64,000 nucleotides of DNA from Deltaproteobacteria bacterium (GTDB lineage: Bacteria; UBA10199; GCA-002796325; JACPFF01), in the NCBI GenBank assembly GCA_016210045.1, contig JACQUX010000021.1, positions 36,125 through 100,124 on the forward strand. Reading direction: 5' to 3'. The translations under genes and the position numbers were made by a program. Each line of letters begins with the position of its first letter. Positions within the stretch are counted from its first letter, which is position 1. The notes under the pieces were generated by a model. That model did not search any database, was not told where the DNA came from, and saw nothing but the letters and a program-made list of their open reading frames with translations. Positions 1 to 64,000 of this stretch are shown one piece after another.

Positions 1-2
1 TC

Positions 3-353
3 TCCGGCGGCGAATGGCAGCGCGCCCAACTTGCCCGCGCGCTGGCGCAACAACCGCACCTGCTGCTGCTCGACGAGCCGACCTTGCACCTCGACCTCCA
101 CCACCAACACCATTTGATCGCACAACTCCGCACGCTCTGTGCCGACCGCCGACTGACGATCCTCTGCGCCCTCCACGACCTCAACCTCGCACTCCGCAAC
201 GCCGACCATCTGCTCCTCTTGTCCCACGGCACCATCGCCGCCGCCGGCACCCCCACCCAACTCGCCGACCCCGCCCTCTTCAGCCGCCTCTTCGACGTCC
301 CACTCCACTACGATACAGCCCTCTGCACCGGCCCCATCCCAGCCACCGAGTAA
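3..353 (+). CDS. ABC transporter ATP-binding protein, iron-siderophore/cobalamin type (5' partial, runs off window start)
   Basis: Frame from nt 3 reads SGGEWQRAQLARALAQQPHLLLLDEPTLHLD (ABC signature plus Walker B) and later LHDLNLA, typical of the FecE/BtuD family; directly upstream of a TonB gene. Confidence 0.9.
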   Translation, partial: SGGEWQRAQLARALAQQPHLLLLDEPTLHLDLHHQHHLIAQLRTLCADRRLTILCALHDLNLALRNADHLLLLSHGTIAAAGTPTQLADPALFSRLFDVPLHYDTALCTGPIPATE

Positions 354-357
354 CCCC

Positions 358-1050
358 ATGTCACTCCGCCCCGCCTTCATCCTCTTCACCCTCTACTCCC
401 TCCTCCTCCACACCCTCGCCCTCCATTTCGTATGGCAACAATTCGCTCCCCCACTCACCCCACCCCAACGCGTCGGCACTCCACACGACTCCAATGTCAT
501 CTTGGTAGATTTCATTCAGCCGAACGCAAGGACCATGGCGGCAAGTGAAGACGTAGGTTCAACACAACGGTCGGTCGGCGAGTCCCATCCGGGGGGACTT
601 GCGGAGCGCGCTGCATCCATGCGGATGAAACCGCAGCGCGCGAGCATGAGCGCGGCTTCGGCGCGTAAGCCGAAGCCGACGCGTGCCCCCCGGATGGGAC
701 TCGCCGACCGACCGTCCATGGTCGAGAATTTTCAAGAGCGACTCTCTGGAGAGACCGTACAAGGGGGCCATCAACCAACTGCCGACGCCACCCTCGCCCG
801 CATCTATGACCGCCTCGCCCGCGCGCGCCACTACCCGCCGCTCGCCCGCGCGCGCCGGCACGTCGGGAGTCCCGTCGTCCGTTTTCAAATTCAACCCGAT
901 GGTTCGATTGCCGACTTGAACTTACTCACGTCCTGCGGAATTCCGCTCCTCGATGACGCCGCCCTCCAAACCGTCCGCCGCGCCGCGCCCTTCCCCTACT
1001 TCCCCCGCCCCATCACCGTTCCGATCCAATACCGATTGAGCCCACAGTGA
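358..1050 (+). CDS. tonB: Energy transducer TonB family protein with an in-frame palindromic insert in its linker
   Basis: N-terminal TM helix; C-terminal TonB_C pattern (YPPLARARR..G..VVRFQIQPDGSI..LL.SCG.PLLD.AALQTVRRAAPFP..ITVPIQYRL). Confidence 0.85.
   Translation: MSLRPAFILFTLYSLLLHTLALHFVWQQFAPPLTPPQRVGTPHDSNVILVDFIQPNARTMAASEDVGSTQRSVGESHPGGLAERAASMRMKPQRASMSAASARKPKPTRAPRMGLADRPSMVENFQERLSGETVQGGHQPTADATLARIYDRLARARHYPPLARARRHVGSPVVRFQIQPDGSIADLNLLTSCGIPLLDDAALQTVRRAAPFPYFPRPITVPIQYRLSPQ
568..714 (+). repeat. Structured element family 1, copy 1 (29-bp perfect inverted arms around an 89-nt core with two hairpins), in-frame within tonB
   Basis: 568-596 CGGTCGGTCGGCGAGTCCCATCCGGGGGG is the exact reverse complement of 686-714; inner stems 607-614/633-640 and 655-662/669-676; length 147 nt = 49 codons. 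Confidence 0.9.
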
Positions 1051-1551
1051 ATCGAATTCGGCGACGGCCAGGTCGCCGCCGCCCGCACCGCCATCGACCA
1101 CGCCATCGAGATCGACCGCGCCCAAAGTCGACTATACCCTCATACGCAACTGTGGGCGGTGCGCATTGACATCGCCGCAGGGCGGTGGGCGGCGGCGGAG
1201 TCCCTCCTGCGAGCGCTCGATCGGCAGATGACCCAGGCGCGGCGGTTCTATCTCCCAGCGGTCGCGTGGTACGCCGTCGTGCTGCTGCACGAGACCGAAC
1301 TCGATGCGCTATCCACCCTCACCCAACAGCCGGCCTGGCCTGACCTCCCCGCGCGCTTCCGCGCGGCTATCGGGACCGCAGCCGGCGCAGCAGATGCCGC
1401 TCGGCGGTCCCTCGATCCGATCTATGCGGCACTCCGGGCGGACGCACGCGAGCTCGAGCAGATCCTCTTCGTCGGTCTCGCGGCCAAACGGGCCCGCGCG
1501 CGGGGCGCCATCGTCCGCAATCTCGGGTGGCGGATCGAGCGGCCGACGTGA
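1051..1551 (+). pseudogene. Start-less helical/TPR-like ORF remnant (or hypothetical protein from GTG 1159)
   Basis: Open frame begins immediately after the tonB TGA in the same frame with no upstream start or RBS; Ala-rich helical sequence. Confidence 0.4.
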
Positions 1552-1628
1552 ACCGGCGCTGAAGAGAAAACCATTTCCTGATCATGACGGCCTGGCAACA
1601 CCACTTGGAGCGGTCTCGAACTCGGCAG

Positions 1629-2801
1629 TCAGGATCGCACCGCAGGTAAGATCTCCCGCAAGAAGGTGCCGTAGGGCACGGCCAACGTGCCATCGGGGAA
1701 TCGCTCGCGATGCGTACCACCGTAGACGAGATACCGCTGGACCGGCTTATGCGCGATGTCGGCAAACGAGCGTAATCCGCCGAGGTCGCGCGCCGAAGTC
1801 TTGGATCCGGATTTACACTCGATCGCCAGGAGCGCCCTCCCGGTATCCAGCACCAAATCCACCTCCACGCCCGCTTCCGTGCGATACGCACTGGCCCGCC
1901 ACTCCCGGCGGTGTGCCCGCGCGTAACTCAGACATTGCAGAATGAACCACTGCTCGAACCGCGCCCCCCGTTCGACCGGGGTGACCGTGTGGCGGTGGAC
2001 ACCAAGAATAGCATTGCGCACGCCGAGATCAAAAAAAATGAAACGGTCGCGCTGCGACACGCGCCGTAACGACCATTTCGGCTGAAAAGAGGGGATCCGA
2101 TGCACGATGAGCGTATCCTCGAGAATGGAGAAAAAACGGCGAACCGTCTCTTTGGGGATTTCCCCGTCACTGGCGAGCTTCGAATAGTTGATCCACTGCC
2201 CACTGGCTTCGGCGGCGAGATCCAGAAACCGGGCGTACGTTCCCACGTCTTTGGTCAGGGCCTCGGCCTGGATCTCTTCGCGCAGATACACCGTGGCATA
2301 CGTGCCAAAAACAGCGTCTCCCTGTTCATGCTCGAGATCAATCCCCGGCAGCGTCCCGACCCGGAGCGCGCGGTCCAGGTCGAAGGCGTCTCCCAGCTCC
2401 CAGAAAGAGAGTGGGTCCAAATATTCCAAGAGGATGCGGCCAGGCAACAGATTGGCCCCACCCCGTTTTAATTTGCGTGCACTCGATCCCGTCAGCAGAA
2501 CGCGACGCGCGGGCGCTTCATCCAGCAGCGCTTGCACCGAATTTAGCAGCGCGGGGAGTCGCTGCACCTCATCGATGACCACCAATGCGGCGCGCGGCAC
2601 GGCCGCCACCCGGCGGCGCAGAAGGCCCGGATCCCGCGCATAACGCAGGAATTCTTCCTGATCCGCGAGGTTGATATTCAATGTCGGGTGCAGGCGATGG
2701 AGCAGCGTCGACTTGCCGACCTGCCTGGCGCCGAGCAACAGGACACTTTTCTTGCCACGCCGCAACCGCTCAAAGATTGCACGATCTATCATATGGGTCA
2801 T
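1629..2801 (-). CDS. AAA+ ATPase with DUF4143 C-terminal domain
   Basis: Walker A GARQVGKS, Walker B IDEVQ, TGSS motif, C-terminal EVDLV..AIECKS; start may be ATG 2792. Confidence 0.85.
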   Translation of the reverse strand: MTHMIDRAIFERLRRGKKSVLLLGARQVGKSTLLHRLHPTLNINLADQEEFLRYARDPGLLRRRVAAVPRAALVVIDEVQRLPALLNSVQALLDEAPARRVLLTGSSARKLKRGGANLLPGRILLEYLDPLSFWELGDAFDLDRALRVGTLPGIDLEHEQGDAVFGTYATVYLREEIQAEALTKDVGTYARFLDLAAEASGQWINYSKLASDGEIPKETVRRFFSILEDTLIVHRIPSFQPKWSLRRVSQRDRFIFFDLGVRNAILGVHRHTVTPVERGARFEQWFILQCLSYARAHRREWRASAYRTEAGVEVDLVLDTGRALLAIECKSGSKTSARDLGGLRSFADIAHKPVQRYLVYGGTHRERFPDGTLAVPYGTFLREILPAVRS

Positions 2802-2819
2802 TTACGTCCATAATGACCC
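2795..2819. promoter_or_regulatory. 8-bp inverted repeat over the AAA-DUF4143 start, possible operator
   Basis: GGGTCATT (2795-2802) ... AATGACCC (2812-2819). Confidence 0.35.
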
Positions 2820-3003
2820 ACTGTCAGGACGGCCGGAAATACCGCGCTGAGCACGACGTCGGCCGCCAGCCTCCTGATCACCACCGAGGCGCAGGTCTCA
2901 CGACCTTCGCCCCGGGTGATTTCCCAGCCCACCACCACACCATCAAAGACGAGCTGCGATTCATGTGGTTTGAAGGTTGATCGGGTGCACGCGCTGTGCA
3001 AAG

Positions 3004-3204
3004 ATGGCACAGATGCATTCACCACTCGCCACAAAACCTCCGCCGCCGCGGCTCACCGCACCGCAACGACTCGAACAAGCATTCAATCTCTTTTGGACGG
3101 CACGTGCGCTGAAAGAGGCGTGGTTGCGGCAAAGCCAACCCGAGGCGGGAGCAGCCGAGATTCAGCGGCAATTGCGCCGCTGGGTGTTATTCTCGCGGAG
3201 TTGA
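3004..3204 (+). CDS. Small hypothetical protein, putative partner/antitoxin of the downstream nucleotidyltransferase
   Basis: 66-aa helical ORF (MAQMHSPLAT...RRWVLFSRS) immediately upstream of the NTase gene on the same strand. Confidence 0.6.
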   Translation: MAQMHSPLATKPPPPRLTAPQRLEQAFNLFWTARALKEAWLRQSQPEAGAAEIQRQLRRWVLFSRS

Positions 3205-3229
3205 TGGCGCGTATTCCGTGGGCTCCCCG

Positions 3230-3796
3230 ATGCCGACCAACCTCCTGGCCCTCTTCACAACCCCACTCGAAACGGCGCGCATTCCCTATATGATCACGGG
3301 AAGCATGGCGGCGATTGTGTACGGCGACCCACGACTCACGCATGATGTCGATATCGTGCTCGCGCTGCGAACGGCCCAGCTACCCGCATTACTTGCGGCC
3401 TTCCCGCTCGTTGATTTCTACGCACCGCCTGAGGACACTGTGACCGCGGAGCTGGCACGGGGCCAGCGCGGCCACTTCAACATCATTCATCATGCCACAG
3501 GCTTTAAAGCGGACATGTATCTCGTTGGCCGAGACCCGATCCATCACTGGGCACTCTCGCGCACCACGACACTGACGGTGGGTACACAATCAGTACGAAT
3601 TGCGCCGCCGGAATATGTCATTATTCGCAAGTTGGAATTCTTTCGCGAAGGGGGGAGCGAAAAACATCTGCTCGACATTCGCAGTATGCTCGCCCACTCG
3701 CGTGCCCAGATTGATCAAGCCCTCCTCGATCAATGGATCGCACAGCGCGGCGTGCGGCCGCAATGGGACCAAGTGCTGATCGAAAAAACTCCCTAA
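3230..3796 (+). CDS. Pol-beta superfamily nucleotidyltransferase (AbiEii/DUF6036-like)
   Basis: Motif ITGSMAAIVYGDPRLTHDVDIV (GS...DxD) and later PEYVIIRKL...EKHLLDI. Confidence 0.75.
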   Translation: MPTNLLALFTTPLETARIPYMITGSMAAIVYGDPRLTHDVDIVLALRTAQLPALLAAFPLVDFYAPPEDTVTAELARGQRGHFNIIHHATGFKADMYLVGRDPIHHWALSRTTTLTVGTQSVRIAPPEYVIIRKLEFFREGGSEKHLLDIRSMLAHSRAQIDQALLDQWIAQRGVRPQWDQVLIEKTP

Positions 3797-3845
3797 CGAG
3801 CGCCCCGAGGGACAGCAACAAGTCATGCATTGAATAACGCGGGCC

Positions 3846-4172
3846 CTAACTCGCTTCCGATTCATCCAATCCCGGATCTTCCTTCATATCCGTCGGATCC
3901 AGCGGCACCAAGTCGGGCAGCGAACGGAATTCATCACGCGGATGCGCCGGCTGATACAACCGCAACGGCAACCCCGGCCGATCCGCCTGCAGCAGTAATT
4001 CATCACCCTCCAGCAGCTCGCCCTCCAGGGTCTCCGCCGACTCATCCGCCGCAGACCCTTCCGCCGCCAACACCTCGTCGTCTGCCACTTCCTGGACCGA
4101 CGCCTCCACTCCCGCACTACACAGCAACACGCTGAAACACCCCATCACGATGTACCAATTCAGCTTCACCAT
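3846..4172 (-). CDS. Secreted acidic hypothetical protein
   Basis: GGAGGT RBS before ATG 4172; signal peptide MVKLNWYIVMGCFSVLLCSAGVEA followed by an Asp/Glu-rich body. Confidence 0.6.
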   Translation of the reverse strand: MVKLNWYIVMGCFSVLLCSAGVEASVQEVADDEVLAAEGSAADESAETLEGELLEGDELLLQADRPGLPLRLYQPAHPRDEFRSLPDLVPLDPTDMKEDPGLDESEAS

Positions 4173-4311
4173 ACCCCACCTCCGTTCCATGTGCGGCCCC
4201 ATTATAGGCCCGACCTTCAGAAACGCCAGTGCTTTGTTCGCATAAAGTTGTATCCCTGACAACCCCATATTCGACGCAACCAAACGGAGAACCCGGGCCC
4301 GGTTGAGCAAC

Positions 4312-4461
4312 GGCCGGGAGGGCGTACCGGGGGCCGCAGGGGCTCTCGGAGCCGATTTCTCCTTGCGAAATCTAATGACAAAATCGGCGAGGGCGAGCGG
4401 CGACTCGCCTCGATGGCGAGTCGACCGCGTACCCTGCGGCCCCCGGTACGCCCTCCCGGCC
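4312..4461 (+). repeat. Structured element family 1, copy 2 (30-bp perfect arms around a 90-nt core), upstream of asnS
   Basis: 4312-4341 is the exact reverse complement of 4432-4461; core nearly identical to 27989-28078. Confidence 0.9.
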
Positions 4462-4531
4462 CCCCGAACGCAAGCACCGCAATGCACCACAACCCCTTGC
4501 ACTTCCCCCGCGAACCCGCTATCGGCGGCGC

Positions 4532-5827
4532 ATGAACGCCACCATCTTCGCCTCCCAACTCCCCGCCCATCTCGGACAAACCGTCACCCTCCGTGGCTGG
4601 GCCTACAACAAACGCTCTTCCGGAAAAATCCTCTTCCTCCAACTACGCGACGGCTCCGGCTTTACCCAAGTCGTGTACAACGCCGAGACCTTGCCCGCCG
4701 AGACCTGGCAGGCCATCGACACCTTGCCGCTCGAATCCTCCCTGACCTGCACCGGCACCGTCTCCAAACATCCGCGCCGTGAGGAGTATGAACTGCAAGG
4801 CACCGCCGCCCACGTCGTGCATCGCGCCGCCGAATATCCGATCGGCAAAAAAGAACACGGCCCTGATTTTCTGCTCGACCAACGCCATCTCTGGCTCCGC
4901 TCCCGCAAACAATGGGCGATCCAGCGCATCCGCGACACCGTCATCCAAGCCACGTTCGACCACCTCCACGCCCAAGGGTTCATCAAGATCGACACCCCGA
5001 TCTTCACCCCCACGGCCTGCGAAGGGACCACGACGCTCTTTGAAGTGCCCTACTTCGACCTCGGCAAGGCCTATCTGGCTCAGTCGGGCCAGCTCTATCT
5101 CGAAGCCGCGATCTTTGCACACGGGCGAGCCTTCGACTTCGGCCCGGTCTTCCGCGCGGAGAAGAGCAAGACGCGGCGCCACCTCACTGAGTTTTGGATG
5201 ATGGACGCCGAAGCGGCCTTCGTGGAGCACGACGAAAATTTGGCCATTCAAGAACAACTGGTCAGCGCCATCGTCCAAGCCGTCTTAATCAAACATCCAA
5301 CCGAGTTGGCGTTGCTCGAGCGCAATACGGATGCATTGGCGCGGGTCACACCACCGTTTTATCGGATCACACACGCCGCCGCGATCGACAAACTCCGCAC
5401 GCTCGGCTCCGACATCCAACCGAACGACGACCTCGGCGGCGACGACGAAACGTTGCTTTCGAATCAATTCGACAAACCGATCTTCGTGGAAAAATATCCC
5501 GCCCATGTCAAAGCGTTTTATATGAAGCGCGATCCGCAAGACCCAACCCGCGCGCTGTGCGCCGATCTGCTGGCTCCGGAAGGTTTCGGCGAAATCATCG
5601 GCGGCTCGCAACGCGAAGACGACTTCGACACGCTCCGCACCCGCATCGTGGAACACGGACTCTCGATCGAGCCGTTCCAATGGTATCTCGACTTGCGCCG
5701 CTACGGGAGCGTCCCGCACAGCGGCTTCGGTTACGGCCTGGAGCGGATTGTCGGCTGGCTCTGCGGCACCCCCCACGTCCGCGAAACCATCCCCTTCCCC
5801 CGCATGCTGCACCGCCTGACGCCGTAA
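4532..5827 (+). CDS. asnS: Asparagine--tRNA ligase
   Basis: OB-fold N-terminus (LRGWAYNKRSSGKILFLQLRDGSG), motif 2 FRAEKSKTRRHLTEFWM, IIGGSQRE, motif 3 YGSVPHSGFGYGLER. Confidence 0.97.
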   Translation: MNATIFASQLPAHLGQTVTLRGWAYNKRSSGKILFLQLRDGSGFTQVVYNAETLPAETWQAIDTLPLESSLTCTGTVSKHPRREEYELQGTAAHVVHRAAEYPIGKKEHGPDFLLDQRHLWLRSRKQWAIQRIRDTVIQATFDHLHAQGFIKIDTPIFTPTACEGTTTLFEVPYFDLGKAYLAQSGQLYLEAAIFAHGRAFDFGPVFRAEKSKTRRHLTEFWMMDAEAAFVEHDENLAIQEQLVSAIVQAVLIKHPTELALLERNTDALARVTPPFYRITHAAAIDKLRTLGSDIQPNDDLGGDDETLLSNQFDKPIFVEKYPAHVKAFYMKRDPQDPTRALCADLLAPEGFGEIIGGSQREDDFDTLRTRIVEHGLSIEPFQWYLDLRRYGSVPHSGFGYGLERIVGWLCGTPHVRETIPFPRMLHRLTP

Positions 5828-5836
5828 CCACTCGTC

Positions 5837-6256
5837 TCACACTTCGAGGATCCGACACGGCACATGCTCGGCAATGAGACGGAAATCGCGATGGTTCGCA
5901 GTCCATAATTCGGATCCAAGACGGGCCGCGCTCAGGGCAATGAGTACATCGTTCACAAGCCGCACCTTGCGGATCGTTTCGAAACCGTGCTGCATCCCAA
6001 TCGCGGCCAATACCTTGCCACAGCGGATCCATTCCTGTTCGTTGGGCACCACGACACGCTCGTGCTCTGCAAACGTTTCATGCAGCGCATCGAGCAGTTG
6101 CGTCGTCCGCCGGTCAACGGCGCCTGCGAGGAGTTCTTGAAGCACAACTGCACTCAAGTACAAGATGGCGTTTGGGGATTGGAGCAATGGGAGAGGCGCG
6201 GTGCCATTCCGCAGCCACGGGATATAGACCGATGTATCCAACAGGACTTTAGCCAC
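5837..6256 (-). CDS. vapC: PIN-domain VapC-type toxin
   Basis: VLLDTSVYI, SAVVLQEL and NDVLIALSA..LWTANHRDF motifs; GTG start overlaps the antitoxin stop. Confidence 0.85.
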   Translation of the reverse strand: MAKVLLDTSVYIPWLRNGTAPLPLLQSPNAILYLSAVVLQELLAGAVDRRTTQLLDALHETFAEHERVVVPNEQEWIRCGKVLAAIGMQHGFETIRKVRLVNDVLIALSAARLGSELWTANHRDFRLIAEHVPCRILEV

Positions 6257-6452
6257 GCTGCGTACTCTGGTCCATATCCTCGAGTCGACACCGCCCCATA
6301 ATCCGCCGATGCCCATCCGCAATCGCGGCATTCGCGATCACCAGGTTCAAGGCCGCCTCCACCGCAGCGGTATCCGTGTCAACTTGGAGAATCCGCCGCA
6401 CTTGGCGAATCTTCGCGGCCTCGAGAATAAACTGTTTGCGCACCTTTGCCAT
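6249..6452 (-). CDS. vapB: VapB-type antitoxin
   Basis: 67 aa with GGAGGT RBS, upstream of and overlapping the PIN gene; TDTAAVEAAL pattern. Confidence 0.75.
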   Translation of the reverse strand: MAKVRKQFILEAAKIRQVRRILQVDTDTAAVEAALNLVIANAAIADGHRRIMGRCRLEDMDQSTQRG

Positions 6453-6460
6453 ACCACCTC

Positions 6461-6499
6461 CATGTGTGTATATAATTACATATCATACACACATGTCAA
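6461..6499 (-). promoter_or_regulatory. vapBC promoter/operator: 11-bp inverted repeat plus TTGACA
   Basis: CATGTGTGTAT (6461-6471) / ATACACACATG (6485-6495); TTGACA on the minus strand at 6499-6494. Confidence 0.65.
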
Positions 6500-7470
6500 C
6501 ATATGATTCGGCACAGTCCCATTTGCTGCAACCACGCGACGGTTCGCTGCGCGGTCTCGGGAAACGGGCGAAAGACCATCCCCAGCTCGCGGCAGGCCTT
6601 GGTGTTGGAATAATAAAAATACGCCGTCGCCGCGCGCGCCATCACGGGCGTCAGCGTCGGGCGACGGCCGAACACACGCGCCACGACGGCGATCGCTCCA
6701 GCCCCGAGGCGAATCAGCCACCCAGGCAACGTGACGAACGGACCGCGCCGTCCGAGGCATTGCGCGAAAATCCGGCCGACCGCACGATACGGGAGATTTT
6801 CCGCCGTTAGAATGTAACGCTCGCCGGACCGCCCCCGTTGCCAAGCCCGCAGCATGCCTTCGACCACGTCATCCACATCGACGACCGACATCCCGCCCGG
6901 CGCACTGACCCAACTGACCAGCCCACGCACATACGCCGCACGCCGCCGATCCCCCGGGCCATAAATCGTGCCCGGATTGACCATCACCGCATCGAGGCCA
7001 TTGGCCACAGCGGCACGCACGATCTCTTCCGCCGCCCGCTTCGATTCGGCGTAATTGTTGCGCAACGGTCCCGCATTGTACGGACACGTCTCATCGACCG
7101 GAACGCCATCGGGGGCATAGCCGACCGCCGCCACGGAGCTGACATGCACTAATCGCCGCACCCCGTGCCGCACACAGGCCGCGACGACATGTCGTGTCCC
7201 CTCGATGTTAGTGGCATTTTGCTCCGCGTTGCGGTCATCCCAATATTGAATGAGCGCAGCGGAATGGAAAACGGTTGCACACCCCGCCACCGCACGATCA
7301 ACCGCTGCCGCATCGGTCAAATCGCCGATCACTTCTTCAACCGGTGCACCGCACAGCGCGTCCATTGGCGCCGCGGCACGCCGCAAGATACGGACGGGCT
7401 GCCCGTCGGCGCACAGTCGCCGTACTAAGGCCGAGCCCAGAAATCCGGTAGCACCCGTCACGAGAATCAC
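6496..7470 (-). CDS. NAD-dependent epimerase/dehydratase (extended SDR, HpnA/dihydroflavonol reductase-like)
   Basis: ILVTGATGFLG, HVSS and YAESKRAAE (YxxxK) motifs; GTG start overlaps the rocD TGA. Confidence 0.9.
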   Translation of the reverse strand: MILVTGATGFLGSALVRRLCADGQPVRILRRAAAPMDALCGAPVEEVIGDLTDAAAVDRAVAGCATVFHSAALIQYWDDRNAEQNATNIEGTRHVVAACVRHGVRRLVHVSSVAAVGYAPDGVPVDETCPYNAGPLRNNYAESKRAAEEIVRAAVANGLDAVMVNPGTIYGPGDRRRAAYVRGLVSWVSAPGGMSVVDVDDVVEGMLRAWQRGRSGERYILTAENLPYRAVGRIFAQCLGRRGPFVTLPGWLIRLGAGAIAVVARVFGRRPTLTPVMARAATAYFYYSNTKACRELGMVFRPFPETAQRTVAWLQQMGLCRIIC

Positions 7471-8672
7471 TGCAGAATTTTGGCGATCTTCGGCAACGCC
7501 CAATCGATCGTCTCGCGGTCGATCACCAGCGGCGGCGCGAAACGGATCACTTGGTCGTGGGTTTCTTTCGCCAGAATCCCATCCGCAAAGAGTCGTTCGC
7601 AATACGGACGCGCCTTGCCGTAACTCTTTTTAATTTCCACGCCGATCAGCAATCCGCGCCCGCGCACCGTTTCCACGCAGGCCGCCTGAATTTTCTTCAA
7701 CTCACCGAGGAAATACGTCCCCAGTTCCGCCGCGCGTTCCGATAAGCGTTCGTCCCGAATCACACCCAACGCGGCCCGCCCGATCGCGCACGCCAATGGA
7801 TTGCCGCCAAACGTCGAACCGTGGTTCCCCGGTTCAAAGGCCGCGTCCATGATCGCGCGACTCGCCACGACGGCTGACACGGGGTAACATCCGCCACTCA
7901 ACGCCTTGCCGATAATCACGAGGTCGGGCCGCACTCCGTCGTGTTCGCACGCGAAGAGCCGTCCGGTGCGACCGAGTCCGGTCTGAATTTCGTCGGCCAT
8001 GAAGAGCACTTGATGCTGCGTACACAACGCGCGGAGGGCTTGCAGATATCCCGCCGGCGGAATGATCACGCCACCTTCACCTTGGATCGGCTCCACCAAC
8101 ACCGCGACGGTATGGGGCGTGATCGCCCGCGCAATCGCTTCCGCGTCGCCGTAGGGAACGATCGTAAATCCAGGCGTAAACGGGCCGAAGCCTTCGCGAT
8201 AGGCCGCTTCCGTGGAAAAACTGATCACACTGATCGTCCGTCCGTGGAAATTGTTCTGGCAACAGATGATCTCGGCCCGATCAGCCGGGACCCCTTTGAC
8301 TCGATATCCCCAACGCCGCGCCGCTTTTAACGCCGTCTCCACGGCCTCCGCGCCGCTGTTCATCAGCAGCGCATTTTCAAAGCCGGTGGTCTCGCACAAT
8401 TCCCGCAGGAACGGTCCCATTTGATCATTGTGAAAGGCGCGTGACGTGAGCGTGAGCTTTTCCGCTTGTTCCACGAGCGCCGCGATAATCTTCGGATGCC
8501 GATGTCCCTGATTCAGCGCGGAATAGGCGGACAACATGTCACAATACTTTTTTCCTTCCACATCCCAGACCCAACATCCCTCGCCCTTCGCCAACACGAC
8601 CGGCAATGGATGATAGTTATGGGCGCTATACTGTTCGACTTCTTGTAGATACTGTGGGGTAGTCGTCGGCAT
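7467..8672 (-). CDS. rocD: Ornithine--oxo-acid transaminase
   Basis: AHNYHPLPVV, DMLSAYSALNQGHRHP, MNSGAEAVETALK, DEIQTGLGRTG, GKALSGG, HGSTFGGNPLA. Confidence 0.95.
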   Translation of the reverse strand: MPTTTPQYLQEVEQYSAHNYHPLPVVLAKGEGCWVWDVEGKKYCDMLSAYSALNQGHRHPKIIAALVEQAEKLTLTSRAFHNDQMGPFLRELCETTGFENALLMNSGAEAVETALKAARRWGYRVKGVPADRAEIICCQNNFHGRTISVISFSTEAAYREGFGPFTPGFTIVPYGDAEAIARAITPHTVAVLVEPIQGEGGVIIPPAGYLQALRALCTQHQVLFMADEIQTGLGRTGRLFACEHDGVRPDLVIIGKALSGGCYPVSAVVASRAIMDAAFEPGNHGSTFGGNPLACAIGRAALGVIRDERLSERAAELGTYFLGELKKIQAACVETVRGRGLLIGVEIKKSYGKARPYCERLFADGILAKETHDQVIRFAPPLVIDRETIDWALPKIAKILQ

Positions 8673-8895
8673 AAATTCTCCTTAAAGGTTGTGATCAGAT
8701 GCGCGCGCTTCTGCTATAACTCTGACGTCGAGTCAATCCCGATCCCAATCAAATCTCATGGCACCACTCTGTCTGACAACGATCATATGATGCGGTGAGA
8801 TTGATCAACGCCCTTTTGCGGATGCCGTGGCACGGTTCAATCAGCAGTGCGAATTCCTTTGCGGTGATACCGCAATATGCTATGCGCGGAACGTC

Positions 8896-9597
8896 ATGCA
8901 TCCCCTTGACTGTCGACAATGTGCTTCACGGATGATGGGCTTCTTCAGCGATATTAGCTCATCCGGCGTAGAGCAGTGCGCCCAACACACGACCAATACC
9001 TATAAGGCCGGGCAAATCTTATTCTATGAAGGCAATCGCGCGTTCGGCGTCTATTGCATCTACGCCGGTCGCGTCAAATTGTACAAAACGGGACACGGCG
9101 GACGGCTGCAAATCGTGCGGCTCGCCGGCCCCGGCGATCTGCTGGGCTATCGCTCGCTGTTCGCGGATGAACCCTATTCCGCGACTGCGGAGGCGATGGA
9201 AGACGCCACCGTCTGCTTTATCGAAAAATCGATTTTCATCCCGCTACTCTCGCAAGAGCCGAATTTGGCAATGAAGATGATCCGCAAATTGTCGCAAGAG
9301 TTGCGCCAAGCGGAAGACCGCATGACTGGCATCGCACAAAAACCGGTGCGGGAACGTCTGGCAGAACTGCTGCTGCTGTTGCGGGAAACGTATGGCAAGC
9401 AGAACGGCGGCGAAGGCACGGAAATCACGTTGGCGTTGTCGCGGGAAGAAATGGCCGAGATGATCGGGACCACCCAAGAAACCGTCATCCGTCTCCTCTC
9501 GGAATTCAAGTCCCGGAAGTTCATTAAGCTCGACGGTCGGCACATTACGATCACCGACCCCAAGCCGCTCCGCCGCATCGCCCACATTGAAGTCTGA
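8896..9597 (+). CDS. Crp/Fnr family regulator, FNR-like
   Basis: N-terminal CxxC...C, conserved ATVCFI Cys, cNMP-binding fold, HTH LSREEMAEMIGTTQETVIR. Confidence 0.9.
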   Translation: MHPLDCRQCASRMMGFFSDISSSGVEQCAQHTTNTYKAGQILFYEGNRAFGVYCIYAGRVKLYKTGHGGRLQIVRLAGPGDLLGYRSLFADEPYSATAEAMEDATVCFIEKSIFIPLLSQEPNLAMKMIRKLSQELRQAEDRMTGIAQKPVRERLAELLLLLRETYGKQNGGEGTEITLALSREEMAEMIGTTQETVIRLLSEFKSRKFIKLDGRHITITDPKPLRRIAHIEV

Positions 9598-9617
9598 GCA
9601 ATACCATCTATATCAGC

Positions 9618-9658
9618 TGACCAAGGTCATGGCCCACGGCACAGCTTCTGCTTATGGT
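9618..9658 (+). promoter_or_regulatory. Class II Crp/FNR-type promoter: TGAC-N4-GTCA box and -10 TATGGT
   Basis: Box 9618-9629 centred 41.5 nt before ATG 9665; TATGGT at 9653-9658 = -12..-7 if +1 is the A of ATG. Confidence 0.55.
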
Positions 9659-9664
9659 GGGCCT

Positions 9665-9991
9665 ATGTGCCACATGCCTGTGAGTAGCGAGCAAATCATC
9701 CAAATGCGAGGCGAGCGGCCGGTCGCGCAATATCGGCCCGGACAAGTGCTCTTTTATCTCGACCACCGACCGATGGGGCTCTGGCTGTTGCTCCACGGCG
9801 AAGTCATCTTACGCGGCCGCAATCAACAGCGGACCTATGTAACGGCACCGGCCGTGCTTGGATTTGTGCAATTACAGACCGATGTGAGTTATCCCGCCAC
9901 GGCGCAAGCCACCACCGCATGTGAAGTCGTGTTCATCGGCAGAGAAGAGCTGGGCAGCGATCTCAGCGCATTTGCAACCGCCAACGCGTAA
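9665..9991 (+). CDS. Stand-alone cyclic-nucleotide-binding (Crp effector) domain protein without HTH
   Basis: YRPGQVLFY..RPMGLWLLLHGEV..LGF..YPATAQATTACEVVFI resembles the adjacent regulator's N-domain (YKAGQILFY..YSATAEAMEDATVCFI). Confidence 0.7.
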   Translation: MCHMPVSSEQIIQMRGERPVAQYRPGQVLFYLDHRPMGLWLLLHGEVILRGRNQQRTYVTAPAVLGFVQLQTDVSYPATAQATTACEVVFIGREELGSDLSAFATANA

Positions 9992-9996
9992 CACCA

Positions 9997-10845
9997 TTAT
10001 TTGTGAAATAAGTGTTTCGCGACGAACCACAAATTCTCTTTGCGTTCGCGCAGGCGCCGCACCACGTACGCGAACCACGCGTTGCCGTAGGGAACGTAAA
10101 TGCGCACCGGCCATCCGTCGTGGAGCAACTGGTCTTGCCGCTGCCGCGCGATGCCATACAACATTTGAAATTCAAAGGCCGTGCGGGAGACTCCCAACTC
10201 GGTCACTAGTCGCAGCGCATGGGCCACAATCCGTTCATCATGCGTCGCAATCGCCGGATGTTCCGCCATTTTGAATAGTCGTTCCATCAACAGCACATAA
10301 TGATGATCCACTTCTTCTTTCCGCTGGAATGCCAACGCCGGCGGCTCTTTGTAGGCCCCTTTCACTAAACGAATCGGGACACGCTCTCGGCACAACGTTT
10401 CCACATCGGCTTCGGACCGGTAGAGCATCGCTTGCAACACCGTGCCGACACCCGGATAGCTGCGATGCGCCGCGACCACAAGATCCAGCGTCGCTTGCGT
10501 ATAGGCCGAACCCTCCATGTCGACGCGTAGAAATCCGTGCACGCCCGCCACGGCATTCACGAGCCGCATCAAGTGGGTCCCCGCCAGCTCGCGATCGATA
10601 TCGAGCCCGAGCTGCGTCAGTTTCACGGAAATATTGCATTCGAGTCCGCAAGTGTGCAGCGTCTCGATCAGCTGGAGATAGCCATCCAGCGCCACGGCGG
10701 CCATGCGTCGGTCACTGACACTCTCGCCCAACAGATCCAGCGTCGTACGAAACCCTCGCGCCGCCAACGCGCTGACGTGCGGCAACGCTTCTTCCAACCG
10801 CTGTCCCGCAATAAACCGTTTTGCCAGGGGATATAACAGACGCAT
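9997..10845 (-). CDS. Monofunctional proline dehydrogenase
   Basis: AKRFIAG, LDLLGE, ISVKLTQLGL, RVDMEGS, GTVLQAMLYRS, RLVKGAYKEP, IATHD, FQMLYGI, YVPYG..RRLRER. Confidence 0.93.
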   Translation of the reverse strand: MRLLYPLAKRFIAGQRLEEALPHVSALAARGFRTTLDLLGESVSDRRMAAVALDGYLQLIETLHTCGLECNISVKLTQLGLDIDRELAGTHLMRLVNAVAGVHGFLRVDMEGSAYTQATLDLVVAAHRSYPGVGTVLQAMLYRSEADVETLCRERVPIRLVKGAYKEPPALAFQRKEEVDHHYVLLMERLFKMAEHPAIATHDERIVAHALRLVTELGVSRTAFEFQMLYGIARQRQDQLLHDGWPVRIYVPYGNAWFAYVVRRLRERKENLWFVAKHLFHK

Positions 10846-10888
10846 ATGTTTCGTGCATTCGTCCTTTCGTGCGTTCGTCCGTGCGTAT

Positions 10889-12463
10889 TTACAGTCTCTC
10901 CGCGACGCTCTTCGCCTGCAGAAAATGGGATAAATAATCACGTCCGCCGGCCTTCGAGTCGGTCCCCGACATATTAAATCCACCGAATGGATGGCCACTC
11001 ACCAGCGCCCCGCTGGACTTGCGATTGAGATACAAGTTGCCGACAAAAAATTCCCGCCGCGCTCGCTCCAAATGTTGCCGATTGTTGGAGAACACGGCTC
11101 CGGTCAATCCATACTCGGTTCCATTCGCAATCTGCAGCGCTTCCTCGAAACTGTTCGCCTTCAACACCGCACAGACCGGACCGAAAATTTCTTCCTGCGC
11201 AATCCGCGCTTTCGGCTCGACATCGGCAACAAGCGTCGGCTCCAAAAAGAAGCCATCGGTGGAGATGCGTTTGCCACCGCAGACCACGCGCCCTTCGCCA
11301 CGACCGATGTCGATATATTTCTGGACCGACTTGAGCTGCCGTTCGCTGATCACCGGCCCCATCCAGTGCCGCATGTCGGAGACGGGCCCGACCGTAATTT
11401 CCTGAATTCGCGCGGCCAGCCGTTCCACGAATCGATCGTGCACCGACGCCGCCACAATCGCCCGCGAACAGGCGGAACATTTCTGGCCCTGAAATCCGTA
11501 CGCCGCGAGTGCGACACCGTCGACGGCGGCGTCGAGATCGGACTCATCGTCAATGATGGTCGCATTTTTCCCGCCCATCTCGGCGATCACGCGTTTGATC
11601 CAGCGTTGTCCCGGCCGATGCACGGCGGCCTGCTCCACGACGTGCAGTCCCACTTCGCGGGAGCCAGTGAACGCGACAAATCGCGTCCGCGGATCGGCCA
11701 CTAAGTGATCGCCCACTTCACAGCCGGGACCGGTAACTAAATTGACCACACCCGGCGGCAACCCGATCTCGTCCATGACTTCCATGAATTTCACCGCGAT
11801 GATCGGCGTCTCTGACGAGGGTTTCAGCACGACCGTATTGCCGGTGACCCACGCCGCGACCGTCATGCCGGTCAGGATCGCGAATGGAAAATTCCATGGC
11901 GGAATGACAACGCCGACGCCGAGCGGAAGATAAAAGAGTTCGGTTTTTTCGCCCGGCACACGACCCACGGGTTGCGCGCCGTCGTAGCGCAGCGCCTCGC
12001 GCGCGTAGAATTCGCAAAAATCGATCGCCTCAGCGACGTCTCCGTCGGCCTCGTTCCACGATTTTCCCGCTTCGAGAATCAACCACGCATTGAGTTCACA
12101 ACGCCGCCGTCGCATCGCCGCGGCGGCGCGCAACGCATACTTGGCGCGCACTTCCGCCGGTGTCCAGCGCCATCCGGGGCCGTCGCGTTCGTCGCCGAAG
12201 GCCACCGTCGCCGCCGCCAACGCCTGTTCCGCATGAGCCACGGTCGCGCGCTGCACGATGCCCACGACGTCTTTCGGATTCGACGGATTCAGCGAACGAA
12301 TTTTCTGCCCCGTTTTGATCGGCTCGCCGCCGATCAACAGCGGATACTCTTTGCCGAATTCTCGCTGCGCCTGCACGAGCGCATCGCGCATCGTTTGCGC
12401 ACTCGCCGGCTCGTTGAAATTCGTTGCGGGTTCATTCGCGAACTCGGAGATATCGATCGGCAT
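10889..12463 (-). CDS. pruA: L-glutamate gamma-semialdehyde (P5C) dehydrogenase
   Basis: FANEP, EADGDVAEAIDFCEFY, IPPWNFP, FTGSREVG, AEMGGKN, GQKCSACSR, EEIFGP, YGLTG, HPFGGFNMSGTDSKAGG. Confidence 0.95.
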   Translation of the reverse strand: MPIDISEFANEPATNFNEPASAQTMRDALVQAQREFGKEYPLLIGGEPIKTGQKIRSLNPSNPKDVVGIVQRATVAHAEQALAAATVAFGDERDGPGWRWTPAEVRAKYALRAAAAMRRRRCELNAWLILEAGKSWNEADGDVAEAIDFCEFYAREALRYDGAQPVGRVPGEKTELFYLPLGVGVVIPPWNFPFAILTGMTVAAWVTGNTVVLKPSSETPIIAVKFMEVMDEIGLPPGVVNLVTGPGCEVGDHLVADPRTRFVAFTGSREVGLHVVEQAAVHRPGQRWIKRVIAEMGGKNATIIDDESDLDAAVDGVALAAYGFQGQKCSACSRAIVAASVHDRFVERLAARIQEITVGPVSDMRHWMGPVISERQLKSVQKYIDIGRGEGRVVCGGKRISTDGFFLEPTLVADVEPKARIAQEEIFGPVCAVLKANSFEEALQIANGTEYGLTGAVFSNNRQHLERARREFFVGNLYLNRKSSGALVSGHPFGGFNMSGTDSKAGGRDYLSHFLQAKSVAERL

Positions 12464-12571
12464 AGCGTGCCTCGCTTCGGTTTAGGATGTGGTATGTAGT
12501 ACCGTGCTGGACAGGACCTCGCCGTCCATATATAAAGCCGACCGCATCCTGACAACCACATTCGAGTTTTT

Positions 12572-13714
12572 ATGGATCACACCGCACGGCTGATTGTCGA
12601 CAGTCCAAATCACGATCCGGATTTATTTTATGCCTGCCATTTTTCTGCGGGAGATCCGGTGATCTTCCTTGAACATCGACGGCGCAAATATCTCCTGCTC
12701 AGCGACTTGGAATTGGATCGGGCACGTCAAGAAGCTACCGTCGACGAGGTCCTTTCCATCTCGACAGTTGTCGAGGCAAAAAATGGTGTACGCCGCGCTG
12801 CGCGACGGCTGGGAGGACGTGCCGGGATCGTCCAGGTGTTTTGTCATGCGCATCGCATTAAGCGGCTCTTAGTGCCGGAAACGATGAGCGTCGGAGTCGT
12901 CGATGCACTGCGTACCGTCGGCCTCCGGATCGACGTCGCGGCGCTGCCGTTTTACCCACAGCGATTTTTTAAGACCCCTGGAGAATTGCGGGCAATGAAA
13001 ATCGCACAGCGAGCCACGTTCGCCGCAATGTCCCTCGCAGAACAAATGCTGCGCGACAGCATAATCGATCGCAATCAACTGGTGTGGCAAGGAAAGCCGC
13101 TCACGAGCGAACGGATGCGAGCCGAATTGAGCACGTTCTTGTCTCACCAAGGATTTTCCTGTCCGGAAGGGATGATAATTGCGTGCGGTCCCCACACGAT
13201 TGAACCGCATAACCACGGCAGTGGACCGTTGCGTCCCCATCAAGCCATCATCGTCGACATTTATCCGCGCTCCCTCACAACACGCTTCTTCGGCGACGCG
13301 ACACGCACGTTTTGTCGCGGCACGGCGCCGGACGCATTGAAGCAGCTCTATTCTACGGTGAAAACCGCGCAAGTCGCAGCGCTGCGCCAAGTGCGCGCCG
13401 GGGTGAACGGGCAACGCGTGCACGGCGACATCGTGAAGCGGTTTGAAGCGGCGGGCTATGCCACGAAGGAAATGAACGGGCGCCGCCAAGGGTTCATCCA
13501 CGGGACCGGGCACGGACTCGGCTATGCGGTGCACGAAGAGCCGTTGCGGATCAATCGGCTCCCGTGCCGACTCCGTACGGGACACGTCGTGACGGTCGAA
13601 CCAGGGTTGTATTATGAAGGGATCGGCGGCGTCCGGATCGAGGATGTCGTCGTAGTCACGCCGAGCGGCGCGGACTTGTTGGCCCGCTATCCGAAACGTT
13701 TGGAAATTTTATAA
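12572..13714 (+). CDS. M24 family Xaa-Pro aminopeptidase
   Basis: PH..G, IIVDIYPR, FFGDATRT, HGTGHGLG..VHE, TVEPGLY, GGVRIED metal-binding motifs. Confidence 0.92.
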   Translation: MDHTARLIVDSPNHDPDLFYACHFSAGDPVIFLEHRRRKYLLLSDLELDRARQEATVDEVLSISTVVEAKNGVRRAARRLGGRAGIVQVFCHAHRIKRLLVPETMSVGVVDALRTVGLRIDVAALPFYPQRFFKTPGELRAMKIAQRATFAAMSLAEQMLRDSIIDRNQLVWQGKPLTSERMRAELSTFLSHQGFSCPEGMIIACGPHTIEPHNHGSGPLRPHQAIIVDIYPRSLTTRFFGDATRTFCRGTAPDALKQLYSTVKTAQVAALRQVRAGVNGQRVHGDIVKRFEAAGYATKEMNGRRQGFIHGTGHGLGYAVHEEPLRINRLPCRLRTGHVVTVEPGLYYEGIGGVRIEDVVVVTPSGADLLARYPKRLEIL

Positions 13715-14455
13715 TCCGTTCAACACGGCTTGCCGTTTCGCGCGATACTCGCTCTCATTCAGCAATTTCCGCTTGTACAGTTTCTCGATTTCTTCCAGCC
13801 GCTCGGTCATGGATTCCGGCTGACGGTGTTGCTCGTTGCCGCTCGCCACATAGGTGGCCTTCGTGTCGAGGATCACTTCCGCCGCGTTGCTGGCACCCAA
13901 TACCTGGCCGGGACCCGCTTGAAGCGTAATCCGCAAACTCTTCGCCCGCGCCAACGCCTTGTCGGCATAGCCGCGCTTGTCGAGATCGCCGACGACTTTG
14001 GCGAATAATTTCTGAAATTCGACGTGCAGCTCCGTCCCCTGCATCCATACGCGCCCGGTCGAAAAACGATCGTTGCCGAACACACGCTTCGGATCGCCGT
14101 GCAGGTAAGAAAAATACACGGCCTGTTGCGGCGTCGCGCGCCGTAACCCTTCCGCGAGATACGCCGACAAATAGTCGACCGCCGTGTCATCGAAGATTCG
14201 CAGATCGGTCAATTTATTCTTAATCAACGAGCGCCGAGTCATTTGCAGCGAGGTCAGCATTTCCCGCATCTTGTCGACCGCCACGACGGCCGGGTGGGTC
14301 GGCTGCAAGGCCGCTTGATCTTTGGCATCGAGCGCTTCGAGCTTGACGTAATCGAGCCGTCGATTGGTATGGATATAATTCGAATCGGCGTGGGTCGCAG
14401 ACACAGCGCCCAGCCATAAACCACTCATCACCGCCAGCATGAACAATCGACGCAT
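13709..14455 (-). CDS. Secreted hypothetical protein with a C-terminal SHOCT-like domain
   Basis: Signal peptide; C-terminal ERLEEIEKLYKRKLLNESEYRAKRQAVL. Confidence 0.75.
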   Translation of the reverse strand: MRRLFMLAVMSGLWLGAVSATHADSNYIHTNRRLDYVKLEALDAKDQAALQPTHPAVVAVDKMREMLTSLQMTRRSLIKNKLTDLRIFDDTAVDYLSAYLAEGLRRATPQQAVYFSYLHGDPKRVFGNDRFSTGRVWMQGTELHVEFQKLFAKVVGDLDKRGYADKALARAKSLRITLQAGPGQVLGASNAAEVILDTKATYVASGNEQHRQPESMTERLEEIEKLYKRKLLNESEYRAKRQAVLNGL

Positions 14456-14483
14456 TTAAAGCTCCTTGGTGCACAACTGTTTG

Positions 14484-14568
14484 TGGTGCGCAACGCTCCT
14501 GCTCGTCGCGTTGCGGTCATCACTACCGCGGGCCACGGCTCCACTAACGTTCCGCCGCCCTTACTCCT
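14484..14568 (-). repeat. Structured element family 2, copy A (85 bp)
   Basis: Reverse complement aligns without gaps to 32324-32408 (74/85 identical by manual count) and to 27634-27718. Confidence 0.85.
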
Positions 14569-14612
14569 CCTGAATTATGAGGCGTGGCGCTAACACGCGG
14601 GGGGAGCGGAGG

Positions 14613-15512
14613 TCAAGGCATCGCTTTGAGCTTCTTCAGCTCCTCGGCAGCCTCGCGGGCGAGGTCATTTTGGTCCCCATCCGGGGTGCTGGGCGCGACT
14701 ACCCGTTCCGGGGCCGGCACGGCCTTCGGGACCGGGATGCCCGTCGTGGTTGCGCGCGGCGCCGCAGTGGACTTCGGCGCCGCGTTTGCGCGGCTTGCCA
14801 TCCATGCCGGCGACGGATCGGCAACTGATTGTGGTTTGGCATGCACTTGCCGCGCCGGCGGAATGGCCCCGGCGTCCAAATAGCGCGTGGCCGTGCCCTT
14901 ATTCGGATCTATGACCGGTTTCGTCGCGGTCGCAGCGGCACTCGGCTTGGCCGGTTTCGGCACGGTTGCAACTGTTGGTTTGGTGGCTGTGGGACTCGCG
15001 GTTGGGAGATTTTTTGCCACTGCTTTGGTGGAGACCGCCTTCGGCTCCGGAGCCAGGTCGGCATACTCGGGTTCTTCCGAACCGAGCGATGGCGACGCGG
15101 TCGGGGCCTTCGGCGTGCGGACGATAACAGGAGCCGCGATCTTCGGCGTGGCGGCCGACGGCGCCACGGCCTTACGGTTCGCGACCATAAAGCGCGGATC
15201 GCCGGCGTCCATCACGGCGAGATGATTTTCGACCTTCACCACGCCACGAGTCCGGCGCGCCAATGCTTCCGCCCGCTGCCGCTCGCCGTCATTGGCGACC
15301 CGCCCGCCGAGCGCCACGACGCCGCGATAGACATCCACATTCACACCACTCCCGTTGACCTGTTTATCCCGCGCCATTCGCCAATGCAGCGCGGTCTTGA
15401 TCTTTTCGTCGCGCCACACTTCGCCCACGCCACGCCGCATCGGCGTCGCACCGCAGCCGGCCAGCAACGCGGCCAGAATCGCGAATGAAAAGAAACGGCA
15501 TCGAGTCGTCAT
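14613..15512 (-). CDS. BON-domain lipoprotein with a Pro/Ala/Thr-rich tail
   Basis: Lipobox LLAGC; BON pattern DEKIKTAL...[16 protein letters not shown]...[18 protein letters not shown]. Confidence 0.85.
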
Positions 15513-15605
15513 AAATCCCCCTTGGGAACGCAGTGTGAAAATTTCGACGCGATTATACGGATCAACAAATGGGGTGTCAAAATTTTCGTCACCGGTTTAG
15601 AAAAA

Positions 15606-16001
15606 ATGTCACACACTGGAGACGACGTGACGATCCGAATCAAACGACTACTGTGGTGTGGCGCGGGGATTTTCTGCGCATGGCTGCTCGTGAGTCGACT
15701 GACACCGTCGCCGACCGGGATCGGGACGCACGAACAATTCGGGTTGCCTCCGTGTCCGCTACACTGGTTAACCGGTTGGCCGTGCCCGGCGTGCGGCCTC
15801 ACCACCAGTTGGTGTCATTTGAGCCACGGCGCGTGGGCGGCCGCGTTTCGCGCGCATCTGCTTGGACCGTTGGTGCCGATCGGGTTGGCAGGGTGGGCCG
15901 CTTTCAATGTCCCGTCGGCACAATGGGCCTGGGCCGGAGGTTTAAGCATCGGGCTGGCGAGCTGGTTGATCTCAATTATGCGACTTTCCGGCCTATTCTA
16001 G
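15606..16001 (+). CDS. DUF2752-like membrane protein (start uncertain)
   Basis: [29 protein letters not shown] motif. Confidence 0.75.
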
Positions 16002-16172
16002 CCCCGACCAGACTCACCAGGATGCGCTAGAATCGCGCCGCCGCCGCGCCCTCTATCCCCAACCCCTGCCTCAGAATCTTAAAAACATCAATAAAATCAA
16101 CGAATAGTTTGCTCCGTCTGGCAGGCGACATAGATAACAGACGAAAAATCAAGGGGTGCAGCGAGGCATGGA

Positions 16173-16949
16173 TTACTGGAGATTCACGACAAATTCGGCG
16201 ATCACGCGGTAACAGGCCTCGGGTTGGTCGATCATTGGCCAGTGGCCGGCGCCGGGGAACAGATGATTGACGAGCTGGAAGTCGTGGATGAATTGGCGCG
16301 TCTGCGCGGGCGTGTTGCCGTCGCCCCAGAGATACAGCTTGGGACACGCGAGCGCGGCATACGCCTCGCCACTGGTTTGTACGCCGGTGGCCTCGTAACA
16401 ACTCTGACCCCACGACAGCAGCGCGCGCGGATCGGCGAAGCGGAGGCTGGCGACGTAACGAAGCAAGGCTTCGTCGCCGTTCGCCTGCGCCGCCATCGCG
16501 GCCACATAGGTGCGGTGAAAGGCTGCGGCATCGGTCACGCCGATCGTCTGGCCGGTGCCGAACGTATCGGCACGGGTCAAATTCCCTTCGATGCTGACGA
16601 CCGCGCGCACTTGCTGCGGCCATACTACCGCCGCGCGAGTGGCGACGATGCCGCCGAGCGAATGTCCGAGCAGCACCACCGGCCGCTGTGGCGAATGGAC
16701 TGCGAGTAACCGCCCCAACACCCGCACCGAGCCGTCGATCGTCGCGGCCCCTTCCACGAATGGAGAGACGCCAAATCCGGGAAAGTCGGGGGCGAACAGG
16801 TTGCAGCGCTGCGCCAGCGGCGACCCGAAGACCTCGCGGAACGAAAGTCCCGATTCGCCGAAACCATGCAAAAACCACAAATCCAACAGCGCACCCGGAT
16901 TGGCACGCGTCCGCAACAACACCTGATCGGTCGTCGTAATCGTCGCCAT
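16173..16949 (-). CDS. Alpha/beta hydrolase
   Basis: FLHGFG, APDFPGFG, GHSLGG nucleophile elbow, GAGHWPM. Confidence 0.9.
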   Translation of the reverse strand: MATITTTDQVLLRTRANPGALLDLWFLHGFGESGLSFREVFGSPLAQRCNLFAPDFPGFGVSPFVEGAATIDGSVRVLGRLLAVHSPQRPVVLLGHSLGGIVATRAAVVWPQQVRAVVSIEGNLTRADTFGTGQTIGVTDAAAFHRTYVAAMAAQANGDEALLRYVASLRFADPRALLSWGQSCYEATGVQTSGEAYAALACPKLYLWGDGNTPAQTRQFIHDFQLVNHLFPGAGHWPMIDQPEACYRVIAEFVVNLQ

Positions 16950-17009
16950 ACCACCCTCCCGGCGCGCCGTGTAGCATAACCCGCCGCAGGGCCAACACGA
17001 TAATATCAA

Positions 17010-17037
17010 TTGACGGCAAATAAATTATACGTACACT
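17010..17037 (+). promoter_or_regulatory. Sigma70-like promoter, probably giving a leaderless brnT mRNA
   Basis: TTGACG (17010-17015), 16-nt spacer, TACACT (17032-17037), then 6 nt to ATG 17044. Confidence 0.5.
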
Positions 17038-17043
17038 GTAAAT

Positions 17044-17328
17044 ATGAGCTCGATATGTTTCGAGTGGGATGAACGGAAAAATCGAGAGAATATGCGCAAA
17101 CACCGCGTCTCATTCGAAGAGGCACGAACGGTGTTTCTCGATGAACAGGCCATCCGTTATTTTGACCCGGATCATTCCGCAGATGAAGATCGCTTCATTA
17201 TGTTGGGACTCAGTTATCAATTGCGGGTGTTGGTCGTCTGTCACTGCTATCGCACGAGCGAAACGACGATTCGGATCATTTCGGCTCGCAAGGCCGACCA
17301 ACAGGAACGCACGGCCTACAGGAGATAA
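17044..17328 (+). CDS. brnT: BrnT family toxin
   Basis: FEWDERKNREN.RKH.VSFEEA..VF.D..HS..EDRF...IRIISARKA. Confidence 0.9.
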   Translation: MSSICFEWDERKNRENMRKHRVSFEEARTVFLDEQAIRYFDPDHSADEDRFIMLGLSYQLRVLVVCHCYRTSETTIRIISARKADQQERTAYRR

Positions 17329-17332
17329 ATGT

Positions 17333-17548
17333 ATGCGCACTCATTATGATTTCTCCACGATGAAAGGCATCCGAAACCCGTATAGCAAAGATTTGAAGCA
17401 GCCGATCACGATTCGTTTGGATAAAAACACGGTTTCTTATTTCAAGACGTTGGCAACCACGCTGGGCATGTCGTATCAACATCTCATCAATCTGTATCTA
17501 CGGGATTGTGCCGTCTCCCACAAAAAGTTGGCCTTACGATGGGAATGA
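17333..17548 (+). CDS. brnA: BrnA family antitoxin
   Basis: HYDFSTMKG.RNPY...KQPITIRLD...YFK.LA...G.SYQ.LINLYLRDC. Confidence 0.85.
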   Translation: MRTHYDFSTMKGIRNPYSKDLKQPITIRLDKNTVSYFKTLATTLGMSYQHLINLYLRDCAVSHKKLALRWE

Positions 17549-17597
17549 TCATCAACACGGGGACAGTGGCTAGGAAGAGGTGACGGGTAGATCGTGA

Positions 17598-18566
17598 CTA
17601 GTGGCTGGTACGAGCGGGGGCGAAGGTTTGTTCCAAGCGCTGCTTGAAGCGATCCAGTTGCTCGACCGACAAACCACGGGAGCCCGCCTTGCTCGCCGCA
17701 GCGTCCTTCGTCTTGGCATGCGGTGCGGGGTCTGCAGGATCGATCGGAGGGGGCTTCACCGGGTCGTCCATCATATAGACCAACTGATGCTGTGCGGCCC
17801 GAATCGCTTGTTCGATCAGCGCATCGTCATGCGACACGGCAATCGCTACGCCATTCCGTTTCTGCAGGCCGCGACTCAGTTCTCGCGCTAACGCAAGGAG
17901 GTCGGCGTCGAGGATCTCCGCGCGACTGAGCACGCCATCCCGATCCGTGTCCAAACGAGTCAGGACGAGCTGTCCGAAAGTCGCGCTGCGCAACGATTTC
18001 AGGATCGCTGCGGCCTTCTGACGATGTTCACTGGGGAGCAGCGCCATCAACCGGGTCGAGAACTTGCGACTGAAGCTGTCATCGTCGACCGATGCCCCTG
18101 CCGTCATATCGTTGCCGGCATCCGCTTCGCTCAGCACTGCCGACGTCGAATTGGCCAGCGCCGGACACATGGTTTGCCGAATGATCCCCGACTCATTGAC
18201 GTAAAAAGAGCGCTCGCCACTCTCGCCGCATCGTCGTGGGGCGGCGGTGGTGATCCACTTCGAACCTTCTTCCGCGGTTGAGACGTCGAATACGTAGTCC
18301 GCTTTTTCCCCGGACCCCAGGAGATCATCGATCGACCCATCGGCGCTCAGATTCGCTAGGCTATCCCCGTATCCGCCATATTCATCCTTGTGCAGGCTCT
18401 GCGCCGTCACAATGGATCTCATGCTGCCGATCGCGGACCCTTCGTTGGCGGCGATCCGGGCCCGCAGGAGATTGGGGATGGCGATGGCGGAGATGATTGC
18501 GATCAGGGCAACCACAATCATCAGTTCGATCAGGGTGAAGCCCCGCTGGCACTCGTGACCTCTCAT
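17598..18566 (-). CDS. Type IV pilin-like protein with an EF-hand-containing C-terminal extension
   Basis: Class III signal RG|FTLIELMIVVALIAIISAIAIPNL; SGERSFYVNESGIIR; later DTDRDGVLSRAE loop. Confidence 0.85.
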   Translation of the reverse strand: MRGHECQRGFTLIELMIVVALIAIISAIAIPNLLRARIAANEGSAIGSMRSIVTAQSLHKDEYGGYGDSLANLSADGSIDDLLGSGEKADYVFDVSTAEEGSKWITTAAPRRCGESGERSFYVNESGIIRQTMCPALANSTSAVLSEADAGNDMTAGASVDDDSFSRKFSTRLMALLPSEHRQKAAAILKSLRSATFGQLVLTRLDTDRDGVLSRAEILDADLLALARELSRGLQKRNGVAIAVSHDDALIEQAIRAAQHQLVYMMDDPVKPPPIDPADPAPHAKTKDAAASKAGSRGLSVEQLDRFKQRLEQTFAPARTSH

Positions 18567-18578
18567 GGTCGTCCCCCA

Positions 18579-19340
18579 TTACTCTTTGCGATAGTGTGTC
18601 TCGTATTCGTCCAACAGCTGCTGACGTTCCGGCGCAACGACCGCCCGGAGGTCGTCAATCGCCGCTAAGGGCGTGTGCGATTCCGCACCGATATACGACT
18701 CGATCAAGGCCGACCGGACATCCTCATTGAGGCCGACGAGATCCACTCGGGCCAAGAGCTCGGGCAGATATAACGGCTCGATACGGGCCATGGCGCGCAC
18801 TGCTTGCCGCTTAAGGGCCAAGACATTCAGATAGTCTTGCGGATGCTCGAAATAGTCAGACGTGACAATCGGCAGTTGTTCGATCGTCTCTTTCAACGTC
18901 ACGACCATCTCCTCGTCCGGCAATTGGACGAGCACACTCATCGCCATCGTGCGCGCACTCCGCCACTGTTCCGCCAAACTTTCATCGTCCTGCGTGGAGG
19001 GTTCTGTCGCCAAGATAGTACGAATCTGCGCGATCACGGCCTCGCAACAGTGGTCCGAGGCCCGCTGCATCAGGGCCGCTCGCCCGGCCCGATACGCAGT
19101 GCCGTCGGCATCGTCCGTGCGTACTGCCAACAGTGCAAAAATTTCTCGGCGCAGCGGAAAGCTCGCCGCCGCGGCCTCTTCCTCCTGTCTGAGATCGGGG
19201 GGTGGCCAGCCAGAGGCATAGCCGGTCATGCGGGCCAGCGAGTGTTGCACATGCTGGAAATCGACACCCGCGCCCCGCAGCAAGACCGCCACGCCACCGA
19301 GCAGGATCAAGGCCCAAAAAGCAAAGAGCGATTTCTTCAT
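18579..19340 (-). CDS. Membrane-anchored helical hypothetical protein
   Basis: N-terminal TM (MKKSLFAFWALILLGGVAVLL) and helical body; 13 bp upstream of the pilin gene. Confidence 0.7.
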   Translation of the reverse strand: MKKSLFAFWALILLGGVAVLLRGAGVDFQHVQHSLARMTGYASGWPPPDLRQEEEAAAASFPLRREIFALLAVRTDDADGTAYRAGRAALMQRASDHCCEAVIAQIRTILATEPSTQDDESLAEQWRSARTMAMSVLVQLPDEEMVVTLKETIEQLPIVTSDYFEHPQDYLNVLALKRQAVRAMARIEPLYLPELLARVDLVGLNEDVRSALIESYIGAESHTPLAAIDDLRAVVAPERQQLLDEYETHYRKE

Positions 19341-19402
19341 GGTACGAATAGGATACCCGATCCACGGTCCGCTGCAAAGTCTGCGCGGTGAACCGACCCC
19401 GT

Positions 19403-20263
19403 TTATGGCGAGGGGATCGTGGTGAAGAGCCGCCGCACCAACCACGGCGCCACTTGACTCTCTAAGCAGGCCGCCAGCAAGAGCGTACCAAGCGCCAGCA
19501 GGAGGATCACAGTGCATGCACGCAGCACTTGGTAGAACTTCGCGTCAGACCAGCGATATTTCAGCATCGCCTTCGACAGGAACATCCCCGCCATCGCGGA
19601 GAGGATATAGGCCACGGCCTCCGCCACCAGATGCGGCATCGTGCAACAGAGCAGCTTGCTGGCCGTCATGAGTGTGGTTTCACCCGCCACTGACGCCTGA
19701 GTCGTGGTCACCCCAAAGATGGCGCCCCAGACCGACGCATTCCAGACCACGGCAAACACCGCGCCCGCGCGATAGAGGAGGGCAAAGAAGAGGAAGGTCA
19801 GCAGCGCCACGAGATTGTGCGCCAGGATGGGGCCAAAATGCGCAAAGTGCATCTGCGCGAGCTGGACCACGGCGCCCTCCAGCTGCGTGGCAAACAGACG
19901 CGCGCCCAACACCGCCGGCATCAGGAGAGCGATGGTAAAATAAACACACAACGCCCCCGAGAAGAGGACCAACAACGACAGCGTCATGTCGAGGTTCGCG
20001 TGCGCCGGATGGATCCGACGCCGCCAGATATCGTCGCCATTTTTTTCCAAGATCCAATCGAAGGCCGCCAACAGCGAAAGCGAGTGGAGAAAGACGGCCA
20101 CGATGCCCATGGCGCCGGGAAACAGCAGAGACGCCGTGGCCACGGCGAGGAGGCCATAGAGGAATGCGACCAAAAAAAGTCCACACCGTTGGCGCACGGC
20201 CGATTGCGGCTCCCGATACCGAAGGATTCCCCACGCCGACGCGGTCACCGCTTGGAGATTCAT
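19403..20263 (-). CDS. SpoIIM-like (DUF95) integral membrane protein
   Basis: Multiple TM segments; HN..A..F..WNA..G and MPHLVAEAVAYILSAMAG pattern. Confidence 0.7.
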   Translation of the reverse strand: MNLQAVTASAWGILRYREPQSAVRQRCGLFLVAFLYGLLAVATASLLFPGAMGIVAVFLHSLSLLAAFDWILEKNGDDIWRRRIHPAHANLDMTLSLLVLFSGALCVYFTIALLMPAVLGARLFATQLEGAVVQLAQMHFAHFGPILAHNLVALLTFLFFALLYRAGAVFAVVWNASVWGAIFGVTTTQASVAGETTLMTASKLLCCTMPHLVAEAVAYILSAMAGMFLSKAMLKYRWSDAKFYQVLRACTVILLLALGTLLLAACLESQVAPWLVRRLFTTIPSP

Positions 20264-20374
20264 TCGCGTTCGCCCCACCAGAGGTCGCTGCATCCCATCG
20301 TGTCATTCTTACTGCAATGGCGCGACCTCATCCATGGCAAATGTCAGGCATCGCAAAAACAAGCTATGCACGGT

Positions 20375-21334
20375 TTATTCGCTCCGACTCGTCACGCTGC
20401 CTGCCGCGTCCGCTTCCCCAACGTCTTGAAAGTCCCGCAGCCAACGATGCGTAATGTGGCCGAAGGCATCGAGGCGATCGGCGAAGCCGGCACGCACGCC
20501 GTCCACGCCGATCGCGGCGCCCGCACCCCACGCGAGGACGTTGCGGGCCACGGTGGGGAGACCGGGATATCCATACAGCACACGGGCGGCTTGGGCGATC
20601 CGGACTTGCACGGGCAACGGGACGTCATGTGGATCGCCGAAATGCGGGATCGGCACGTCGTCTTGGGTGCGAATCCGCGCTAAACGAATCCCGACAACTA
20701 ATAGTTCGCAGAGCACCGACTCCGCAGGCTCCGGCACAGGCACGGCATGGTTCCCGTGCAGTCCGCGCCAGGCTTGTTGAAACTCGTCGCTTGCCACAAT
20801 GGCGCGGCGAGTCAGTGGTTCCACTTGTCCTAGTCCCAGCCGATTCTGCGGGGGATTCAACATCCACTTCGTTTCAATCGAAACAATCGCCGCGATAAAC
20901 GCCGGCGGCAGATCGACTTCCGGACGCTCTGCGACTTGTACCAGCCACGCAGCCGTCGCCGGTTTGTGCGCCAGGAAATGCTGGACCACGTTGCCGCGAT
21001 GCCGCGTGACATCGATCGCGGCGCCGAGTTCCGCAGCCGCACGCGCGTCGTGGGCTCGGCGTGCGGCCATGCGCGGAGAGAGGGCCGCGTAACACGCAGC
21101 GGTCGCCTGCCAGCGAATTCGTTGCATCGCTGGGTCGTAGTACAAACAGGCGGGGACGGTCGCGGCTCCCGTGTCGGTCATTACCATGGTTTGTCGCGGA
21201 TCGGCATTGACGAGCGCGACCGGGCCATCGGCTTCCAGAATACAGCGCCATTCTCGATCGTGCGTGCCGACGAACGGGACACAGCTCCCGGGGAAATCCA
21301 CTGTGGCTTGTGTCTTCAGTCGTCCGTCACCCAT
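20375..21334 (-). CDS. Hypothetical protein with a possible lytic transglycosylase (SLT-like) motif
   Basis: PPAFIAAIVSIET...RLGLGQV resembles SLT motifs I and II (AII..ES / GLMQ). Confidence 0.5.
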   Translation of the reverse strand: MGDGRLKTQATVDFPGSCVPFVGTHDREWRCILEADGPVALVNADPRQTMVMTDTGAATVPACLYYDPAMQRIRWQATAACYAALSPRMAARRAHDARAAAELGAAIDVTRHRGNVVQHFLAHKPATAAWLVQVAERPEVDLPPAFIAAIVSIETKWMLNPPQNRLGLGQVEPLTRRAIVASDEFQQAWRGLHGNHAVPVPEPAESVLCELLVVGIRLARIRTQDDVPIPHFGDPHDVPLPVQVRIAQAARVLYGYPGLPTVARNVLAWGAGAAIGVDGVRAGFADRLDAFGHITHRWLRDFQDVGEADAAGSVTSRSE

Positions 21335-21483
21335 CGCCGGCTCCGGGCATGGCCTTCATGCGCAGTCAAACTCGCTTCCACTACGGTCGTTATCGGCTCA
21401 GATGAAAAAAAGTTGCGCCGCAAAATAACACGCAACTTCTTCGACACCAGGCCGATATACAGAACCCAACGAGGAGGATGCTC

Positions 21484-24400
21484 ATGAGCGTGATTCGGAC
21501 GATGCAGCGACAGGCGGCACGGCAGTCTGCGCAACGGCGGCAATTGGGGCTCGCACCGCGAGGCAAGCAACGCAGTCGCACGCCGGGCACGACGGTCTAT
21601 TCCGGGGCATTGGGGTTTTCCAACGGCACGTATGGCCTCGGGAACGGCCGCGCCGCGTTGCAATTTCGCTCGACGGCACCGGTAACGGCGTCTCGAACTT
21701 CCGGCCTGCATGGTCGCGGGATTTACAACGTCGGCGCTGCGGCGTTTGCACTGTTTACAGCCTCCAGTGTCGTACTGTCGGCCGTTGCGCAGGCGGATGA
21801 ATACGAAGGCAGTCGCCCGGACTTCACTCCCGGCCAACATGTCTATTTCGTGCCCGACGGATATCAGGGCGCATTCACCAGTGAGCATGGCGGAATTTCA
21901 ATCCTCTCCGCCGACTTCTTTAGCGGACAAACGCACTTTCCGTTTTACGTCGTCATCTTTACATAGCGTCGGCGGACTGGTCCGCGACGCGGACACCACC
22001 AACGACGCGGGGTGGGAAGTCGCCAAGCAGTGGCAAACCGATCCGCGGTTCGACGCGCGCCGCGCCACCGTGATCGCGCTCTCGATGGTGGAACGATCGG
22101 TCGCGATTCAGCCGGCCGCGATGTGGCAAGAGGGGCTGGGGCTGAAAGGCGACGCGCTCACGGCGCTTGCGCAGCAGGTCTTCATTCCCTACGCAAAGAG
22201 TGGCCGCTTCGCCGACGGACTCAAGGCGTTAGTGGACGACTTGAATCAGCGCTACCGATTGGCCGTGTCGGCAGCGCAGGCCCAACTGCGAGACGCGTTA
22301 CACGCCGCCACGACGGTCATCCCCAATGTTCCGGCCGGCGCCGATACGACGGCACTGCTAAGCGCGATCGAGCGCGCCATGCCCGCCTTGAGCAGCAATG
22401 ATTTAGAGCAATTGCGGCAAGCCTATGCTGAACTGACACGTCCACTCACGGCACTCCGCGAACTCGTCGTTGAAATAGCCACGCTGCAGGGCCGGATCAA
22501 GGCCGCGATGGAACAGGGCGACCGTTTGTTGGTGGCACACCAGACTGATCTCGCCCCAGTGGCGCCAGCCTACCACACGGCTCGAGAACACGCATCGAAG
22601 CTCACCGCAAATAGTGACCACCGCAGGCTCCAAATCGGGGCCAAGGCCATTGAAGAGACCAAGCAGGCGATGGAATCCCACATGGCGCGTTGGAACGCGG
22701 CGCGGGACCGGCTGCAACGGGCGTTGCAAGATGCCAAGGCAAATGACACACCATACAAAAACGTTTTCTTCCCCAACGCCCTCGCCCCACTCAACGCCGC
22801 CCTCACAGCGGCGGACGCCCTCGATCCGAAGGATCTCGAAGCGCATGAGCGCGTGGCTCGTGAGATCGAGAGCGCGCAACGGCCATTACAAGCATACATG
22901 GCCGAGCTGGATCGATTGCGAGAGGCATTGCAGCAGCGAGCCGCAACCGCGGCCGAACTGCTCCAAGAACACCGAGACTTGCTGACCACGACCGACACCG
23001 CGACTGCCCAGGCCGCGATCGACAAGGCCCGGCATGTGGCGTTGGAAACCGGCGTGAATGAGATGGAGACGGCATTGGCAGAATTGGATCGAACGACGGC
23101 GGCGCTGCAAGACCGCATCAGCGAATTATGGCGGCAGCAGCATATTCGCCGGCTTGCCATCGCCGGCGGCGTTTTCGCCAGTCTGGCGCTGTTGCTCGGC
23201 AGTCTCATCTACGGCCTGCGGCGACAACGACGTTATCGGCGAGGCCTCGAATGGCTGATGCGAAATTTGCAAGCCTTGGCGGATAAGAACAGCGCCGCGT
23301 ATCAACAGATGCTCGCGCTGATTCAAAAACGGGATGCGGCCCAAGTCACCGCATTGCACGACTTGACTGGCGAACGGACGCGCGGCCTGTTGGCCGACGT
23401 CTCGCAGCAGATCGTCACGATCTTCGGCGGACTGGAAGCACTGGAGGCGCGCGTGGCGGAATGCCGCGGGATCGTCTCTGCGGCACCGTATACAAAACGA
23501 CTCCCGGCCGTCGAACGCGCGGCGGCCCGGCTGCTGGAACCGTTGTCGTTCCAGCGCGAAACCGTGCGCGCCACGCAAGGGCTCTTCGCCGTCGCTGCGG
23601 ACACCGTCACGGTCGAAGCAATCGAGATGGACGTCTTTCAGCGCGGGCTGGAAACCACCTACGAGAGCGCGCAGCAGGCGTGGGCCAAGATCGAACTGGC
23701 AATCGATGCCCTACAGCGCGATCCACGCGTGGACTTTCCGCCGACCGGGTTGCAACAGTTACGCGCGCAACTCGTCGCCGCGCAGATCCCACTGGCGTGG
23801 CTGGACCAACATCCGTTGACCCAACCGGAACGGACGTGGGCGGAATTGGACACGTTGAAGCAACGCGATCCGGTGGCCTACTTAGAGCAATTGCAGGCCT
23901 ACCAGGCCCAACACGCCGCGTTCGCCGCCCGCATCGCAGCGATCATCGAAGACGTGCAGGCCGCGCGCGCGGCGAAAGTGCAGTGCGACGCGATTGCAAT
24001 CGACTACGCGCAAACAGCCGTGAGCGGGACGCTGGATCCGCGCGAGGCCGAGCGAGCCGCGACCGAAACACTCCGAGCCGTGGATGACATGCTGAACGCC
24101 GCAACCGGCAATGAACAAGATGTGGATCGCGCCTGCGATGCGGTCGTCACTGCATACGCCGAAGCGCAAGGTCGCAAGGAACGGTTGCGCGCGGTGATGG
24201 CCAGCATCAGCGGAGAACTGGCGAACGTGCGAGGGACGCTGGCACACCTCGAAGGAGAAATCGGACGCACGGCAAGTGAGGCCGCAGCGCTCAGCACCGA
24301 ACACGCCGCGCGCGCGATGGAGGCTGTGAACACCCCACTCGCCGAGGCGCGCGAAGACTACGCCGAGGGGAATGAGGCCAGCACGATGGCCACGCGGTGT

Positions 24401-25357
24401 CTGGCAGAGCGCGATCACTTCGGCGCGGCCGCGATGGCCCGACGCATCGCGGATGAATGTACGGAGATCACGGAAGACTTGGCGCGCGCCCGCGCAGCGA
24501 TGCAGGCATTGCGGCAGGCCAAACAAGACGCCACGGCGACGATCGCGCGTGCCACGGCGCGGATCGAGGAAATCGCCACGGCACAAGCGCGAAGCAGCGA
24601 GACGGTCGCGGAGATGCGCGGGGAGTTCGGCGGCAGCGATATGACGGACGCCCAGCGCGAAGCAAAAGACGCAGACGTGGACTTGAATGAAGCGCGCACG
24701 GCGCTGGCCGGCGCGCGCGAGCAAGTTGAGCAGCGCGAATATGTCACCGCATTGCGGAACGCAAATTTGGCGCTGAAAGAATGCGCCGAGGCGGCCGAGG
24801 ACCAAGCCGACGCTGGCCGCTACGTCCAACAATTGCGCGATGCCGCCGCGGAATACGCACGGCGACGCGCAGCGTTGGAGGGCCTGCGCTGCGGCCATGC
24901 CGGCACCGTCGGCGGATACAGCCTGAGCGTCGGTTCATACCTCGACACTGGCGACGGGCTGTTTTCACGGCTCCAAACGCCGAGCGGCACGGTGGATTGG
25001 GTCGCGCAGTTGGCACTCGTCCACGCGGTAGAAAAGAGTTGGACACAAGGCATCGCCAGGGCCAAGGAGGATTACGACGCCGAACAGCGACGGATTGCCG
25101 AAGCACGGGCCGAGGAAGAACGGCGGCGCCGACGCGAGCGGGAACGTCGCGAGCTCGAGGCCGCCGAGGCCAGCGCGGCCGCGGCCCGAGCCGCAGCGGC
25201 CTTATTCCGCAGCAGCCAACGATCGAGATCATCATCGTCATCTTCGATCTTCGGAGGCGGCGGCGGCCATCGTGGGGGCGGAGGTGGCTTCCACTTCGGT
25301 GGGGGTGGTGGCGGTGGCGGCGGAAGTCGCGGCGGCGGCGGCGGCGCGAGCTGGTAG
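21484..25357 (+). pseudogene. TPM-domain, TM, long coiled-coil, Gly-rich-tail protein (~1290 aa) split by a +1 frameshift near 21960
   Basis: Frame 1 gives signal-like ..VLSAVAQA|DE and ..FYVVIFT* (TAG 21964-21966); frame 2 continues HSVGGL..AKQW..VIALSMVERSVAI..IPYAKSGRFADGL (TPM-like) to a GGGG-rich end. Confidence 0.7.
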
Positions 25358-25394
25358 ATAGAAGCATCACTGGTGGCTAGTGATTGGCAATAAC

Positions 25395-25465
25395 CATCGC
25401 AGGGGGACAGGTACCGTCAAATGCCTGCCAAATGGGCATCGCACGGTACCTGTCCCCCTGCGATG
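25395..25465. repeat. 23-bp perfect inverted repeat; terminator-like or REP-like
   Basis: CATCGCAGGGGGACAGGTACCGT (25395-25417) / ACGGTACCTGTCCCCCTGCGATG (25443-25465); inner ATGCC/GGCAT stem. Confidence 0.8.
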
Positions 25466-25562
25466 CATATGCGCATGAGTCGGCGGACTAGTACGGCGCA
25501 ACTTCCTCCGCGAACTGCCGATACATATGTAGGGGTATCGGGGTTGGGGGGAGTCGCGTACT

Positions 25563-27065
25563 ATGGCCAAATCCATTTCCAATAGACCAGGAGTCGGGGG
25601 ACAGCTGCCGTCCAGGGTCCGGCAACAGCCGATCATACGGCGCTCGGCGTACCCGGTCGTTCCCGCAGCACTCCACGCACGCGCCGTGGGACCTGGGCGG
25701 TCATTGGTCCCCGCAGCACACGGGGAACCGCGCCGCGGCTGGCGCTCCCTGTTCGGCCCTGTCGGGCGCTTGGTCGCGCGCCTCTGGGGCGGCGGCAAGC
25801 CGCCACCGATCGATCCGGTCCAGCTCCTCATGCGCAGCATTACAATGATGGATCAACGCGATCCCGACCGTCCATTCGTGCAACTCGCGTTGGCCGACGA
25901 CACGATGGCCGCACTCGCCAGCGCGCGCCCGGCCTTCAGCCTGACGTTTCAACGGGCGGAGGGCGTCCGCGTGCCGTTCCAAGTGACTACCAGCGGAACT
26001 GACGGATTTGTTGTCGCGCTCCATGGCCAGAATGCGCTCTTTTCCCGCACCGGCACCGTGGCGCTCGATTATCGAGACGGCGCATGGACGCTGGTGAACA
26101 GCGGCGACGGCGAACTGACGCTGGAAGGCAACGCGATGGAGAACGCATCGGTAACAACGCTCGCGTCCAAGGCGTCTCATCCCCTGTCACCGCTCGGTGG
26201 CACCGTGACCGTCCGGATGGGCGGTTATACATTGCTTCGCTTCACGTATCCGCGGGCGGAGGCCGATGACCAGTTCGAACCAAGAACTTTCTCGATCGGC
26301 ATCGATGGCGTCGAGTCCGCCCGCCAAGCCCGCCTCGCGGCGCGCGCCGCACCCCACGAACTATCGCCCGACCCGGCACACGGCATCGTCGCCGGCCTGT
26401 TGACTGCGGCCGGAGATGATCCGCCAGCCGCCCGAAGACACGAAATCTCGCTCGCAGAACCCGCAGAACTGGCAGACGACTTTGGCGTCGCCATTGCCGA
26501 CTTGCCCACGATTCCGGACCGGATCCTCGCGCTGCGCCGGGAGACATTTCGGCTTGAGGCCGAGGCGGCTCTCCATCGACTTCATTACAGTCGTTACGGC
26601 TTCAGTAGGCAAATGACCTCCATCCACCGTCTTCTCCCGCTACTCACGCACTGGGCGCGCCGCGACCAGGACTTCTCGCTATTGGAACTCGTCTTGACCC
26701 AACAGCGCGACCACGCCAGATACGGCACCGTCGATGAAGATTTCTTCCCTGATTGGCTGGCCCGCTTGTTACAAGCCAGTCGTGATCGGGCCACACAACG
26801 TTGGGATGAAGCGGGGATCAAGATCGCCGCGTCCGGCATGACGTATGCGGACTTCCGTTGGACGGACGCGATCCCGCCTCGATTGGCTCCGTACACTGCG
26901 GCAGAACAAGCACGGATCCTCGCACATGTGGCCCAGCGCGAATGGCGCGACCAGGAGAATACCCGAGCCGGCGCGCTCACTGCGATGCTCCTTTACGCCA
27001 GCGGCGAGCGTAGCCGCGCCTCGGCCATCGCGATCCGCACGCTGGCGCACGTGCGGCGGGAGTGA
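25563..27065 (+). CDS. Hypothetical protein with a degenerate FHA-like segment
   Basis: 500-aa ORF with GGGGAG RBS; FSRTGTVAL..DGAWTLVN..G.LTLEG....TVRMGGY.LLRF resembles the FHA beta-sandwich pattern. Confidence 0.6.
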   Translation: MAKSISNRPGVGGQLPSRVRQQPIIRRSAYPVVPAALHARAVGPGRSLVPAAHGEPRRGWRSLFGPVGRLVARLWGGGKPPPIDPVQLLMRSITMMDQRDPDRPFVQLALADDTMAALASARPAFSLTFQRAEGVRVPFQVTTSGTDGFVVALHGQNALFSRTGTVALDYRDGAWTLVNSGDGELTLEGNAMENASVTTLASKASHPLSPLGGTVTVRMGGYTLLRFTYPRAEADDQFEPRTFSIGIDGVESARQARLAARAAPHELSPDPAHGIVAGLLTAAGDDPPAARRHEISLAEPAELADDFGVAIADLPTIPDRILALRRETFRLEAEAALHRLHYSRYGFSRQMTSIHRLLPLLTHWARRDQDFSLLELVLTQQRDHARYGTVDEDFFPDWLARLLQASRDRATQRWDEAGIKIAASGMTYADFRWTDAIPPRLAPYTAAEQARILAHVAQREWRDQENTRAGALTAMLLYASGERSRASAIAIRTLAHVRRE

Positions 27066-27076
27066 CGGGGAAAAGC

Positions 27077-27171
27077 GGTGGCTGGTGACTGGGGGACAGC
27101 CCGCACGACACACTTTGTTCCCAATCCCCAGCCACCAGTCACGAGTCACCAGCCACCAGTCACCAGTCACG
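27077..27171. repeat. Heptamer AG(C/T)CAC(C/G) tandem repeats forming a terminator-like hairpin
   Basis: Six units at 27130-27171; two inverted units at 27077-27090. Confidence 0.8.
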
Positions 27172-27276
27172 GCTTTCCCCAACCACCTTTCTATTGACTT
27201 GCCGCGCCCTTTCAACGAAGCAAACGCCCTGGGAGGGGAGTGCTTAAGTGCTTAAGCGCTTGAGTACGGACATCAC

Positions 27277-27609
27277 ATGGATAGTGAATTGACCGACACA
27301 CCGACAAGTCACGGCAGTGCGCCGACACCGCCGACGGCGGCGGGCATCAGTGGGCGCGCGATGGCGGCGTTGGTGCTGGGACTCCTCGCGCTGATTCCGT
27401 GCTGCCTGTTCTTCACCGGCATTCCGGCGATTATCGTCGGACAACTCGAACTCGCGGCCATCGACAACGGCGCCGCGCCGACCGCCGGACGGGCCATTGC
27501 GAAGACCGGCCTCGTCTTCGGCGTCATCGGCTCGGCACTCGGCCTGCTGCTCGTGCTCGGCTGGTTCTTCGCCGTGGGCTTAGGCTTCATGGCAAAAATG
27601 GTGCACTGA
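27277..27609 (+). CDS. DUF4190-like small membrane protein
   Basis: AMAALVLGLLA..C..TGIPAIIVG...L..I......G...AKTGL..G.IG. Confidence 0.8.
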   Translation: MDSELTDTPTSHGSAPTPPTAAGISGRAMAALVLGLLALIPCCLFFTGIPAIIVGQLELAAIDNGAAPTAGRAIAKTGLVFGVIGSALGLLLVLGWFFAVGLGFMAKMVH

Positions 27610-27633
27610 ATGCCGCTGTCCTCTCCATTTGGG

Positions 27634-27718
27634 GAGGCTAAGGGCGCAGCGGCCTATGCCGCTGCATGGCCCGCAGCAGCGGTTATAGCAATGCGACGAG
27701 CAGGAGCATTGCTCACCA
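27634..27718 (+). repeat. Structured element family 2, copy C (85 bp)
   Basis: Colinear with the other two copies; perfect stems CAGCGGC/GCCGCTG and GCAATGC/GCATTGC. Confidence 0.8.
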
Positions 27719-27742
27719 TTGCAGTTGGGTGAGGGGGAGTGT

Positions 27743-28153
27743 TAGGGCGTGTTTGTAAAATTGATACGGCAATGCAGGATTTTCCATCACGCAGTGGCGC
27801 GCGTTCGATACGAGGGCCGGGCGGAGGGGGCAGACAGGCCACCGAACATCGAAATCGATTTTGCAAACACGCCCTACCGAACGTAGCCGATCTGATGACA
27901 AGAGAACAACTCACGAAAACATTCCACTGTTACAAGCAATCTGGCCCTCATACTACCGGCGACGGTGCGGGTGGGGTATCTCCCAGGGGCTCTCGGAGCC
28001 GATTTCTCCATGCGTCTGTGAATGACGAAATCGGCGAGGGTGAGCGGCGCTGCGCCTCGATGGCGCAGCGACCGCGTACCCTGGGAGATACCCCACCCGC
28101 ACCGTCGCCCCCGGACGCAATACACACCGAAATTATTTTGCAAACACACCCTA
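27743..28153. mobile_element. MITE-like region with three copies of a ~20-bp terminal-inverted-repeat-like sequence
   Basis: TAGGGCGTGTTTGTAAAATTGAT at 27743 (+); inverted copies ATCGATTTTGCAAACACGCCCTA (27854-27876) and ATTTTGCAAACACACCCTA (28135-28153); no transposase in the window. Confidence 0.5.
27958..28109 (+). repeat. Structured element family 1, copy 3 (31-bp perfect arms around a 90-nt core), upstream of rsmD
   Basis: 27958-27988 is the exact reverse complement of 28079-28109; core shares GGGCTCTCGGAGCCGATTTCTCC and AAATCGGCGAGGG.GAGCGGCG...CGACCGCGTACCCT with copy 2. Confidence 0.9.
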
Positions 28154-28163
28154 GGAGATTGCC

Positions 28164-28727
28164 ATGCGCGTAATCGCCGGGAGTGCCAAAGGCCGGACGT
28201 TGCTGGGACCGAAACGCGACGATCCGATCCGTCCGGTCGAAGATCGGGTCAAGGAATCGCTCTTCAACATCTTGTGGGACGTGACCGGACTCCGCATCCT
28301 GGATGCATTTGCCGGCACCGGCGCGATCGGGATCGAGGGCTTAAGCCGCGGCGCCGCGCACTGCACGTTCATCGACCAATCCCCGCGCGCCATCGCGCTG
28401 ATCACCGCCAATGTGGAACGCTGCGGACTGCTCGAACGCGCCACCATTGTCCGCGCCTCAGTCGACCGCGCGCTGGAACGCCTCGCGAAAGGGACCGTGC
28501 CATTCGATCTGCTCTTCATCGACCCGCCGTACACCCAAGACCTCGTTGCTCCGACACTCGCCCAGCTGGCCGCAACGCCGCTGCTCGCCCCCGCCGGACG
28601 CATCTTGATCGAGCACGAGCACAAACTCGTACTCGCACTCCCGCCGACCTTGCAGCTGACCGACCAACGCACATACGGGCAAACTGTGGTGAGCTTCGTG
28701 CGGCGTATGACAATCAATCCCGGCTAA
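28164..28727 (+). CDS. rsmD: 16S rRNA (guanine966-N2) methyltransferase
   Basis: MRVIAGSAKGR.L..IRP..DRVKESLFNIL, LDAFAGTGAIGIEGLSRGA, FDLLFIDPPY. Confidence 0.95.
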   Translation: MRVIAGSAKGRTLLGPKRDDPIRPVEDRVKESLFNILWDVTGLRILDAFAGTGAIGIEGLSRGAAHCTFIDQSPRAIALITANVERCGLLERATIVRASVDRALERLAKGTVPFDLLFIDPPYTQDLVAPTLAQLAATPLLAPAGRILIEHEHKLVLALPPTLQLTDQRTYGQTVVSFVRRMTINPG

Positions 28728-29005
28728 CGATAGGCCTCTTTGCGATGGCGGACGGCGGCAATCACGACCGTCTTGGCGACTTCGTCGATGAGGTAGAACA
28801 ATCGAAAATGTCCGATCCGATAGCGATACGTCGGTGGATCGTAATCACGGAGCTTTTTAATCTGCGGACCAAAGTGGAGTTCAGCCCGCAGCTGCGGGTA
28901 AATCTGGCTGCGGAGCCGGTCACGAATCAGGCGCGCCTCGAACGGCGAGGTTGTTTTTTTCAACGAGCGCTCAAATGGCTCCGTTTCCGCGATCTGATAC
29001 GCCAT
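28724..29005 (-). CDS. relE: RelE/ParE family toxin
   Basis: IKKLRDY.PPTYRYRIGHFRLFY.IDE...V.I..VRHRKEAYR. Confidence 0.85.
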   Translation of the reverse strand: MAYQIAETEPFERSLKKTTSPFEARLIRDRLRSQIYPQLRAELHFGPQIKKLRDYDPPTYRYRIGHFRLFYLIDEVAKTVVIAAVRHRKEAYR

Positions 29006-29006
29006 A

Positions 29007-29249
29007 TCATTCTACGATGGTGTAACGACCCTTTTGATAGTCTGCCCAACTCCGTTTGATCTCTTTTTGGAGCGTCTCATCCACATGTAATGTCGCCATT
29101 TCCAATGCGTCGACGAATTGGGATTCTTCCATATGGCGGGTGAGAATCGTTTCGATCAGATTCGGCATACTGCGATTATCCGCGTCGGCCATCCGCTGCA
29201 GTCGCCGCCATAGGTCGTCTTTGAGATTGATCGTCGTCCGCGCCATCAT
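29007..29249 (-). CDS. Ribbon-helix-helix (CopG/RelB-like) antitoxin
   Basis: RTTINLKDDLWRRLQRMA...NRSM.NLIETIL; 1 bp upstream of the toxin; GGAGG RBS. Confidence 0.8.
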   Translation of the reverse strand: MMARTTINLKDDLWRRLQRMADADNRSMPNLIETILTRHMEESQFVDALEMATLHVDETLQKEIKRSWADYQKGRYTIVE

Positions 29250-29262
29250 CGCCCTCCTGATG

Positions 29263-29299
29263 CAATATGCATCAATTATGCATCAATTGATGCATATTG
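29263..29299. promoter_or_regulatory. Nested palindromic operator between two divergent TA operons
   Basis: 15-bp inverted repeat CAATATGCATCAATT (29263-29277) / AATTGATGCATATTG (29285-29299); 20-bp perfect palindrome 29277-29296; direct repeat ATGCATCAATT x2. Confidence 0.7.
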
Positions 29300-29361
29300 T
29301 CAATTTTCACACTCAACTCAGTTGACATTGCATATTTATATAAATTTGATATACAATACGT

Positions 29362-29634
29362 ATGTACACGTGGGATGCCGCAAAGAACCGCGCAAACCAG
29401 GCCAAACATGGCATTAGCTTCGAGGAAGCACGCGATCACATTTTTGAAGGTCCCAACCTGTTGGCCGCCGGCATTGCGTACAACAAGGACGGGCCGCGCC
29501 ACGCAGTGATCGGCAAGTGCCGAGGTAAATACTACGTCGGCATCTTTACCGTGACCCGGCAAGGTATTCGGATCATTTCAGTGCGGAGGGCACGCCATGA
29601 AGAAGAGCGGCAAGCGAAAGCCAAGGGACTTTGA
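29362..29634 (+). CDS. brnT: BrnT family toxin (second copy)
   Basis: YTWDAAKNRAN.AKHGISFEEA...R.AVIG...T.R..IRIISVRRARHEE. Confidence 0.85.
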   Translation: MYTWDAAKNRANQAKHGISFEEARDHIFEGPNLLAAGIAYNKDGPRHAVIGKCRGKYYVGIFTVTRQGIRIISVRRARHEEERQAKAKGL

Positions 29635-29854
29635 CGAACGATTCGACGCCGGTGAAGTAGCGATCAATTTTTCGACCGCCACACCCACGGAGGGTCTGAG
29701 CAAGACCATGAAATTCCCCCCGATGGATCTCCCCATGTGGCTGGCGGCAGAAATCGAACAACTCGCCAGATTTCAAGCGAACTCGAAGGCTTCCGTTATT
29801 CGGCAACTGCTGGTCGAAGCGGTAGAGGCCAGGCGGGTTCGCGTGGCGCCCTAA
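29597..29854 (+). CDS. CopG-type antitoxin (BrnA-associated)
   Basis: DFDERFDAGE...MDLP.WL..EIEQLA......KASVIRQLL; overlaps the brnT 3' end. Confidence 0.75.
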   Translation: MKKSGKRKPRDFDERFDAGEVAINFSTATPTEGLSKTMKFPPMDLPMWLAAEIEQLARFQANSKASVIRQLLVEAVEARRVRVAP

Positions 29855-30540
29855 AAATGCACGCCTAAGTTTAACCCAGCGGAGAATTGCAGATCGACTT
29901 TGCCGTCCGTGATCGCGACGCCGCTCACTTCTTTTTTGTCGGGAAAAATAATCGCCTCTTCCACGCCGAGGTCGAGCATCAGTCCCGGCTTCCCAGCGAC
30001 GAGCAGCAGTCCGCCGCCGAACGCCACGCCGGGACCGATCGCGCCGACCTTCGACTCGTTTTCCGTGCCCCCTTTCACGCCGAGCACGAACAGCGCCCCG
30101 CCGCCTTTCACATATGGCAACAACGCGGCCTTGTCGCCCAACCAGCTTTCGTGCGGGACGTAGACGTAGCGCGCGTTCAGATTCGCCAGCCCCGCCCATT
30201 CGGTCCGCTCCTCGCCGAAAAAGTCGGCCTTGGCATGAGAGAGCCGCACCATCAGTTCCGCGGCCAAGTTGTCGGTGACCGTATACCCAACCGTGAACGC
30301 ATATCCGAGTTGGTAATCGCTCCCGAATTTTTCGCCGGTGAGAATATTGCGGTCCCGATCCAGATTCATCAGCGAGAGTCCGAACAACAGATAGGCCCCC
30401 TCCCCCCACCCCGCATCGGCCTCCGTCGCCCGCGGCGTCAGCCCGGTCGCACTGAGCGGCCGATACCGCGGCTCGCGCGCACCGGCGGTACAGTGCAAGA
30501 GCATCACGGCGAAAAAAACAACATAACAAGAGCAACGCAT
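29851..30540 (-). CDS. Outer-membrane beta-barrel protein (OmpA-membrane/OmpW-like)
   Basis: Signal peptide, alternating amphipathic strands (LLPYVKGGGAL, GVAFGGG), C-terminal Phe (GLNLGVHF). Confidence 0.8.
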   Translation of the reverse strand: MRCSCYVVFFAVMLLHCTAGAREPRYRPLSATGLTPRATEADAGWGEGAYLLFGLSLMNLDRDRNILTGEKFGSDYQLGYAFTVGYTVTDNLAAELMVRLSHAKADFFGEERTEWAGLANLNARYVYVPHESWLGDKAALLPYVKGGGALFVLGVKGGTENESKVGAIGPGVAFGGGLLLVAGKPGLMLDLGVEEAIIFPDKKEVSGVAITDGKVDLQFSAGLNLGVHF

Positions 30541-30628
30541 GCGATAGGGAGTAACACAATTCGTCATCAAACGTGAAGTGGCTGTTCCAACTTGACCCCT
30601 GGTACCGAACGCAGTACGACGCCGCCCG

Positions 30629-31108
30629 ATGCATACGGCGATCTGTCCTGGGAGTTTCGATCCCCCGACCAACGGGCATCTGAATATTATCGAACGCGGA
30701 CTCAAGTTGTTCGATCGGTTGGTCGTCGCGATTGCGGTCAATACGAGTAAAAATCCGCTCTTTTCCGCCGACGAACGCGTGGCGATGCTGCGCGAAATCT
30801 TCCAAGCGGAACCGCGTATTGAAGTCGACGCCTTCGAAGGGCTGTTAGTGGATTACGCGCGGCGGCGCCACATCACGACGATCTTGCGCGGGATTCGCAC
30901 CATGTCGGACTACGAATACGAATTCCAAATGGCGCTCGTGAATAAGGCGATGTCGCCGCAAATGGAAACCGTGTTCATGATGACCGAAGGCCGATATTCC
31001 CACTTAAGCTCGACCATCATTAAAGATGTGATCCGCTTCGGCGGCAATGCCACGAAAATGATGCACGGCATCGTCGAGCAACGCTTGCGCAATAAACTCA
31101 ACCCATAG
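30629..31108 (+). CDS. coaD: Phosphopantetheine adenylyltransferase
   Basis: AICPGSFDPPTNGHLNII, LLVDYA, RGIRTMSDYEYE, SSTIIK. Confidence 0.97.
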   Translation: MHTAICPGSFDPPTNGHLNIIERGLKLFDRLVVAIAVNTSKNPLFSADERVAMLREIFQAEPRIEVDAFEGLLVDYARRRHITTILRGIRTMSDYEYEFQMALVNKAMSPQMETVFMMTEGRYSHLSSTIIKDVIRFGGNATKMMHGIVEQRLRNKLNP

Positions 31109-31116
31109 AGGTTTGC

Positions 31117-32310
31117 ATGCCATTCGCCCAACGCACAGCTGCCCTGGCCATTTCACCGACGCTCGCCACGGCCGCCAAGGCCAAGGCGCTGGCCGCGCAG
31201 GGCATCTCGGTGATCGACTTCAGTATGGGGGAACCCGACTTCGACACCCCGGCCCATATTAAGGCCGCGTGCGCGCAGGCGCTGACCAACGGCATGACGA
31301 AATACGGTCCGGCGGCGGGATTGCCGGCCTTGCGCACGGCGATTGCGGCGGCGCTGCAGCGGGACTGCGATCTCCGTTACCAAGCGAACGAAATCCTCGT
31401 CACATGTGGCGCCAAAGAGGCCCTCTTCGCCGCGTTGCAAGTGCTCGTCGACTCGGGCGACGAAGTCATTGTGCCGGCGCCGTATTGGGTCTCGTATCCG
31501 GAACAAGTGAAACTCTGCGGCGGGGTTCCGGTCTTCGTGGAGACCCAAACGCGGCCGGATCTCACGCTGACCGCGACGCAACTGGAGCAGGCCTGCACGT
31601 CACGCACGAAAGTCGTCATGCTGAACAGTCCCAGTAATCCGACCGGCGTCGTCTACTCCCGCGCCGCGTTGGCCGCAATCGGCCGTGTTTGCGCGGCGCG
31701 CGGGTTGTGGGTGATCAGCGACGAAATGTACGACCGCCTGGTCTATCCGCCGGCGACCTTCAGCAGTTTTGTGACTGCGGCGCCGGAATGTCGCGAGCAA
31801 ACGATTCTGGTGAACGGCCTCTCCAAGACCTATGCCATGACCGGCTGGCGGATCGGCTACGCAGCGGGGCCGGCGGCCGCGATCGACAAGATGACCGCGT
31901 GGCACAGTCAAGTCGTGACCCATCCGACCAGTTTCGCGCAACACGGGGCCGTCGCAGCGCTGTCCGGCGACCAGGCCTGCGTCGCGACGATGCACCACGC
32001 CTTCCAGCAACGACGCGACGCCACGATGCGCGGCTTACGCGCCATTCCCGGCCTCCAGACGCCGGAACCCGCCGGGGCATTCTTCGCGTTCCCCAACGTG
32101 ACCCATTTCTTGGGACGGACTGCCGGCGAGCGCACCATCACGACCTCGCTCGAACTGGCCGATTATCTCCTTGACCAGGCTCACGTCGCCGTGGTTGCAG
32201 GGGAGGGCTTCGGCGCGCCCGGCTTTATTCGGCTGTCGTACGCGTTGGAAATGCCCGCGCTGGAAGAGGGATTGAAACGATTGGCGACCGCACTCGCGCA
32301 ACTGCAATAG
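31117..32310 (+). CDS. Class I/II PLP-dependent (aspartate-type) aminotransferase
   Basis: MGEPDFDTP, YWVSY, LNSPSNPTG, SDEMYD, NGLSKTYAMTGWRIGY, GAFFAF. Confidence 0.93.
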   Translation: MPFAQRTAALAISPTLATAAKAKALAAQGISVIDFSMGEPDFDTPAHIKAACAQALTNGMTKYGPAAGLPALRTAIAAALQRDCDLRYQANEILVTCGAKEALFAALQVLVDSGDEVIVPAPYWVSYPEQVKLCGGVPVFVETQTRPDLTLTATQLEQACTSRTKVVMLNSPSNPTGVVYSRAALAAIGRVCAARGLWVISDEMYDRLVYPPATFSSFVTAAPECREQTILVNGLSKTYAMTGWRIGYAAGPAAAIDKMTAWHSQVVTHPTSFAQHGAVAALSGDQACVATMHHAFQQRRDATMRGLRAIPGLQTPEPAGAFFAFPNVTHFLGRTAGERTITTSLELADYLLDQAHVAVVAGEGFGAPGFIRLSYALEMPALEEGLKRLATALAQLQ

Positions 32311-32323
32311 CACCATCACACAA

Positions 32324-32408
32324 AGGAGTAAGGGCGGCGGAGCGGTAGCGAAGCCATGGCCCGCGGTAGAAAAGATCGAAACGCGACGAGGAGGAGCGTT
32401 GCGCACCA
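32324..32408 (+). repeat. Structured element family 2, copy B (85 bp), directly before the lacD-like RBS
   Basis: 74/85 identical to the reverse complement of 14484-14568. Confidence 0.85.
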
Positions 32409-32421
32409 AAAGGAGAGGCAT

Positions 32422-33450
32422 ATGCCGACTATGACCAAAGGCAAGTACGACCAACTGATGGCCGTCTCGACTCCGGAAGGCTTTATCGCTGCGGCCGCAA
32501 TGGATCAGCGTGGCTCACTGAAGAAAGCCATCGCCAAAGAACGCGGCGTCGACGCAGCGGCCATCACCGACGCCATGCTGGAAGAATTCAAGACCGCCGT
32601 CACGCAAGTGCTCTCGCCGCATGCCTCCGCCATGCTGCTCGATCCGCAATGGGGCCTACCCGCAACACGCGCCCGAGCCAAAGGGTGCGGCCTGTTGCTC
32701 GCGTATGAAGAAAGCGGCTACGACAACACGAAACCGGGACGGCTTCCGGACTTGCTGCCGACCTGGTCGGTGCGGCGACTGAAAGACGCGGGCGCGAATT
32801 GCGTGAAGATCCTGCTCTATTACACCCCATTCGACACGCCGGAAGTGAACGCCCACAAACACGCATGGACCGAACGGGTCGGCGCCGAATGCGCCGCGTA
32901 CGACCTCCCCTTCTTCCTCGAATGCGTCGGGTATCCGGTCGACGGCGCGGAGGAAAAATCGCTGGCCTATGCGAAGATCAAGCCGGAGATCGTGCGTTGC
33001 AGCATGGAAGAATTTACCAAGCCGCCCTATCAAGTCGATGTCCTGAAAGTCGAAGTCCCGATCAACTTGCAGTACGTGGAAGGGGCCAAGGCCTTCGCGA
33101 ATAAAGGCGTGGCGTATACGAAACGCGACGCGGCCGAGCTGTTCCGCCAAACAGCGAAAGTTGCCACCAAGCCGTTCATTTATTTGAGCGCGGGCGTCAG
33201 CGATGCGGAATTCCGCGAAGCGCTGGAACTCGCCGCCGAGACGGGTGTCTCGTACAACGGCGTGCTCTGCGGACGGGCCACGTGGAAGGAAGGCATTCCG
33301 GTCTATGCCAAAGAGGGCGCGGCCGCGCTGACCCGCTGGCTGTCTGACCGCGGCGTCACCAACATCCAAGCGCTGAACCAGACGATCCGCCAAGGCGCCA
33401 AGCCGTGGTGGGATGCGTACGGCGGGAAGGCCAAGGTCCACGTCGTATGA
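32422..33450 (+). CDS. lacD: Tagatose-1,6-bisphosphate aldolase-like class I aldolase
   Basis: AMDQRGSLKK, LLDPQWG, GLLLAYE.SGYD, GRLPDLLP.WSVRRLKDAGA.CVKILLYY, VDVLKVEVP, PFIYLSAGVS, GVLCGRATW. Confidence 0.85.
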   Translation: MPTMTKGKYDQLMAVSTPEGFIAAAAMDQRGSLKKAIAKERGVDAAAITDAMLEEFKTAVTQVLSPHASAMLLDPQWGLPATRARAKGCGLLLAYEESGYDNTKPGRLPDLLPTWSVRRLKDAGANCVKILLYYTPFDTPEVNAHKHAWTERVGAECAAYDLPFFLECVGYPVDGAEEKSLAYAKIKPEIVRCSMEEFTKPPYQVDVLKVEVPINLQYVEGAKAFANKGVAYTKRDAAELFRQTAKVATKPFIYLSAGVSDAEFREALELAAETGVSYNGVLCGRATWKEGIPVYAKEGAAALTRWLSDRGVTNIQALNQTIRQGAKPWWDAYGGKAKVHVV

Positions 33451-34610
33451 GTCTGGCACGATGGATCGCAACCCTGCTCTGTCTCGGCGTCGTCGGCAGC
33501 GGCATGGCGTGTCGACGGGCAGCGGAACAGAACGAATTCCGCGTCGGTCTCTATACCTCGCTGACCGGCGGCACCGCCACGTTCGGGCGATCCGCGCATA
33601 ACGGCGTGAAGCTCGCCAGCGAAGAGATCAACACGCGCGGCGGCGTACTCGGGCGCCCCGTCAATCTGATCGTCGAAGACGACCAAGGGAAACCGGAAGA
33701 GGCGAAACTGGCCGTATTGAAACTGATCCGGCAACACAAAGTGACGGCGATCCTCGGCGAAGTCGCGTCTTCGCGCACACTGGCCGCCGCGCCGGAAGCG
33801 CAACGCACCAAGATCCCGATGCTGACGCCGACCTCCACCAATGCGACCGTCACGAAAGTCGGCGATTACATCTTCCGCGCCTGTTTCATCGATTCCTTTC
33901 AAGGCGGCGCGATGGCCACGTTCGCGCGACAAGAGTTGAAGGTCTCTAAGGCCGCGATCCTCCACGACGCGCGCAGCGATTACAGCGTCGGGCTAGCCGA
34001 ATTCTTTCGCAAGTCGTTCACCCGCCAAGGCGGCGAAGTCCTCGCCGACGAAGCCTTTGCGGAAGGCGACGTCGATTTTCGTGCCCAACTCGTCGCGATC
34101 CAGGCCAAGCAGCCCGAAGCGATCTTCATCCCCGGTTATTACACCGAAGTGGGCTTGATCGCCCGCCAAGCGCGCGAATTGGGCATCACCGCGACGCTGC
34201 TCGGCACCGACGGCTGGGATTCGCCGAAGACGCTTGAGATCGCCGGACCGGCGTTGGAGGGCAGCTACTTCTCTAATCACTACGCCGCAGACGATCCCTC
34301 GCCGCTGGTGCATCAATTCATTACGACCTATCAAGCGCGGTTCGGGCAGATTCCGGACGCCATCGCCGCGCTTTCCTACGACGCCGCGCATTTGCTCTTC
34401 GACGCCACGCAGCGGGCCGGCAAAGTCGACTCCACCAAGATCCGCGACGCGTTGGCCGCTACCAAAGGCTTCCCCGGCGTCGCCGGGGCGATCACGATCG
34501 ATCGCGAGCGCAACGCCGAAAAACCGATCGTCATCATCAAAATCGCCCACGGCGCCTTTGTCTTCGACCGACGGATCACGGATGTGGCCACGATCTCGAA
34601 AGGGCCATAG
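33447..34610 (+). CDS. Branched-chain amino acid ABC substrate-binding lipoprotein (LivK/LivJ-like) 1
   Basis: Lipobox GMAC; VGLYTSLTGGTATFG, EDDQGKPEEA, DYSVGL, DVDFRAQL, GTDGWDS. Confidence 0.92.
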   Translation: MSLARWIATLLCLGVVGSGMACRRAAEQNEFRVGLYTSLTGGTATFGRSAHNGVKLASEEINTRGGVLGRPVNLIVEDDQGKPEEAKLAVLKLIRQHKVTAILGEVASSRTLAAAPEAQRTKIPMLTPTSTNATVTKVGDYIFRACFIDSFQGGAMATFARQELKVSKAAILHDARSDYSVGLAEFFRKSFTRQGGEVLADEAFAEGDVDFRAQLVAIQAKQPEAIFIPGYYTEVGLIARQARELGITATLLGTDGWDSPKTLEIAGPALEGSYFSNHYAADDPSPLVHQFITTYQARFGQIPDAIAALSYDAAHLLFDATQRAGKVDSTKIRDALAATKGFPGVAGAITIDRERNAEKPIVIIKIAHGAFVFDRRITDVATISKGP

Positions 34611-34632
34611 CCACATTATATAAGGAGGCAAT

Positions 34633-35751
34633 ATGAAACGATGGCTACTCGCGCTGGGATTGCTGGCCGCGCTCGGGTGTCAACACGCCGGCAATGAAAT
34701 TCGGATCGGCGTCTATACCTCGCTCACCGGCAGTACCGCGACATGGGGACAATCCGGGAAAATGGCGATCGACTTGGCCGTGGCCGAAGTCAACACGAAA
34801 GGCGGTGTACTCGGCCGGCCGGTCAAAGTGATTTACGAAGACGATCAGAGCTTGCCGGAACAGGCGAAGACCGCCGTCGTCAAACTCATTAAGCAACACA
34901 AAGTCGTCGCCGTGATCGGCGAAAACGCGTCGTCACGCAGCTTGGCCGCGGCGCCGGAATGCCAACGCCACAAGATCCCGATGGTCTCGCCGTTTTCCAC
35001 CAACCCCAAAGTCACCCAAGTCGGCGATTTCATTTTCCGCGTCTGCTACATTGATCCATTCCAAGGTGCCGCGATGGCGAAGTTCGCGTATCAGCAACTG
35101 GGCGCGCGACGCGTGGCGATCTTGCGCGATGTGAAGAACGACTACAGCGTCGGATTGGCGGAATATTTCAGCAAGACGTTTACCGGTCTCGGCGGCACGA
35201 TCGTCGCGGATGCGTCCTACAGCGAAGGCGATGTCGAATTCCGCGCGCAGCTCACGTCGCTCAAGACCGCCAACGCGGACACGATCTTCATCCCCGGCTA
35301 CTATACCGAAATCGGCCTGATCGCGCGCCAAGCGCGGGAACTCGGGATTGCCGTTCCGCTGTTAGGCGGCGACGGCTGGGATTCGCCGAAGACCGTGGAA
35401 CTCGGCGGCGAGGCCATTAACGGCGCGTATTTCACGACCACGTTCGCACCCGACGACCCGAATCCGCTCGGCCAGGCCTTCATCACGGCGTATCGGGAGA
35501 AATACCACCAAGACCCGGACGGCACCGCCGCCGTCGGTTACGAAGCCGCGCTCGTGTTGTTCGACGCGATCACGCGTGCCGGCAACACGGAAGGACCGGC
35601 CATCCGCGACGCATTGGCCAAGACCAAAGATTTTCACGGCGTCTCGGGAACGTTGAGCATCGATCACGAACGCAACGCGGTGAAGCGGATCGTGATCATG
35701 AAAATCGACGCCGGCAAAGCCCGCTTCCACAGCGCCGTGGAGCCGGGATAA
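34633..35751 (+). CDS. Branched-chain amino acid ABC substrate-binding lipoprotein 2
   Basis: Lipobox ALGC; same motifs as the upstream paralogue. Confidence 0.92.
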   Translation: MKRWLLALGLLAALGCQHAGNEIRIGVYTSLTGSTATWGQSGKMAIDLAVAEVNTKGGVLGRPVKVIYEDDQSLPEQAKTAVVKLIKQHKVVAVIGENASSRSLAAAPECQRHKIPMVSPFSTNPKVTQVGDFIFRVCYIDPFQGAAMAKFAYQQLGARRVAILRDVKNDYSVGLAEYFSKTFTGLGGTIVADASYSEGDVEFRAQLTSLKTANADTIFIPGYYTEIGLIARQARELGIAVPLLGGDGWDSPKTVELGGEAINGAYFTTTFAPDDPNPLGQAFITAYREKYHQDPDGTAAVGYEAALVLFDAITRAGNTEGPAIRDALAKTKDFHGVSGTLSIDHERNAVKRIVIMKIDAGKARFHSAVEPG

Positions 35752-35761
35752 ATTACTGTAT

Positions 35762-36940
35762 TCACGCCCACGCAACATGATGCCAGGGTCGCACGCGGAT
35801 GTCTGCTCCCAACGCGGATTCCGTCCCGACCGGCGCAAGGATTTCTTTTTTCAACGGTCGGCGCAGCAACGTCTCCACGATACGCAGTGGTTCCGCGAGT
35901 TGAGGAACCAGCGTCCGCGTACTCTTTATTTCGCGCGCGTACAGTGTCTGTCCCTGTTCGATGAAACAATCGATTTCAACGCCCTCTTTGGTCCGAAAAA
36001 ATGTCAGCGCCGGCATGTCGCCACGCTGGGCCGCCCATTTCAGGTGTTCCATGATCACGGCTGTTTCGAACAACGCGCCGTAGGAAGGGCCATGAATCAG
36101 CGTAGCCGGATCGTGGATCCCCATAAGATACGTTGCGAGGGCGGTATCCGCAAAATAGAGCTTCGGCGCCTTGATCAACCGTTTGCTCAAATTGGCATGA
36201 AACGGTCGCAGCAAAAAAATTTGGTAACTGGCCTGCAGGATCGAGAGCCAGCGCTGCGCCGTCGGCTGACTGACACCGGCATCCCGGCCCAGCTCGCTCA
36301 CATTCAAGATTTGGCCGGTGCGCAATACGACGAGTCGGAGGAAGCGTTCAAAGGTGTCTAAGTCTCCTACATTGGTTAGTTGGCGGACATCGCGCTCCAA
36401 AAAAAGCCGGATATAGCTGGCACACCACGTGCGCCGATCCAATTCCGGACGCGCACGGAGTTCCGGATATCCGCCACGCAGGATCCAGTCCGCTACGGCG
36501 TCCGGTGTGGATCGCGGCGACGCATCGCCACCATCGACTTCGTCCACACTACAAGGATACAGCGTCAACAGTGCCGCACGTCCGGCGAGCGATTGCGACA
36601 CTCGTTCCATCAACAGAAAGTTTTGCGAACCGGTGAGGACATATTGGCCATACGTGTGGCGGTCGGCATCGACTATCCCTTGCAGATAACTGGGAAGATC
36701 GGGCGCATACTGGATTTCGTCGAAAATCACTGGCGGTGGATGGATCTGTAAAAAAGTCCGTGGATCCTGCAGCGCCAGCGCCCGCACATCGGGGTCTTCA
36801 AGCGACACATACGCATGCGAGGTATGCAGCAAGCTCTGACAGAGCGTACTCTTCCCCGTCTGCCGCGCGCCCGTTAAGATGATTACGGGAAAGCTCTTTA
36901 CGGCTCGCAAAAAATAGTCAGTAAGTGCCCGTTGAAACAT
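35762..36940 (-). CDS. AAA+ ATPase with DUF4143 domain (second), antisense inside the liv operon
   Basis: GARQTGKS, FDEIQ, TGSQ, KRLIKAPKLYFADT, EIDCF..EIKS. Confidence 0.9.
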   Translation of the reverse strand: MFQRALTDYFLRAVKSFPVIILTGARQTGKSTLCQSLLHTSHAYVSLEDPDVRALALQDPRTFLQIHPPPVIFDEIQYAPDLPSYLQGIVDADRHTYGQYVLTGSQNFLLMERVSQSLAGRAALLTLYPCSVDEVDGGDASPRSTPDAVADWILRGGYPELRARPELDRRTWCASYIRLFLERDVRQLTNVGDLDTFERFLRLVVLRTGQILNVSELGRDAGVSQPTAQRWLSILQASYQIFLLRPFHANLSKRLIKAPKLYFADTALATYLMGIHDPATLIHGPSYGALFETAVIMEHLKWAAQRGDMPALTFFRTKEGVEIDCFIEQGQTLYAREIKSTRTLVPQLAEPLRIVETLLRRPLKKEILAPVGTESALGADIRVRPWHHVAWA

Positions 36941-37053
36941 AGGAAAAGCCTATAACATCCATTATAAATATTCAATATTAAATTTGGCCACTCCTCCAAG
37001 ATGGTTGCCGGAGACACTCTGAGCGTGTATTGATGATCGTGCACCGCTAACGC

Positions 37054-37956
37054 ATGCACACATTTCTCCAACAACTGATTAACGGCCTGGCGTGGGGGAG
37101 CATTTATGCGCTGATCGCGCTCGGCTATACGATGGTCTACGGTGTCTTGAAGCTGATCAACTTCGCGCACGGCGATGTCTATATGATCGGCGCGATGACC
37201 GGCTACTACCTCGGCCGCGCCCTCGGGATCACGGAATCCGGCACCTTCTTCCAATTTTTATTAGTGCTCGGCGGCTCGATGTTCGTCTGCGGCGTGCTCG
37301 GTTTTTTGATCGAGCGCCTCGCATACCGACCGCTGCGCAATGCCCCACGACTCGCGGCACTCATTACGGCCATCGGCGTCTCGCTCTTTCTGGAATATGC
37401 GGGGCAATGGCTGTTCGGTCCCGATCCGAAACTCTTTCCGCCGCTGCTCACCGCACGGCCGGTATTCGCCGTCGGCGGCATCGTCCTCAACACGATCCAA
37501 GTCACGATTTTCGCCGTCTCGCTGACGATCGCGCTCGGTTTACGCTGGATTGTCATGCGCACGCGCATTGGCACCGCGATGCGCGCCGTCTCGTTCTCCC
37601 ACACCGCGGCCCATTTAATGGGGATCAACGTGAATCGCGTGATCTCGTTCACGTTCATACTCGGCTCCGTGCTCGCAGCCGCGGCGGGTATTTTGGTCGG
37701 GATTTCGAATCCGAAAGTGGAACCGCTGATGGGCATTTTGCCGGGGTTGAAGGCCTTCGTCGCGGCGGTGTTGGGCGGGATCGGCAACATCCCCGGCGCA
37801 TTACTGGGCGGCCTGCTGATCGGCGTCTCGGAATCGATGGTCGTCGGCTATTTATCCTCGACGTATCGCGACGCGCTCGCGTTCATTATCTTGATCGTGA
37901 TTCTGCTGTGCCGTCCGCAAGGACTGCTCGGCGAGCGCGTGGTGGAGAAGGTGTGA
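37054..37956 (+). CDS. livH: Branched-chain amino acid ABC permease
   Basis: NGLAWGSIYALIALGYTMVYGVLKLINFAHGD, GLKAFVAAVLGGIG. Confidence 0.95.
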   Translation: MHTFLQQLINGLAWGSIYALIALGYTMVYGVLKLINFAHGDVYMIGAMTGYYLGRALGITESGTFFQFLLVLGGSMFVCGVLGFLIERLAYRPLRNAPRLAALITAIGVSLFLEYAGQWLFGPDPKLFPPLLTARPVFAVGGIVLNTIQVTIFAVSLTIALGLRWIVMRTRIGTAMRAVSFSHTAAHLMGINVNRVISFTFILGSVLAAAAGILVGISNPKVEPLMGILPGLKAFVAAVLGGIGNIPGALLGGLLIGVSESMVVGYLSSTYRDALAFIILIVILLCRPQGLLGERVVEKV

Positions 37957-37960
37957 ACAC

Positions 37961-38953
37961 ATGGCGCGCATCGGCAAACTCATCGTATTGCTCGTCGGCC
38001 TCTGGGGATTGAATTGGCTGATCCAGGCATTCGCCGCCGACGTGTACGCGTACGAACTCCAGATCCTCAACTTGGTCGGCATCAATATCATCATGGCGAC
38101 CAGTCTGAATCTCATTAACGGAATCACCGGACAGTTCTCGATCGGACACGCCGGTTTCATGGCGATCGGCGCGTACGTCAGCGCCGCGATGACGACATTC
38201 GGCGACCCGTGGATCGCCACGCATGGCGCATTCCTTCCCGCGAGTGTCCGCGAAACCGGGTGGTTTCTCTGCGCCTTGGCGACCGGCGGCGGCGTCGCGG
38301 CCGCGGTCGGCTGGTGCGTCGGCCTCCCGTCGTTGCGGCTGCGCGGCGATTACTTGGCGATCGCGACACTCGGGTTCGGCGAAATCATTCGCGTCGTCAT
38401 TCTCAATCTGGACGTCGTCGGCGGGGCGCGCGGCTTTCCCGGCATTGCCGAACGCGCGAACTTTTTCTGGATTTACCTGTTCGTCTGCCTCACGGTCTGG
38501 ATCCTCTGGCACTTAGTGCGAACGCCGAAGGGACAAGGTTTCTACGCCGTGCGCGAAGATGAAATCGCCGCCATGGCAATCGGGATTTCGACCACGCGCT
38601 ATAAAGTCACGGCCTTCGTCATCGGCGCCTTCTTCGCCGGACTCGGCGGCGGACTGTTCGCCCACTATCTGACCTATCTCCACACCAACAGCTTCACCTT
38701 CATTCGTTCGTTCGAATTCGTCGCAATGGTCGTGCTCGGCGGTTTAGGCAGTTTCACCGGCTCCATCCTCGCCGCGATCCTCCTCACCGCGCTGCCAGAA
38801 TTGCTCCGCACCGTCAGCGAATACCGGATGATCCTGTATTCGCTGTTACTCATCATCTTCATGTTAGTCCGCCGCGAGGGGCTGCTGGGGCGACGGGAAT
38901 TTTCGTGGCAATGGATCCGTGCATTAGTACACCACCAACGGAGCCCGCGCTGA
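37961..38953 (+). CDS. livM: Branched-chain amino acid ABC permease
   Basis: SLNLINGITGQFSIGHAGF, LRLRGDYLAIATLGFGEI. Confidence 0.95.
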   Translation: MARIGKLIVLLVGLWGLNWLIQAFAADVYAYELQILNLVGINIIMATSLNLINGITGQFSIGHAGFMAIGAYVSAAMTTFGDPWIATHGAFLPASVRETGWFLCALATGGGVAAAVGWCVGLPSLRLRGDYLAIATLGFGEIIRVVILNLDVVGGARGFPGIAERANFFWIYLFVCLTVWILWHLVRTPKGQGFYAVREDEIAAMAIGISTTRYKVTAFVIGAFFAGLGGGLFAHYLTYLHTNSFTFIRSFEFVAMVVLGGLGSFTGSILAAILLTALPELLRTVSEYRMILYSLLLIIFMLVRREGLLGRREFSWQWIRALVHHQRSPR

Positions 38954-39726
38954 TGCCCGCACTTCTCGACATCGCCCATTGCACGATGCGCTTCGGAGGC
39001 CTCACTGCGCTCGCCGATTTCAACGTGCAACTCGCTGCCGGCGCACTCATCGGCATCATCGGGCCAAACGGCGCCGGCAAGACCACGCTGTTCAATATCC
39101 TCACCGGCGTCTATCCGCCGACCGAAGGCACTATCACGTTTCAACAACAGGCCATCGCGGGACTCGCGCCACATCAAATCAACCGCCTCGGGATCGCGCG
39201 GACCTTTCAAAATATTCGGCTGTTCGGTGACTTGACCGTCTTGGAAAATATTACCGTCGCGATGCATCGCCGGATGCACAGCAACCTGTGGGGCGTGGCC
39301 CGCAGCAGCCGCCGCGCGCGCGCCGAGACGGAGACGATCGTCGCCGAGGCCACGACGCTGCTCGATCGCTTCGGCCTCGCCGCGCAAGCACCGCATCAAG
39401 CGCGCTCCCTCCCGTACGGCGACCAACGCCGTTTGGAAATCGCGCGCGCGCTTGCCACCCAACCGCAGCTGCTGCTGCTCGACGAGCCCGCAGCCGGGAT
39501 GAATCCGACCGAAAAAAACGAATTGATCGGCCTGATTCGCTCGCTGCACGCCGACGGTTTGGGCATCATTCTGGTGGAGCACGACATGCACGTCGTGATG
39601 ACCCTCTGTCCGCAATTGATCGTCCTCGATTACGGCGTCACGATCGCCCACGGCACGCCGACGGAGATCCGCCAAAATCCCAAAGTGATCGAGGCCTATT
39701 TAGGAGAGCCGTATCATGAGGTATAA
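38953..39726 (+). CDS. livG: Branched-chain amino acid ABC ATPase
   Basis: GPNGAGKTT, ARTFQNIRLF, LPYGDQRRLEIARALA, LLDEPAAGMNP; ATG overlaps the livM stop. Confidence 0.95.
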   Translation: MPALLDIAHCTMRFGGLTALADFNVQLAAGALIGIIGPNGAGKTTLFNILTGVYPPTEGTITFQQQAIAGLAPHQINRLGIARTFQNIRLFGDLTVLENITVAMHRRMHSNLWGVARSSRRARAETETIVAEATTLLDRFGLAAQAPHQARSLPYGDQRRLEIARALATQPQLLLLDEPAAGMNPTEKNELIGLIRSLHADGLGIILVEHDMHVVMTLCPQLIVLDYGVTIAHGTPTEIRQNPKVIEAYLGEPYHEV

Positions 39727-39732
39727 GCGGCT

Positions 39733-40449
<717 letters not shown>

Positions 40450-40676
40450 ACCAACCATCCTTACATGACGCTCGCTGGCTAATTTAAACTTGCCGCAGGA
40501 TCACCCACTCTGCGCGTTTTGCAGAGAAAAACACCCGCGCATTCCATTGTAGGACTCCTCCTACAGACTGCACGCATTCGATAAAGCACGGTTTTTTCGA
40601 CACTCCCCATGGCACTCGACTTGCTCAACATCCAGGCTGGAGTGGTGTGGACCCTTACATGGGGCTGGGGGGGACT

Positions 40677-43600
40677 GTGACAACACGAACGATTAGGAAT
40701 CACAGCAACGATCGGGGACAAACGCCCTACTCTGCTTTCATAGGAGCCGCCCTCACCCTGCTCCTGTCAGCCTGCGGACCGATCACATTGAACACCACCA
40801 GTACCACAACCGAAACCACCGCCACTACATCCGGCGACCTCACGATCAGTGGAGCCTTTGAAATCCCCCGCACCGCCAATCCGGCGTTGCACCGCAAGCA
40901 GGTAACGACGCGCCCGCGCTGGGTCAAGAGCACCGACGAAACGTCCGCGACGGGCGTCTGCGCGCTGCTCGATGCGCAATTCAGGAGCATCGCGTCGGTC
41001 GCGACCGACAGCGACGGCCGCTATCGCTTCTCTATCAACACGACTGACATCATCGATGGGCACAACGAGCAAAGCGGTGGCCGGCTGACGGCGCATGTCC
41101 GCTGTACGACCGGCGCGACGACAACGCAACATCCGATCATCGCCATGGTCTCGGTCTCCGACACGTCCACGGCCGTCACCACGGCCATCGCGGCCGGGGC
41201 CTCGCCGCTGGAAGATTTGCGCACGAACACCGGTTCCACCACGACGAGTTTACTCCTCTACCAGGGGAGTCAGACGGAGAGCGGCGCCCACTTCAACCCC
41301 CTCACGGCGGATGCCACCACCGCCCCGGCACCGCTCGCGGGGATCGGCTCCGTGCTGAAATTAGCGGCCAATGCCATCACCGTGACCGACGCGAGCCAAA
41401 CGAATGGTGCCAGTGCCGCAATGGCTCGGAAGGCCGTCGATGCGAACGCGGAGACCAGCCTCGCGGCCAACACCGCGGATGAGAGCGTGAACTTCCTGCA
41501 AACGGTCGTGGCTGCCTTGAACACCGGCGAGACGTTGACCGATGGCACGTCGCCGTTTGATGTCCTCGCGCGTCTCACCGACCCGGACGCCGTCGACGAG
41601 TCGTTGTTGGCGACGATCGTGTCCACGCTGCGCGACCGCCAGATTGCGACCACGGCCGCACAAATCCGGTCCGCCTCGACCCTCCTGCAAGACGTCCGGC
41701 AGACATTGACCGTGTTGTCCGAGAGTCCGCAGATCCTCACTGCGCTCGATGACGACCCCGATGCGGCCGCGTTGGCGGTTGGCGGCATCCTGAAAGGGAG
41801 CACGGGGACCATGATGCGGCAGCTGACGGCCAATGACACACTCATCAATGTCATCATGACGATGGCGTCCCAGGTCCAGACCCCGGCGAAGGGGGGCGGC
41901 AACAGCATGACGGCACTCCTCAACGGTTTCGGCGATTTGATTCAGCCGGAGACGGTCGTCGCCGCGGCGGCGAATTCGGACGTGGCACAAAGCATCAACG
42001 CCATCGTGATGAGGACATTAAATAACGCCGCGGGGATCGACACGCGCGTCACCAAGTCGCTCGGCGAGGGACTACAGGCCAAGGCGACCGACGCCGCATT
42101 CTGGGAGACCTTTACCGCGGGCGAATTCGTGGACGCGACGAAGATCGACAACTTCGTGGATTTCTTCGACGTCTCCGCCCAGCAGAATCTGTTCGACACG
42201 GATACCAGCGACGGCCAAATGATCGACTGGAACGCCCTCCTCAGTACCGTCGATTATTCAGTCGACTATGCGGCGCTCGACGCCGGCGATTTTTCGGGAC
42301 TGACCGACGACTGGTTCACGAGCGCCACGGTTGAGTACGATCTGGCCTCCTGCACGTTCAGCGGCGGCGACTGGTGCGGCGGCAGCCCTGGTTGGCAATG
42401 GCAATGCGGTTGTGACGACTACTGCACGACACGGGGCGATTGCTGCAGCGACAAGGTCGCGACCTGCGGCGAAAACACCTACGTCCACTGGCTCATCCAA
42501 TGGGGATACGATCCGGCCGATGCCAACGGCATCGCGATGGGGACGACGCAGGATAGCGATGGTGATTTGGTCGTCGATAGCAACGACAACTGTCTCTACG
42601 ACTACAATCCGGACCAGGCCGATGACGACAGCAACGGGATCGGCAATATCTGCCAAGACTCGGACCACGACGGGGTACGGGACCTGGCGGACAATTGCCC
42701 CGCGCTCGCAAACGGCGGACAATACGACTCCGACTACGACGGCATCGGCAACGCGTGCGACGACGACGCGGCACTCGCGGATACCGACAGCGACGGCGTC
42801 GCCGACGACACCGACAACTGCCCGAATGCGGAGAACGCGGACCAGGCCGACTTCGACGGCGACGGCAGCGGCGACACTTGCGACCCCGACGCGGACGGCG
42901 ACTTAGCCTATGACACGTACGACAACTGCCCGACGTTGGCCAACGAACAAACCGATACCGACTGGGACGGATTGGGCAATGCCTGTGACGAGGATGACGA
43001 CGGCGACGAGTTGCATGATCAGTATGACAACTGCCCGATCGTCGACAATGCCGACCAGGCCGACCTTGACGGCGACGGGGACGGCGATGCGTGTGAGAAC
43101 GATAGCGATGGCGACGGCGTCGAGGACGTAGCCGACAACTGCGTCGACACCGTGAACGCGGATCAGGCCGATATCGACTGGGATGGCGCGGGCGATGGCT
43201 GCGACGCCGACATCGACAACGATAGCGTACCAAACGACGAGGACAATTGCCGAGACACCTCCAACATCGGCGAATCCAGCTGGGTGATGGATGGGGACGG
43301 CAATTGGCAATTGGTCAGCGATCCCCAAACCGATACCGATACGGACGGGATCGGGGATGCGTGCGATGACGACACGGATGGCGATGCCGTTCCCAATACA
43401 CTCGACAATTGTCCGCTCCTGGAAAACACCGAACAAGCCGACCGCGACGCAGACGGCGAGGGCGATCTCTGCGACGATGCCGACTCCGACAACCTGGCCG
43501 ACAACATCGACAATTGCCCTGAGAGCTGGAACAGCGACCAGACCGATACGGATAGCGACGGCGACGGCGACGCCTGCGATGACGACGACGACGCCGATGG

Positions 43601-46600
43601 GGTAGCTGACGAAGGCGACAACTGCGCGCTCATCGGCAACGAGGATCAGACCGACACCGACAGCGATGGCCAAGGAGACGATTGCGACAGCGATGTGGAC
43701 GGCGACGGCTATGCGAATGCGGCGGACAACTGTCCTGCCGCATACAATGATCAAAGCAATACGAACGTCTTTGAAGACACGAGATTCTACGACACGGACT
43801 CCGCTCCCCAAACGGCCGTACGCGCGGATTTCAACGAGGACGGCGCAGTAGATTTGGCCGTCGGCAACTTTGACGCCGCGAGCCTCTCGCTCTTCTGGGG
43901 ATGGTTCTCCTGGCAAATGACTCCTGCGGATGCGATCCCGCTCTCGGATGCACCGACGGATCTCTTCGCGCAGGACCTCAACAACGACGCACATGTCGAC
44001 CTGTTGATCATCTATGGCGCGGCGGGATCGAACCGCATGGAGTTTCGCCCCGGCAACGGCGATGGCTCATTCGGGGCGGAGACGGTGTACACGTCGGATC
44101 AGGTCCATCAATTCATGACCCCGAATTTGGCGGACCTGGATGGCGATGGGGATGCCGACCTCGTCGTGATGGACCTGGAAACGAACGACCTGCTGATCAT
44201 GCCCAACGATGGCGACGGGGCGTTCGATACCAGCAACGCCGTCCGCTATCCGTTAGACGCCGCACCGGCCGTGCTGACGGCAGATGTCGACGCGGACGGC
44301 CTGACGGACGTCGTCGCGAATTACAATGACCACATCGGGGTGTTGCGGAATCTCGGCGATGGCACTCTCGACAGCGTTGTCGCGTCCGGCAGCTTCAGCG
44401 GCTTAACGGAGTTGATCGCCGCCGATTTTAACCCGGACGGGGCAATCGACTTGATCGGCATGGACAATGGAAGCGTCGTGCTGCTCCGCAATGACGGCAC
44501 GGGCACCTTCGGCGAGGCCGAAGTCCTCGTGACGCCGACGTATCTCAGCAGCTTTGCCGTTGGCGACATCAATAGTGACAGCGCACTCGATCTTGTAACG
44601 GGATATCTCTGGACCGCGACCATCACCGTGGCCCTGGGGAATGGCGATGGCACGGTGACGGGCGTGGGGTTCATTGAGAACGGCGATAATTTACACCCCT
44701 ATCGCCTCCAACTTGCCGACTTCGATAGTGACGACGAGACGGATCTGCTCGCCATCAATCGCGAAAACAGTTCGATCACGATCGCACGAAATTTCGGCGA
44801 TGCCATCGGCGATGCCTGCGACGACTCCGATGAAGACGGTCTGATGGATGATGTCGACAATTGCCGCACCGTCACGAATGTCGATCAACTCAACTACGAC
44901 AGCGATACCGAAGGCAATGCCTGCGACACCGATGATGACGACGATGAGATCATTGATGACTGGGACAACTGCGCCACCGTGGCGAATGCCGAGCAAACCG
45001 ACACCGACAGCGACGGCGCCGGCGACTTGTGCGATTGGCTCAGCCGATCCGAATCGTGGTGGACGATCACTGAGACCTCTCCGAATAGTGGCGCGACGCT
45101 CGCCAATACCCTCGTCGTCTTTACCGCAGCGGAATATATGCCGGACAGCGCGTACGACAGCACCCCGGTCGCCACGTTCACTGGGACCTCCATATTGACC
45201 GGGGAGACGTGGATTGACATTCGTGTCGAATATCCCTCCCTCTGCAGTGCAACGCTCTATCACGACGACGACACGACCTCGGAACTCAGCTGCGGATACT
45301 ATAGTGGCGATACCGAATACTTCAGTCTCTCGGGCAACTTTGCGGAAGACGTCGATTATCTGATCCTCAATCACAATACCGATGCCGACAACGACGGGCT
45401 CTACGCGTGGCAAGACAATTGTCCCTATGCCGTCAACGGTGACCAGGCCGATTACGACAGCGATGCGCTCGGCGACGCGTGCGACGACTATGACAGCGAT
45501 GGGGTCATGGACGATGTCGACAATTGTCGGGAGATCACCAATATCGATCAAGAAGACGACAACGCCAATGACGTTGGGGACTACTGCGAAGATCTGAACG
45601 AGAATGGCACTACGGACGGGAATGAAGACTCGGATGCGGACGGCGTCGATGACTTACATGACGCGCTGCCGGCGGATGACACGGAATATGCAGACACGGA
45701 CAACGACGGTACTGGTGACACGGCCGACACGGACGACGACGACGACACCGTCGCAGACACTGACGACAACTGTGTCTTGGCGGCCAACAGCGATCAGGCA
45801 GATACGAACGGAAATGGCGTGGGCAATGCCTGCGAACCGTCGGCACTGACCGGCCTGATGATCTGGTTGAACCTCGACAGCAACTACTTTTCGAACGACG
45901 GCGATCTGCTCAGCGCAATGGCCGACTACTCGGGCAATTCGCTCCACGCCTGGATGCCGGAGGTGGGCTCACGTCCGACCTTTGCGACCAATGCCATTAA
46001 TGGACATCCAGCCGTGCGCTTCGACGGCATCGACGATTGGCTGCTCATTTATAACACGTCCGCACTCGCAACACCGATTGTCGATATGTTCGTCGTGATG
46101 GCCGCGACAGGCGACGCCACAAATGACCCGGTGCTGTACGTCCCCGACGACGAGACCGATTACGATACTTGGAGTTTCGGCCACGTCTCCGATGGCGTGG
46201 TCTGGGCGAATGCCAACACACGCGAAGAAAGTGCATGGACCAGTGCCGCGGCGGCAGAGCCCGCACTGTACAACTTTGAAACGGCCACGCACAATGTGCG
46301 GCATAACGGCGTTCAAATCCTCGATGCGACCGGCGGAACCGTGCTCACCTCCGCGTCGCCCCCGTTGATCATTGGTACCGACTTCGAAAACTACTTACAG
46401 GGCGACATCGCCGAAGTGATGCTCTTCAATCGCACGTTGAGCACAAGCGAGCGCCGCTCGTTAGAATGCTACCTCAGCGAGAAATACGAACTCGGCATCA
46501 GTTTCTGCAACGACGATGAGGATGACGTCTGGAACGCCGTGGACAATTGCCCGCGCACGACCAATGCCGGTCAGGACGACATGGACAGCGACGGCCTCGG

Positions 46601-49600
46601 CGACGATTGCGACAGCGATATGGACGGCGATTGGACCGAGGATGTCAGCGACAATTGTCCGGGACTCGCGAATCCGACACAGGCCGACGGCGACTGCGAC
46701 GGCCTCGGCGATGACTGCGATCCAGAGAGCCTCACCGTGACCACGGCCGATACGCACGGCATGGTCTCTGCCGACTCGGGCAATATTACGGCCTGCCGGA
46801 ATGGCGATGCCAGTACGTGCGACGATACATTCGTGTACGGAAGCAGTGTCTCGCTCACGGCCACGCCCGACGCCGGTTACGTGTTTGCCGGTTGGACCGG
46901 CGATTGTTCAGGCTTCTCGACATGCGATCTCACGATGGACGGCACTAAAGCGGTCAGCGCATCGTTCGTCGATCCCAGCAACTTGGTGCTCTTCGCGTCA
47001 CGTCGCAACTTGAACGGCGATCCGTCAAGCGCGTCGGGATATTATAATATCTGGGCCGCGTCGTCGGATGGCAGCGTGATGACGACGATCACGAATCTCA
47101 CGCTGGCGAATGCGCAGTCCCCACAATTTTCTCCGGATGGGACCAAGATTCTCTTTGTGTCCAATCGCAGCATTACGGAGCCCTACCCTGATGAGCCGCT
47201 CGCCGTCTCGAATACCTACAACCTCTGGCTGATGGACCCGGACGGCACCAATGCCGCACCGCTGACGCAGCTGACGGCGGCGGATACCAGTTGCTATCAT
47301 CCGCGCTGGTCGCCGGATGGGACAAAAATCATTTACACGTCGCTGCAGGCCCTGGATGGAACGGATGTCGTCGATCCGAGCGGTATCGAAAATGTGTGGG
47401 TCATCAACAGCGATGGCACGGGTCGTACGCCACTCACAACGAACGCCGCTTCGTATACGGACAATCAGGAACCGGAGTGGTCGCCGGACGGTGCGCAGAT
47501 CGTCTTTTTCTCGCGCCGCGCATTGAATGGCGACGACGCGAATGCCGGCGTCTACAATCTCTGGCTGATGGGGAGTGATGGCACCAATCCCCAGCCGTTA
47601 ACCACGTTGACGGGTGCGAACGCGCATAACTACTACGCGGCCTGGGCGCCCGATGGGACGACGATCTATTACCGATCGCTTGCCGACATCAGCGGCAGCG
47701 ACAATATGGGTGCCTCAGCCAACATCTGGTCGATTGCGGTGGGTGGGACAAACCGCGTTGCGCTGACCACCTTTAATGGCGCCTCGCTGGACATTGATGC
47801 ACGCGCCCCTGCGATCTCTCCGAACGGCACTTACATTGCGTTTGTTACCAATCAACAGATTGCCGATCCAGCCACTGGCGGCGGCAGCCAAAATATCTGG
47901 GTCATGGAGAGCGACGGCAGCAACGCCACGCCATTAACCACGTTGACTGGAACCGGCGAGCCGCACACGGGAAATCCGCAGTGGTCACCCGACGGGTTGC
48001 AGATCGCGTATGAGTCCGATGGCCACTTAGACGGTTCCGATGCGGCGAATGCCGAGTATACGCCGAACATTTGGATCATGAATAACGATGGCACGGGGAA
48101 ATTGCCGCTCAGCAATGCAACCGGCGATTATGTCGCGGGCGCCGATTCACCGCAGTGGAACAGCTACGACGCAAATGATTTGGATCGGGACCACGCTGAC
48201 GACAGCACCGACAATTGCGCCGGTCTGTGGAACTACAACCAACTCGACAGCGACAGCGACGGCAGCGGCAATGCGTGCGAGACCGACGATGATAACGACA
48301 CCATAACCGATGCCAGCGACAATTGCCCGCTGCTCAACAACGCCGATCAGGCCGACTTCGATAGCGACGGCACCGGCGACGCCTGCGACAGCGACGCGGA
48401 CGGCGACAGCGTGGCGGATTCGATCGACAACTGTCTCGGCCTCAATGATGCGGATCAAGGCGACAGCGATGGCGACGGCGAAGGCGACCCCTGCGATGTC
48501 GACGACGACGGCGACTCGATCACCGATGTCGGCGACGTCTGCCCGAACGTGTCCGATGTCGCTCAGGCCGATGCCGACACCGACGGCGTCGGCGACGCGT
48601 GTGATCTGAACGCCAGCGTTGCGCCGGCCTTGTGGTTGCGTGCCGATGCAGGGATCACCAAGGACGGCAGCAACCTGGTCAGCATCTGGAAGGACCAGAG
48701 CGGCAACGACTACAATGCCGCGCCCACCGTCGATCCCGAGCTGTGGGTCGACGCCCAACTGGGTGGCAAACCAGTGATCCGCTTCGACGGCTCGACTGCG
48801 GAAGGCGGCTATCAGTCGACGTTGACCTCCGCGTTGACCAGCCCCTACACCATCATCTCCGTGCATGCGATCAACGCCTATCACAATTATGGCGCCGTCT
48901 ATTATATTGCCGACAGCAGCTTTGGCATCCTGACCGGCACCGACGCGGAAGTCCCATGGACCCGCCTCACGAATAATCCGAGCCAACCGACCCTTGCGAT
49001 TGGCGAGACCGGCTATCACCTCATGACTACGGTGCATTACGATGAAGCGGCCGCCACCTACGCCATCGATACAGTCTCCCTCTCCACCAGCGACTATGGC
49101 GGAGCGAACACCCTCACTGGTCTGTGCATCGGCGGGGCGTGCGGCGGCATGACCATGGATGGCGATATCGCAGAAATCCTCGTTTTCCCCGGTGCGCTCT
49201 CGACCGCGGATCGCGCGGCCGTCGTGTGCAACTTGAGCGACAAGTACAGCTTCGGCACCACCGGCTGCACCGATGACGACGCGGACGGCGTCCGTGAGGC
49301 GGCCGACAACTGTCCGACCGATGCCAATCCGAGCCAGACCGACACCGACGAAGACGGCGAGGGCAACAGCTGTGACACCGACGATGACAACGACGGCACG
49401 CTGGACGATGACGACGCCTTCCCGCTCGATGCGGCGGAGACGCTGGACACCGACGGCGACGCCATCGGCAACAACGCGGATCTGGACGATGATGGCGACG
49501 GCACCGACGACGGCAGCGACAACTGCCCGCTGGTGGCCAACGCGGATCAAGCCGATGCCAATGGCGACAGCACCGGCAACACTTGCGATTTCGATAGCGA

Positions 49601-52600
49601 CTCCGACGGCGACGGGTACATCGACGCCTACGACGCCTTTGCGGATAATGTCCTGGAGCACCTGGATACGGACGGCGATAGCGACGGCGACAACGGGGAC
49701 ACCGACGACGACGGCGACACCGTGGCGGATACCACAGACAATTGTTGGTTTGTCTCGAACCTCGACCAGACGGACACCGATGCCGACGGCCTCGGGGATG
49801 CCTGTGAACTCTCCGCGGTAGGCACCAAGACCCTGTGGCTCCGGGCCAGCGACCTCACGAGCTTGAGTGATGGCGACCCGGTCTCGACCTGGACCGATGC
49901 CTCCGGTGCCGGCAACGACGCCACCCAAACCACCGAAGAGCGCCGCCCGACCTTCCGCACCAATGTCGTCGGCGGCAAACCGGTCATCCGTTTCGATGAA
50001 TTCGATGACGGGCTATCGATCGCCGACAGCGCCACATACAAGACACCGGTCGTACAACTCGTCCTCGTGGCCAAGTCGACGAGTTCAGGCCGCACCCTGA
50101 TCGGCTACCCGCACGATACCACGCACACCGATCCATATTACCGGTGGTCTTTCGGGCATGCCGGTTCGGACGCCATCAATTTGCGGATCGGGTCGAACTT
50201 CGAAGACACCACGGCCAACGCCGGTTGGGCCGATATGGGGCTCTATGCCTACGAGACCGAGACCCGCAATGTCTACCACAACGGCACGCTCTTTTACCAA
50301 GGGACCTCGGGGGAGGCCGTCACCTACCCGAACGCCACCGGCCTCCGGATCGGATACAACGCGGACGGCCTGGAAAACCTCACCGGGGACATCGCGGAGA
50401 TCTTGCTCTTCGATCAGGCCTTGACGGCGCTGGAACGACGGACGGTCACCTGCGCCCTCAGCACCGAATATACACTCGGTCTCCCCGATTGCGATGACGA
50501 CCTCGACCATGTCGCCAACGGCACGGACAATTGCGGCGCGGCCGACAACCCGGATCAAGCCGACTTCGATGGCGACTCGATCGGCGACGCCTGCGACGAT
50601 GATGAAGATGGCGATTCCGTCACGAACGACAACGATAACTGCCTCAGCCTCGTCAACAGCGACCAGGCCAACAGCGACGACGACGCCTCCGGCGACGCGT
50701 GCGACAGCGACGACGACGGCGATAGCGTCGCGGACGGTTCCGACAACTGCCCGCTGCTGGCAAATGCGAGCCAGACGGACACCGACGCCGATACAATCGG
50801 CGATGATTGCGATCTGGATCTGACGCCCGCCCTGTGGCTCCGCGCGGACGGCGGCGTCACAAAAGACGGATCGGGATATGTCAGTCTCTGGAAAGACCAG
50901 ACCAGCCTCAGCAACGACGTGACAGAGGATAGCAGCGATTGGCAACCGCAACGCATCGACGGCGCAGTGAATAGCCTCCCAGCGCTGCGTTTCGACGGGA
51001 TCGATGATCGTCTCGAGACCGCCACCGCCCTGTTCCTGGGGAACGATTCACGCAGCCTGTTCGCGGTCTATAAGCCGACGAACGATTGGCAAGACGGGTC
51101 CATGACGACGGTCGCCGGACAGGGTGGACCGACCGACGCGGATACGCAATTCCTCCTCCAGTCGAATCCGCTGGGTGATCCGTACCTGGCGTGGGGGATG
51201 AGTGGTCTGTCCGGTCCGGAGCGGACTACGGCCTGGAAGATCGGCAGCGCCGACTTCGACAATTCATCGGGCACCGTCCGCCTCTTCAAAGACGGCACCC
51301 TGCTCACCTCCGATACGAAAACGTTCAACACCAACGACACCCCCTTCGTCATCGGCACGAAGTACGCCAGCTGGAGTTATTCGGAATTCTTCGACGGGGA
51401 TATCGCCGAAGTCCTGGTCTTCGGGGGCACACTCACGGATGCCGACCGGAACGCCGTCGAATGTTACTTGAGCGACAAGTATGCCCTCGCCCTCACGGGG
51501 TGTGATGACGGCGATCTGGACGGCCTCCGGGCAGCCTTAGACAACTGCCCGAACGATGCCAATGCGGGTCAGGAAGACGCCGACTCGGACGGCGATGGAG
51601 ATGCCTGCGACACCGACATCGATAACGACGGGGCACTCAACGCCGACGACGCCTTCCCGTACGACGCCGGCGAGACACTCGACACGGACGGCGACGGCGA
51701 CGGCAATAACCTCGACACCGACGATGACGGCGACACGAGCGCCGACGGGAGCGACAATTGTCCGCTCGTGCCGAACCAAGGGCAGGAGGATACGGATACC
51801 GATGGAACCGGCGACGCCTGCGAGACGTACACCCCGGCGCTCCTCGATACGACGTTCGACACCGACGGCATCGCCAGCATCGACGCAACGGATGAAGATC
51901 AAGCCGATAGTCCGACCGATGTCGTCGTCCAATCCGACGGCAAGGTCCTCACCGTCGGATATGGCCCCACGACCGGCGGCAACTACGACTGGCTCCTCAC
52001 CAATTTCAACACCGACGGGAGCCTCAACACGAGTTTCAATACGAGCGGCCTGCTCCGCTTCCCCGTCGGCAGCGGCAACGAGGAGGCACACGGCGTGGCA
52101 CTGCAGTCGGACGGCAAGATCATCGTGGCCGGACACACCATGGCCGACGATTGGGATTACGCCCTCGCCCGCTTCAACGCGGACGGCACGATCGACACGA
52201 TGTTCGGGATCGACGGCATCGCCACCGGTGACTTGGTCGGACCCAGCGACCACGATTACGTCCAAGACGTCGTCGTCGACGCCAGCGACCGGATTGTGAT
52301 CGCCGGCACGACCGGCGGATACTTGACCGTTGCGCGCTTCATGCCGACCGGCGATTTAGACTTCGGCTTCGCCGACGGCGGTGTTTTCCAGGCAACGGCG
52401 TATTCAATGACGGCGCAGGGCATCGCCCTCGATGCCAACAATGAGCAGATCTATCTGGCCGGCATCGAATATTCTAGTGCAGACGAGGCCTGGGAATTTG
52501 CGGTCACTTGCCTCGACTTCAACGGCAACGAGTGCGCCGGCTTCGGCACGAACGGCCATGCATTAGAACAGATCGGGACCTACACCGAGGCCGCAGTCGC

Positions 52601-54428
52601 CGACATCCTTGTCCAACCGAACGGCAAGGTCGTCGTGGCCGGCCGCATCCAGGATTTTGGAGTCAATCATCTGGCCGTCGCCCGTTTCACCACGGCTGGG
52701 GCACTGGACACCGGATTCGGTAACAACAACGGGGCCTACGTCCTACCCGACATCGCCACCTTCTATAACACCAGCGCGGCCGACGCCATCGGCCGCCAGA
52801 GCGACGGCTCGCTGGTCGTGGCCGCTCACGCCACCCATGGAGAGGCGTCGTACGCGAAAAGTGTGTTTGCGTTGATCCGTCTCACCTATCAGGGGGAATT
52901 AGACACGTCCTTCGACGACGACGGCATCCTGTTTGCAACTACGGCCGACGGCATAGGTGGCAGTCTGCAAGCCCTCGCGGTGCGCTCCAACGACGCGCTC
53001 GTCGCGTTAGGCACCTCGCGCGTGCCGCACCTCGACGTCTCCGACCCGGAAAATCCGGTCTGGGAGTGGTTGGCCACCGATTCGATCCTCTTCCAATTCG
53101 AGAGCGGCCTGCCGGACAGCGTCGCCGAAGACACCAACGACTATTGCAGCGACACGCTCGATAACGACGCCGACGGCCTGACCGATTGCGATGATAACAA
53201 CTGCATCGGCTCCATCGCGTGCGGCGGCACGGCGGAAGCGGTGGCCTTCACGTCCTATCGCCGACTCGACAGCGCCGACCTCCCCGCCGATCCGCTCGTC
53301 AACAATATCTGGAGCGTCCTCCTCGACGGGACCACCTTGACCCCCGCGACGACGATCACAACGGCCGATGCGCACAGCTATGAACCGCAATGGTCGCCCG
53401 ACGGCACCAAGATCGCATTTTACTCGTCGCGCCACCCCGATGGCAGCGACGCGCTGAACAGTAACTCCATAGCAAACATCTTCGTGATGGATGCGGATGG
53501 CACCAATCTGCTGGCACTCACGGCCACTACGGCCTCCGATACCGGTCATTATCAACCGTCCTGGTCGCCGGATGGGACACAGCTCGCCTTCACCAGCGCC
53601 CAAAATCCGGACGAGAGCAACTCCACCGTCTCCACGCGCAATATCTGGGTCGTCAATGCCGATGGCACCGGGCTCAACGCGCTTACGACGCTCACGAGCT
53701 CCACGGCGCTTTGCTTCACACCACAGTGGTCGCCCGACGGGACCAAGATCCTCTTCAACAGCAACCGCAAACTCGACGGTTCGGACAACCTCACCGACAA
53801 CGGGAATTATAACATCTGGACCGTCGACGCGGACGGCACCGACCCGACGCCCCTCGCAGGCATCGATGTCTCAGCGATCCAACAACAAGATGCGCAGTGG
53901 TCGCCCGACGGAACCGAGATTGTCTTCGTGTCCAATCGCGACATCGACGGATCCGCCGCCCTCAGTCCGAACGGGGCCTATAACCTCTTCGTCATGAACG
54001 CGGATGGAACGGGCTTGACCGCGTTGACCACGACGGAACTCGACGGGGCCGTGCTCCATATGGATCCGCAATGGTCGCCGGATGGCACCAAGATCGTCTT
54101 CGACTCGACGCGGGTGTTGGACGGCTCCGACGCCGCGCTGAACGGCGGCGCAACGATGAACCTGTGGGTCATCAATGCCGATGGGACCAGCCTCACACCA
54201 CTGACCACATCTACCGACGATGGGATCACGAGCGGTCTCCCGCGATGGTCATCTGATGGGGCGTGGATCGTGTTCCAATCGCAGCTCAACCCCGACGATC
54301 CGACGTCGAGCCACGTCAACCCCTCGTGGAACATCTGGGTCATCCAGGCCGGCGGGACCGGATTGGCGCCGCTCACAACGGTCCGCGACGAGTCGATGGA
54401 CAATGAATCCAGCGACCCGTTACCATAA
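40677..54428 (+). CDS. Giant (~4580 aa) multidomain surface lipoprotein/adhesin: N-terminal module, somatomedin-B-like domain, TSP3 repeats, FG-GAP/VCBS repeats, four LamG/ConA-like domains, InlB-B-like repeat, two PD40/TolB-like propellers, delta-60-like repeats
   Basis: Lipobox LLLSAC; DxDxDGxxDxxDNC repeats; DFNxDGxxDL repeats; PQWSPDGxKI repeats; LDTxFxxxG/QxDGKIxVAG repeats; WLxAD..GDIAE(I/V)L repeats. GTG 40677 preferred because the paralogue also begins MTTRT after a G-rich RBS. Confidence 0.9.
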   Translation: MTTRTIRNHSNDRGQTPYSAFIGAALTLLLSACGPITLNTTSTTTETTATTSGDLTISGAFEIPRTANPALHRKQVTTRPRWVKSTDETSATGVCALLDAQFRSIASVATDSDGRYRFSINTTDIIDGHNEQSGGRLTAHVRCTTGATTTQHPIIAMVSVSDTSTAVTTAIAAGASPLEDLRTNTGSTTTSLLLYQGSQTESGAHFNPLTADATTAPAPLAGIGSVLKLAANAITVTDASQTNGASAAMARKAVDANAETSLAANTADESVNFLQTVVAALNTGETLTDGTSPFDVLARLTDPDAVDESLLATIVSTLRDRQIATTAAQIRSASTLLQDVRQTLTVLSESPQILTALDDDPDAAALAVGGILKGSTGTMMRQLTANDTLINVIMTMASQVQTPAKGGGNSMTALLNGFGDLIQPETVVAAAANSDVAQSINAIVMRTLNNAAGIDTRVTKSLGEGLQAKATDAAFWETFTAGEFVDATKIDNFVDFFDVSAQQNLFDTDTSDGQMIDWNALLSTVDYSVDYAALDAGDFSGLTDDWFTSATVEYDLASCTFSGGDWCGGSPGWQWQCGCDDYCTTRGDCCSDKVATCGENTYVHWLIQWGYDPADANGIAMGTTQDSDGDLVVDSNDNCLYDYNPDQADDDSNGIGNICQDSDHDGVRDLADNCPALANGGQYDSDYDGIGNACDDDAALADTDSDGVADDTDNCPNAENADQADFDGDGSGDTCDPDADGDLAYDTYDNCPTLANEQTDTDWDGLGNACDEDDDGDELHDQYDNCPIVDNADQADLDGDGDGDACENDSDGDGVEDVADNCVDTVNADQADIDWDGAGDGCDADIDNDSVPNDEDNCRDTSNIGESSWVMDGDGNWQLVSDPQTDTDTDGIGDACDDDTDGDAVPNTLDNCPLLENTEQADRDADGEGDLCDDADSDNLADNIDNCPESWNSDQTDTDSDGDGDACDDDDDADGVADEGDNCALIGNEDQTDTDSDGQGDDCDSDVDGDGYANAADNCPAAYNDQSNTNVFEDTRFYDTDSAPQTAVRADFNEDGAVDLAVGNFDAASLSLFWGWFSWQMTPADAIPLSDAPTDLFAQDLNNDAHVDLLIIYGAAGSNRMEFRPGNGDGSFGAETVYTSDQVHQFMTPNLADLDGDGDADLVVMDLETNDLLIMPNDGDGAFDTSNAVRYPLDAAPAVLTADVDADGLTDVVANYNDHIGVLRNLGDGTLDSVVASGSFSGLTELIAADFNPDGAIDLIGMDNGSVVLLRNDGTGTFGEAEVLVTPTYLSSFAVGDINSDSALDLVTGYLWTATITVALGNGDGTVTGVGFIENGDNLHPYRLQLADFDSDDETDLLAINRENSSITIARNFGDAIGDACDDSDEDGLMDDVDNCRTVTNVDQLNYDSDTEGNACDTDDDDDEIIDDWDNCATVANAEQTDTDSDGAGDLCDWLSRSESWWTITETSPNSGATLANTLVVFTAAEYMPDSAYDSTPVATFTGTSILTGETWIDIRVEYPSLCSATLYHDDDTTSELSCGYYSGDTEYFSLSGNFAEDVDYLILNHNTDADNDGLYAWQDNCPYAVNGDQADYDSDALGDACDDYDSDGVMDDVDNCREITNIDQEDDNANDVGDYCEDLNENGTTDGNEDSDADGVDDLHDALPADDTEYADTDNDGTGDTADTDDDDDTVADTDDNCVLAANSDQADTNGNGVGNACEPSALTGLMIWLNLDSNYFSNDGDLLSAMADYSGNSLHAWMPEVGSRPTFATNAINGHPAVRFDGIDDWLLIYNTSALATPIVDMFVVMAATGDATNDPVLYVPDDETDYDTWSFGHVSDGVVWANANTREESAWTSAAAAEPALYNFETATHNVRHNGVQILDATGGTVLTSASPPLIIGTDFENYLQGDIAEVMLFNRTLSTSERRSLECYLSEKYELGISFCNDDEDDVWNAVDNCPRTTNAGQDDMDSDGLGDDCDSDMDGDWTEDVSDNCPGLANPTQADGDCDGLGDDCDPESLTVTTADTHGMVSADSGNITACRNGDASTCDDTFVYGSSVSLTATPDAGYVFAGWTGDCSGFSTCDLTMDGTKAVSASFVDPSNLVLFASRRNLNGDPSSASGYYNIWAASSDGSVMTTITNLTLANAQSPQFSPDGTKILFVSNRSITEPYPDEPLAVSNTYNLWLMDPDGTNAAPLTQLTAADTSCYHPRWSPDGTKIIYTSLQALDGTDVVDPSGIENVWVINSDGTGRTPLTTNAASYTDNQEPEWSPDGAQIVFFSRRALNGDDANAGVYNLWLMGSDGTNPQPLTTLTGANAHNYYAAWAPDGTTIYYRSLADISGSDNMGASANIWSIAVGGTNRVALTTFNGASLDIDARAPAISPNGTYIAFVTNQQIADPATGGGSQNIWVMESDGSNATPLTTLTGTGEPHTGNPQWSPDGLQIAYESDGHLDGSDAANAEYTPNIWIMNNDGTGKLPLSNATGDYVAGADSPQWNSYDANDLDRDHADDSTDNCAGLWNYNQLDSDSDGSGNACETDDDNDTITDASDNCPLLNNADQADFDSDGTGDACDSDADGDSVADSIDNCLGLNDADQGDSDGDGEGDPCDVDDDGDSITDVGDVCPNVSDVAQADADTDGVGDACDLNASVAPALWLRADAGITKDGSNLVSIWKDQSGNDYNAAPTVDPELWVDAQLGGKPVIRFDGSTAEGGYQSTLTSALTSPYTIISVHAINAYHNYGAVYYIADSSFGILTGTDAEVPWTRLTNNPSQPTLAIGETGYHLMTTVHYDEAAATYAIDTVSLSTSDYGGANTLTGLCIGGACGGMTMDGDIAEILVFPGALSTADRAAVVCNLSDKYSFGTTGCTDDDADGVREAADNCPTDANPSQTDTDEDGEGNSCDTDDDNDGTLDDDDAFPLDAAETLDTDGDAIGNNADLDDDGDGTDDGSDNCPLVANADQADANGDSTGNTCDFDSDSDGDGYIDAYDAFADNVLEHLDTDGDSDGDNGDTDDDGDTVADTTDNCWFVSNLDQTDTDADGLGDACELSAVGTKTLWLRASDLTSLSDGDPVSTWTDASGAGNDATQTTEERRPTFRTNVVGGKPVIRFDEFDDGLSIADSATYKTPVVQLVLVAKSTSSGRTLIGYPHDTTHTDPYYRWSFGHAGSDAINLRIGSNFEDTTANAGWADMGLYAYETETRNVYHNGTLFYQGTSGEAVTYPNATGLRIGYNADGLENLTGDIAEILLFDQALTALERRTVTCALSTEYTLGLPDCDDDLDHVANGTDNCGAADNPDQADFDGDSIGDACDDDEDGDSVTNDNDNCLSLVNSDQANSDDDASGDACDSDDDGDSVADGSDNCPLLANASQTDTDADTIGDDCDLDLTPALWLRADGGVTKDGSGYVSLWKDQTSLSNDVTEDSSDWQPQRIDGAVNSLPALRFDGIDDRLETATALFLGNDSRSLFAVYKPTNDWQDGSMTTVAGQGGPTDADTQFLLQSNPLGDPYLAWGMSGLSGPERTTAWKIGSADFDNSSGTVRLFKDGTLLTSDTKTFNTNDTPFVIGTKYASWSYSEFFDGDIAEVLVFGGTLTDADRNAVECYLSDKYALALTGCDDGDLDGLRAALDNCPNDANAGQEDADSDGDGDACDTDIDNDGALNADDAFPYDAGETLDTDGDGDGNNLDTDDDGDTSADGSDNCPLVPNQGQEDTDTDGTGDACETYTPALLDTTFDTDGIASIDATDEDQADSPTDVVVQSDGKVLTVGYGPTTGGNYDWLLTNFNTDGSLNTSFNTSGLLRFPVGSGNEEAHGVALQSDGKIIVAGHTMADDWDYALARFNADGTIDTMFGIDGIATGDLVGPSDHDYVQDVVVDASDRIVIAGTTGGYLTVARFMPTGDLDFGFADGGVFQATAYSMTAQGIALDANNEQIYLAGIEYSSADEAWEFAVTCLDFNGNECAGFGTNGHALEQIGTYTEAAVADILVQPNGKVVVAGRIQDFGVNHLAVARFTTAGALDTGFGNNNGAYVLPDIATFYNTSAADAIGRQSDGSLVVAAHATHGEASYAKSVFALIRLTYQGELDTSFDDDGILFATTADGIGGSLQALAVRSNDALVALGTSRVPHLDVSDPENPVWEWLATDSILFQFESGLPDSVAEDTNDYCSDTLDNDADGLTDCDDNNCIGSIACGGTAEAVAFTSYRRLDSADLPADPLVNNIWSVLLDGTTLTPATTITTADAHSYEPQWSPDGTKIAFYSSRHPDGSDALNSNSIANIFVMDADGTNLLALTATTASDTGHYQPSWSPDGTQLAFTSAQNPDESNSTVSTRNIWVVNADGTGLNALTTLTSSTALCFTPQWSPDGTKILFNSNRKLDGSDNLTDNGNYNIWTVDADGTDPTPLAGIDVSAIQQQDAQWSPDGTEIVFVSNRDIDGSAALSPNGAYNLFVMNADGTGLTALTTTELDGAVLHMDPQWSPDGTKIVFDSTRVLDGSDAALNGGATMNLWVINADGTSLTPLTTSTDDGITSGLPRWSSDGAWIVFQSQLNPDDPTSSHVNPSWNIWVIQAGGTGLAPLTTVRDESMDNESSDPLP

Positions 54429-54447
54429 AGAGGTGCGCACTGGCGGC

Positions 54448-54720
54448 ATGAGAAAATTTTGGTTCATATTGGGACTCTGCGGCCTGCTCGCGAGTGTCGC
54501 GGGCTGCAAGGCCGTGGTCACGGAGCCCGATGGCGGCACGACACTCGGCGGCTCGGATTCCGAATTGGGTGGCGCCGGCGCGACCGGCACCGATCAAGAA
54601 AATACCGACGACGGCGGGGAAGTCGTCCCCACGGGAGGAACGCCCACGCCGATCCCGATCGAACTCCCCGGCGCCAGCGAATACGATCGCTCCACCTTCG
54701 ACGCGACCACGATGGAGTAA
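54448..54720 (+). CDS. Small acidic lipoprotein
   Basis: MRKFWFILGLCGLLASVAG|C signal; GAGG RBS; lies between the two giant genes. Confidence 0.7.
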   Translation: MRKFWFILGLCGLLASVAGCKAVVTEPDGGTTLGGSDSELGGAGATGTDQENTDDGGEVVPTGGTPTPIPIELPGASEYDRSTFDATTME

Positions 54721-54942
54721 TTTCCGCGCCCGCATAATGAACACTCGCTGTCGCCCATCAGGTCAATAAGCACTCGATCGCTGCACCACGTGGTAAGCAG
54801 ACACTCCCTGTTTCGTCTGTCAGACAATTCCTACACGCGGAGGTATTGAATCGGGCATGGTATTTTGCCCGCCGCGGGTGGCCGTTCGCTTGCATTGGCA
54901 ACTGGGGTGAGTCTCAGCCCGCATCGGGCCAGGGGGGGCACT

Positions 54943-57900
54943 ATGACAACACGGACCCGCGCTGTTCAGTTGACGTGGTGGCTGGCCATCGGCATTCTCC
55001 TCCCCGCGTGCGGCGCGATTACCGCGAACGCCCCGGCGACCACCAGCACGAACCCCAACGGCATCACGATCACCGGGACCTTCACCCTGCCGACCGGCAC
55101 GCTTGCCGACCTCGGCGCCGGCACGGCGGCCGTGCGCAAGGCCGCGGGCGGCGCCTCGCACAAGGCCGCGACAACCGTCAGCCTCAGCGAAACGGCCGTC
55201 GCCGTTGGCACCTGTGAACTCCTCGACAGCACGTTCGCGGTCCTCGACACGGCCGCGACGCAGGCCGACGGCACCTTTGCGTTCGACGTGCCCCACCTCG
55301 CTGCGCTCCGCGATACGACAAACACGGACGACGCCGCGACGCTCTGCTTTCACCTCCGTTGCGCCGTCGCCACCCCGGACGGGGACCCGATTACGGAAGT
55401 GGCCAGTCATTGCCTCGATCGCGCCACCACGGAAACGGCCTTGCTGGATGCCGACCCCGCCACGGCCCCGCTCGCGGACCTCCCCGTCTCCAACGCGTCG
55501 AGTGTCACCAGCGTACTCGCCTACGCCGACACCGCCTTCAACCCGCTGACCGCCACGGCCGCGACGCCACCGCCGGCCCTGGCCGCGCCGACTCAGTATT
55601 TGCCCGCCCTCGACGCCGCCGTTACTATCGCCGCCACGGCCGGCGACGCCACGGCCACGGCCCAGACCGTCGATGGCTCGCTCGCCTTTCTCCTCGCCGC
55701 CACCGCCGCGTTGAATGACGGCACCCCGCTCGCCGATGGGACCGCCCCGGCCGCCGCCATCGCCCAGCTCTTCACGGCCGATGCGACCACCGCCGCCGCC
55801 ACCCTCGACGTCCTGGCCGCGGCTTTGCAGAACACCGACGGGCTCGGCCACACGACCGCCACGACGTTGCGCGCCGTGACCGCGACGACCGAGGACGTCA
55901 CGGCCGCGGTCGGATTGCTGGCCGCGCATCCGAACTTTGCCGCCGCCCCCCGCACCACCACCGCCCTGCTCGTCGGCGGGCTCATCTTGGGGAGCACGCC
56001 CACCGCGCTCCTCCAGATGGTCGCCACCGACACCAGCATCGGCACGCTCGTGACCTTCGCCACCACCGCCGCGACCGCTGCGGCCCCCACCAGCACCACC
56101 GCCGCGACCCAGGCCACGCATCTCAGCGCCCTGTTCGAACCCGCGCTCGTCCTCGCCGCCGCCCGCAATCCCGCCGCGGCCCAGGCCATGACCGCGATGC
56201 TGACCGAAGTGTTTGCCGCCCCCCGCGTCACCACCGCGACCGTCACCGCGCTCGGCAGCGGCCTCACCGCGCAGGCCGCCAATCCCGCCTTCTGGGGCAC
56301 CCTCGCGACCGACACCACCGCCGACGCCACGGCCATCACCCGGCTCGTCGCGTTTGTCGACCAGGCGCACGCCGCGAACGTCGTCGACACCAATGCCGCG
56401 GACGGCACCACCCTCGATTGGGGCCAACTCTTCACCGCCGTCGACCTCCAGACCGACTGGGCGGCCATGGACGCCGCCACCTTTACCGCCCAGACCAGTG
56501 ACTGGATCGAACAGAGCACCCTGCTCTTCAACACGGCCAGTTGCACCTATGCCGGCGGGAATTTCTGCGGCGGGCTGAACGCCGGCGGCAGCTGCGCCTG
56601 CGACGACGATTGCGTGCCGCGCGGCGACTGTTGCCCAGACAAAGTCGCCACCTGCGGCGCCAACACCTGGGCCACGTTCCTGACGACGTGGCAGGTCGAC
56701 GTGAAAGACACGACCCTCTGGAGCACGACCTTCGCCCCGGCCACGGACGCCGACAGCGACGGCGACGGCGTCGCCGATGCCCAGGACAATTGCGGCTGGT
56801 GGTGGAATCCCGACCAGGCCGACGCCGACGGCAACGGCTTCGGGGATGCGTGCAGCGACACCGATCACGACGGCGCGTTCGACGACTGGGACAATTGCCC
56901 CACGACGTGGAATCCCGACCAAGCCAATACCGACTATTGGGCCGACAGCGCCGGCGATGCCTGCGACCTCGATGCCGACGGCGACGGCACTCCGCGGACC
57001 GCCGACAATTGCCCCGGGCTCTACAATCCGGACCAAACGGACAGCGACGACGACGGCCGCGGCGACGCGTGCGATGGCAAAGACACCGACGGCGACGGCT
57101 GGCTCGACAGCTGGGACAACTGCCCGCGCGTGGATAACCCGGACCAAATGAATACGGATTATTGGGCCGATGCCGACGGCGATGCCTGTGACGCCGATGA
57201 TGACGGCGACGCGGTCGCCGACACGCACGACAACTGCCCCGTCTATTGGAATGCCGACCAGACCGACACCGACGACGACGGCGAGGGTGATTGGTGCGAT
57301 GGGAGCGATAGCGATCAGGACGGCTGGCTCGATCTGTATGACAATTGCGCCACCGCCCCGAACCTCGATCAGGCCGACAGCAACTGGGACGGCGAGGGCG
57401 ATGCCTGCGACAGCGACGACGACGGCGACGGCGTCGCGGACGCGAGTGACAACTGCCGCCTCGCCTGGAACCTCGAGCAAACCGACAGCGATGGCAACGG
57501 GCGCGGCGACGCCTGCGACGGCACCGATACCGACGGCGACGGCTGGATTGACGTCTCCGACAACTGCGACACGGTCAAGAATCCGGACCAGCTCGACAGC
57601 AACTGGGACGGCGAGGGTGATGCCTGCGACAGCGACGACGACGGCGACGGCGTCGCGGACGCCACGGACACATGCCGGTTGGCCTGGAACGCCGATCAAG
57701 CGGACGCGGACGGCAACGGGCTCGGCGATGCCTGCGACGGGACCGATACGGACGGCGACGGCTGGATCGATAGCGCTGACAACTGCGACACGGTCTCGAA
57801 CCTCGATCAAGTGAACACCGACTACTGGGCCGATGCCGCCGGCGATGCCTGCGACGACGATGACGACGGCGACGACGTGGCGGATAGCCACGACACCTGC

Positions 57901-60474
57901 GCCGGCTATTACAACCCCGACCAGGCCGACAGTGACGGCAACGGCCAGGGCGACGCCTGCGACGGAACCGATGCCGACTTCGACGGCGTCATGGACAGCG
58001 TCGATAACTGCCCGTACCTGCCCAACCCCGATCAATTCGACACCGACAGCGACGGCGCCGGGAATTATTGTGACCTCGACGGCCTGACCATGCTCGCCGA
58101 CGGCCCGGATGACCTCCCCGCCGCCGACTTCGACGGCGACGGAGTCCCAGACAGCACCGATAACTGCCTCGGCACGCTCAATGCGGATCAGGCCGACAGT
58201 GATAGCGACGGGCAAGGCGATGCGTGCGACGACGCGGACAATAACGACACCGACGCCGACGGCGTAGCCGATACCAGCGACAACTGCCTCGGCCTCTCGA
58301 ATGCCGACCAGGCCGATACGGACGGCGACGGCCAAGGCGACGCCTGCGACGCCCTGAACGATGCCGATGACGACTTCAGCGACGACACGACGGACAACTG
58401 CCTCACCCTTTCAAATCCCGACCAGGCCGATACGGACGGCGACGGCCAAGGCGACGCCTGCGACGCCCTGAACGATGCCGATGGCGACTTCATCGACGAC
58501 ACGACGGACAACTGCCTCACCCTCTCAAATGCCGACCAGGCCGATACGGACAGTGACGGCCAAGGCGACGCCTGCGACGACCTCACCGATCAAGACGCCG
58601 ACGGTATTGCGGACGACATCGACAACTGCCCGCTCACGGTCAACGTGGATCAGTCCGACCTCGACAGCGATTTCTTTGGTGATCTCTGTGACACCGACGA
58701 CGACGGCGACGACGTCAGCGACGACACCGACAACTGCCCCACCCTATCGAACGCCGACCAGATCGATGTGGACACCGACACAATCGGCGACGCCTGCGAC
58801 GATCTCGTCGACAGTGACGCCGACGGAGTTGCGAATGCCACCGACAACTGCCCGCTCACGACCAATACCGACCAGGCCGATGACGACAGTGACGGCTACG
58901 GCAACGCGTGCGACTCCGACGGCGACGACTTCGCCGATCCGACACCCATTTCAGCGCTGCCGTTTACTGAGACACGCGATGACACGATCACGAACACCAC
59001 GGAGACGAATGAACCGATCGAGTGTAACGGAGCCCCGATCAGCAACACCGTGTGGTACAGCTATACGGCGTCGAGTGACACGTTCATTCAAGTCGACTTT
59101 CGTAATAGCAACTTCGACACAGTCGTCGCCGTCTACACTGGAACCGACCTCGACGACCTGAGCGCGGTCACATGCAATGACGACTTTTTTGATGTGCATG
59201 CGTCCGTGACCCTGCCGGTCACGAGCGGCACAACGTACTATATCCAAGCGGGTGCGTATGGTGGCGACACCGGCACCGATCTGACCATCGATGTCACCGA
59301 AGTCGATGCGCCGCCGGCGAACGACGACTTCGCGGACGCGATCCCGCTCACCGAAGTGGATCTGCCGTATAGCCCCGCCCCGTTCAGTACGACCGGCGCC
59401 GACAAAGAACCCGACGAGGCGGACGACTGTGCCTGGTCGGCGAATACCGTCTGGTATAGCTTCACCCCGACGGTCGATACCGTCGTGAACATCGATGCCA
59501 CCGCCAGTGATTTCAACGTGGCCGCCACCGTCTACACGGGCGCCACACTCGGCACCCTGGGAGAGGAGTCCTGCGAATACAATACTATCGTGCAGTTCAC
59601 CGCCACCGCCGACACCACCTACTACATCCGCTTCGGCGGCCTCAATGCCACCGGCGGCAGCAGCTTGAACTTCACGCTCTCCGAAGTGTTGCCACCGACC
59701 AACGACGACTTTGCCAGCGCCCAGGCGATCGGCGCCTTGCCGTACAGCGATACCCAGACCACCTCGCTTGCCGCCACGACGGAAGGCAGCGAATCGACCA
59801 CGTGTAGCGGCCAGGACCTGGCAAACACCGTGTGGTACAGTTACACGGCCGGCAGCGATACGTACCTGAATCTGGATACGCGCTCTAGCAACTTCGACAC
59901 CGCCGTCGCCGTCTACACCGGGACCGACCTCGCCAGCCTGTCGCTCGTCGCGTGCGACAATGACAACTTCGTGGAAGAACGCGGCGCCGTGACCATCCCC
60001 GTGAGCAACGGCACGACGTATTACATCCAAGTCGCGGGCAATTGGGGAGAGACCGGCACCGATCTCACGCTGGATGTCACCGAAGTCGATGCGCCGCCGG
60101 CAAACGACGACTTCGCGGACGCGATCCCGCTCACCGAAGTGGATCTGCCGTATAGCCCCGCCCCGTTCAGCACGACCGGCGCCGACAAAGAAGCCGACGA
60201 GGCGGACGACTGTGCCTGGTCGGCCAACACCGTCTGGTATAGCTTCACCCCGACGGTCGATACCGTCGTGAACATCGATGCCACCGACAGTGATTTCAAC
60301 GTGGCCGCCACCGTCTACACGGGCGCCACACTCGACACCCTGGGAGAGGAGTCCTGCGAATACAATACTATCGTGCAGTTCACCGCCACCGCCGACACCA
60401 CCTACTACATCCGCTTCGGCGGCCTCAATGCCACCGGCGGCAGCAGCTTGAACTTCACACTCTCGGGACTGTAA
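54943..60474 (+). CDS. Large (~1840 aa) surface lipoprotein paralogous to the upstream giant: N-terminal module, SMB-like domain, TSP3 repeats, four PPC-like beta-sandwich modules
   Basis: Lipobox LLPAC; CxCDDxCxxRGDCCxD; TSP3 repeats; PxNDDFAxA...NTVWYS...YTG...TYYI modules. Confidence 0.9.
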   Translation: MTTRTRAVQLTWWLAIGILLPACGAITANAPATTSTNPNGITITGTFTLPTGTLADLGAGTAAVRKAAGGASHKAATTVSLSETAVAVGTCELLDSTFAVLDTAATQADGTFAFDVPHLAALRDTTNTDDAATLCFHLRCAVATPDGDPITEVASHCLDRATTETALLDADPATAPLADLPVSNASSVTSVLAYADTAFNPLTATAATPPPALAAPTQYLPALDAAVTIAATAGDATATAQTVDGSLAFLLAATAALNDGTPLADGTAPAAAIAQLFTADATTAAATLDVLAAALQNTDGLGHTTATTLRAVTATTEDVTAAVGLLAAHPNFAAAPRTTTALLVGGLILGSTPTALLQMVATDTSIGTLVTFATTAATAAAPTSTTAATQATHLSALFEPALVLAAARNPAAAQAMTAMLTEVFAAPRVTTATVTALGSGLTAQAANPAFWGTLATDTTADATAITRLVAFVDQAHAANVVDTNAADGTTLDWGQLFTAVDLQTDWAAMDAATFTAQTSDWIEQSTLLFNTASCTYAGGNFCGGLNAGGSCACDDDCVPRGDCCPDKVATCGANTWATFLTTWQVDVKDTTLWSTTFAPATDADSDGDGVADAQDNCGWWWNPDQADADGNGFGDACSDTDHDGAFDDWDNCPTTWNPDQANTDYWADSAGDACDLDADGDGTPRTADNCPGLYNPDQTDSDDDGRGDACDGKDTDGDGWLDSWDNCPRVDNPDQMNTDYWADADGDACDADDDGDAVADTHDNCPVYWNADQTDTDDDGEGDWCDGSDSDQDGWLDLYDNCATAPNLDQADSNWDGEGDACDSDDDGDGVADASDNCRLAWNLEQTDSDGNGRGDACDGTDTDGDGWIDVSDNCDTVKNPDQLDSNWDGEGDACDSDDDGDGVADATDTCRLAWNADQADADGNGLGDACDGTDTDGDGWIDSADNCDTVSNLDQVNTDYWADAAGDACDDDDDGDDVADSHDTCAGYYNPDQADSDGNGQGDACDGTDADFDGVMDSVDNCPYLPNPDQFDTDSDGAGNYCDLDGLTMLADGPDDLPAADFDGDGVPDSTDNCLGTLNADQADSDSDGQGDACDDADNNDTDADGVADTSDNCLGLSNADQADTDGDGQGDACDALNDADDDFSDDTTDNCLTLSNPDQADTDGDGQGDACDALNDADGDFIDDTTDNCLTLSNADQADTDSDGQGDACDDLTDQDADGIADDIDNCPLTVNVDQSDLDSDFFGDLCDTDDDGDDVSDDTDNCPTLSNADQIDVDTDTIGDACDDLVDSDADGVANATDNCPLTTNTDQADDDSDGYGNACDSDGDDFADPTPISALPFTETRDDTITNTTETNEPIECNGAPISNTVWYSYTASSDTFIQVDFRNSNFDTVVAVYTGTDLDDLSAVTCNDDFFDVHASVTLPVTSGTTYYIQAGAYGGDTGTDLTIDVTEVDAPPANDDFADAIPLTEVDLPYSPAPFSTTGADKEPDEADDCAWSANTVWYSFTPTVDTVVNIDATASDFNVAATVYTGATLGTLGEESCEYNTIVQFTATADTTYYIRFGGLNATGGSSLNFTLSEVLPPTNDDFASAQAIGALPYSDTQTTSLAATTEGSESTTCSGQDLANTVWYSYTAGSDTYLNLDTRSSNFDTAVAVYTGTDLASLSLVACDNDNFVEERGAVTIPVSNGTTYYIQVAGNWGETGTDLTLDVTEVDAPPANDDFADAIPLTEVDLPYSPAPFSTTGADKEADEADDCAWSANTVWYSFTPTVDTVVNIDATDSDFNVAATVYTGATLDTLGEESCEYNTIVQFTATADTTYYIRFGGLNATGGSSLNFTLSGL
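59290..60464 (+). repeat. 392-bp near-identical intragenic direct repeat (59290-59681 and 60073-60464; offset 783)
   Basis: 8 mismatches in 392 bp by manual comparison. Confidence 0.85.
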
Positions 60475-60491
60475 ACCACCGCACGGCCACA

Positions 60492-60528
60492 ACACACCCC
60501 CAGTTGGATTACCCAACTGGGGGTGTGT
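60492..60528 (+). terminator. Intrinsic-terminator-like hairpin after the second giant gene
   Basis: 16-bp perfect stem ACACACCCCCAGTTGG / CCAACTGGGGGTGTGT, 5-nt loop, followed by CTTGTT. Confidence 0.7.
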
Positions 60529-60723
60529 CTTGTTCCATATCAGTACACGGGGTATTGCACACCCGCGCGGCTCCACCGGGAGTGCAAACATACCGCACTT
60601 TTCCAGGATCGGCAGCGGCCTACAAACCTAATAGTTCGATAATGCACGGAGTTTTATTGCGCCCTCTTTGGCATGCGAACTGCTAGATAATACAGGCGGC
60701 GGGCTCAACGCCTGAGAATATGA

Positions 60724-63700
60724 GCATCATCAAACTACGACGCCGACGGCGTCGATGATCTCACGGTCGACAACTGTCTCAATGAGACCAATACCGACCA
60801 ATCCGATTTGGACGGCGACGGCCAAGGCGACGTCTGCGATGGCGATGATGACAACGACGGCGCCGATGACGGCGACGACAACTGCCCCACCATCTGAAAC
60901 AATCCCTGGACCGATCTCGACAGCGACGGCCTCGGCGACCTTTGCGACGATGGCGATGGGGATGGCGTCGTGGATGCAAGTGACAATTGTGCCGACGACT
61001 ACAACGACACCCAAGCCGACGCCAATAGCGACGGAGAAGGAGACCTCTGCGATGCGGATGACTCCGACACCGACGGGATCGCCGATAATCTGGATAACTG
61101 CCCCGCTGACGTGAATCCAATCCCGACGACTGTCAACCTGAGCGAGTTCCTCGGGTACCTCGATAGCGGATACGCAAACATCACGACGCTAGTGCCGAAC
61201 ATTTTCTCCTTCGACGAGGGCGAAACCGGCGTCGAGATCGTCGATGGCGGTTTCGACATGTACGACGGCGGCAATCTGCTCGCCACGGATTTCGCCGATT
61301 CGTTCAGTTATACCGATGGCATCGTCACGGACGGCACTGCCATCTTCGGCGCCGACAGCGAATACTTCACCGCCAAGTATCCCGGCCTCTTTGTCTTGGC
61401 CGCCAGCAATATCACGATCGACCACTTTGACATCAGCGGGAATAATGGCGCCGACGGCGGCGGCAGTGTCACGACCACAACGCTCGGCGTGACCGTGAAC
61501 GAACAGGCCTACACCGTGTTTATTAAACGTGTCATCGGGACTAGCGATCCGTCGATCAACCATCTCTTCATCGTCCCCGGCGATGGGACCGGGATCGATC
61601 ACACCTATGCTGAGAATACCGACGACGATCTGGATGCGCTCGACGGACTCACGGGTATCGAAGAATTCTATTACCTGCTGGTCGCGCGTGAAAACGGAGC
61701 AGAGCTATCCGACGAAAGTGCAGAGGCCATCGTCACGGCGTTCTTGGATCTGATCCCCAGTACGACGGACCAGACCGATACCGACGGCGACGGACTCGGC
61801 GACGCCTGCGACAGCCTCAACGACGCCGACGACGACTTCGTCGATGACACGATCGACAATTGCGCCGACATCGCAAATCCCGACCAGGCCGACACCGACG
61901 CCGACGGCACCGGCGACATCTGCGATGACTCCGACAGCGACGGCTACTACGATGACATCGACAACTGTCTTGACACCAGCAACGCGGACCAAAGCGACCT
62001 CGACGTCGACGGCGTCGGCGATGCGTGCGACGACTCCGATAGCGACGGCGTGGACGACGACACCGACAACTGCATCGCCGACAGCAATGCCAACCAGGCC
62101 GATGCCGATACCGACGGAGCCGGTGACGCGTGCGATACGGGCGATTCCGATGCCGATGGCATCGCGGATAACCAGGACAACTGCCCCGCCACCGACAACG
62201 TGGACCAAACGGATACCGACAGCGACGGGATCGGAGATCCCTGCGATGACTACGACGGCGACGGGATCCTCGACGGAGACGATAACTGCCCGAATGACGA
62301 CAATGCCTCGCAGGCCGATCTGGATCTGGATGGCGAAGGCGACACCTGCGACACCGACGACGACGGCGACACGACGCTGGACGGCGACGACCTCTGTCCC
62401 CGCGACAGCGACCCGGCGTGCGTCCCTTCGTTATATACATTCAGTGGCGTGGCCGCTGCTCTCCCCGAAGTGGACCTGATGAATTGGGAGACGTGTTGGA
62501 GCGGGACGTACGACGGATCGGCATCGCTTTCCGACGTCCTGACCGCATGCTCGGGCAGCAAACTGCTCCTCGCCTGCCGACCAGTCGGGGATGAAAATCT
62601 CACGCTAGCAGCCATGGCCCCACGCGCGGACGTTTTATTCGATTGTGATACAACAAGCGACTGTTCCCACAACGCCAACGATGTCGAATGGTACTATAGC
62701 GACTCGTATTCATGGGGATTTGCCCCCGGCGACGCCGCAGTGAGTCGCAGCGCATGCGATTGGCTCGGGGATGAGGGCGATTCGCGGATGTGTTGGCACA
62801 CCAGCGGCAACTCGATTTCCGACGGCTATCGCTGCGGCAGCAACAATCTCGTCGGAAATAGTACGTGGGAGCGCGTGATCTACCAGCCGATCGATTGGGA
62901 TAGCGACGGGTTCGACGACGGAGAAGACAACTGCGTCAACGACAGCAATATCGATCAGGCGGACATCGACGGCGACGGCGTCGGGGACGTGTGCGGCGAC
63001 ATCGATGGTGACAGCATTACCGATGCGCTCGATACGGACATCGATGGGGATCTCCTCGCGAATGACGACGACAATTGCCCGGCCGTGGTCAACGGCGACC
63101 AGACCGACACGGACAGCGATGGCATCGGCGATCTCTGTGACGACGCCGATAGCGACGGCGTCCTCGATGTGGACGACAACTGTCCGGACGACAATAATGC
63201 CGACCAAACGGATTGGAACACGAATGGCATCGGCGATGCATGCGACGATACCGATAGCGATACCGTCGCCGACAGCGCGGACAACTGCATCCTCGTAGCC
63301 AATGGCGACCAGGCCGACTATAACGCGGATACCCAAGGGGATGCCTGTGACGACACGGATGCCGACACCGTGAACGATGATATCGACAATTGCCGCGAAA
63401 CGACGAACGCCGACCAGGCCGACACCGATATCGACGGCATCGGAGACGTCTGCGACGACGACGATGGCGACGGGATCCTCGATGTGGACGACAATTGTCC
63501 CAACGATAGCAACGCGAACCAGGCCGATCTGGACCTCGACGGGGAAGGCGACACGTGCGACACGGACGACGACGGCGATGCACTGCCGGATGGCACCGAC
63601 CCGTGTCCGCGCGATAGCGACCCGGCCTGCGAGGCCTCACTGTATTCCTTCTCCGGCGTGCAAGAGAACCTCCCGGAAAGCGATCTGCAGAATTGGGAGA

Positions 63701-64000
63701 CGTGCTGGAGCGGGACATACGGCGGATCGGCATCGCTTTCCGACGTCCTGACCGCTTGTTCGGGCAGCAAACTGCTCATGGCCTGCCGACCGGTCGGGGA
63801 TGAAAATCTCACGCTGGCGGCCATGGCCCCACGTGCCGATGTGCTCTACGATTGCGGCACGACCAGTAGCTGTTCCAATAACGCCAATGGCGTCGAATGG
63901 TACTATAGCGACTCATATTCATGGGGATTTGCCCAAGGCGGCAGCGCCATCAACCGTAACACATGCGACTACCAGGGCGACGACCCGACGTTACGCATGT
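60724..64000 (+). pseudogene. 5'-truncated TSP3-repeat surface protein gene with an in-frame TGA, running off the window end
   Basis: Frame 1 reads TSP3 repeats from 60724 (after a TGA at 60721) with no start or signal peptide; TGA at 60895-60897 in NCPTI*NN; frame then appears open to 64000 (absent from the ORF track, consistent with no stop before the window end). Confidence 0.7.
62272..63950 (+). repeat. Intragenic tandem duplication (offset 1209 bp) of TSP3 repeats plus a Cys-rich domain
   Basis: AATTGGGAGACG at 62482 and 63691; long identical blocks such as GGATCGGCATCGCTTTCCGACGTCCTGACCGC. Confidence 0.8.

Follow-up and report, generated by a model that had tools for sequence, protein, structure and literature searches.

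Conserved three-way-junction cores between perfect, copy-specific arms: a possible dispersed palindromic DNA element in an uncultivated bacterial lineage

Rickettsia palindromic elements (RPEs) are found as in-frame insertions within genes, and the stem of the Correia elements is a substrate of RNase III (PMC10969869). Inverted-repeat arms can themselves be reshaped by template switching, which corrects and expands them; single events took arms from 7 to 25 bp and from 9 to 24 bp (PMC13100816). The elements described here belong to a host lineage that is poorly sampled and uncultivated, and they occur three times in the 64-kb stretch of DNA analysed (the window), all in one orientation, on a strand whose GC skew is negative throughout. 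The initial annotation had placed the three copies correctly to within 1 nt; the refined features are as follows.

567–715, + strand: copy 1, whole element (149 nt; MFE −124.3 kcal/mol, z −13.9)
567–596, + strand: copy 1, 5′ arm (30 nt), in perfect pairing with 686–715
686–715, + strand: copy 1, 3′ arm (30 nt)
4312–4461, + strand: copy 2, whole element (150 nt; 176 bits), 70 nt upstream of the asnS start codon (4532)
4312–4341, + strand: copy 2, 5′ arm; outer 25 nt copy-specific, inner CAGGG common to copy 3
4432–4461, + strand: copy 2, 3′ arm, from the inverted-repeat search
27958–28109, + strand: copy 3, whole element (152 nt; 174 bits), 54 nt upstream of the rsmD start codon (28164)
27958–27988, + strand: copy 3, 5′ arm (31 nt)
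28079–28109, + strand: copy 3, 3′ arm (31 nt)

The arms are 100% complementary and free of bulges in copies 1, 2 and 3 (30, 30 and 31 nt, with spacers of 89, 90 and 90 nt), in agreement with the perfect outer stems around an 89–90-nt core that were first described. Only eight perfect inverted repeats of at least 13 bp (spacer 3–170) are present in the window versus 0–1 in shuffles; the longest after the three copies is a hairpin with a 23-bp stem at 25395–25465, the sole other palindrome of at least 20 bp. Repeats of at least 20 bp with at most one mismatch and a spacer of 40–160 nt number three in these 64 kb versus five in 930 kb of unrelated GC-rich loci. The outer arms had also been called copy-specific, and they are: those of copies 1–3 have no 12-mer in common with the rest of the window and are not related among themselves, and the outer 25 bp of copies 2 and 3 agree at 9/25 positions, which is the chance level. 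From CAGGG to CCCTG the same two copies differ at about 15 positions (~85% identity). The element ends read ACGG../..CCGT, GGCC../..GGCC and GGCG../..CGCC in copies 1, 2 and 3, and no direct repeat of at least 3 nt was found in the flanks of the three window copies (AGGTTCAACACA .. CCATGGTCGAGA; CGGTTGAGCAAC .. CCCCGAACGCAA; CTCATACTACC .. CCCGGACGCAAT).

The cores enclosed by these arms are organized around a three-way junction, with the following parts.

597–685, + strand: copy 1 core, with CGGAG (601–605), P2b (606–614/633–641), a P2 loop with AUCCAUGCGGAUGAAACC, CGAG (641–644), GAGCG (648–652), P3 (650–662/669–682, with bulged A679) and GUG (683–685)
4342–4431, + strand: copy 2 core, with P2a (4342–4347/4389–4394), bulge GGA (4348–4350), P2b (4351–4358/4381–4388), loop (4359–4380), J2/3 GA (4395–4396), P3 (4397–4409/4415–4428, with bulged A4424) and J3/1 GUA (4429–4431)
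27989–28078, + strand: copy 3 core, with ~83% identity to the copy 2 core (15/90 positions differ)

The copy 3 core departs from that of copy 2 in the distal part of P3, where three adjacent base pairs show compensated changes, and midway along the P2 loop. The invariant parts are CGGAG (with the GGA bulge), CGA(G), GAGCG, the bulged A and the closing GU, and the two core hairpins covary, their sequence being free provided that pairing holds; the covariation of the second hairpin, its GCG(G)/(C)CGC base and its bulged A are all as originally reported. The broader claim that fold and junctions are conserved while the stems vary is borne out across the four members now known (the fourth is described below), with 45 of the 55 pairs changed on both sides and 98% of cells paired. 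The last pair of P1 is its sole invariant pair, and the outer stem varies more than ten times faster than the other stems within the same molecule. Every cell in P1, P2b and P3 of the window copies (153/153) is Watson-Crick, with no G.U and no one-sided change, as are all of their outer-stem pairs (91/91). The rare wobbles are G.U on the element's own strand, namely U.G within the P2a helix of copies 2 and 3 and T.G in an arm of the fourth member; both strands of the elements fold equally well. Strings that fit a kink-turn are present in copies 2 and 3 (GCUC-UCG-GA-GCC / GGC-GA-GGGC) and in the fourth member (CGUC-UCG-GA-GGC / GCC-GA-GACG); copy 1 lacks the matching C-stem, and a plain 6-bp helix with a GGA bulge is an equally good fit to the others.

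The junction string noted at the outset occurs three times versus zero expected, although the string itself was taken from these copies; the independent test of the family is a covariance model (R1) for which only copies 2 and 3 were used. R1 recovers the excluded copy 1 at 83.1 bits on the + strand versus 47.9 on the reverse strand. A second model (R2), built from all three window copies, finds a fourth member (L136e) at L136:1892–2034(−), with 67.8 bits (E ~1e-11) and no match on the reverse strand; in 750 kb of unrelated GC-rich DNA the same model finds only one generic hairpin, with a similar score on both strands. L136 is a 46%-GC metagenomic contig from a distant uncultured relative, and the L136e arms (26 bp) are AT-rich (38–42% GC) and unrelated to the others. 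No short-armed or armless copy was seen in ~360 kb, and no family match was found in Rfam, plasmids, phages, viral contigs or the protein database. The element had not been recognised as a named family, and Rfam 15 likewise gives none over the 64 kb, with nothing at the gathering threshold and, at E<10, just generic miRNA-type hairpin noise far under threshold; the suggestion of a ribozyme is not upheld, as zero Rfam ribozyme models match even at E<10.

The four members are found in unrelated genomic contexts. Copy 1 lies in frame and in the sense orientation within tonB (358–1050, + strand; 230 aa, with an N-terminal anchor carrying an S-x3-H signature and a C-terminal TonB_C domain), where it occupies the linker that joins the membrane anchor to the C-terminal domain; the public tonB gene call is 143 aa, and its ATG falls within copy 1. 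L136e is also in frame, but antisense, in the lipoprotein signal-peptide n-region of a 780-aa gene, such that two of the four copies are intragenic, in opposite orientations and with the host frame kept open. The gene downstream of copy 3 codes for RsmD (PF03602). The copies had been described as sense to tonB, asnS and rsmD, and all are indeed on the + strand, but copy 1 is inside the tonB frame rather than adjoining it. In four relatives there are merely 8–93 nt upstream of asnS and the element is absent from the orthologous asnS sites, and the TonB linkers of relatives are too divergent for defining the copy 1 insertion; an empty site was not found. We therefore reject a gene-specific leader, and a cis-regulatory RNA of tonB, asnS or rsmD is not supported, given the unrelated contexts (TonB linker, asnS, rsmD and lipoprotein gene), the two in-frame intragenic copies, one of them antisense, and the short asnS leaders of the relatives. 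No promoter or terminator belonging to the elements was detected, and a Pfam scan of 39 window ORFs gave no transposase, RAYT, TnpA_Y1 or reverse transcriptase. A short motif is present in the flanks of each window copy.

520–534, + strand: flank motif CCGAACGCAAGGACC, 33 nt before copy 1
4464–4478, + strand: flank motif CCGAACGCAAGCACC, 27 nt past the conserved core end of copy 2
28111–28120, + strand: flank motif with one mismatch, CCGGACGCAA, 27 nt past the conserved core end of copy 3

The motif is thus on the opposite side in copy 1 relative to copies 2 and 3, and it is absent at L136e. Its sequence complements UCC[AU]UGCG, the conserved motif of the P2 loop.

Our leading but tentative interpretation is that the copies represent a small non-coding dispersed DNA element of the MITE or RPE kind, in which the core alone is conserved and one arm serves as template for its partner, probably through template switching. 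The heritable, recognisable unit would be only the ~90–100-nt three-way-junction core, and the long outer stem would be locus-specific and not inherited as sequence, because one of its arms would be copied, as DNA, from the other. The likeliest process would be intrastrand template switching by a replicating polymerase on a hairpin, in which the short closing stem of the element would act as the seed and local flank would be converted into a 25–30-bp perfect arm; insertions would persist where tolerated, in intergenic DNA and, in frame, in flexible protein segments. We infer both the mobility of the element and the template-switch origin of its arms. The early proposal that one arm is copied from the other is the best fit to the strictly Watson-Crick stems, the lack of one-sided changes and the sharp boundary between conserved and unrelated sequence. 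Stems of this kind without G.U suggest templating at the DNA level rather than compensation at the RNA level, and perfect arms beside 15–17% core divergence suggest that the arms are either younger than the core lineage or actively corrected. The composition of the arms tracks the locus, being AT-rich at L136 and GC-rich in the window, and in copies 2, 3 and L136e the 3′ arm shares its C>G bias with both flanks, the 5′ arm being the odd one; composition thus hints that the 3′ arm is the template. Against templated arms is their near-constant length (30, 30, 31 and 26 bp), since haphazard growth after insertion would predict more spread, and at 72–88% GC, versus 43–65% in the flanks, the window arms are not simply copied from average flank. 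In a relative, the three copies of a look-alike family (L124) show four arm changes that are clustered and fully compensated, but the arms are common to all three and travel with the element, which counts against templating at each locus. The ~83% core identity of copies 2 and 3 could alternatively reflect purifying selection on a functional RNA, with four members known.

A functional structured RNA, either a small RNA of its own or an mRNA-embedded module with an active three-way junction, is a serious rival, albeit one we consider somewhat unlikely. The long stem would then be a sequence-free stalk for processing or stability, such as an RNase III substrate of the sort formed by rRNA processing stems or Correia hairpins, and the copies would be old paralogues whose arms have drifted to saturation with pairing kept while the core remained under purifying selection. 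Consistent with this, the junction nucleotides are invariant across two organisms whose AsnS proteins are only 70% identical, every helix covaries, the conserved GGA bulge with its UC..GA flanks is K-turn-compatible in three of the four members, and the few wobbles are G.U when read on the element's own strand. A constant arm length is natural if arms are inherited, and in the look-alike family the arms diverge by ~17% (fully compensated), the core by 3% and the neighbouring spacer by ~35–40%. RNA families normally show one-sided changes, however, and the 153 helix cells of the window copies include no G.U or mismatch; selection cannot easily hold a 30-bp stem free of single mismatches, nor is an outer stem so much faster-varying than the rest of its molecule readily explained. 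Although Correia inverted-repeat hairpins in mRNAs are cut by RNase III (PMC10969869), two of the four copies here are in reading frames, one of them antisense, where a 26–30-bp hairpin or RNase III site would damage the host mRNA. The lack of any Rfam match at E<10 and of a detectable promoter or terminator for the element also weighs against an RNA function.

The near-constant arm length (25–26 bp past the shared inner stem in all members) would be accommodated if a ~100-nt core transposes through a hairpin or fold-back intermediate in which a fixed ruler sets the ~25 nt of target that are copied, inverted, to the far side of the core. Such an insertion-coupled inverted duplication would also account for the perfect arms, their sharp boundary and the agreement of the 3′ arm with its flanks in composition, and the flank motif, which copies 2 and 3 both have at precisely 27 nt past the core end, might mark a target site set by measurement; we nonetheless regard this duplication as improbable, as copy 1 has the motif on its opposite flank and L136e lacks it, the window arms are far GC-richer than their flanks, and no candidate enzyme gene was found among the window ORFs. 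We know of no transposition chemistry that makes an inverted target duplication of this type. Single-stranded-DNA hairpins are known targets of several mobile elements, and the core could instead have inserted into the loop or centre of long, locus-specific palindromes that were already present, as IS1397-type elements do in REP hairpins. The hairpin at 25395–25465 is an example of such a structure in this genome, but it is the only further one of its size in 64 kb, and a prior perfect palindrome of 50–60 bp within the TonB linker or the signal peptide, where two of the four copies lie, would be a rare coincidence, making this a very unlikely origin. Least probable of all is a REP/REPIN- or IS200/IS605-type element moved in trans by a HUH (RAYT/TnpA) enzyme that reads the inner hairpins and junction as single-stranded DNA. 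HUH enzymes do read conserved small hairpins and short single-stranded motifs, and compensatory changes are common in REPIN hairpins (PMC3116915); the co-orientation of the window copies on a strand of uniformly negative GC skew is in keeping with this. A GTAG-type head is absent here, the window codes for no RAYT or TnpA_Y1, two copies are intragenic, and the layout is the reverse of a REPIN. HUH mobilisation is compatible with the dispersed-element interpretation as its engine of dispersal.

The RAYT-associated REP doublets known as REPINs and BIMEs are, like the elements here, long hairpins of inverted halves in which compensatory changes preserve the hairpin, with a proposed single-stranded DNA intermediate (PMC3116915), but REPIN ends are invariant and the central spacer is variable, whereas the present elements vary at their ends around a conserved centre; REPs are also extragenic, whereas copy 1 is within tonB and L136e within the 780-aa gene, and no RAYT is nearby. 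Integron attC sites are similarly defined by fold, act as folded single strands and have site-specific arms that pair, but in attC sites the centre is variable, and conservation is confined to the outer ends (RYYYAAC/GTTRRRY) and the extrahelical bases. The elements have neither of these conserved features, and both an integrase and a cassette array are absent from the window. Template switching (Ripley; Lovett; PMC13100816) generates perfect locus-specific arms of ~24–25 bp from a short seed, one flank being replaced by the inverted other, and because it is length-neutral it preserves reading frames. It is a mutational process and not an element family, and it does not predict a constant arm length or GC-rich arms. 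To our knowledge, no dispersed repeat has been described that it regularly accompanies. Like MITEs, the elements are small, non-coding and multi-copy, with three copies of 149–152 nt within 64 kb plus a fourth member from a different organism, but the terminal inverted repeats of MITEs are conserved and match a parent IS, and MITEs are flanked by direct target duplications, whereas the arms here are unlike in every copy and no duplications flank the window copies. Correia elements (CREE) are also ~150 bp with a long terminal stem (~26 bp), and are often located just upstream of genes and co-transcribed. The elements share several features with RPEs: both are palindromic, ~100–150 bp, non-coding, and found between genes as well as in reading frames, which stay open and gain a peptide segment, and neither has a classical inverted-repeat/duplication signature or a known transposase. 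RPE family copies are alignable over their full length including the stems, whereas here only the core is, the 26–31-bp outer stems being unrelated, and host lineage and base composition also differ. Alignable in the core only, the four known members differ in this from the RPE families (RPE-1 to RPE-10); they look like a new small mobile palindromic element with a stem that is generated, or maintained as perfect, at the level of DNA.

A repeat finder and a covariance model confirm the three elements of the initial annotation, which had described conserved junctions between unrelated stems. All three are on the + strand:

567-596 and 686-715 (+): copy 1, perfect inverted repeat with 30-nt arms and 89 nt between them
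4312-4341 and 4432-4461 (+): copy 2, perfect inverted repeat with 30-nt arms and 90 nt between them
27958-27988 and 28079-28109 (+): copy 3, perfect inverted repeat with 31-nt arms and 90 nt between them

These copies are outliers among the inverted repeats of the window, where an exhaustive scan yields no more than eight perfect ones of at least 13 bp, the longest after the three copies being 23 bp. Composition-preserving shuffles of the window give 0–1 such repeats, and repeats comparable to the copies number three in the 64-kb window versus five in 930 kb of unrelated GC-rich DNA. Their folding energies are about -122 to -124 kcal/mol (z -12 to -14 relative to dinucleotide shuffles), and the complementary strands fold nearly as strongly. 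No 12-mer of any arm is common to the other arms or to the rest of the window. Over the 100 nt from CAGGG to CCCTG, copies 2 and 3 are nearly identical, with 15–17% core divergence, and their outer 25 bp have 9 of 25 identities, which is chance level. The junction string of the initial annotation has three matches with none expected, but was derived from these same copies; because it is not independent of them, a covariance model was built from copies 2 and 3 only and run with filters off. It recovers the left-out copy 1 with 83.1 bits on the + strand versus 47.9 bits on the other, and beyond the three copies it matches only generic hairpins, so that there are exactly three copies in the window, all on the same strand.

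The window's only other long perfect palindrome is a 23-bp hairpin (CATCGCAGGGGGACAGGTACCGT...) at 25395-25465 with a 25-nt structured loop, located just 3' of the 1215-aa ORF 21710-25357. A hairpin of short CCAGTCACC-like repeats is present at 27068-27180, 3' of ORF 25563-27065, and has a generic-hairpin score on both strands.

The consensus fold of the copies is a three-way junction, in which the arms form a long stem (P1) and the core forms two hairpins: P2, with a 6-bp lower helix, an invariant GGA bulge, an 8–9-bp upper helix and an 18–22-nt loop, and P3, with 13 bp and a bulged A. In a model-guided alignment of the window copies 98.2% of cells are paired, with about 40% paired in slid controls of the alignment. 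Both sides are changed in 35 of 55 pairs, and no pair in P1, upper P2 or P3 is changed on one side only. The count of pairs changed on both sides rises to 45 of 55 over four members when the element described below is added. There is no G.U or mismatch in the 153 helix cells of the window copies, 91 of them in P1, a pattern unlike the usual trace of RNA-level compensation and like that of DNA templating.

A model of all three copies identifies an element at L136:1892-2034(-), among the loci retrieved around AsnS homologues, with 67.8 bits (E about 1e-11) and no match on its reverse strand; it is clearly a fourth family member. As a control, 750 kb of unrelated GC-rich loci yield one generic hairpin only, with like scores on both strands, and there is nothing comparable in about 220 kb from other relatives. 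L136, a metagenome scaffold from ENA, has 46% GC and encodes an AsnS that shares 70% identity with that of the window. The element has kept CUCGGAG, CGAG, GAGCGG, the bulged A and the closing GU, as well as the upper P2 helix, in which one C:G pair has become G:C; the lower P2 helix covaries (CGUCUC/GAGACG versus GCUCUC/GAGGGC), and the P3 stem is wholly different (CUUUUUGGG/CCCAAAAAG). The arms, 26 bp long and rich in AT, are unrelated to those of the window copies and pair perfectly but for one T.G. The element is located within a called 780-aa gene on the opposite strand, the frame of which is open throughout the element; the gene's ATG overlaps the stop codon of a TonB-dependent receptor gene that precedes it. 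The protein begins with MKMVRTRR, followed by the element and then LFLSCFVFSCQ, which we read as an insertion in the n-region of a putative lipoprotein-type signal peptide. The same N-terminus is present in a second assembly, and all cluster mates of the gene carry the insertion.

The window copies have different genomic contexts. Copy 1 is within ORF 358-1050 and keeps its frame; this ORF codes for TonB, with a C-terminal TonB_C domain (PF03544) and an N-terminal anchor that appears to bear an S-x3-H signature. The public tonB call (619-1050, 143 aa) starts at an ATG within copy 1, with the element's GGAG before it, and the 230-aa frame is likewise on public record; with this ATG and GGAG, copy 1 misleads gene finders and shortens the annotated TonB. 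The TonB linkers of three orthologues are unalignable and too divergent to delimit the insertion. Copies 2 and 3 are located 70 nt upstream of the asnS start and 54 nt upstream of that of rsmD (PF03602), respectively. The closest AsnS among 5.8 billion proteins is only 73% identical, reflecting a poorly sampled lineage. Four relatives were retrieved through AsnS, two of which share FecCD-ABC-TonB...AsnS synteny; the space upstream of asnS in these four is only 8–93 nt, too short for the element, and we therefore reject a conserved asnS leader. No transposase, RAYT, integrase or reverse transcriptase is found among 39 window ORFs scanned with Pfam. Collectively, the four unrelated sites, two of them intragenic and in frame (one sense, one antisense), and the absence at orthologous sites argue that the family is a dispersed insertion-type DNA element and not a gene-specific regulator.

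The window has several other features. The 1.5 kb or so between an AAA_14/DUF4143 gene (1629-2801, -) and copy 2 and asnS, at 2802-4311, contains ORFs without a Pfam match; it looks like an acquired insertion, since the same two genes are 93 nt apart in the relative's locus L124. Copy 3 is bracketed by a 28-nt imperfect direct repeat (27849-27878 and 28127-28156), and around it are three occurrences of a 19-nt motif, ATTTTGCAAACACGCCCTA, at 27743-27761(-), 27858-27876(+) and 28135-28153(+), the last with the rsmD start codon 10 nt on. The motif is also present at L124 ~13757-13776 and ~13282-13300 and at L128 ~2665-2680. In these distant relatives it again adjoins start codons, and so may serve the whole lineage as a promoter or leader signal. 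Toxin-antitoxin-type genes include a PIN-domain protein (5837-6331, -) adjoining asnS, a ParE/RHH pair (28724-29005, -, and 29007-29249, -) just downstream of rsmD, and a BrnA-like antitoxin (17069-17548, +). Nearly all direct repeats of the window derive from two giant proteins of 4593 and 1869 aa (40647-54428 and 54865-60474, both +), with Asp-rich, calcium-binding thrombospondin type-3 repeats and a T9SS-associated C-terminal domain.

A hairpin at L124:13343-13490(-), in another relative, is equal in architecture to the window family, and a metagenome scan with a 21-mer of it identified two more copies, at L131 and L134. They belong to a repeated, highly structured non-coding unit of about 430 nt, with three copies in one metagenome, each in a different context:

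L124:13333-13769 (-): copy of the ~430-nt unit
L131:2940-3361: copy of the ~430-nt unit
L134:2618-3052: copy of the ~430-nt unit

The unit ends in a 148-nt hairpin resembling the window family, has compensatory changes in several helices and one 80-nt block that is 100% identical, and contains no conserved ORF and no Rfam match; it is a candidate for a large ncRNA or for a composite mobile element. The three hairpins have arms of one common sequence with a T.G wobble in all; those at L134 have four clustered changes, every one fully compensated, and those at L131 one uncompensated A.C and one G.T. Between these copies the core has diverged by about 3%, the arms by about 17% and the neighbouring spacer by about 35–40%. 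With 46–47 bits, compared to 52/45 bits on the two strands of the generic hairpin L090, and a pairwise z of about 2.7, their membership of the window family is unproven and was rejected, as was that of L128:2463-2626, and the three are retained solely as an architectural parallel. They do show that long arms in this lineage change fast yet stay paired, and can travel with the element. Another private repeat family is present in a relative's FecCD/ABC transporter operon, where a 336-nt spacer (L127:7780-8120) is full of GC-rich hairpin repeats (GGAGCCTCCCCCTC..CGCGGTGCG..).

As to the origin of the arms, we rank first, although tentatively, that they were templated locally, either at insertion or afterwards. 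Local templating would account for the sharp boundary between perfect arms and a core with 15–17% divergence, for an arm composition that tracks the host locus, and for the C>G bias that the 3' arm, but not the 5' arm, shares with both flanks. Polymerase template switching is known to perfect and lengthen inverted repeats in single events, from 7 to 25 bp and from 9 to 24 bp (PMC13100816), and is length-neutral, which suits the in-frame copies. The GC content of the window arms (72–88%, versus 43–65% in the flanks) counts against local templating, and also against an improbable insertion chemistry with a 25-nt ruler, in which about 25 nt of target DNA would be copied inverted across a structured core of about 100 nt as an 'inverted target-site duplication'. 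The hairpin would then be built by the mobilising mechanism, with the three-way junction as the ssDNA recognition site of a putative enzyme, which we consider just as doubtful. Such a ruler would account for the constant arm length and for a flank motif that copies 2 and 3 both have at exactly 27 nt from the end of the core, and the P2 loop (UCC[AU]UGCG) could possibly pair with this CGCA[AU]GGA-like motif as a guide. Within the window that pairing looks suggestive (p about 0.04), but it was rejected because copy 1 has the motif on its opposite flank and the L136 element lacks it.

It is also rather unlikely, if less so than the ruler, that the arms were inherited and drifted in concert under selection for a functional RNA. 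Constant arm length is also expected from inheritance, which further accounts for the invariant junction and the look-alike family at L124, L131 and L134, but leaves unexplained the total lack of G.U, the antisense intragenic copy and the saturation of P1 alone. The interpretation in the initial annotation, a structured RNA (regulatory element or ribozyme) or an ssDNA nuclease substrate, possibly with one arm copied from the other, is partly supported: arm copying is the reading ranked first, and no hammerhead or other ribozyme model matches. An intrinsic terminator is rejected as well, as a small GGCUC/GAGCC hairpin is not kept in copy 1.

The family was not recognised as a named one in the initial annotation, and comparison with Rfam 15 leaves it unnamed, with zero matches at gathering across the window and nothing element-specific at E<10 around each copy. 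It is not matched in plasmid and phage collections, in viral contigs, or by literal sequence strings in the literature. A loose junction pattern gave, among the matches listed from 185,579 genomes, chance matches in GC-rich genomes; the sole flanking-stem case among them (L008) is an unrelated 67-nt imperfect palindrome and was rejected. A strict 31-position pattern has no matches in JGI metagenomes, looser patterns have three chance matches and the P2-module pattern none in viral contigs, and a six-frame peptide profile of the core finds nothing at E<=10 among 5.8 billion proteins.

Small palindromic repeats (REP, MITE, RPE) are recognised through their conserved ends. A family that keeps only an internal three-way junction, with a private perfect stem of 26–31 bp in each copy, is missed by repeat finders, and its design contradicts the usual model of a transposase reading termini. 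If the arms are locally templated, these elements would be a natural record of how palindromes form in bacteria through template switching, or of an insertion chemistry that is new; they also illustrate how hairpin DNA of 140–150 nt can be taken up in frame by the linker of TonB and by a signal peptide. Should the core be a functional RNA instead, it would represent a structured RNA class without a name, from a bacterial lineage that has barely been sampled. The covariance model provides a handle for annotating the family and correcting gene calls.

With only the core conserved, the element differs from every defined family, and we regard it as a new variation on the small palindromic mobile element, unusual in combining a conserved core with stems private to each copy. 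For MITEs and Correia elements, terminal repeats must be conserved and direct duplications present, and the element has neither; in REPINs the ends are conserved and the centre varies, and attC sites likewise conserve their ends. The closest behavioural match is to the Rickettsia palindromic elements (PMC10969869).

Follow-up and report, generated by a model that had tools for sequence, protein, structure and literature searches.

A two-hairpin intergenic element beside Shine-Dalgarno sequences, probably a dispersed repeat, in an uncultured bacterium labelled Deltaproteobacteria

The stretch of DNA analysed here (the window, 64,000 nucleotides) holds three copies of a short intergenic element, each of which interrupts a tightly packed pair of genes on the same strand: a BON-domain gene and a 248-aa gene (copy 1), a DUF4190 gene and an RsmD-like methyltransferase gene (copy 2), and an aminotransferase gene and a DeoC-LacD aldolase gene (copy 3). 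The flanking genes are unrelated and share no common functional theme. The initial annotation had described three colinear 85-nt copies, and these were recovered where it had placed them (Table 1), aligned without gaps. The core is ~85 nt long, or ~105 nt with the 3' extension of copies 1 and 2; copy 3 is without this extension of ~17 nt. As had been claimed, all copies lie sense to their co-directional flanking genes, an arrangement with a chance probability of 0.25, and two of them end near the next start, with copy 1 stopping 28 nt and copy 3 13 nt before the ATG. The end of copy 2 is 445 nt from the next confirmed gene. This copy shares its 554-nt spacer with at least two other small repeat elements, and the spacer, packed in this way, is therefore an insertion hot spot.

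Table 1. Positions and features of the three copies in the window
Feature	Coordinates	Strand	Details
Copy 1, core	14484..14568	minus	TAAGGGCG at 14563-14556; CACCA ending at 14484; 108.9 bits (covariance model)
Copy 1, hairpin P1	14530..14560	minus	Outer GGGC/GCCC, inner 8 bp, GUUA loop; GGA/GGA 3x3 internal loop and 3-nt bulge GUG
Copy 1, hairpin P2	14489..14515	minus	8 bp CGCAACGC/GCGUUGCG, 11-nt loop GACGAGCAGGA
Copy 1, left Shine-Dalgarno-like repeat	14564..14571	minus	AGGAGGAG, immediately 5' of TAAGGGCG
Copy 1, 3' extension and right repeat	14462..14483	minus	CAAACAGTTGTGC, then ACCAAGGAG
Copy 2, core	27634..27718	plus	P1 27642-27672 (perfect stem), P2 27687-27713; 106.3 bits
Copy 2, left Shine-Dalgarno-like repeat	27631..27637	plus	GGGGAGG, 1 nt before TAAGGGCG
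Copy 2, 3' extension and right repeat	27719..27739	plus	TTGCAGTTGGGTGAG, then GGGGGAG
Spacer of 554 nt	27610..28163	plus	Between DUF4190 gene and RsmD-like gene; contains copy 2
Copy 3, core	32324..32408	plus	P1 32332-32362 (GGA/GAA internal loop), P2 32377-32403; 102.5 bits
Copy 3, left repeat	32320..32328	plus	ACAAAGGAG
Copy 3, right repeat	32405..32415	plus	ACCAAAAGGAG

Across its 97 columns, the three-copy alignment has a mean column identity of 82%. Pairwise, similarity is 86% between copies 1 and 3 (88 nt) and 81% between copies 1 and 2 (3' 52 nt). A 46-nt degenerate pattern has three sites in the window, exactly the three copies, and none in 100 shuffles. Likewise, a covariance model run on the window with filters off retrieved the three copies only, at 103–109 bits, the next best hit scoring 13.7 bits. 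A fourth occurrence of TAAGGGCG, at 18666, was set aside as a chance match. Together with one remnant in relatives (see below), these three copies form the evidence base for the element. Over the part of the copy 3 region used for comparison, short Logan contigs from the same organism are 100% identical.

Each copy folds into two hairpins, P1 on the 5' side and P2 on the 3' side. Paired cells make up 87.7% in the three-copy fold, against 25–42% when the partners are slid, and four pairs are changed on both sides, a number reached by 5 of 500 shuffles. An independent RNAalifold prediction gave the same two hairpins and, across the three copies, five compensated pairs. The covariation first noted in the 3' stem (AAC/GTT versus AAT/ATT) is real, and a second compensated pair in this stem, C-G to A-U at columns 62–88, accounts for the G/T in GC(G/T)CACCA. 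This eighth P2 pair explains the G/T variation better than a third hairpin does; the candidate for the latter, formed by CACCA and the 3' extension of copies 1 and 2, did no better than shuffles. The 5' hairpin also agrees with its first description: copy 2 has a perfect one, and in copies 1 and 3 it is interrupted by a 3x3 internal loop of purines. One more compensated pair distinguishes the latter two. The linker between the hairpins is free to vary, while the hairpins are kept via compensated changes. The hairpins are subterminal, the start of P1 being 4 nt from the 5' end and the end of P2 being 5 nt from the 3' end of the core, and no terminal inverted repeats are seen when the 5' end TAAGGGCGG is compared with the reverse complements of the candidate 3' ends, GCGCAACGC, GCACAACTG and TGGTGCGC. 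A repeat search at the three loci listed inverted pairs only between different copies on opposite strands.

The nearest relative, sample SRR22388245 (L123 and L135), has 88–89% protein identity, and all three orthologous sites are empty there, the gene pairs being 57, 2 and 27 nt apart for copies 1, 2 and 3, respectively. In L123, the 2-nt spacer stands against the 554 nt that hold copy 2. The empty sites read ..gcgaACCAGGAGGtcgtgtATG for copy 1 (L135) and TAG..gaACCAGGAGGcatgtATG for copy 3 (L123), and they have GAACCAGGAGG in common. The string ACCA(A)GGAG just 5' of a start codon occurs nowhere else in the window, and in 22.8 kb of L123 and L135 it precedes a start codon at these two sites only. 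Six other lineages (L124, L129, L130, L131, L132 and L134) are empty as well. At the aldolase site of L125–L128, however, where the host relative has ~70% identity, the sequence CCACAC-AGGAG-CGTTACGCACCA-AGGAG-acatcATG contains a remnant of 17 nt, made of the 3' tail and a duplicated AGGAG; its alignment score is 34, versus a shuffle maximum of 22. L137, which belongs to the same clade as the remnant carriers (86% identical aldolase), has an uninterrupted CCACACTAAGGAGGcgactATG. Its GAGCGTTATCGACCA was considered as a second remnant and was not significant versus shuffles, L137 being better read as an empty site. Occupation of the aldolase site in two lineages ~70% apart implies either a strong target preference or an ancient presence followed by several precise losses.

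All three copies are bracketed by Shine-Dalgarno-like direct repeats of 5–9 nt, and both flanks resemble the empty sites. GGAG lies 0–2 nt upstream of the element in every copy, and a second GGAG lies 3' of each, being the Shine-Dalgarno of the downstream gene in copies 1 and 3. For copy 1, the left repeat AGGAGGAG falls on the Shine-Dalgarno ACCAGGAGG when aligned to the empty site of L135, the right repeat ACCAAGGAG is a working Shine-Dalgarno 6 nt 5' of the ATG at 14455, and GTTGTGCACCA in the region of the 3' extension repeats GTTGCGCACCA from the 3' end of the core. The extensions of copies 1 and 2 have CAGTTG in common. For copy 3, the left repeat ACAAAGGAG matches the Shine-Dalgarno context of the aldolase gene in relatives (CACAC.AAGGAG; L137, L125, L130), and the right repeat ACCAAAAGGAG is a working Shine-Dalgarno 6 nt 5' of the aldolase ATG at 32422. 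Read as target duplications, these repeats are imperfect, with 2 of 8 positions mismatched at copy 1 and indels at copy 3; a 3' Shine-Dalgarno borne by the element accounts for the direct repeats equally well.

No copy of the element was found in ~150 kb of relatives' DNA, in JGI metagenomes (strict three-block pattern; 3'-half pattern), in IMG/VR, or by plasmid and phage BLAST. In a genome collection, the pattern TGGCCCGC-N10-24-GACGAGNAGGAGC gave at least 120 matches, and those listed were chance matches in G+C-rich coding DNA. Rfam 15 returned 0 matches at gathering score; at E ≤ 10 there was none for copy 3, and copy 2 had three noise-level matches (E 1.5–5.6), far below gathering. A tRNA origin was dismissed, ARAGORN finding neither tRNA nor tmRNA in the window. 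As for a mobilising enzyme, no transposase, including the Y1 type, was found among the window ORFs scanned, and the one Y1-type gene seen, weakly RAYT-like and in a 74% relative, scored 40 bits against the RAYT cut-off of 80 bits.

We consider that the three copies probably represent a lineage-specific, non-coding, non-autonomous dispersed repeat of the REP, MITE or PATE kind. The kind of element is ordinary; only the family is new. Of the two options put forward in the initial annotation, the REP-like one is thus favoured, by the unrelated neighbours, the empty orthologous sites and the Shine-Dalgarno-like direct repeats, whereas a conserved cis-regulatory motif is disfavoured by the lack of locus conservation, of a gene theme and of an Rfam match.

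It is unlikely, in our judgement, that the element is instead under selection as a cis-regulatory leader or an intercistronic RNA module, possibly spread by duplication and now kept for its function. The five compensated changes that preserve both hairpins and the sense orientation of all three copies speak for such a module, and both would be compatible with selection on the RNA itself as well. An example would be a CsrA/RsmA-type site, in which one CsrA dimer could bridge the AGGA within the 11-nt P2 loop, found in all copies, and the GGAG Shine-Dalgarno 15–30 nt downstream, found in copies 1 and 3. These two copies have six GGA motifs each, and by sequence only they resemble mRNA-leader sites that pair the GGA of a hairpin loop with another at the Shine-Dalgarno, some 10–60 nt further downstream. 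On CsrA binding, which the initial annotation had raised as speculative, the evidence tips neither way: copy 2 has essentially one GGA and a remote next gene; AGGAG is the plain Shine-Dalgarno consensus too, and sequence alone cannot tell the two apart. The window contains no csrA. Moreover, CsrA/RsmA sites are gene-specific and conserved with the gene, whereas the present copies are dispersed, flanked by genes with no common function, without Rfam match, and missing from the nearest relative at each of the three orthologous sites, as well as from the six other lineages.

A bolder reading, to which we give little credence, is of a mobile element with site-specific homing to strong ACCAGGAGG-type Shine-Dalgarno sequences, by a mechanism as yet undescribed for bacterial small repeats, which would thereby place before genes a structured module that offers decoy sites for ribosomes or CsrA.

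It is very improbable that the element encodes a short upstream peptide, MAR..NAT(S/R)RS(V/I)AH.., read from the conserved (A/G)TG of C(A/G)TGGCCCGC and acting as a leader or through translational coupling with the gene that follows. All three copies keep this frame open: it runs for 26 codons in copy 1, to a TAA that abuts the next ATG, for 30 codons in copy 2, and in frame into the aldolase in copy 3. Two of the four stem substitutions are synonymous. Yet other frames are also open, as expected at 61% G+C, a Shine-Dalgarno is not consistently placed before the start, being absent from copies 2 and 3 and spaced by 2 nt in copy 1, the five linker codons are unrelated among the copies (GSDDR, SSGYS, GRKDR), and the stems explain the substitutions pair by pair. 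A chimeric six-frame query against 5.8 billion proteins, designed to pick up annotated ORFs that traverse further copies, gave nothing at E ≤ 10, a weak test in which low-complexity words probably swamped candidates. Paralogous small-RNA genes, Qrr- or RsmX/Y/Z-like and each with its own transcription, would suit structured units of ~85–105 nt that occur several times in one genome and are GGA-rich in copies 1 and 3, but are scarcely credible given that no sigma-70-like promoter or intrinsic terminator was found within or beside the copies, that these are wedged between co-directional genes adjacent in relatives, and that they have no Rfam match.

Returning to a non-autonomous dispersed repeat, we envisage that the element would insert at or into Shine-Dalgarno sequences, and would either duplicate ~5–9 bp of the target (ACCAGGAG-like) or carry its own 3' Shine-Dalgarno; either route would leave the downstream gene translatable. 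Slippage between the AGGAG direct repeats might later delete the element partly or wholly, and the 17-nt remnant in L125 would have arisen in this way. The hairpins would most likely be recognised on single-stranded DNA by a trans-encoded enzyme, comparable to RAYT or to an IS200/IS605-type tyrosine transposase. Once inserted, the element would be transcribed within the operon, and any effect there would be only secondary: like REP, BIME and ERIC elements, it could form a stem-loop block between cistrons and in this way uncouple translation or change the stability of the mRNA.

Several known systems are similar in part. First, REP, BIME and REPIN sequences are likewise short, G+C-rich, non-coding hairpin repeats in the intergenic spacers of operons (here with two hairpins per unit and three intergenic copies), variably present among relatives and devoid of transposon-type terminal inverted repeats; they are co-transcribed with the flanking genes, as the present element presumably is. 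REP/BIME elements and REPINs are mobilised by RAYT tyrosine transposases in Enterobacteria and Pseudomonas, and REP/BIME are known to influence, as secondary effects, the stability of mRNA and the differential expression of genes in one operon. A REP, however, is one hairpin of ~20–40 nt with a GTAG-type tetranucleotide, usually in inverted pairs (REPINs) and mostly after stop codons, whereas the present element is asymmetric, unites two hairpins with conserved single-stranded blocks and abuts Shine-Dalgarno sequences, its copies being single and well separated, with no inverted partner detected nearby by the covariance model with filters off. REP/REPIN-RAYT systems comprise tens to hundreds of copies per genome and a RAYT gene flanked by repeats; no RAYT is seen in the window. 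Second, bacterial MITEs (Correia elements of Neisseria, ERIC/IRU, RUP, BOX, Nezha), some of which alter the expression of downstream genes, are similarly small (~100 nt), non-coding, non-autonomous, strongly folded, multicopy and variably present, and lie between genes with short direct repeats on either side; they are co-transcribed, as the present element would be. Their defining feature, terminal inverted repeats that match those of a parent IS, is missing from the present element, and its apparent duplicated target is a Shine-Dalgarno motif rather than TA or another usual target. Third, PATEs, which are non-autonomous IS200/IS605 derivatives, likewise lack terminal inverted repeats and have hairpins close to both ends; their insertion is strand-specific and lies 3' of a fixed sequence of 4–5 nt, for which GGAG directly 5' of the element would be the counterpart. 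In contrast to the copies described here, each with its second GGAG 3', IS200/IS605 elements make no target duplication, and their orientation follows replication, whereas here it follows the genes, with opposite orientations 13 kb apart. We know of no TnpA for this element.

The chief use of these findings is practical: annotation should list the sequences as a family of dispersed repeats and not as a riboswitch or regulatory-RNA candidate. If the Shine-Dalgarno preference holds genome-wide, this would be a small repeat that persists in a compact genome by regenerating a ribosome-binding site where it lands, and the occupied sites would provide a natural set of operons with translational coupling broken by a structured insert. 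Should site-specific homing to Shine-Dalgarno sequences prove true, it would be a selfish repeat rewiring translation across an operon-dense genome. In the host lineage, an uncultured clade with the NCBI label Deltaproteobacteria, small structured repeats of several kinds seem to abound, and for this reason the lineage may merit a repeat census.

The three copies of the ~85-nt element align over 97 columns with zero gaps and a mean column identity of 82%. A degenerate 46-nt pattern matches these three copies only in the window and nothing in 100 shuffles. Similarly, a covariance model made from the three copies and run with filters off scores them at 103–109 bits, the best other match in the 64-kb window (G+C content 61%) reaching 13.7 bits. 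The initial annotation's account of three colinear, gap-free copies therefore holds. Copies 1 and 2 have in common a further 3' extension of ~15 nt (CAGTTG). Within copy 1, GTTG(C/T)GCACCA occurs twice; copy 3 seems to have arisen when the DNA between two such repeats was deleted.

Features of the window, with junctions of the 85-nt element (a slash in the left junction marks the element start) and the corresponding spacers
Feature	Position (strand)	Neighbours or content	Left junction	Right junction	Spacer, nearest relative vs window
Copy 1	14484-14568 (-)	BON-domain gene; conserved 248-aa gene	AGGAGGAG/TAAGGGCG	ACCAAGGAG-6nt-ATG	57 nt (..cattttgcgaACCAGGAGGtcgtgtATG) vs 157 nt
Copy 2	27634-27718 (+)	DUF4190 gene, then RsmD-like methyltransferase	GGGGAGG-C/TAAGGGCG	GGGGGAG	2 nt vs 554 nt
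Copy 3	32324-32408 (+)	Aminotransferase; DeoC/LacD (tagatose-bisphosphate-type) aldolase	AAAGGAG/TAAGGGCG	ACCAAAAGGAG-6nt-ATG	27 nt, stop to start (TAGttaaccgtcatgaACCAGGAGGcatgtATG) vs 111 nt
Second repeat family	567-715, 4312-4461, 27958-28109	~90-nt core with two hairpins, enclosed by 30-31-nt arms
19-nt repeat TAGGGCGTGTTTGTAAAAT	27743-27761 and 27858-27876 (inverted pair), 28135-28153	In the 554-nt spacer
TonB ORF	358-1050	TonB C-terminal-domain protein
Hairpin	25390-25470	36-nt arms, 86% complementary, 9-nt loop
Toxin-antitoxin pair	28724-29249 (-)	ParE toxin, ribbon-helix-helix antitoxin
Giant ORF	40647-54428	4593 aa
Giant ORF	54865-60474	1869 aa

Homologues of the aldolase come from uncultured lineages, the few with a source name being mostly MAGs labelled "Deltaproteobacteria bacterium" by NCBI; the closest is 89% identical and all others are at most 74% identical. 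The nearest relative (sample SRR22388245, loci L123 and L135) keeps synteny around the sites of copies 1–3, and the sites are empty. The element is also absent before the aldolase in six more lineages (L124, L129, L130, L131, L132 and L134), and the BON/252-aa spacer of L124 is only 11 nt long. The covariance model found zero copies in ~150 kb of relatives' DNA (the fetched loci), and no match came from two scans of metagenomes, a scan of viral sequences, or BLAST against plasmids and phages. Pattern matches in a genome collection were rejected as copies, as the pattern fits common coding sequence. The copies are thus lineage-specific insertions, or else have been lost repeatedly and precisely. 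The initial annotation had suggested either a cis-acting RNA motif or a REP-like element. Since the orthologous sites are empty in the nearest relative, the copies are not conserved regulatory parts of the flanking genes, and the former suggestion is not supported; the latter is the better half of that interpretation.

The junctions lie at Shine-Dalgarno sequences: in all three copies the element starts 0–2 nt 3' of a GGAG, and a second GGAG comes after it. Judged by sequence, the flanks on both sides resemble empty sites. In copy 3, the left flank (CACACAAAGGAG) agrees with the Shine-Dalgarno context of the aldolase in L137, L125 and L130, and the right flank (AGGAGaggcatATG) agrees with the Shine-Dalgarno sequence, spacer and start of L123; the flanks of copy 1, TCAGGAGG on the left and ACCAAGGAG on the right, are both similar to ACCAGGAGG of L135. 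In the nearest relative, the empty sites corresponding to copies 1 and 3 have GAACCAGGAGG in common. Start-proximal ACCA(A)GGAG has no other site in the 64-kb window, and in 22.8 kb of the nearest relative it precedes a start codon at those two empty sites only. Two accounts would fit the junctions equally well: duplication of 5–9 bp of target, the target being a strong Shine-Dalgarno sequence, or insertion just 3' of the Shine-Dalgarno sequence by an element bearing its own 3' CACCA-AGGAG. If the insertion reading is true, further copies are expected to have GGAG or ACCAGGAG on both sides. All three copies are sense to their neighbours, which are on the same strand; with n = 3, this could reflect selection on the RNA or simply the strand specificity of the target, since a GGAG is by definition in sense orientation.

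The spacer of copy 2 also contains a hairpin element of another family (the 27958 copy) and the three copies in the window of a 19-nt repeat (consensus TAGGGCGTGTTTG(T/C)AAAAT), of which no copy was found in any fetched locus of relatives. The inverted pair, 96 nt apart, constitutes a MITE-like unit of ~134 nt immediately after copy 2, and the third copy immediately precedes the Shine-Dalgarno sequence of the RsmD-like gene. Small repeats have thus piled up in this spacer, as the insertion reading of the 85-nt element would lead one to expect.

A more distant relative (L125–L128, GCA_040960175.1, aldolase 70% identical) has CCACAC-AGGAG-CGTTACGCACCA-AGGAG-acatcATG upstream of the aldolase. This remnant scores 34 against the 3' tail of copy 3 (shuffle maximum 22) and is exactly the residue that a deletion from the left AGGAG to the AGGAG of the loop of the 3' hairpin (P2) would leave. 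L137, whose aldolase is 86% identical to that of L125, reads CCACACTAAGGAGGcgactATG, uninterrupted by an insert. The remnant implies that the family exists, or existed, beyond the window's species. Small direct repeats apparently erode the family, and the aldolase Shine-Dalgarno sequence either was hit twice, or carried the element from early on and lost it on several occasions.

Single-sequence folds, a hand-drawn structure and an independent RNAalifold run concur on two hairpins per copy. The 5' hairpin (P1) has an inner stem of 8 bp, closed by GGGC/GCCC, and a bulge of 3 nt ((A/G)UG); the inner stem is uninterrupted in copy 2 and has a purine 3x3 internal loop in copies 1 and 3. P2 has 8 bp and an 11-nt loop, GACGAG(C/G)AGGA, whose AGGA, likened initially to CsrA/RsmA sites, is a speculative candidate for such a site. 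Standard pairs occupy 87.7% of pair cells across the three copies, against 25–42% with partners slid. Four or five pairs are altered on both sides, as many being attained by 5 of 500 shuffles. These include the change from AAC/GTT to AAT/ATT in the 3' stem, read initially as covariation and indeed one compensated pair, and a second pair whose 3' partner is the G/T of GC(G/T)CACCA. Thermodynamic stability is modest by z-score (-1.2 to -3.0), and with three sequences the pairing statistics are suggestive, not proof, of hairpin maintenance. RNA and single-stranded-DNA hairpins are inseparable by the pairing data because no G-U pairs occur.

The 85-nt element is neither a known RNA nor a small-RNA gene. 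The Rfam comparison proposed at the outset, made against Rfam 15, matched no known family, with zero matches at gathering score and, at E<=10, noise-level matches for copy 2 and none for copy 3. No promoter-like or terminator-like sites were found within or beside any of the three copies, and according to ARAGORN the window contains neither a tRNA nor a tmRNA. A short peptide is probably not encoded either: an ORF from the conserved (A/G)TG stays open in all three copies, but its Shine-Dalgarno sequence is inconsistent among them, its linker codons are unrelated from copy to copy, and further reading frames are open too.

The second repeat family seems more unusual than the 85-nt element. The 4312 and 27958 copies have cores that are ~90% alike, that of the 567 copy being ~60% alike, and differences in the inner hairpin are perfectly compensated. 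The arms are 100% complementary inside each copy and differ in sequence between copies, suggesting that each insertion involves copying one arm from the other. The predicted folding energy of the 27958 copy is -126 kcal/mol (z = -12.6); Rfam returned generic miRNA-hairpin noise only, and in the nearest relative the second-family site has no insert. The 567 copy lies inside the TonB ORF, whose Pfam domain spans residues 157–226 only; either the element was inserted in a linker region, or translation really starts 3' of the element. The hairpin immediately after a 1215-aa ORF may act as a terminator or belong to yet another kind of repeat. The toxin-antitoxin pair occupies a ~600-nt segment where the L123 spacer is ~50 nt. 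The giant ORFs consist of dozens of Asp-rich repeats of ~105–108 nt; the shorter matches the thrombospondin type 3 repeat 16 times and has a C-terminal T9SS-associated galactose-binding-like domain; more repeat-bearing ORFs or fragments follow as far as the window end.

The 85-nt repeats are thus scattered copies whose junctions are flanked by Shine-Dalgarno sequences and whose orthologous sites are empty; their hairpins are kept, and deletion between direct repeats erodes them. Whichever ends are chosen, the element has no terminal inverted repeats, and a hairpin lies near each end; this favours mobilization in trans by an enzyme that would read the hairpins on single-stranded DNA. No transposase was found among the window ORFs scanned. 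In the 74% relative (L124), a 199-aa Y1-transposase-family gene (2243-2842) adjoins the locus orthologous to that of copy 1; it matches the REP-associated tyrosine transposase model weakly (40 bits, cut-off 80), and no flanking hairpins were detected around it. This weak RAYT-like gene, the sole pointer to such an enzyme, may be a hint. Once inserted, the element would be co-transcribed with the operon, and as secondary effects it may uncouple translation, block exonucleases with its stem-loops, and offer GGA or Shine-Dalgarno motifs as decoys. The 85-nt repeats form a new family, but the kind of element is familiar; the single feature worth follow-up is that they apparently prefer Shine-Dalgarno sites.

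Follow-up and report, generated by a model that had tools for sequence, protein, structure and literature searches.

Lipid-anchored multidomain proteins with calcium-binding repeats are described from Saccharophagus degradans, whose lipobox-anchored proteins carry TSP3 and cadherin-like Ca2+ modules (PMC2386152). Two neighbouring genes, A and B, in a 64,000-nucleotide stretch of a deltaproteobacterial contig (JACQUX010000021.1; hereafter the window) encode predicted lipoproteins that share with these surface enzymes the lipoprotein anchor, the TSP3 repeats and modular, exchangeable domains. In the S. degradans proteins, however, glycoside hydrolase and CBM modules directly follow the lipobox, and the base of A and B, composed of a beta-sandwich, a helical domain and a somatomedin-B (SMB)-like cysteine knot, has no counterpart there. 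Long DxDxDGxxDxxD Ca2+-binding runs are likewise found in the signature region of thrombospondin and COMP, a TSP3 'wire' with a lectin-like globe; in gene A, the TSP3 repeats flank concanavalin-type (LamG-like) domains. A and B, however, are lipid-anchored and lack the coiled-coil oligomerisation domain, the EGF repeats and the thrombospondin C-terminal domain. RTX adhesins of the LapA type are comparable giants with a cell-proximal N-terminal module, a long Ca2+-dependent stalk and variable ligand-binding domains, but A and B possess neither RTX nonapeptide repeats nor a C-terminal type 1 secretion (T1SS) signal or T1SS genes, and would be held by a lipobox anchor where LapA-type proteins plug TolC. 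The reading we prefer, with a probability of roughly 55%, is that A and B represent a new family of surface-exposed, lipid-anchored and calcium-stiffened adhesin or matrix-like proteins, in which ligand-binding parts are exchanged on a constant base and which are co-expressed from sigma-54-type promoters. This is a new domain family within an already known kind of protein.

Both open reading frames are present as an earlier note on this DNA had them, and both products begin MTTRT. Gene A (40677..54428, forward strand, as for all features below) encodes 4583 aa, gene B (54943..60474) 1843 aa, the latter identical to public protein P0002. Translation of B starts at ATG 54943; for A, GTG 40677, read as fMet, was chosen because the MTTRT beginning is homologous to that of B and a G7 run, likewise conserved, lies 4-5 nt before it. 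The public call of gene A (P0001, 4546 aa) begins 37 codons downstream and loses the signal peptide. At the signal peptide end, the pattern [LVI][ASTVI][GAS]C fits A, whose signal peptide (40677..40775) closes with the canonical lipobox LLSAC (L-S-A-C, Cys33), whereas that of B (54943..55011) closes with the lipobox-like LLPAC (L-P-A-C, Cys23) and deviates by a non-canonical Pro at -2. Across the family, at least 90% of members keep the lipobox Cys, and about 11-12 of 14 have a canonical lipobox; in one homologue, His stands at -1. A Thr/Ser-rich tether follows the Cys in both proteins, as had been claimed together with the lipobox, and in A it forms a Thr-rich low-complexity segment (40776..40835, aa 34-53) modelled at pLDDT <50. 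Judged from these sequence features, A and B are probably signal peptidase II-type lipoproteins, with acylation predicted. The acylated N-terminal Cys would anchor the protein in a membrane, for which the outer membrane is the most likely candidate, because no family member has Asp at +2 after the lipobox Cys.

The earlier note had described a shared N-terminal module of ~600 aa, which is borne out for A aa 1-598 (40677-42470) and B aa 1-572 (54943-56658). Aligned over their whole length, the two are 35-38% identical, and the seven motifs listed previously are all visible as conserved blocks of this alignment. BLASTP yields 9e-73 for A 282-698, a span that includes the first TSP3 repeats, and 1e-14 when limited to the first ~200 aa; with SMB knot and TSP3 left out of the modules, tblastn still reaches 1e-51. 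A profile search of 1.84e9 protein representatives returned 28 matches at E<=1e-3, 13 of them with the whole or nearly whole module. The homology of the N-modules is far beyond chance despite their Ala/Thr-rich composition, and independent homologues in other organisms match the profile over its full length (1e-24 to 1e-92, excluding two self matches). A family with this module exists and is very rare (about 13 clusters); of the ten clusters that were looked up, every one comes from MAGs or metagenomes and has one or two members, one protein residing in a MAG labelled Deltaproteobacteria. A and B would be tandem paralogues that arose long ago within a very rare family of bacterial lipoproteins with Sec/Lsp processing.

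The order within the module is lipoprotein signal, Thr-rich tether, beta-sandwich, all-alpha domain of ~370 aa and 8-Cys SMB knot, and an AlphaFold model of the whole module (pLDDT 78, pTM 0.79, from an alignment of 14 sequences only) displays the sandwich followed by about 17 helices and the knot. No characterised family matching the module was found in Pfam or NCBIfam. The statement that it cannot be assigned to any known family holds for the helical core but has to be narrowed for the first ~110 residues, which form a beta-sandwich with sub-threshold matches. In A, the sandwich comprises the AlphaFold strands of aa 54-163 (40836..41165) and contains Cys95 and Cys143; in B, it is placed by alignment to A at about aa 40-160 (55060..55422). 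The Cys95/Cys143 pair covaries, which implies an oxidising compartment: 9 of 14 members have both Cys, and the other 5 have V plus A/S in their place. In homologues, the Pfam matches of the sandwich stay below threshold: CarboxypepD_reg (18.9 versus 32.3 bits), bMG3 (about 20 versus 34.9 bits) and Big_6 (about 19 versus 27.6 bits). SdrD is a weak match among PDB sequences (E 0.006), and the B domains of UafA and SdrD are nearest by Foldseek, again weakly (E 0.1-0.2). The small beta-sandwiches of the SdrD/UafA MSCRAMM B-repeats and of CarboxypepD_reg are the best sequence and fold matches to this part of the module, which carries a TD.DG.F motif; unlike the B-repeats, to which the matches are weak (E 0.006-0.1), the module sandwich is single-copy, membrane-proximal and mostly disulfide-clamped.

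The all-alpha domain spans aa 185-556 in A (41229..42344; about 17 helices in the AlphaFold model) and aa 177-531 in B (55471..56535; pLDDT 87.8, pTM 0.86). Near its start in A lies the FNPLTA motif (41292..41309, aa 206-211), in which N207, P208 and L209 vary little or not at all family-wide. The helical core has no Pfam or NCBIfam match at E<=10, the 12 homologues have none by Pfam, and comparison with PDB sequence profiles returned no match. Foldseek searches of the domain against PDB (twice) and BFVD (once) yielded nothing at E<=1e-3; for the B domain, the best TM-score in PDB is <0.2 query-normalised and at most 0.28 target-normalised. An internal repeat was looked for in the domain and none was detected. 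As modelled, the helical domain is an uncatalogued family without a structural relative in PDB or BFVD, the two sets compared.

SMB domains are best known from animal extracellular proteins. That the module ends in a domain of this type, as the earlier note proposed, is confirmed by the spacing of eight cysteines and by PDB profile matches to SMB alone. The knot occupies aa 558-598 in A (42348..42470) and aa 533-572 in B (56539..56658), and A, B and 10 homologues invariantly show the pattern C-x3-9-C-x7-20-C-x-C-x3-C-x5-CC-x6-C. When 11 family knots were combined into a profile and compared with 177,635 PDB sequences, 11 matches resulted (E 1.3e-3 to 0.045), all of them SMB-containing proteins (ENPP1, ENPP3, vitronectin, EndoU and snake venom PDE), with vitronectin residues 3-38 aligning over all eight Cys. 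Scores against Pfam SMB (PF01033) fall below the 23.1-bit gathering threshold in A (18.4), B (19.6) and the homologues (17-21.7), and exceed it in the nearest non-family relatives of the knot (L011 protein 27.3, P0027 28, P0028 34.6 and P0025 42.1 bits). In common with PF01033 members (vitronectin, ENPP1-3, EndoU/PP11), the knot has eight Cys, the last six identically spaced (C-x-C-x3-C-x5-CC-x6-C), and a CxCD(D/E)xC...DCCxD core. It differs in its bacterial host, in a first loop that is longer in some members (C-x3-9-C), in DK where animal SMB has D(Y/F), and in closing a lipoprotein base module, whereas animal SMB stands at the N-terminus of a secreted protein. The knot is best described as a divergent SMB with predicted disulfide connectivity; AlphaFold confidence in this part is low (pLDDT 48-70), and the RGD within the knot lacks family-wide conservation.

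The module is always N-terminal, adjoining the lipid anchor, and is followed by long stalks in 9 of 13 members. Beyond it the homologues are not invariant: the survey suggested by the earlier note revealed TSP3 only, cadherin-like plus FG-GAP, Calx-beta, or nothing. Three members are module-only, ending just after or before the knot (P0006, 581 aa; P0005, 721 aa; P0014, 495 aa), and P0014 and P0016 lack the knot. These module-only and knot-less members indicate that the module probably has a function of its own and that the SMB knot is not obligatory, and a pure base role leaves three or four members (module alone, or module without knot, with neither stalk nor tips) unexplained. They also provide an argument for regarding the module as a ligand-binding or catalytic head at the membrane, to which stalks and C-terminal domains are optional accessories. 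No TSP3 gene was found adjoining P0006, the helical domain is compact (pTM 0.86), and the strongly conserved positions N207-P208-L209, D127, R142 and P424 do not look structural, all of which such a head would accommodate. We nevertheless regard it as unlikely, as the module matches no catalytic family and, apart from the structural cysteines, conserves no His, Ser, Cys or Glu constellation, and its place beside the anchor, below long stalks in most members, is that of a base and not of a tip.

Under the preferred reading, the N-module would form a membrane-proximal base, consisting of a flexible Thr/Ser/Gly-rich tether and a stalk-type, usually disulfide-clamped beta-sandwich, and more distally of the compact, acidic helical domain of ~370 residues and the four-disulfide SMB knot. 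A and B diverge after this module, TSP3 being present in both and followed by unrelated C-terminal domains in Pfam. In A, the post-module region (42471..54428) is made up of TSP3 stretches, among which lie propellers of the FG-GAP (one, ~aa 1037-1370), PD40 (two) and DUF5122 (one) types, four LamG-like domains and one InlB-B-repeat-like domain (Pfam matches TSP_3, FG-GAP_3, Laminin_G_3, Flg_new_2, PD40 and the delta-60-type DUF5122). In B, a TSP3 stalk of about 18 or more repeats (56659..58929) leads to four jelly-roll domains (58930..60474), in which a two-domain unit is duplicated at a period of 783 nt. The domain list given previously for A (FG-GAP, LamG-like, propeller and delta-60-type) stands; for B, the PPC-like assignment is reduced to a weak match, and GBD_T9SS_assoc takes its place. 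TSP_3 (PF02412) scores 457.6 bits over 22 stretches in A and 377.5 bits over 18 stretches in B, against a threshold of 25 bits (E-values 1e-115 to 1e-141). No catalytic domain was detected in either protein by Pfam scan. Type 9 secretion cargo was rejected: B carries GBD_T9SS_assoc jelly rolls but matches no CTD family, and neither protein ends in a sorting domain of the Por_Secre_tail type.

Functionally, a chain of Ca2+-binding TSP3 repeats would extend from the base, with lineage-specific binding domains inserted into it or placed at its end (LamG, FG-GAP, PD40 and DUF5122 in A, galactose-binding-like jelly rolls in B), and these ligand-binding parts would be exchanged by domain shuffling. 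Adhesive tips are plausible from the domain types, and we infer lipidation, an outer-membrane or surface location, Ca2+ dependence and adhesion as properties of the family. Periplasmic proteins, too, commonly have PD40 (TolB-like) propellers. Their presence in A, the default periplasmic orientation of Lol-sorted lipoproteins and the lack of a detected exporter would suit proteins that face the periplasm as envelope scaffolds or Ca2+ buffers instead of acting as surface adhesins. We judge this very improbable, given a protein size far above the periplasm width and the LamG, FG-GAP and galactose-binding-like domains on a TSP3 chain of about 4500 aa, a combination that typifies extracellular binding proteins, besides the precedent of TSP3 modules in surface and secreted enzymes (PMC2386152).

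Surface display as preferred here raises the question of transport, as a 4583-aa lipoprotein would need a route across the outer membrane and none was found. A dedicated export system was identified neither in the window nor beside three homologue loci examined for transporters (L001, L002 and L004; L002 holds the same gene, P0006, as L003). The constant platform with swappable tips of the earlier note is supported as an architecture with variable C-termini, while its display or secretion function is a suggestion for which no co-occurring exporter came to light. A giant adhesin secreted by the RTX/type 1 route (LapA, SiiE type) was rejected, with no HemolysinCabind in the Pfam scans and no ABC, MFP or TolC genes in the window. 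Alternatively, the N-module could be the recognition or translocation determinant of a dedicated outer-membrane lipoprotein export route, with helical domain and knot as a handle at the translocon; a constant N-terminus with variable cargo is the pattern of polymorphic secreted proteins, the proteins are too large for unaided surface arrival, and the family is limited to a narrow set of organisms. We hold little expectation of this, because no transporter is conserved next to these genes in the window or at the three loci, and a secretion signal is unlikely to take the form of a ~500-aa folded domain rich in disulfides. Only slightly less improbable is that the helical domain is a genuinely new fold and, with the invariant N-P-L and the SMB knot, a device that exports or retains very large lipoproteins at the surface. 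Such a device might plug or serve as a handle for an outer-membrane translocon, or might process itself at Asn207-Pro208 and release the stalk, for which NPTH autocleavage in FlhB/YscU is an analogue. If so, the presence of an SMB knot in bacteria would also be relevant to where the animal SMB domain came from.

Joint expression, the remaining element of the preferred reading, is suggested by an upstream layout common to A and B, a palindrome followed by a sigma-54-type promoter. A perfect palindrome, TGTAGGA-N4-TCCTACA, lies upstream of A (40548..40565) and an imperfect one, TGTCAGA-N4-TCCTACA, at a matching offset upstream of B (54818..54835); both are candidate enhancer-binding protein sites, although the search pattern was built from these sites themselves, making any chance estimate post hoc. 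The candidate -24/-12 elements are TGGCAC-N5-TTGC for A (40610..40624, 67 nt before the GTG, start to start; TGGCACTCGACTTGCT from 40610) and TGGCCG-N5-TTGC for B (54879..54893, 64 nt before the ATG, start to start; TGGCCGTTCGCTTGCA from 54879). Both sites agree with the consensus TGGCAC-N5-TTGCW, with GG at -24 and GC at -12 upstream of a gene. No sigma-70-like promoter was found in the upstream spacer of either gene, and no activator gene for a sigma-54 promoter in the window. The consensus at two sites points to sigma-54 control, and A and B may be switched on together from these promoters with their common upstream palindrome. Between the two genes (54448..54720) lies a small ORF without Pfam match, whose 90-aa product is a predicted lipoprotein with the lipobox LASVAGC.

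The N-terminal modules of the two neighbouring giant predicted lipoproteins, A (40677-54428, + strand, 4583 aa) and B (54943-60474, + strand, 1843 aa), are homologous from end to end. Residues 1-598 of A align over the full length with residues 1-572 of B at 35-38% identity, with BLASTP values of 9e-73 for the distal part of the module plus the first thrombospondin type 3 (TSP3) repeats and of 1e-14 for the first ~200 residues only, and a tblastn value of 1e-51 for modules stripped of the cysteine knot and TSP3 repeats. The paralogy proposed in the earlier note is thereby borne out, and all motifs listed there were recovered as conserved alignment blocks (I.G.F..P, G.C.LLD..F, FNPLTA, FL....AALN.G..L.DGT.P, AFW.T, DG..DW...VD...DW and CxCDDxCxxRGDCCxDKVATCG). 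A chance likeness caused by Ala/Thr-rich composition was rejected, because independent homologues, matching at 1e-24 to 1e-92, share the conserved motifs and covarying cysteines. A third paralogue within the window was likewise dismissed, as tblastn with the modules returned just A and B. Both are mutually closest among family members at 35%, yet only marginally ahead of the homologues P0003 and P0004, and the duplication is therefore old.

Gene B starts with ATG and its protein begins with MTTRT. The first codon of gene A is GTG, read as VTTRT by direct translation and as MTTRT with fMet, and a conserved run of seven G residues lies directly 5' of the start in both genes. The public gene A protein (P0001, 4546 aa) begins 37 codons 3' of GTG 40677 and consequently lacks the lipoprotein signal peptide that A shares with B and the other family members. 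Homology with B and the wider family supports the earlier GTG start, and the public gene call is corrected accordingly to include the signal peptide of A.

Module anatomy was derived from AlphaFold2 models built on a 14-sequence family alignment (pLDDT 78 and pTM 0.79 for the module of A; pLDDT 87.8 and pTM 0.86 for the helical part of B alone). In the numbering of A, the signal peptide runs up to Cys33 and closes with the lipobox LSAC, followed by a disordered, Thr-rich tether (34-53) and a beta-sandwich (54-163) with the motif G.C.LLD..F..IA..TD.DG.F.F...D..N.....VRC. Within the sandwich, Cys95 and Cys143 covary perfectly, both being Cys in 9 of 14 members and V plus A/S in the other five; this argues for a disulfide, and hence for a non-cytoplasmic location. 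A short helix leads to an N-P-L-(T/S)-A segment, in which N207, P208 and L209 are invariant or nearly so, and then to a compact all-alpha domain predicted to comprise about 17 helices up to residue ~556, before the eight-cysteine knot (558-598) closes the module. The module is acidic (pI about 4.1-4.3). Internal helical repeats of HEAT or TALE-like type were rejected: hhalign of the two halves gave E 0.16, and Foldseek aligned the helical part only to TALE or designed helical repeats, at TM-scores of 0.1-0.3. The NPTH motif of FlhB/YscU is a site of self-processing; that the N-P-L motif might be one by analogy is pure speculation.

The earlier note could place the module in no known family, which holds for the helical core in Pfam, NCBIfam, PDB and BFVD, but not for the sandwich, which is weakly SdrD/UafA-like, nor for the knot, which is of somatomedin-B (SMB) type. 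Scans of both modules at E<=10 gave no Pfam-A or NCBIfam match to the helical core, nor did Pfam scans of 12 homologues, and profiles of 2 and of 14 sequences, searched against PDB sequences, matched the sandwich and the knot only. The structural check proposed earlier yielded a confident helical model, and Foldseek found no match at E<=1e-3, whether the whole module was compared with PDB and BFVD or only its helical domain with PDB. Hence the helical core is uncatalogued and without a solved structural relative in these four libraries; no library tested describes the core or the complete module, and a literature search revealed no account of the N-module or of bacterial SMB domains. The sandwich matches the B domains of SdrD and UafA at E 0.006-0.013 and probably falls among the many Ig-like or prealbumin-like domains of stalk type, its Pfam matches all being below threshold.

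SMB domains are otherwise known from animal extracellular proteins. The knots score 17-21.7 bits against Pfam Somatomedin_B, below its threshold of 23.1. Nevertheless, a profile built from 11 family knots matches nothing but SMB domains in the PDB (ENPP3 at 1.3e-3, ENPP1 at 1.7e-3, and vitronectin at 3.2e-3 with all eight Cys aligned), the last six cysteines are spaced exactly as in vitronectin, and the nearest knot relatives outside the family exceed the Pfam threshold. On these sequence grounds the knot is a divergent, yet genuine SMB domain, upholding the earlier reading of the module end. Its RGD was rejected as an integrin-type motif, since it is unconserved in the family (variants RGN, RND, QGD, YGD and FDD) and also occurs within the SMB domain of ENPP3. 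The matches listed in similarity searches with the module of A, the alignment of 14 sequences and the knot included four small SMB proteins and no family member. One of the nearest knot relatives outside the family is a 602-aa lipoprotein-like protein encoded on a metagenome contig of high GC content (L011, 6598-8406, + strand), with an SMB match of 27.3 bits, above the Pfam threshold, and after it a DUF4185 match that stays below threshold (37.6 versus 39.5 bits); SMB domains therefore occur in bacterial secreted proteins beyond this family too.

When the profile of the two sequences was run exhaustively with HMMER against 1.84 billion cluster representatives, 28 proteins matched at E<=1e-3, including the two window proteins. 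Eleven more (P0003-P0013, 1e-24 to 1e-92) carry the full or nearly full module, P0014 and P0016 carry it without the knot, and the rest comprise one fragment and proteins with the sandwich only or the SMB knot only. With pairwise identities of 15-45%, the family falls into about five subgroups. All ten family clusters that were looked up contain one or two proteins, which derive from assemblies of MAGs or metagenomes. The contig encoding P0004 (L001) is part of a groundwater MAG labelled Deltaproteobacteria and was the single locus found in scans of genome contigs; a first metagenome scan found none, and other members lie on metagenome contigs. The family is thus extremely rare, with about 13 clusters among 1.84 billion proteins, none of them from a cultured organism, which limits its general importance.

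The surveyed C-termini of the homologues are variable. The module is followed by TSP3 repeats only in P0004, P0007, P0009, P0010 and P0013, by TSP3, a cadherin-like domain and FG-GAP_2 in P0003, by Big_9, Calx-beta and TSP3 in P0011, by TSP3 and Cys-rich segments in P0008, directly by FG-GAP_2 without knot or TSP3 in P0016, and by nothing in P0005, P0006 and P0014; no TSP3 gene lies beside the stand-alone gene P0006. A continues with TSP_3 (457 bits), FG-GAP_3 (1.7e-28), Laminin_G_3, Flg_new_2, PD40 and DUF5122, and B with TSP_3 (377 bits) and four GBD_T9SS_assoc jelly rolls. The C-termini differ as noted before; the PPC match in B is a faint one. The jelly rolls (58930-60474) consist of two copies of a two-domain unit that recurs every 783 nt, at about 86% DNA identity across 300 nt and with units 2 and 4 nearly identical as protein, which points to a fairly recent internal duplication.

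The earlier note had envisaged a constant display or secretion platform with swappable adhesive tips. In the best-supported reading, a lipid-anchored base module would bear a TSP3 stalk that binds Ca2+ and binding domains that can be exchanged, because the module is always N-terminal, right after the predicted acylated Cys, predicted disulfides point to a non-cytoplasmic location, and the downstream domains are extracellular binding types on shuffled C-termini. The architecture is solid, the function of base, stalk and binding domains inferential. This reading does not explain the module-only members; a rival holds that the module binds or is otherwise active on its own. Nor does it provide a route across the outer membrane for such large lipoproteins. 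According to two further rivals, the module is an export or retention handle, or the proteins face the periplasm. The co-occurring export system sought in the window and at three homologue loci failed to appear: none is conserved beside family members, whose neighbours belong to the liv ABC transporter within the window and elsewhere serve acyl-CoA metabolism or are unrelated.

Giant repeat-rich surface proteins are common, and their anchoring and presentation in Gram-negative bacteria are understood for few types (among them T1SS retention modules, autotransporters and T9SS CTDs). Proteins of the A/B type are best regarded as a new family among known giant modular surface or matrix-like proteins. 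Its members contribute a lipid-anchored base whose helical domain, predicted with confidence, lacks a Pfam/NCBIfam model and a PDB analogue, a genuine disulfide knot of SMB type in bacterial proteins, and clear signs of domain shuffling upon a constant base; they give structural work a defined target and could be annotated by means of a new HMM. Compared with animal SMB domains the knot is a divergent member of the same kind, the repeats clearly belong to thrombospondin TSP3, and the sandwich bears a weak fold likeness to MSCRAMM B-domain stalks. The logic is analogous to that of RTX/LapA adhesins, whose defining features are missing here. Lipobox-anchored TSP3 and cadherin-like proteins exist in Saccharophagus degradans (PMC2386152), sharing the strategy but not the base module.

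Both paralogues share an upstream layout of a TGTnnGA-N4-TCCTACA palindrome, a TGGC-N7-TTGC element and the start codon. For A (40548-40624), the palindrome TGTAGGA-N4-TCCTACA (40548-40565) starts 62 nt before a sigma-54-type -24/-12 element (TGGCAC-N5-TTGCT, from 40610), which starts 67 nt before the start codon; for B (54818-54893), TGTCAGA-N4-TCCTACA (54818-54835) precedes TGGCCG-N5-TTGCA (from 54879) by 61 nt, with 64 nt to the start codon. Neither spacer contains a sigma-70-like promoter. The layout suggests that A and B may be co-regulated by an enhancer-binding protein, no gene for which lies within the window, and no comparable site was found at the AT-rich locus L001.

Between A and B, a 90-aa ORF (54448-54720, + strand) shows a clean lipoprotein signal (LASVAGC) ahead of a body rich in Gly, Thr and Asp, with no Pfam match and no counterpart seen beside the homologues in L001 or L003, the locus of P0006. 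Immediately downstream of the terminator-like hairpin of B (60510-60525), a third TSP3-repeat ORF (60733-64000, + strand) extends past the window end. It lacks the N-module and any start codon leading into a signal peptide, carries an in-frame TGA at about 60895-60897 inside a TSP3 repeat (NCPTI*NNPW), where Trp is common in the repeats of B, and contains twice a ~150-aa Cys-rich domain (…CWSGTYDGSASLSDVLTACSG…RMCWHTSG…). Probable explanations are decay or 5' truncation of a paralogue, or misassembly of the repetitive DNA.

Among minus-strand ORFs without Pfam matches (16027-21334), a 322-aa protein (17598-18566, - strand) carries N_methyl, the N-terminal methylation motif of type IV pilins and pseudopilins. 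This run could belong to a gene cluster for a pilus or for type II-like secretion. Gene A is preceded by a complete operon for a branched-chain amino-acid ABC transporter of the Liv type, and the remainder of the window consists of housekeeping genes. Two genes encode paralogous AAA_14/DUF4143 ATPases (1629-2801 and 35762-36940, both on the - strand), the second lying on the opposite strand within the liv ABC transporter cluster (33405-40449), whose genes otherwise all run in one direction.
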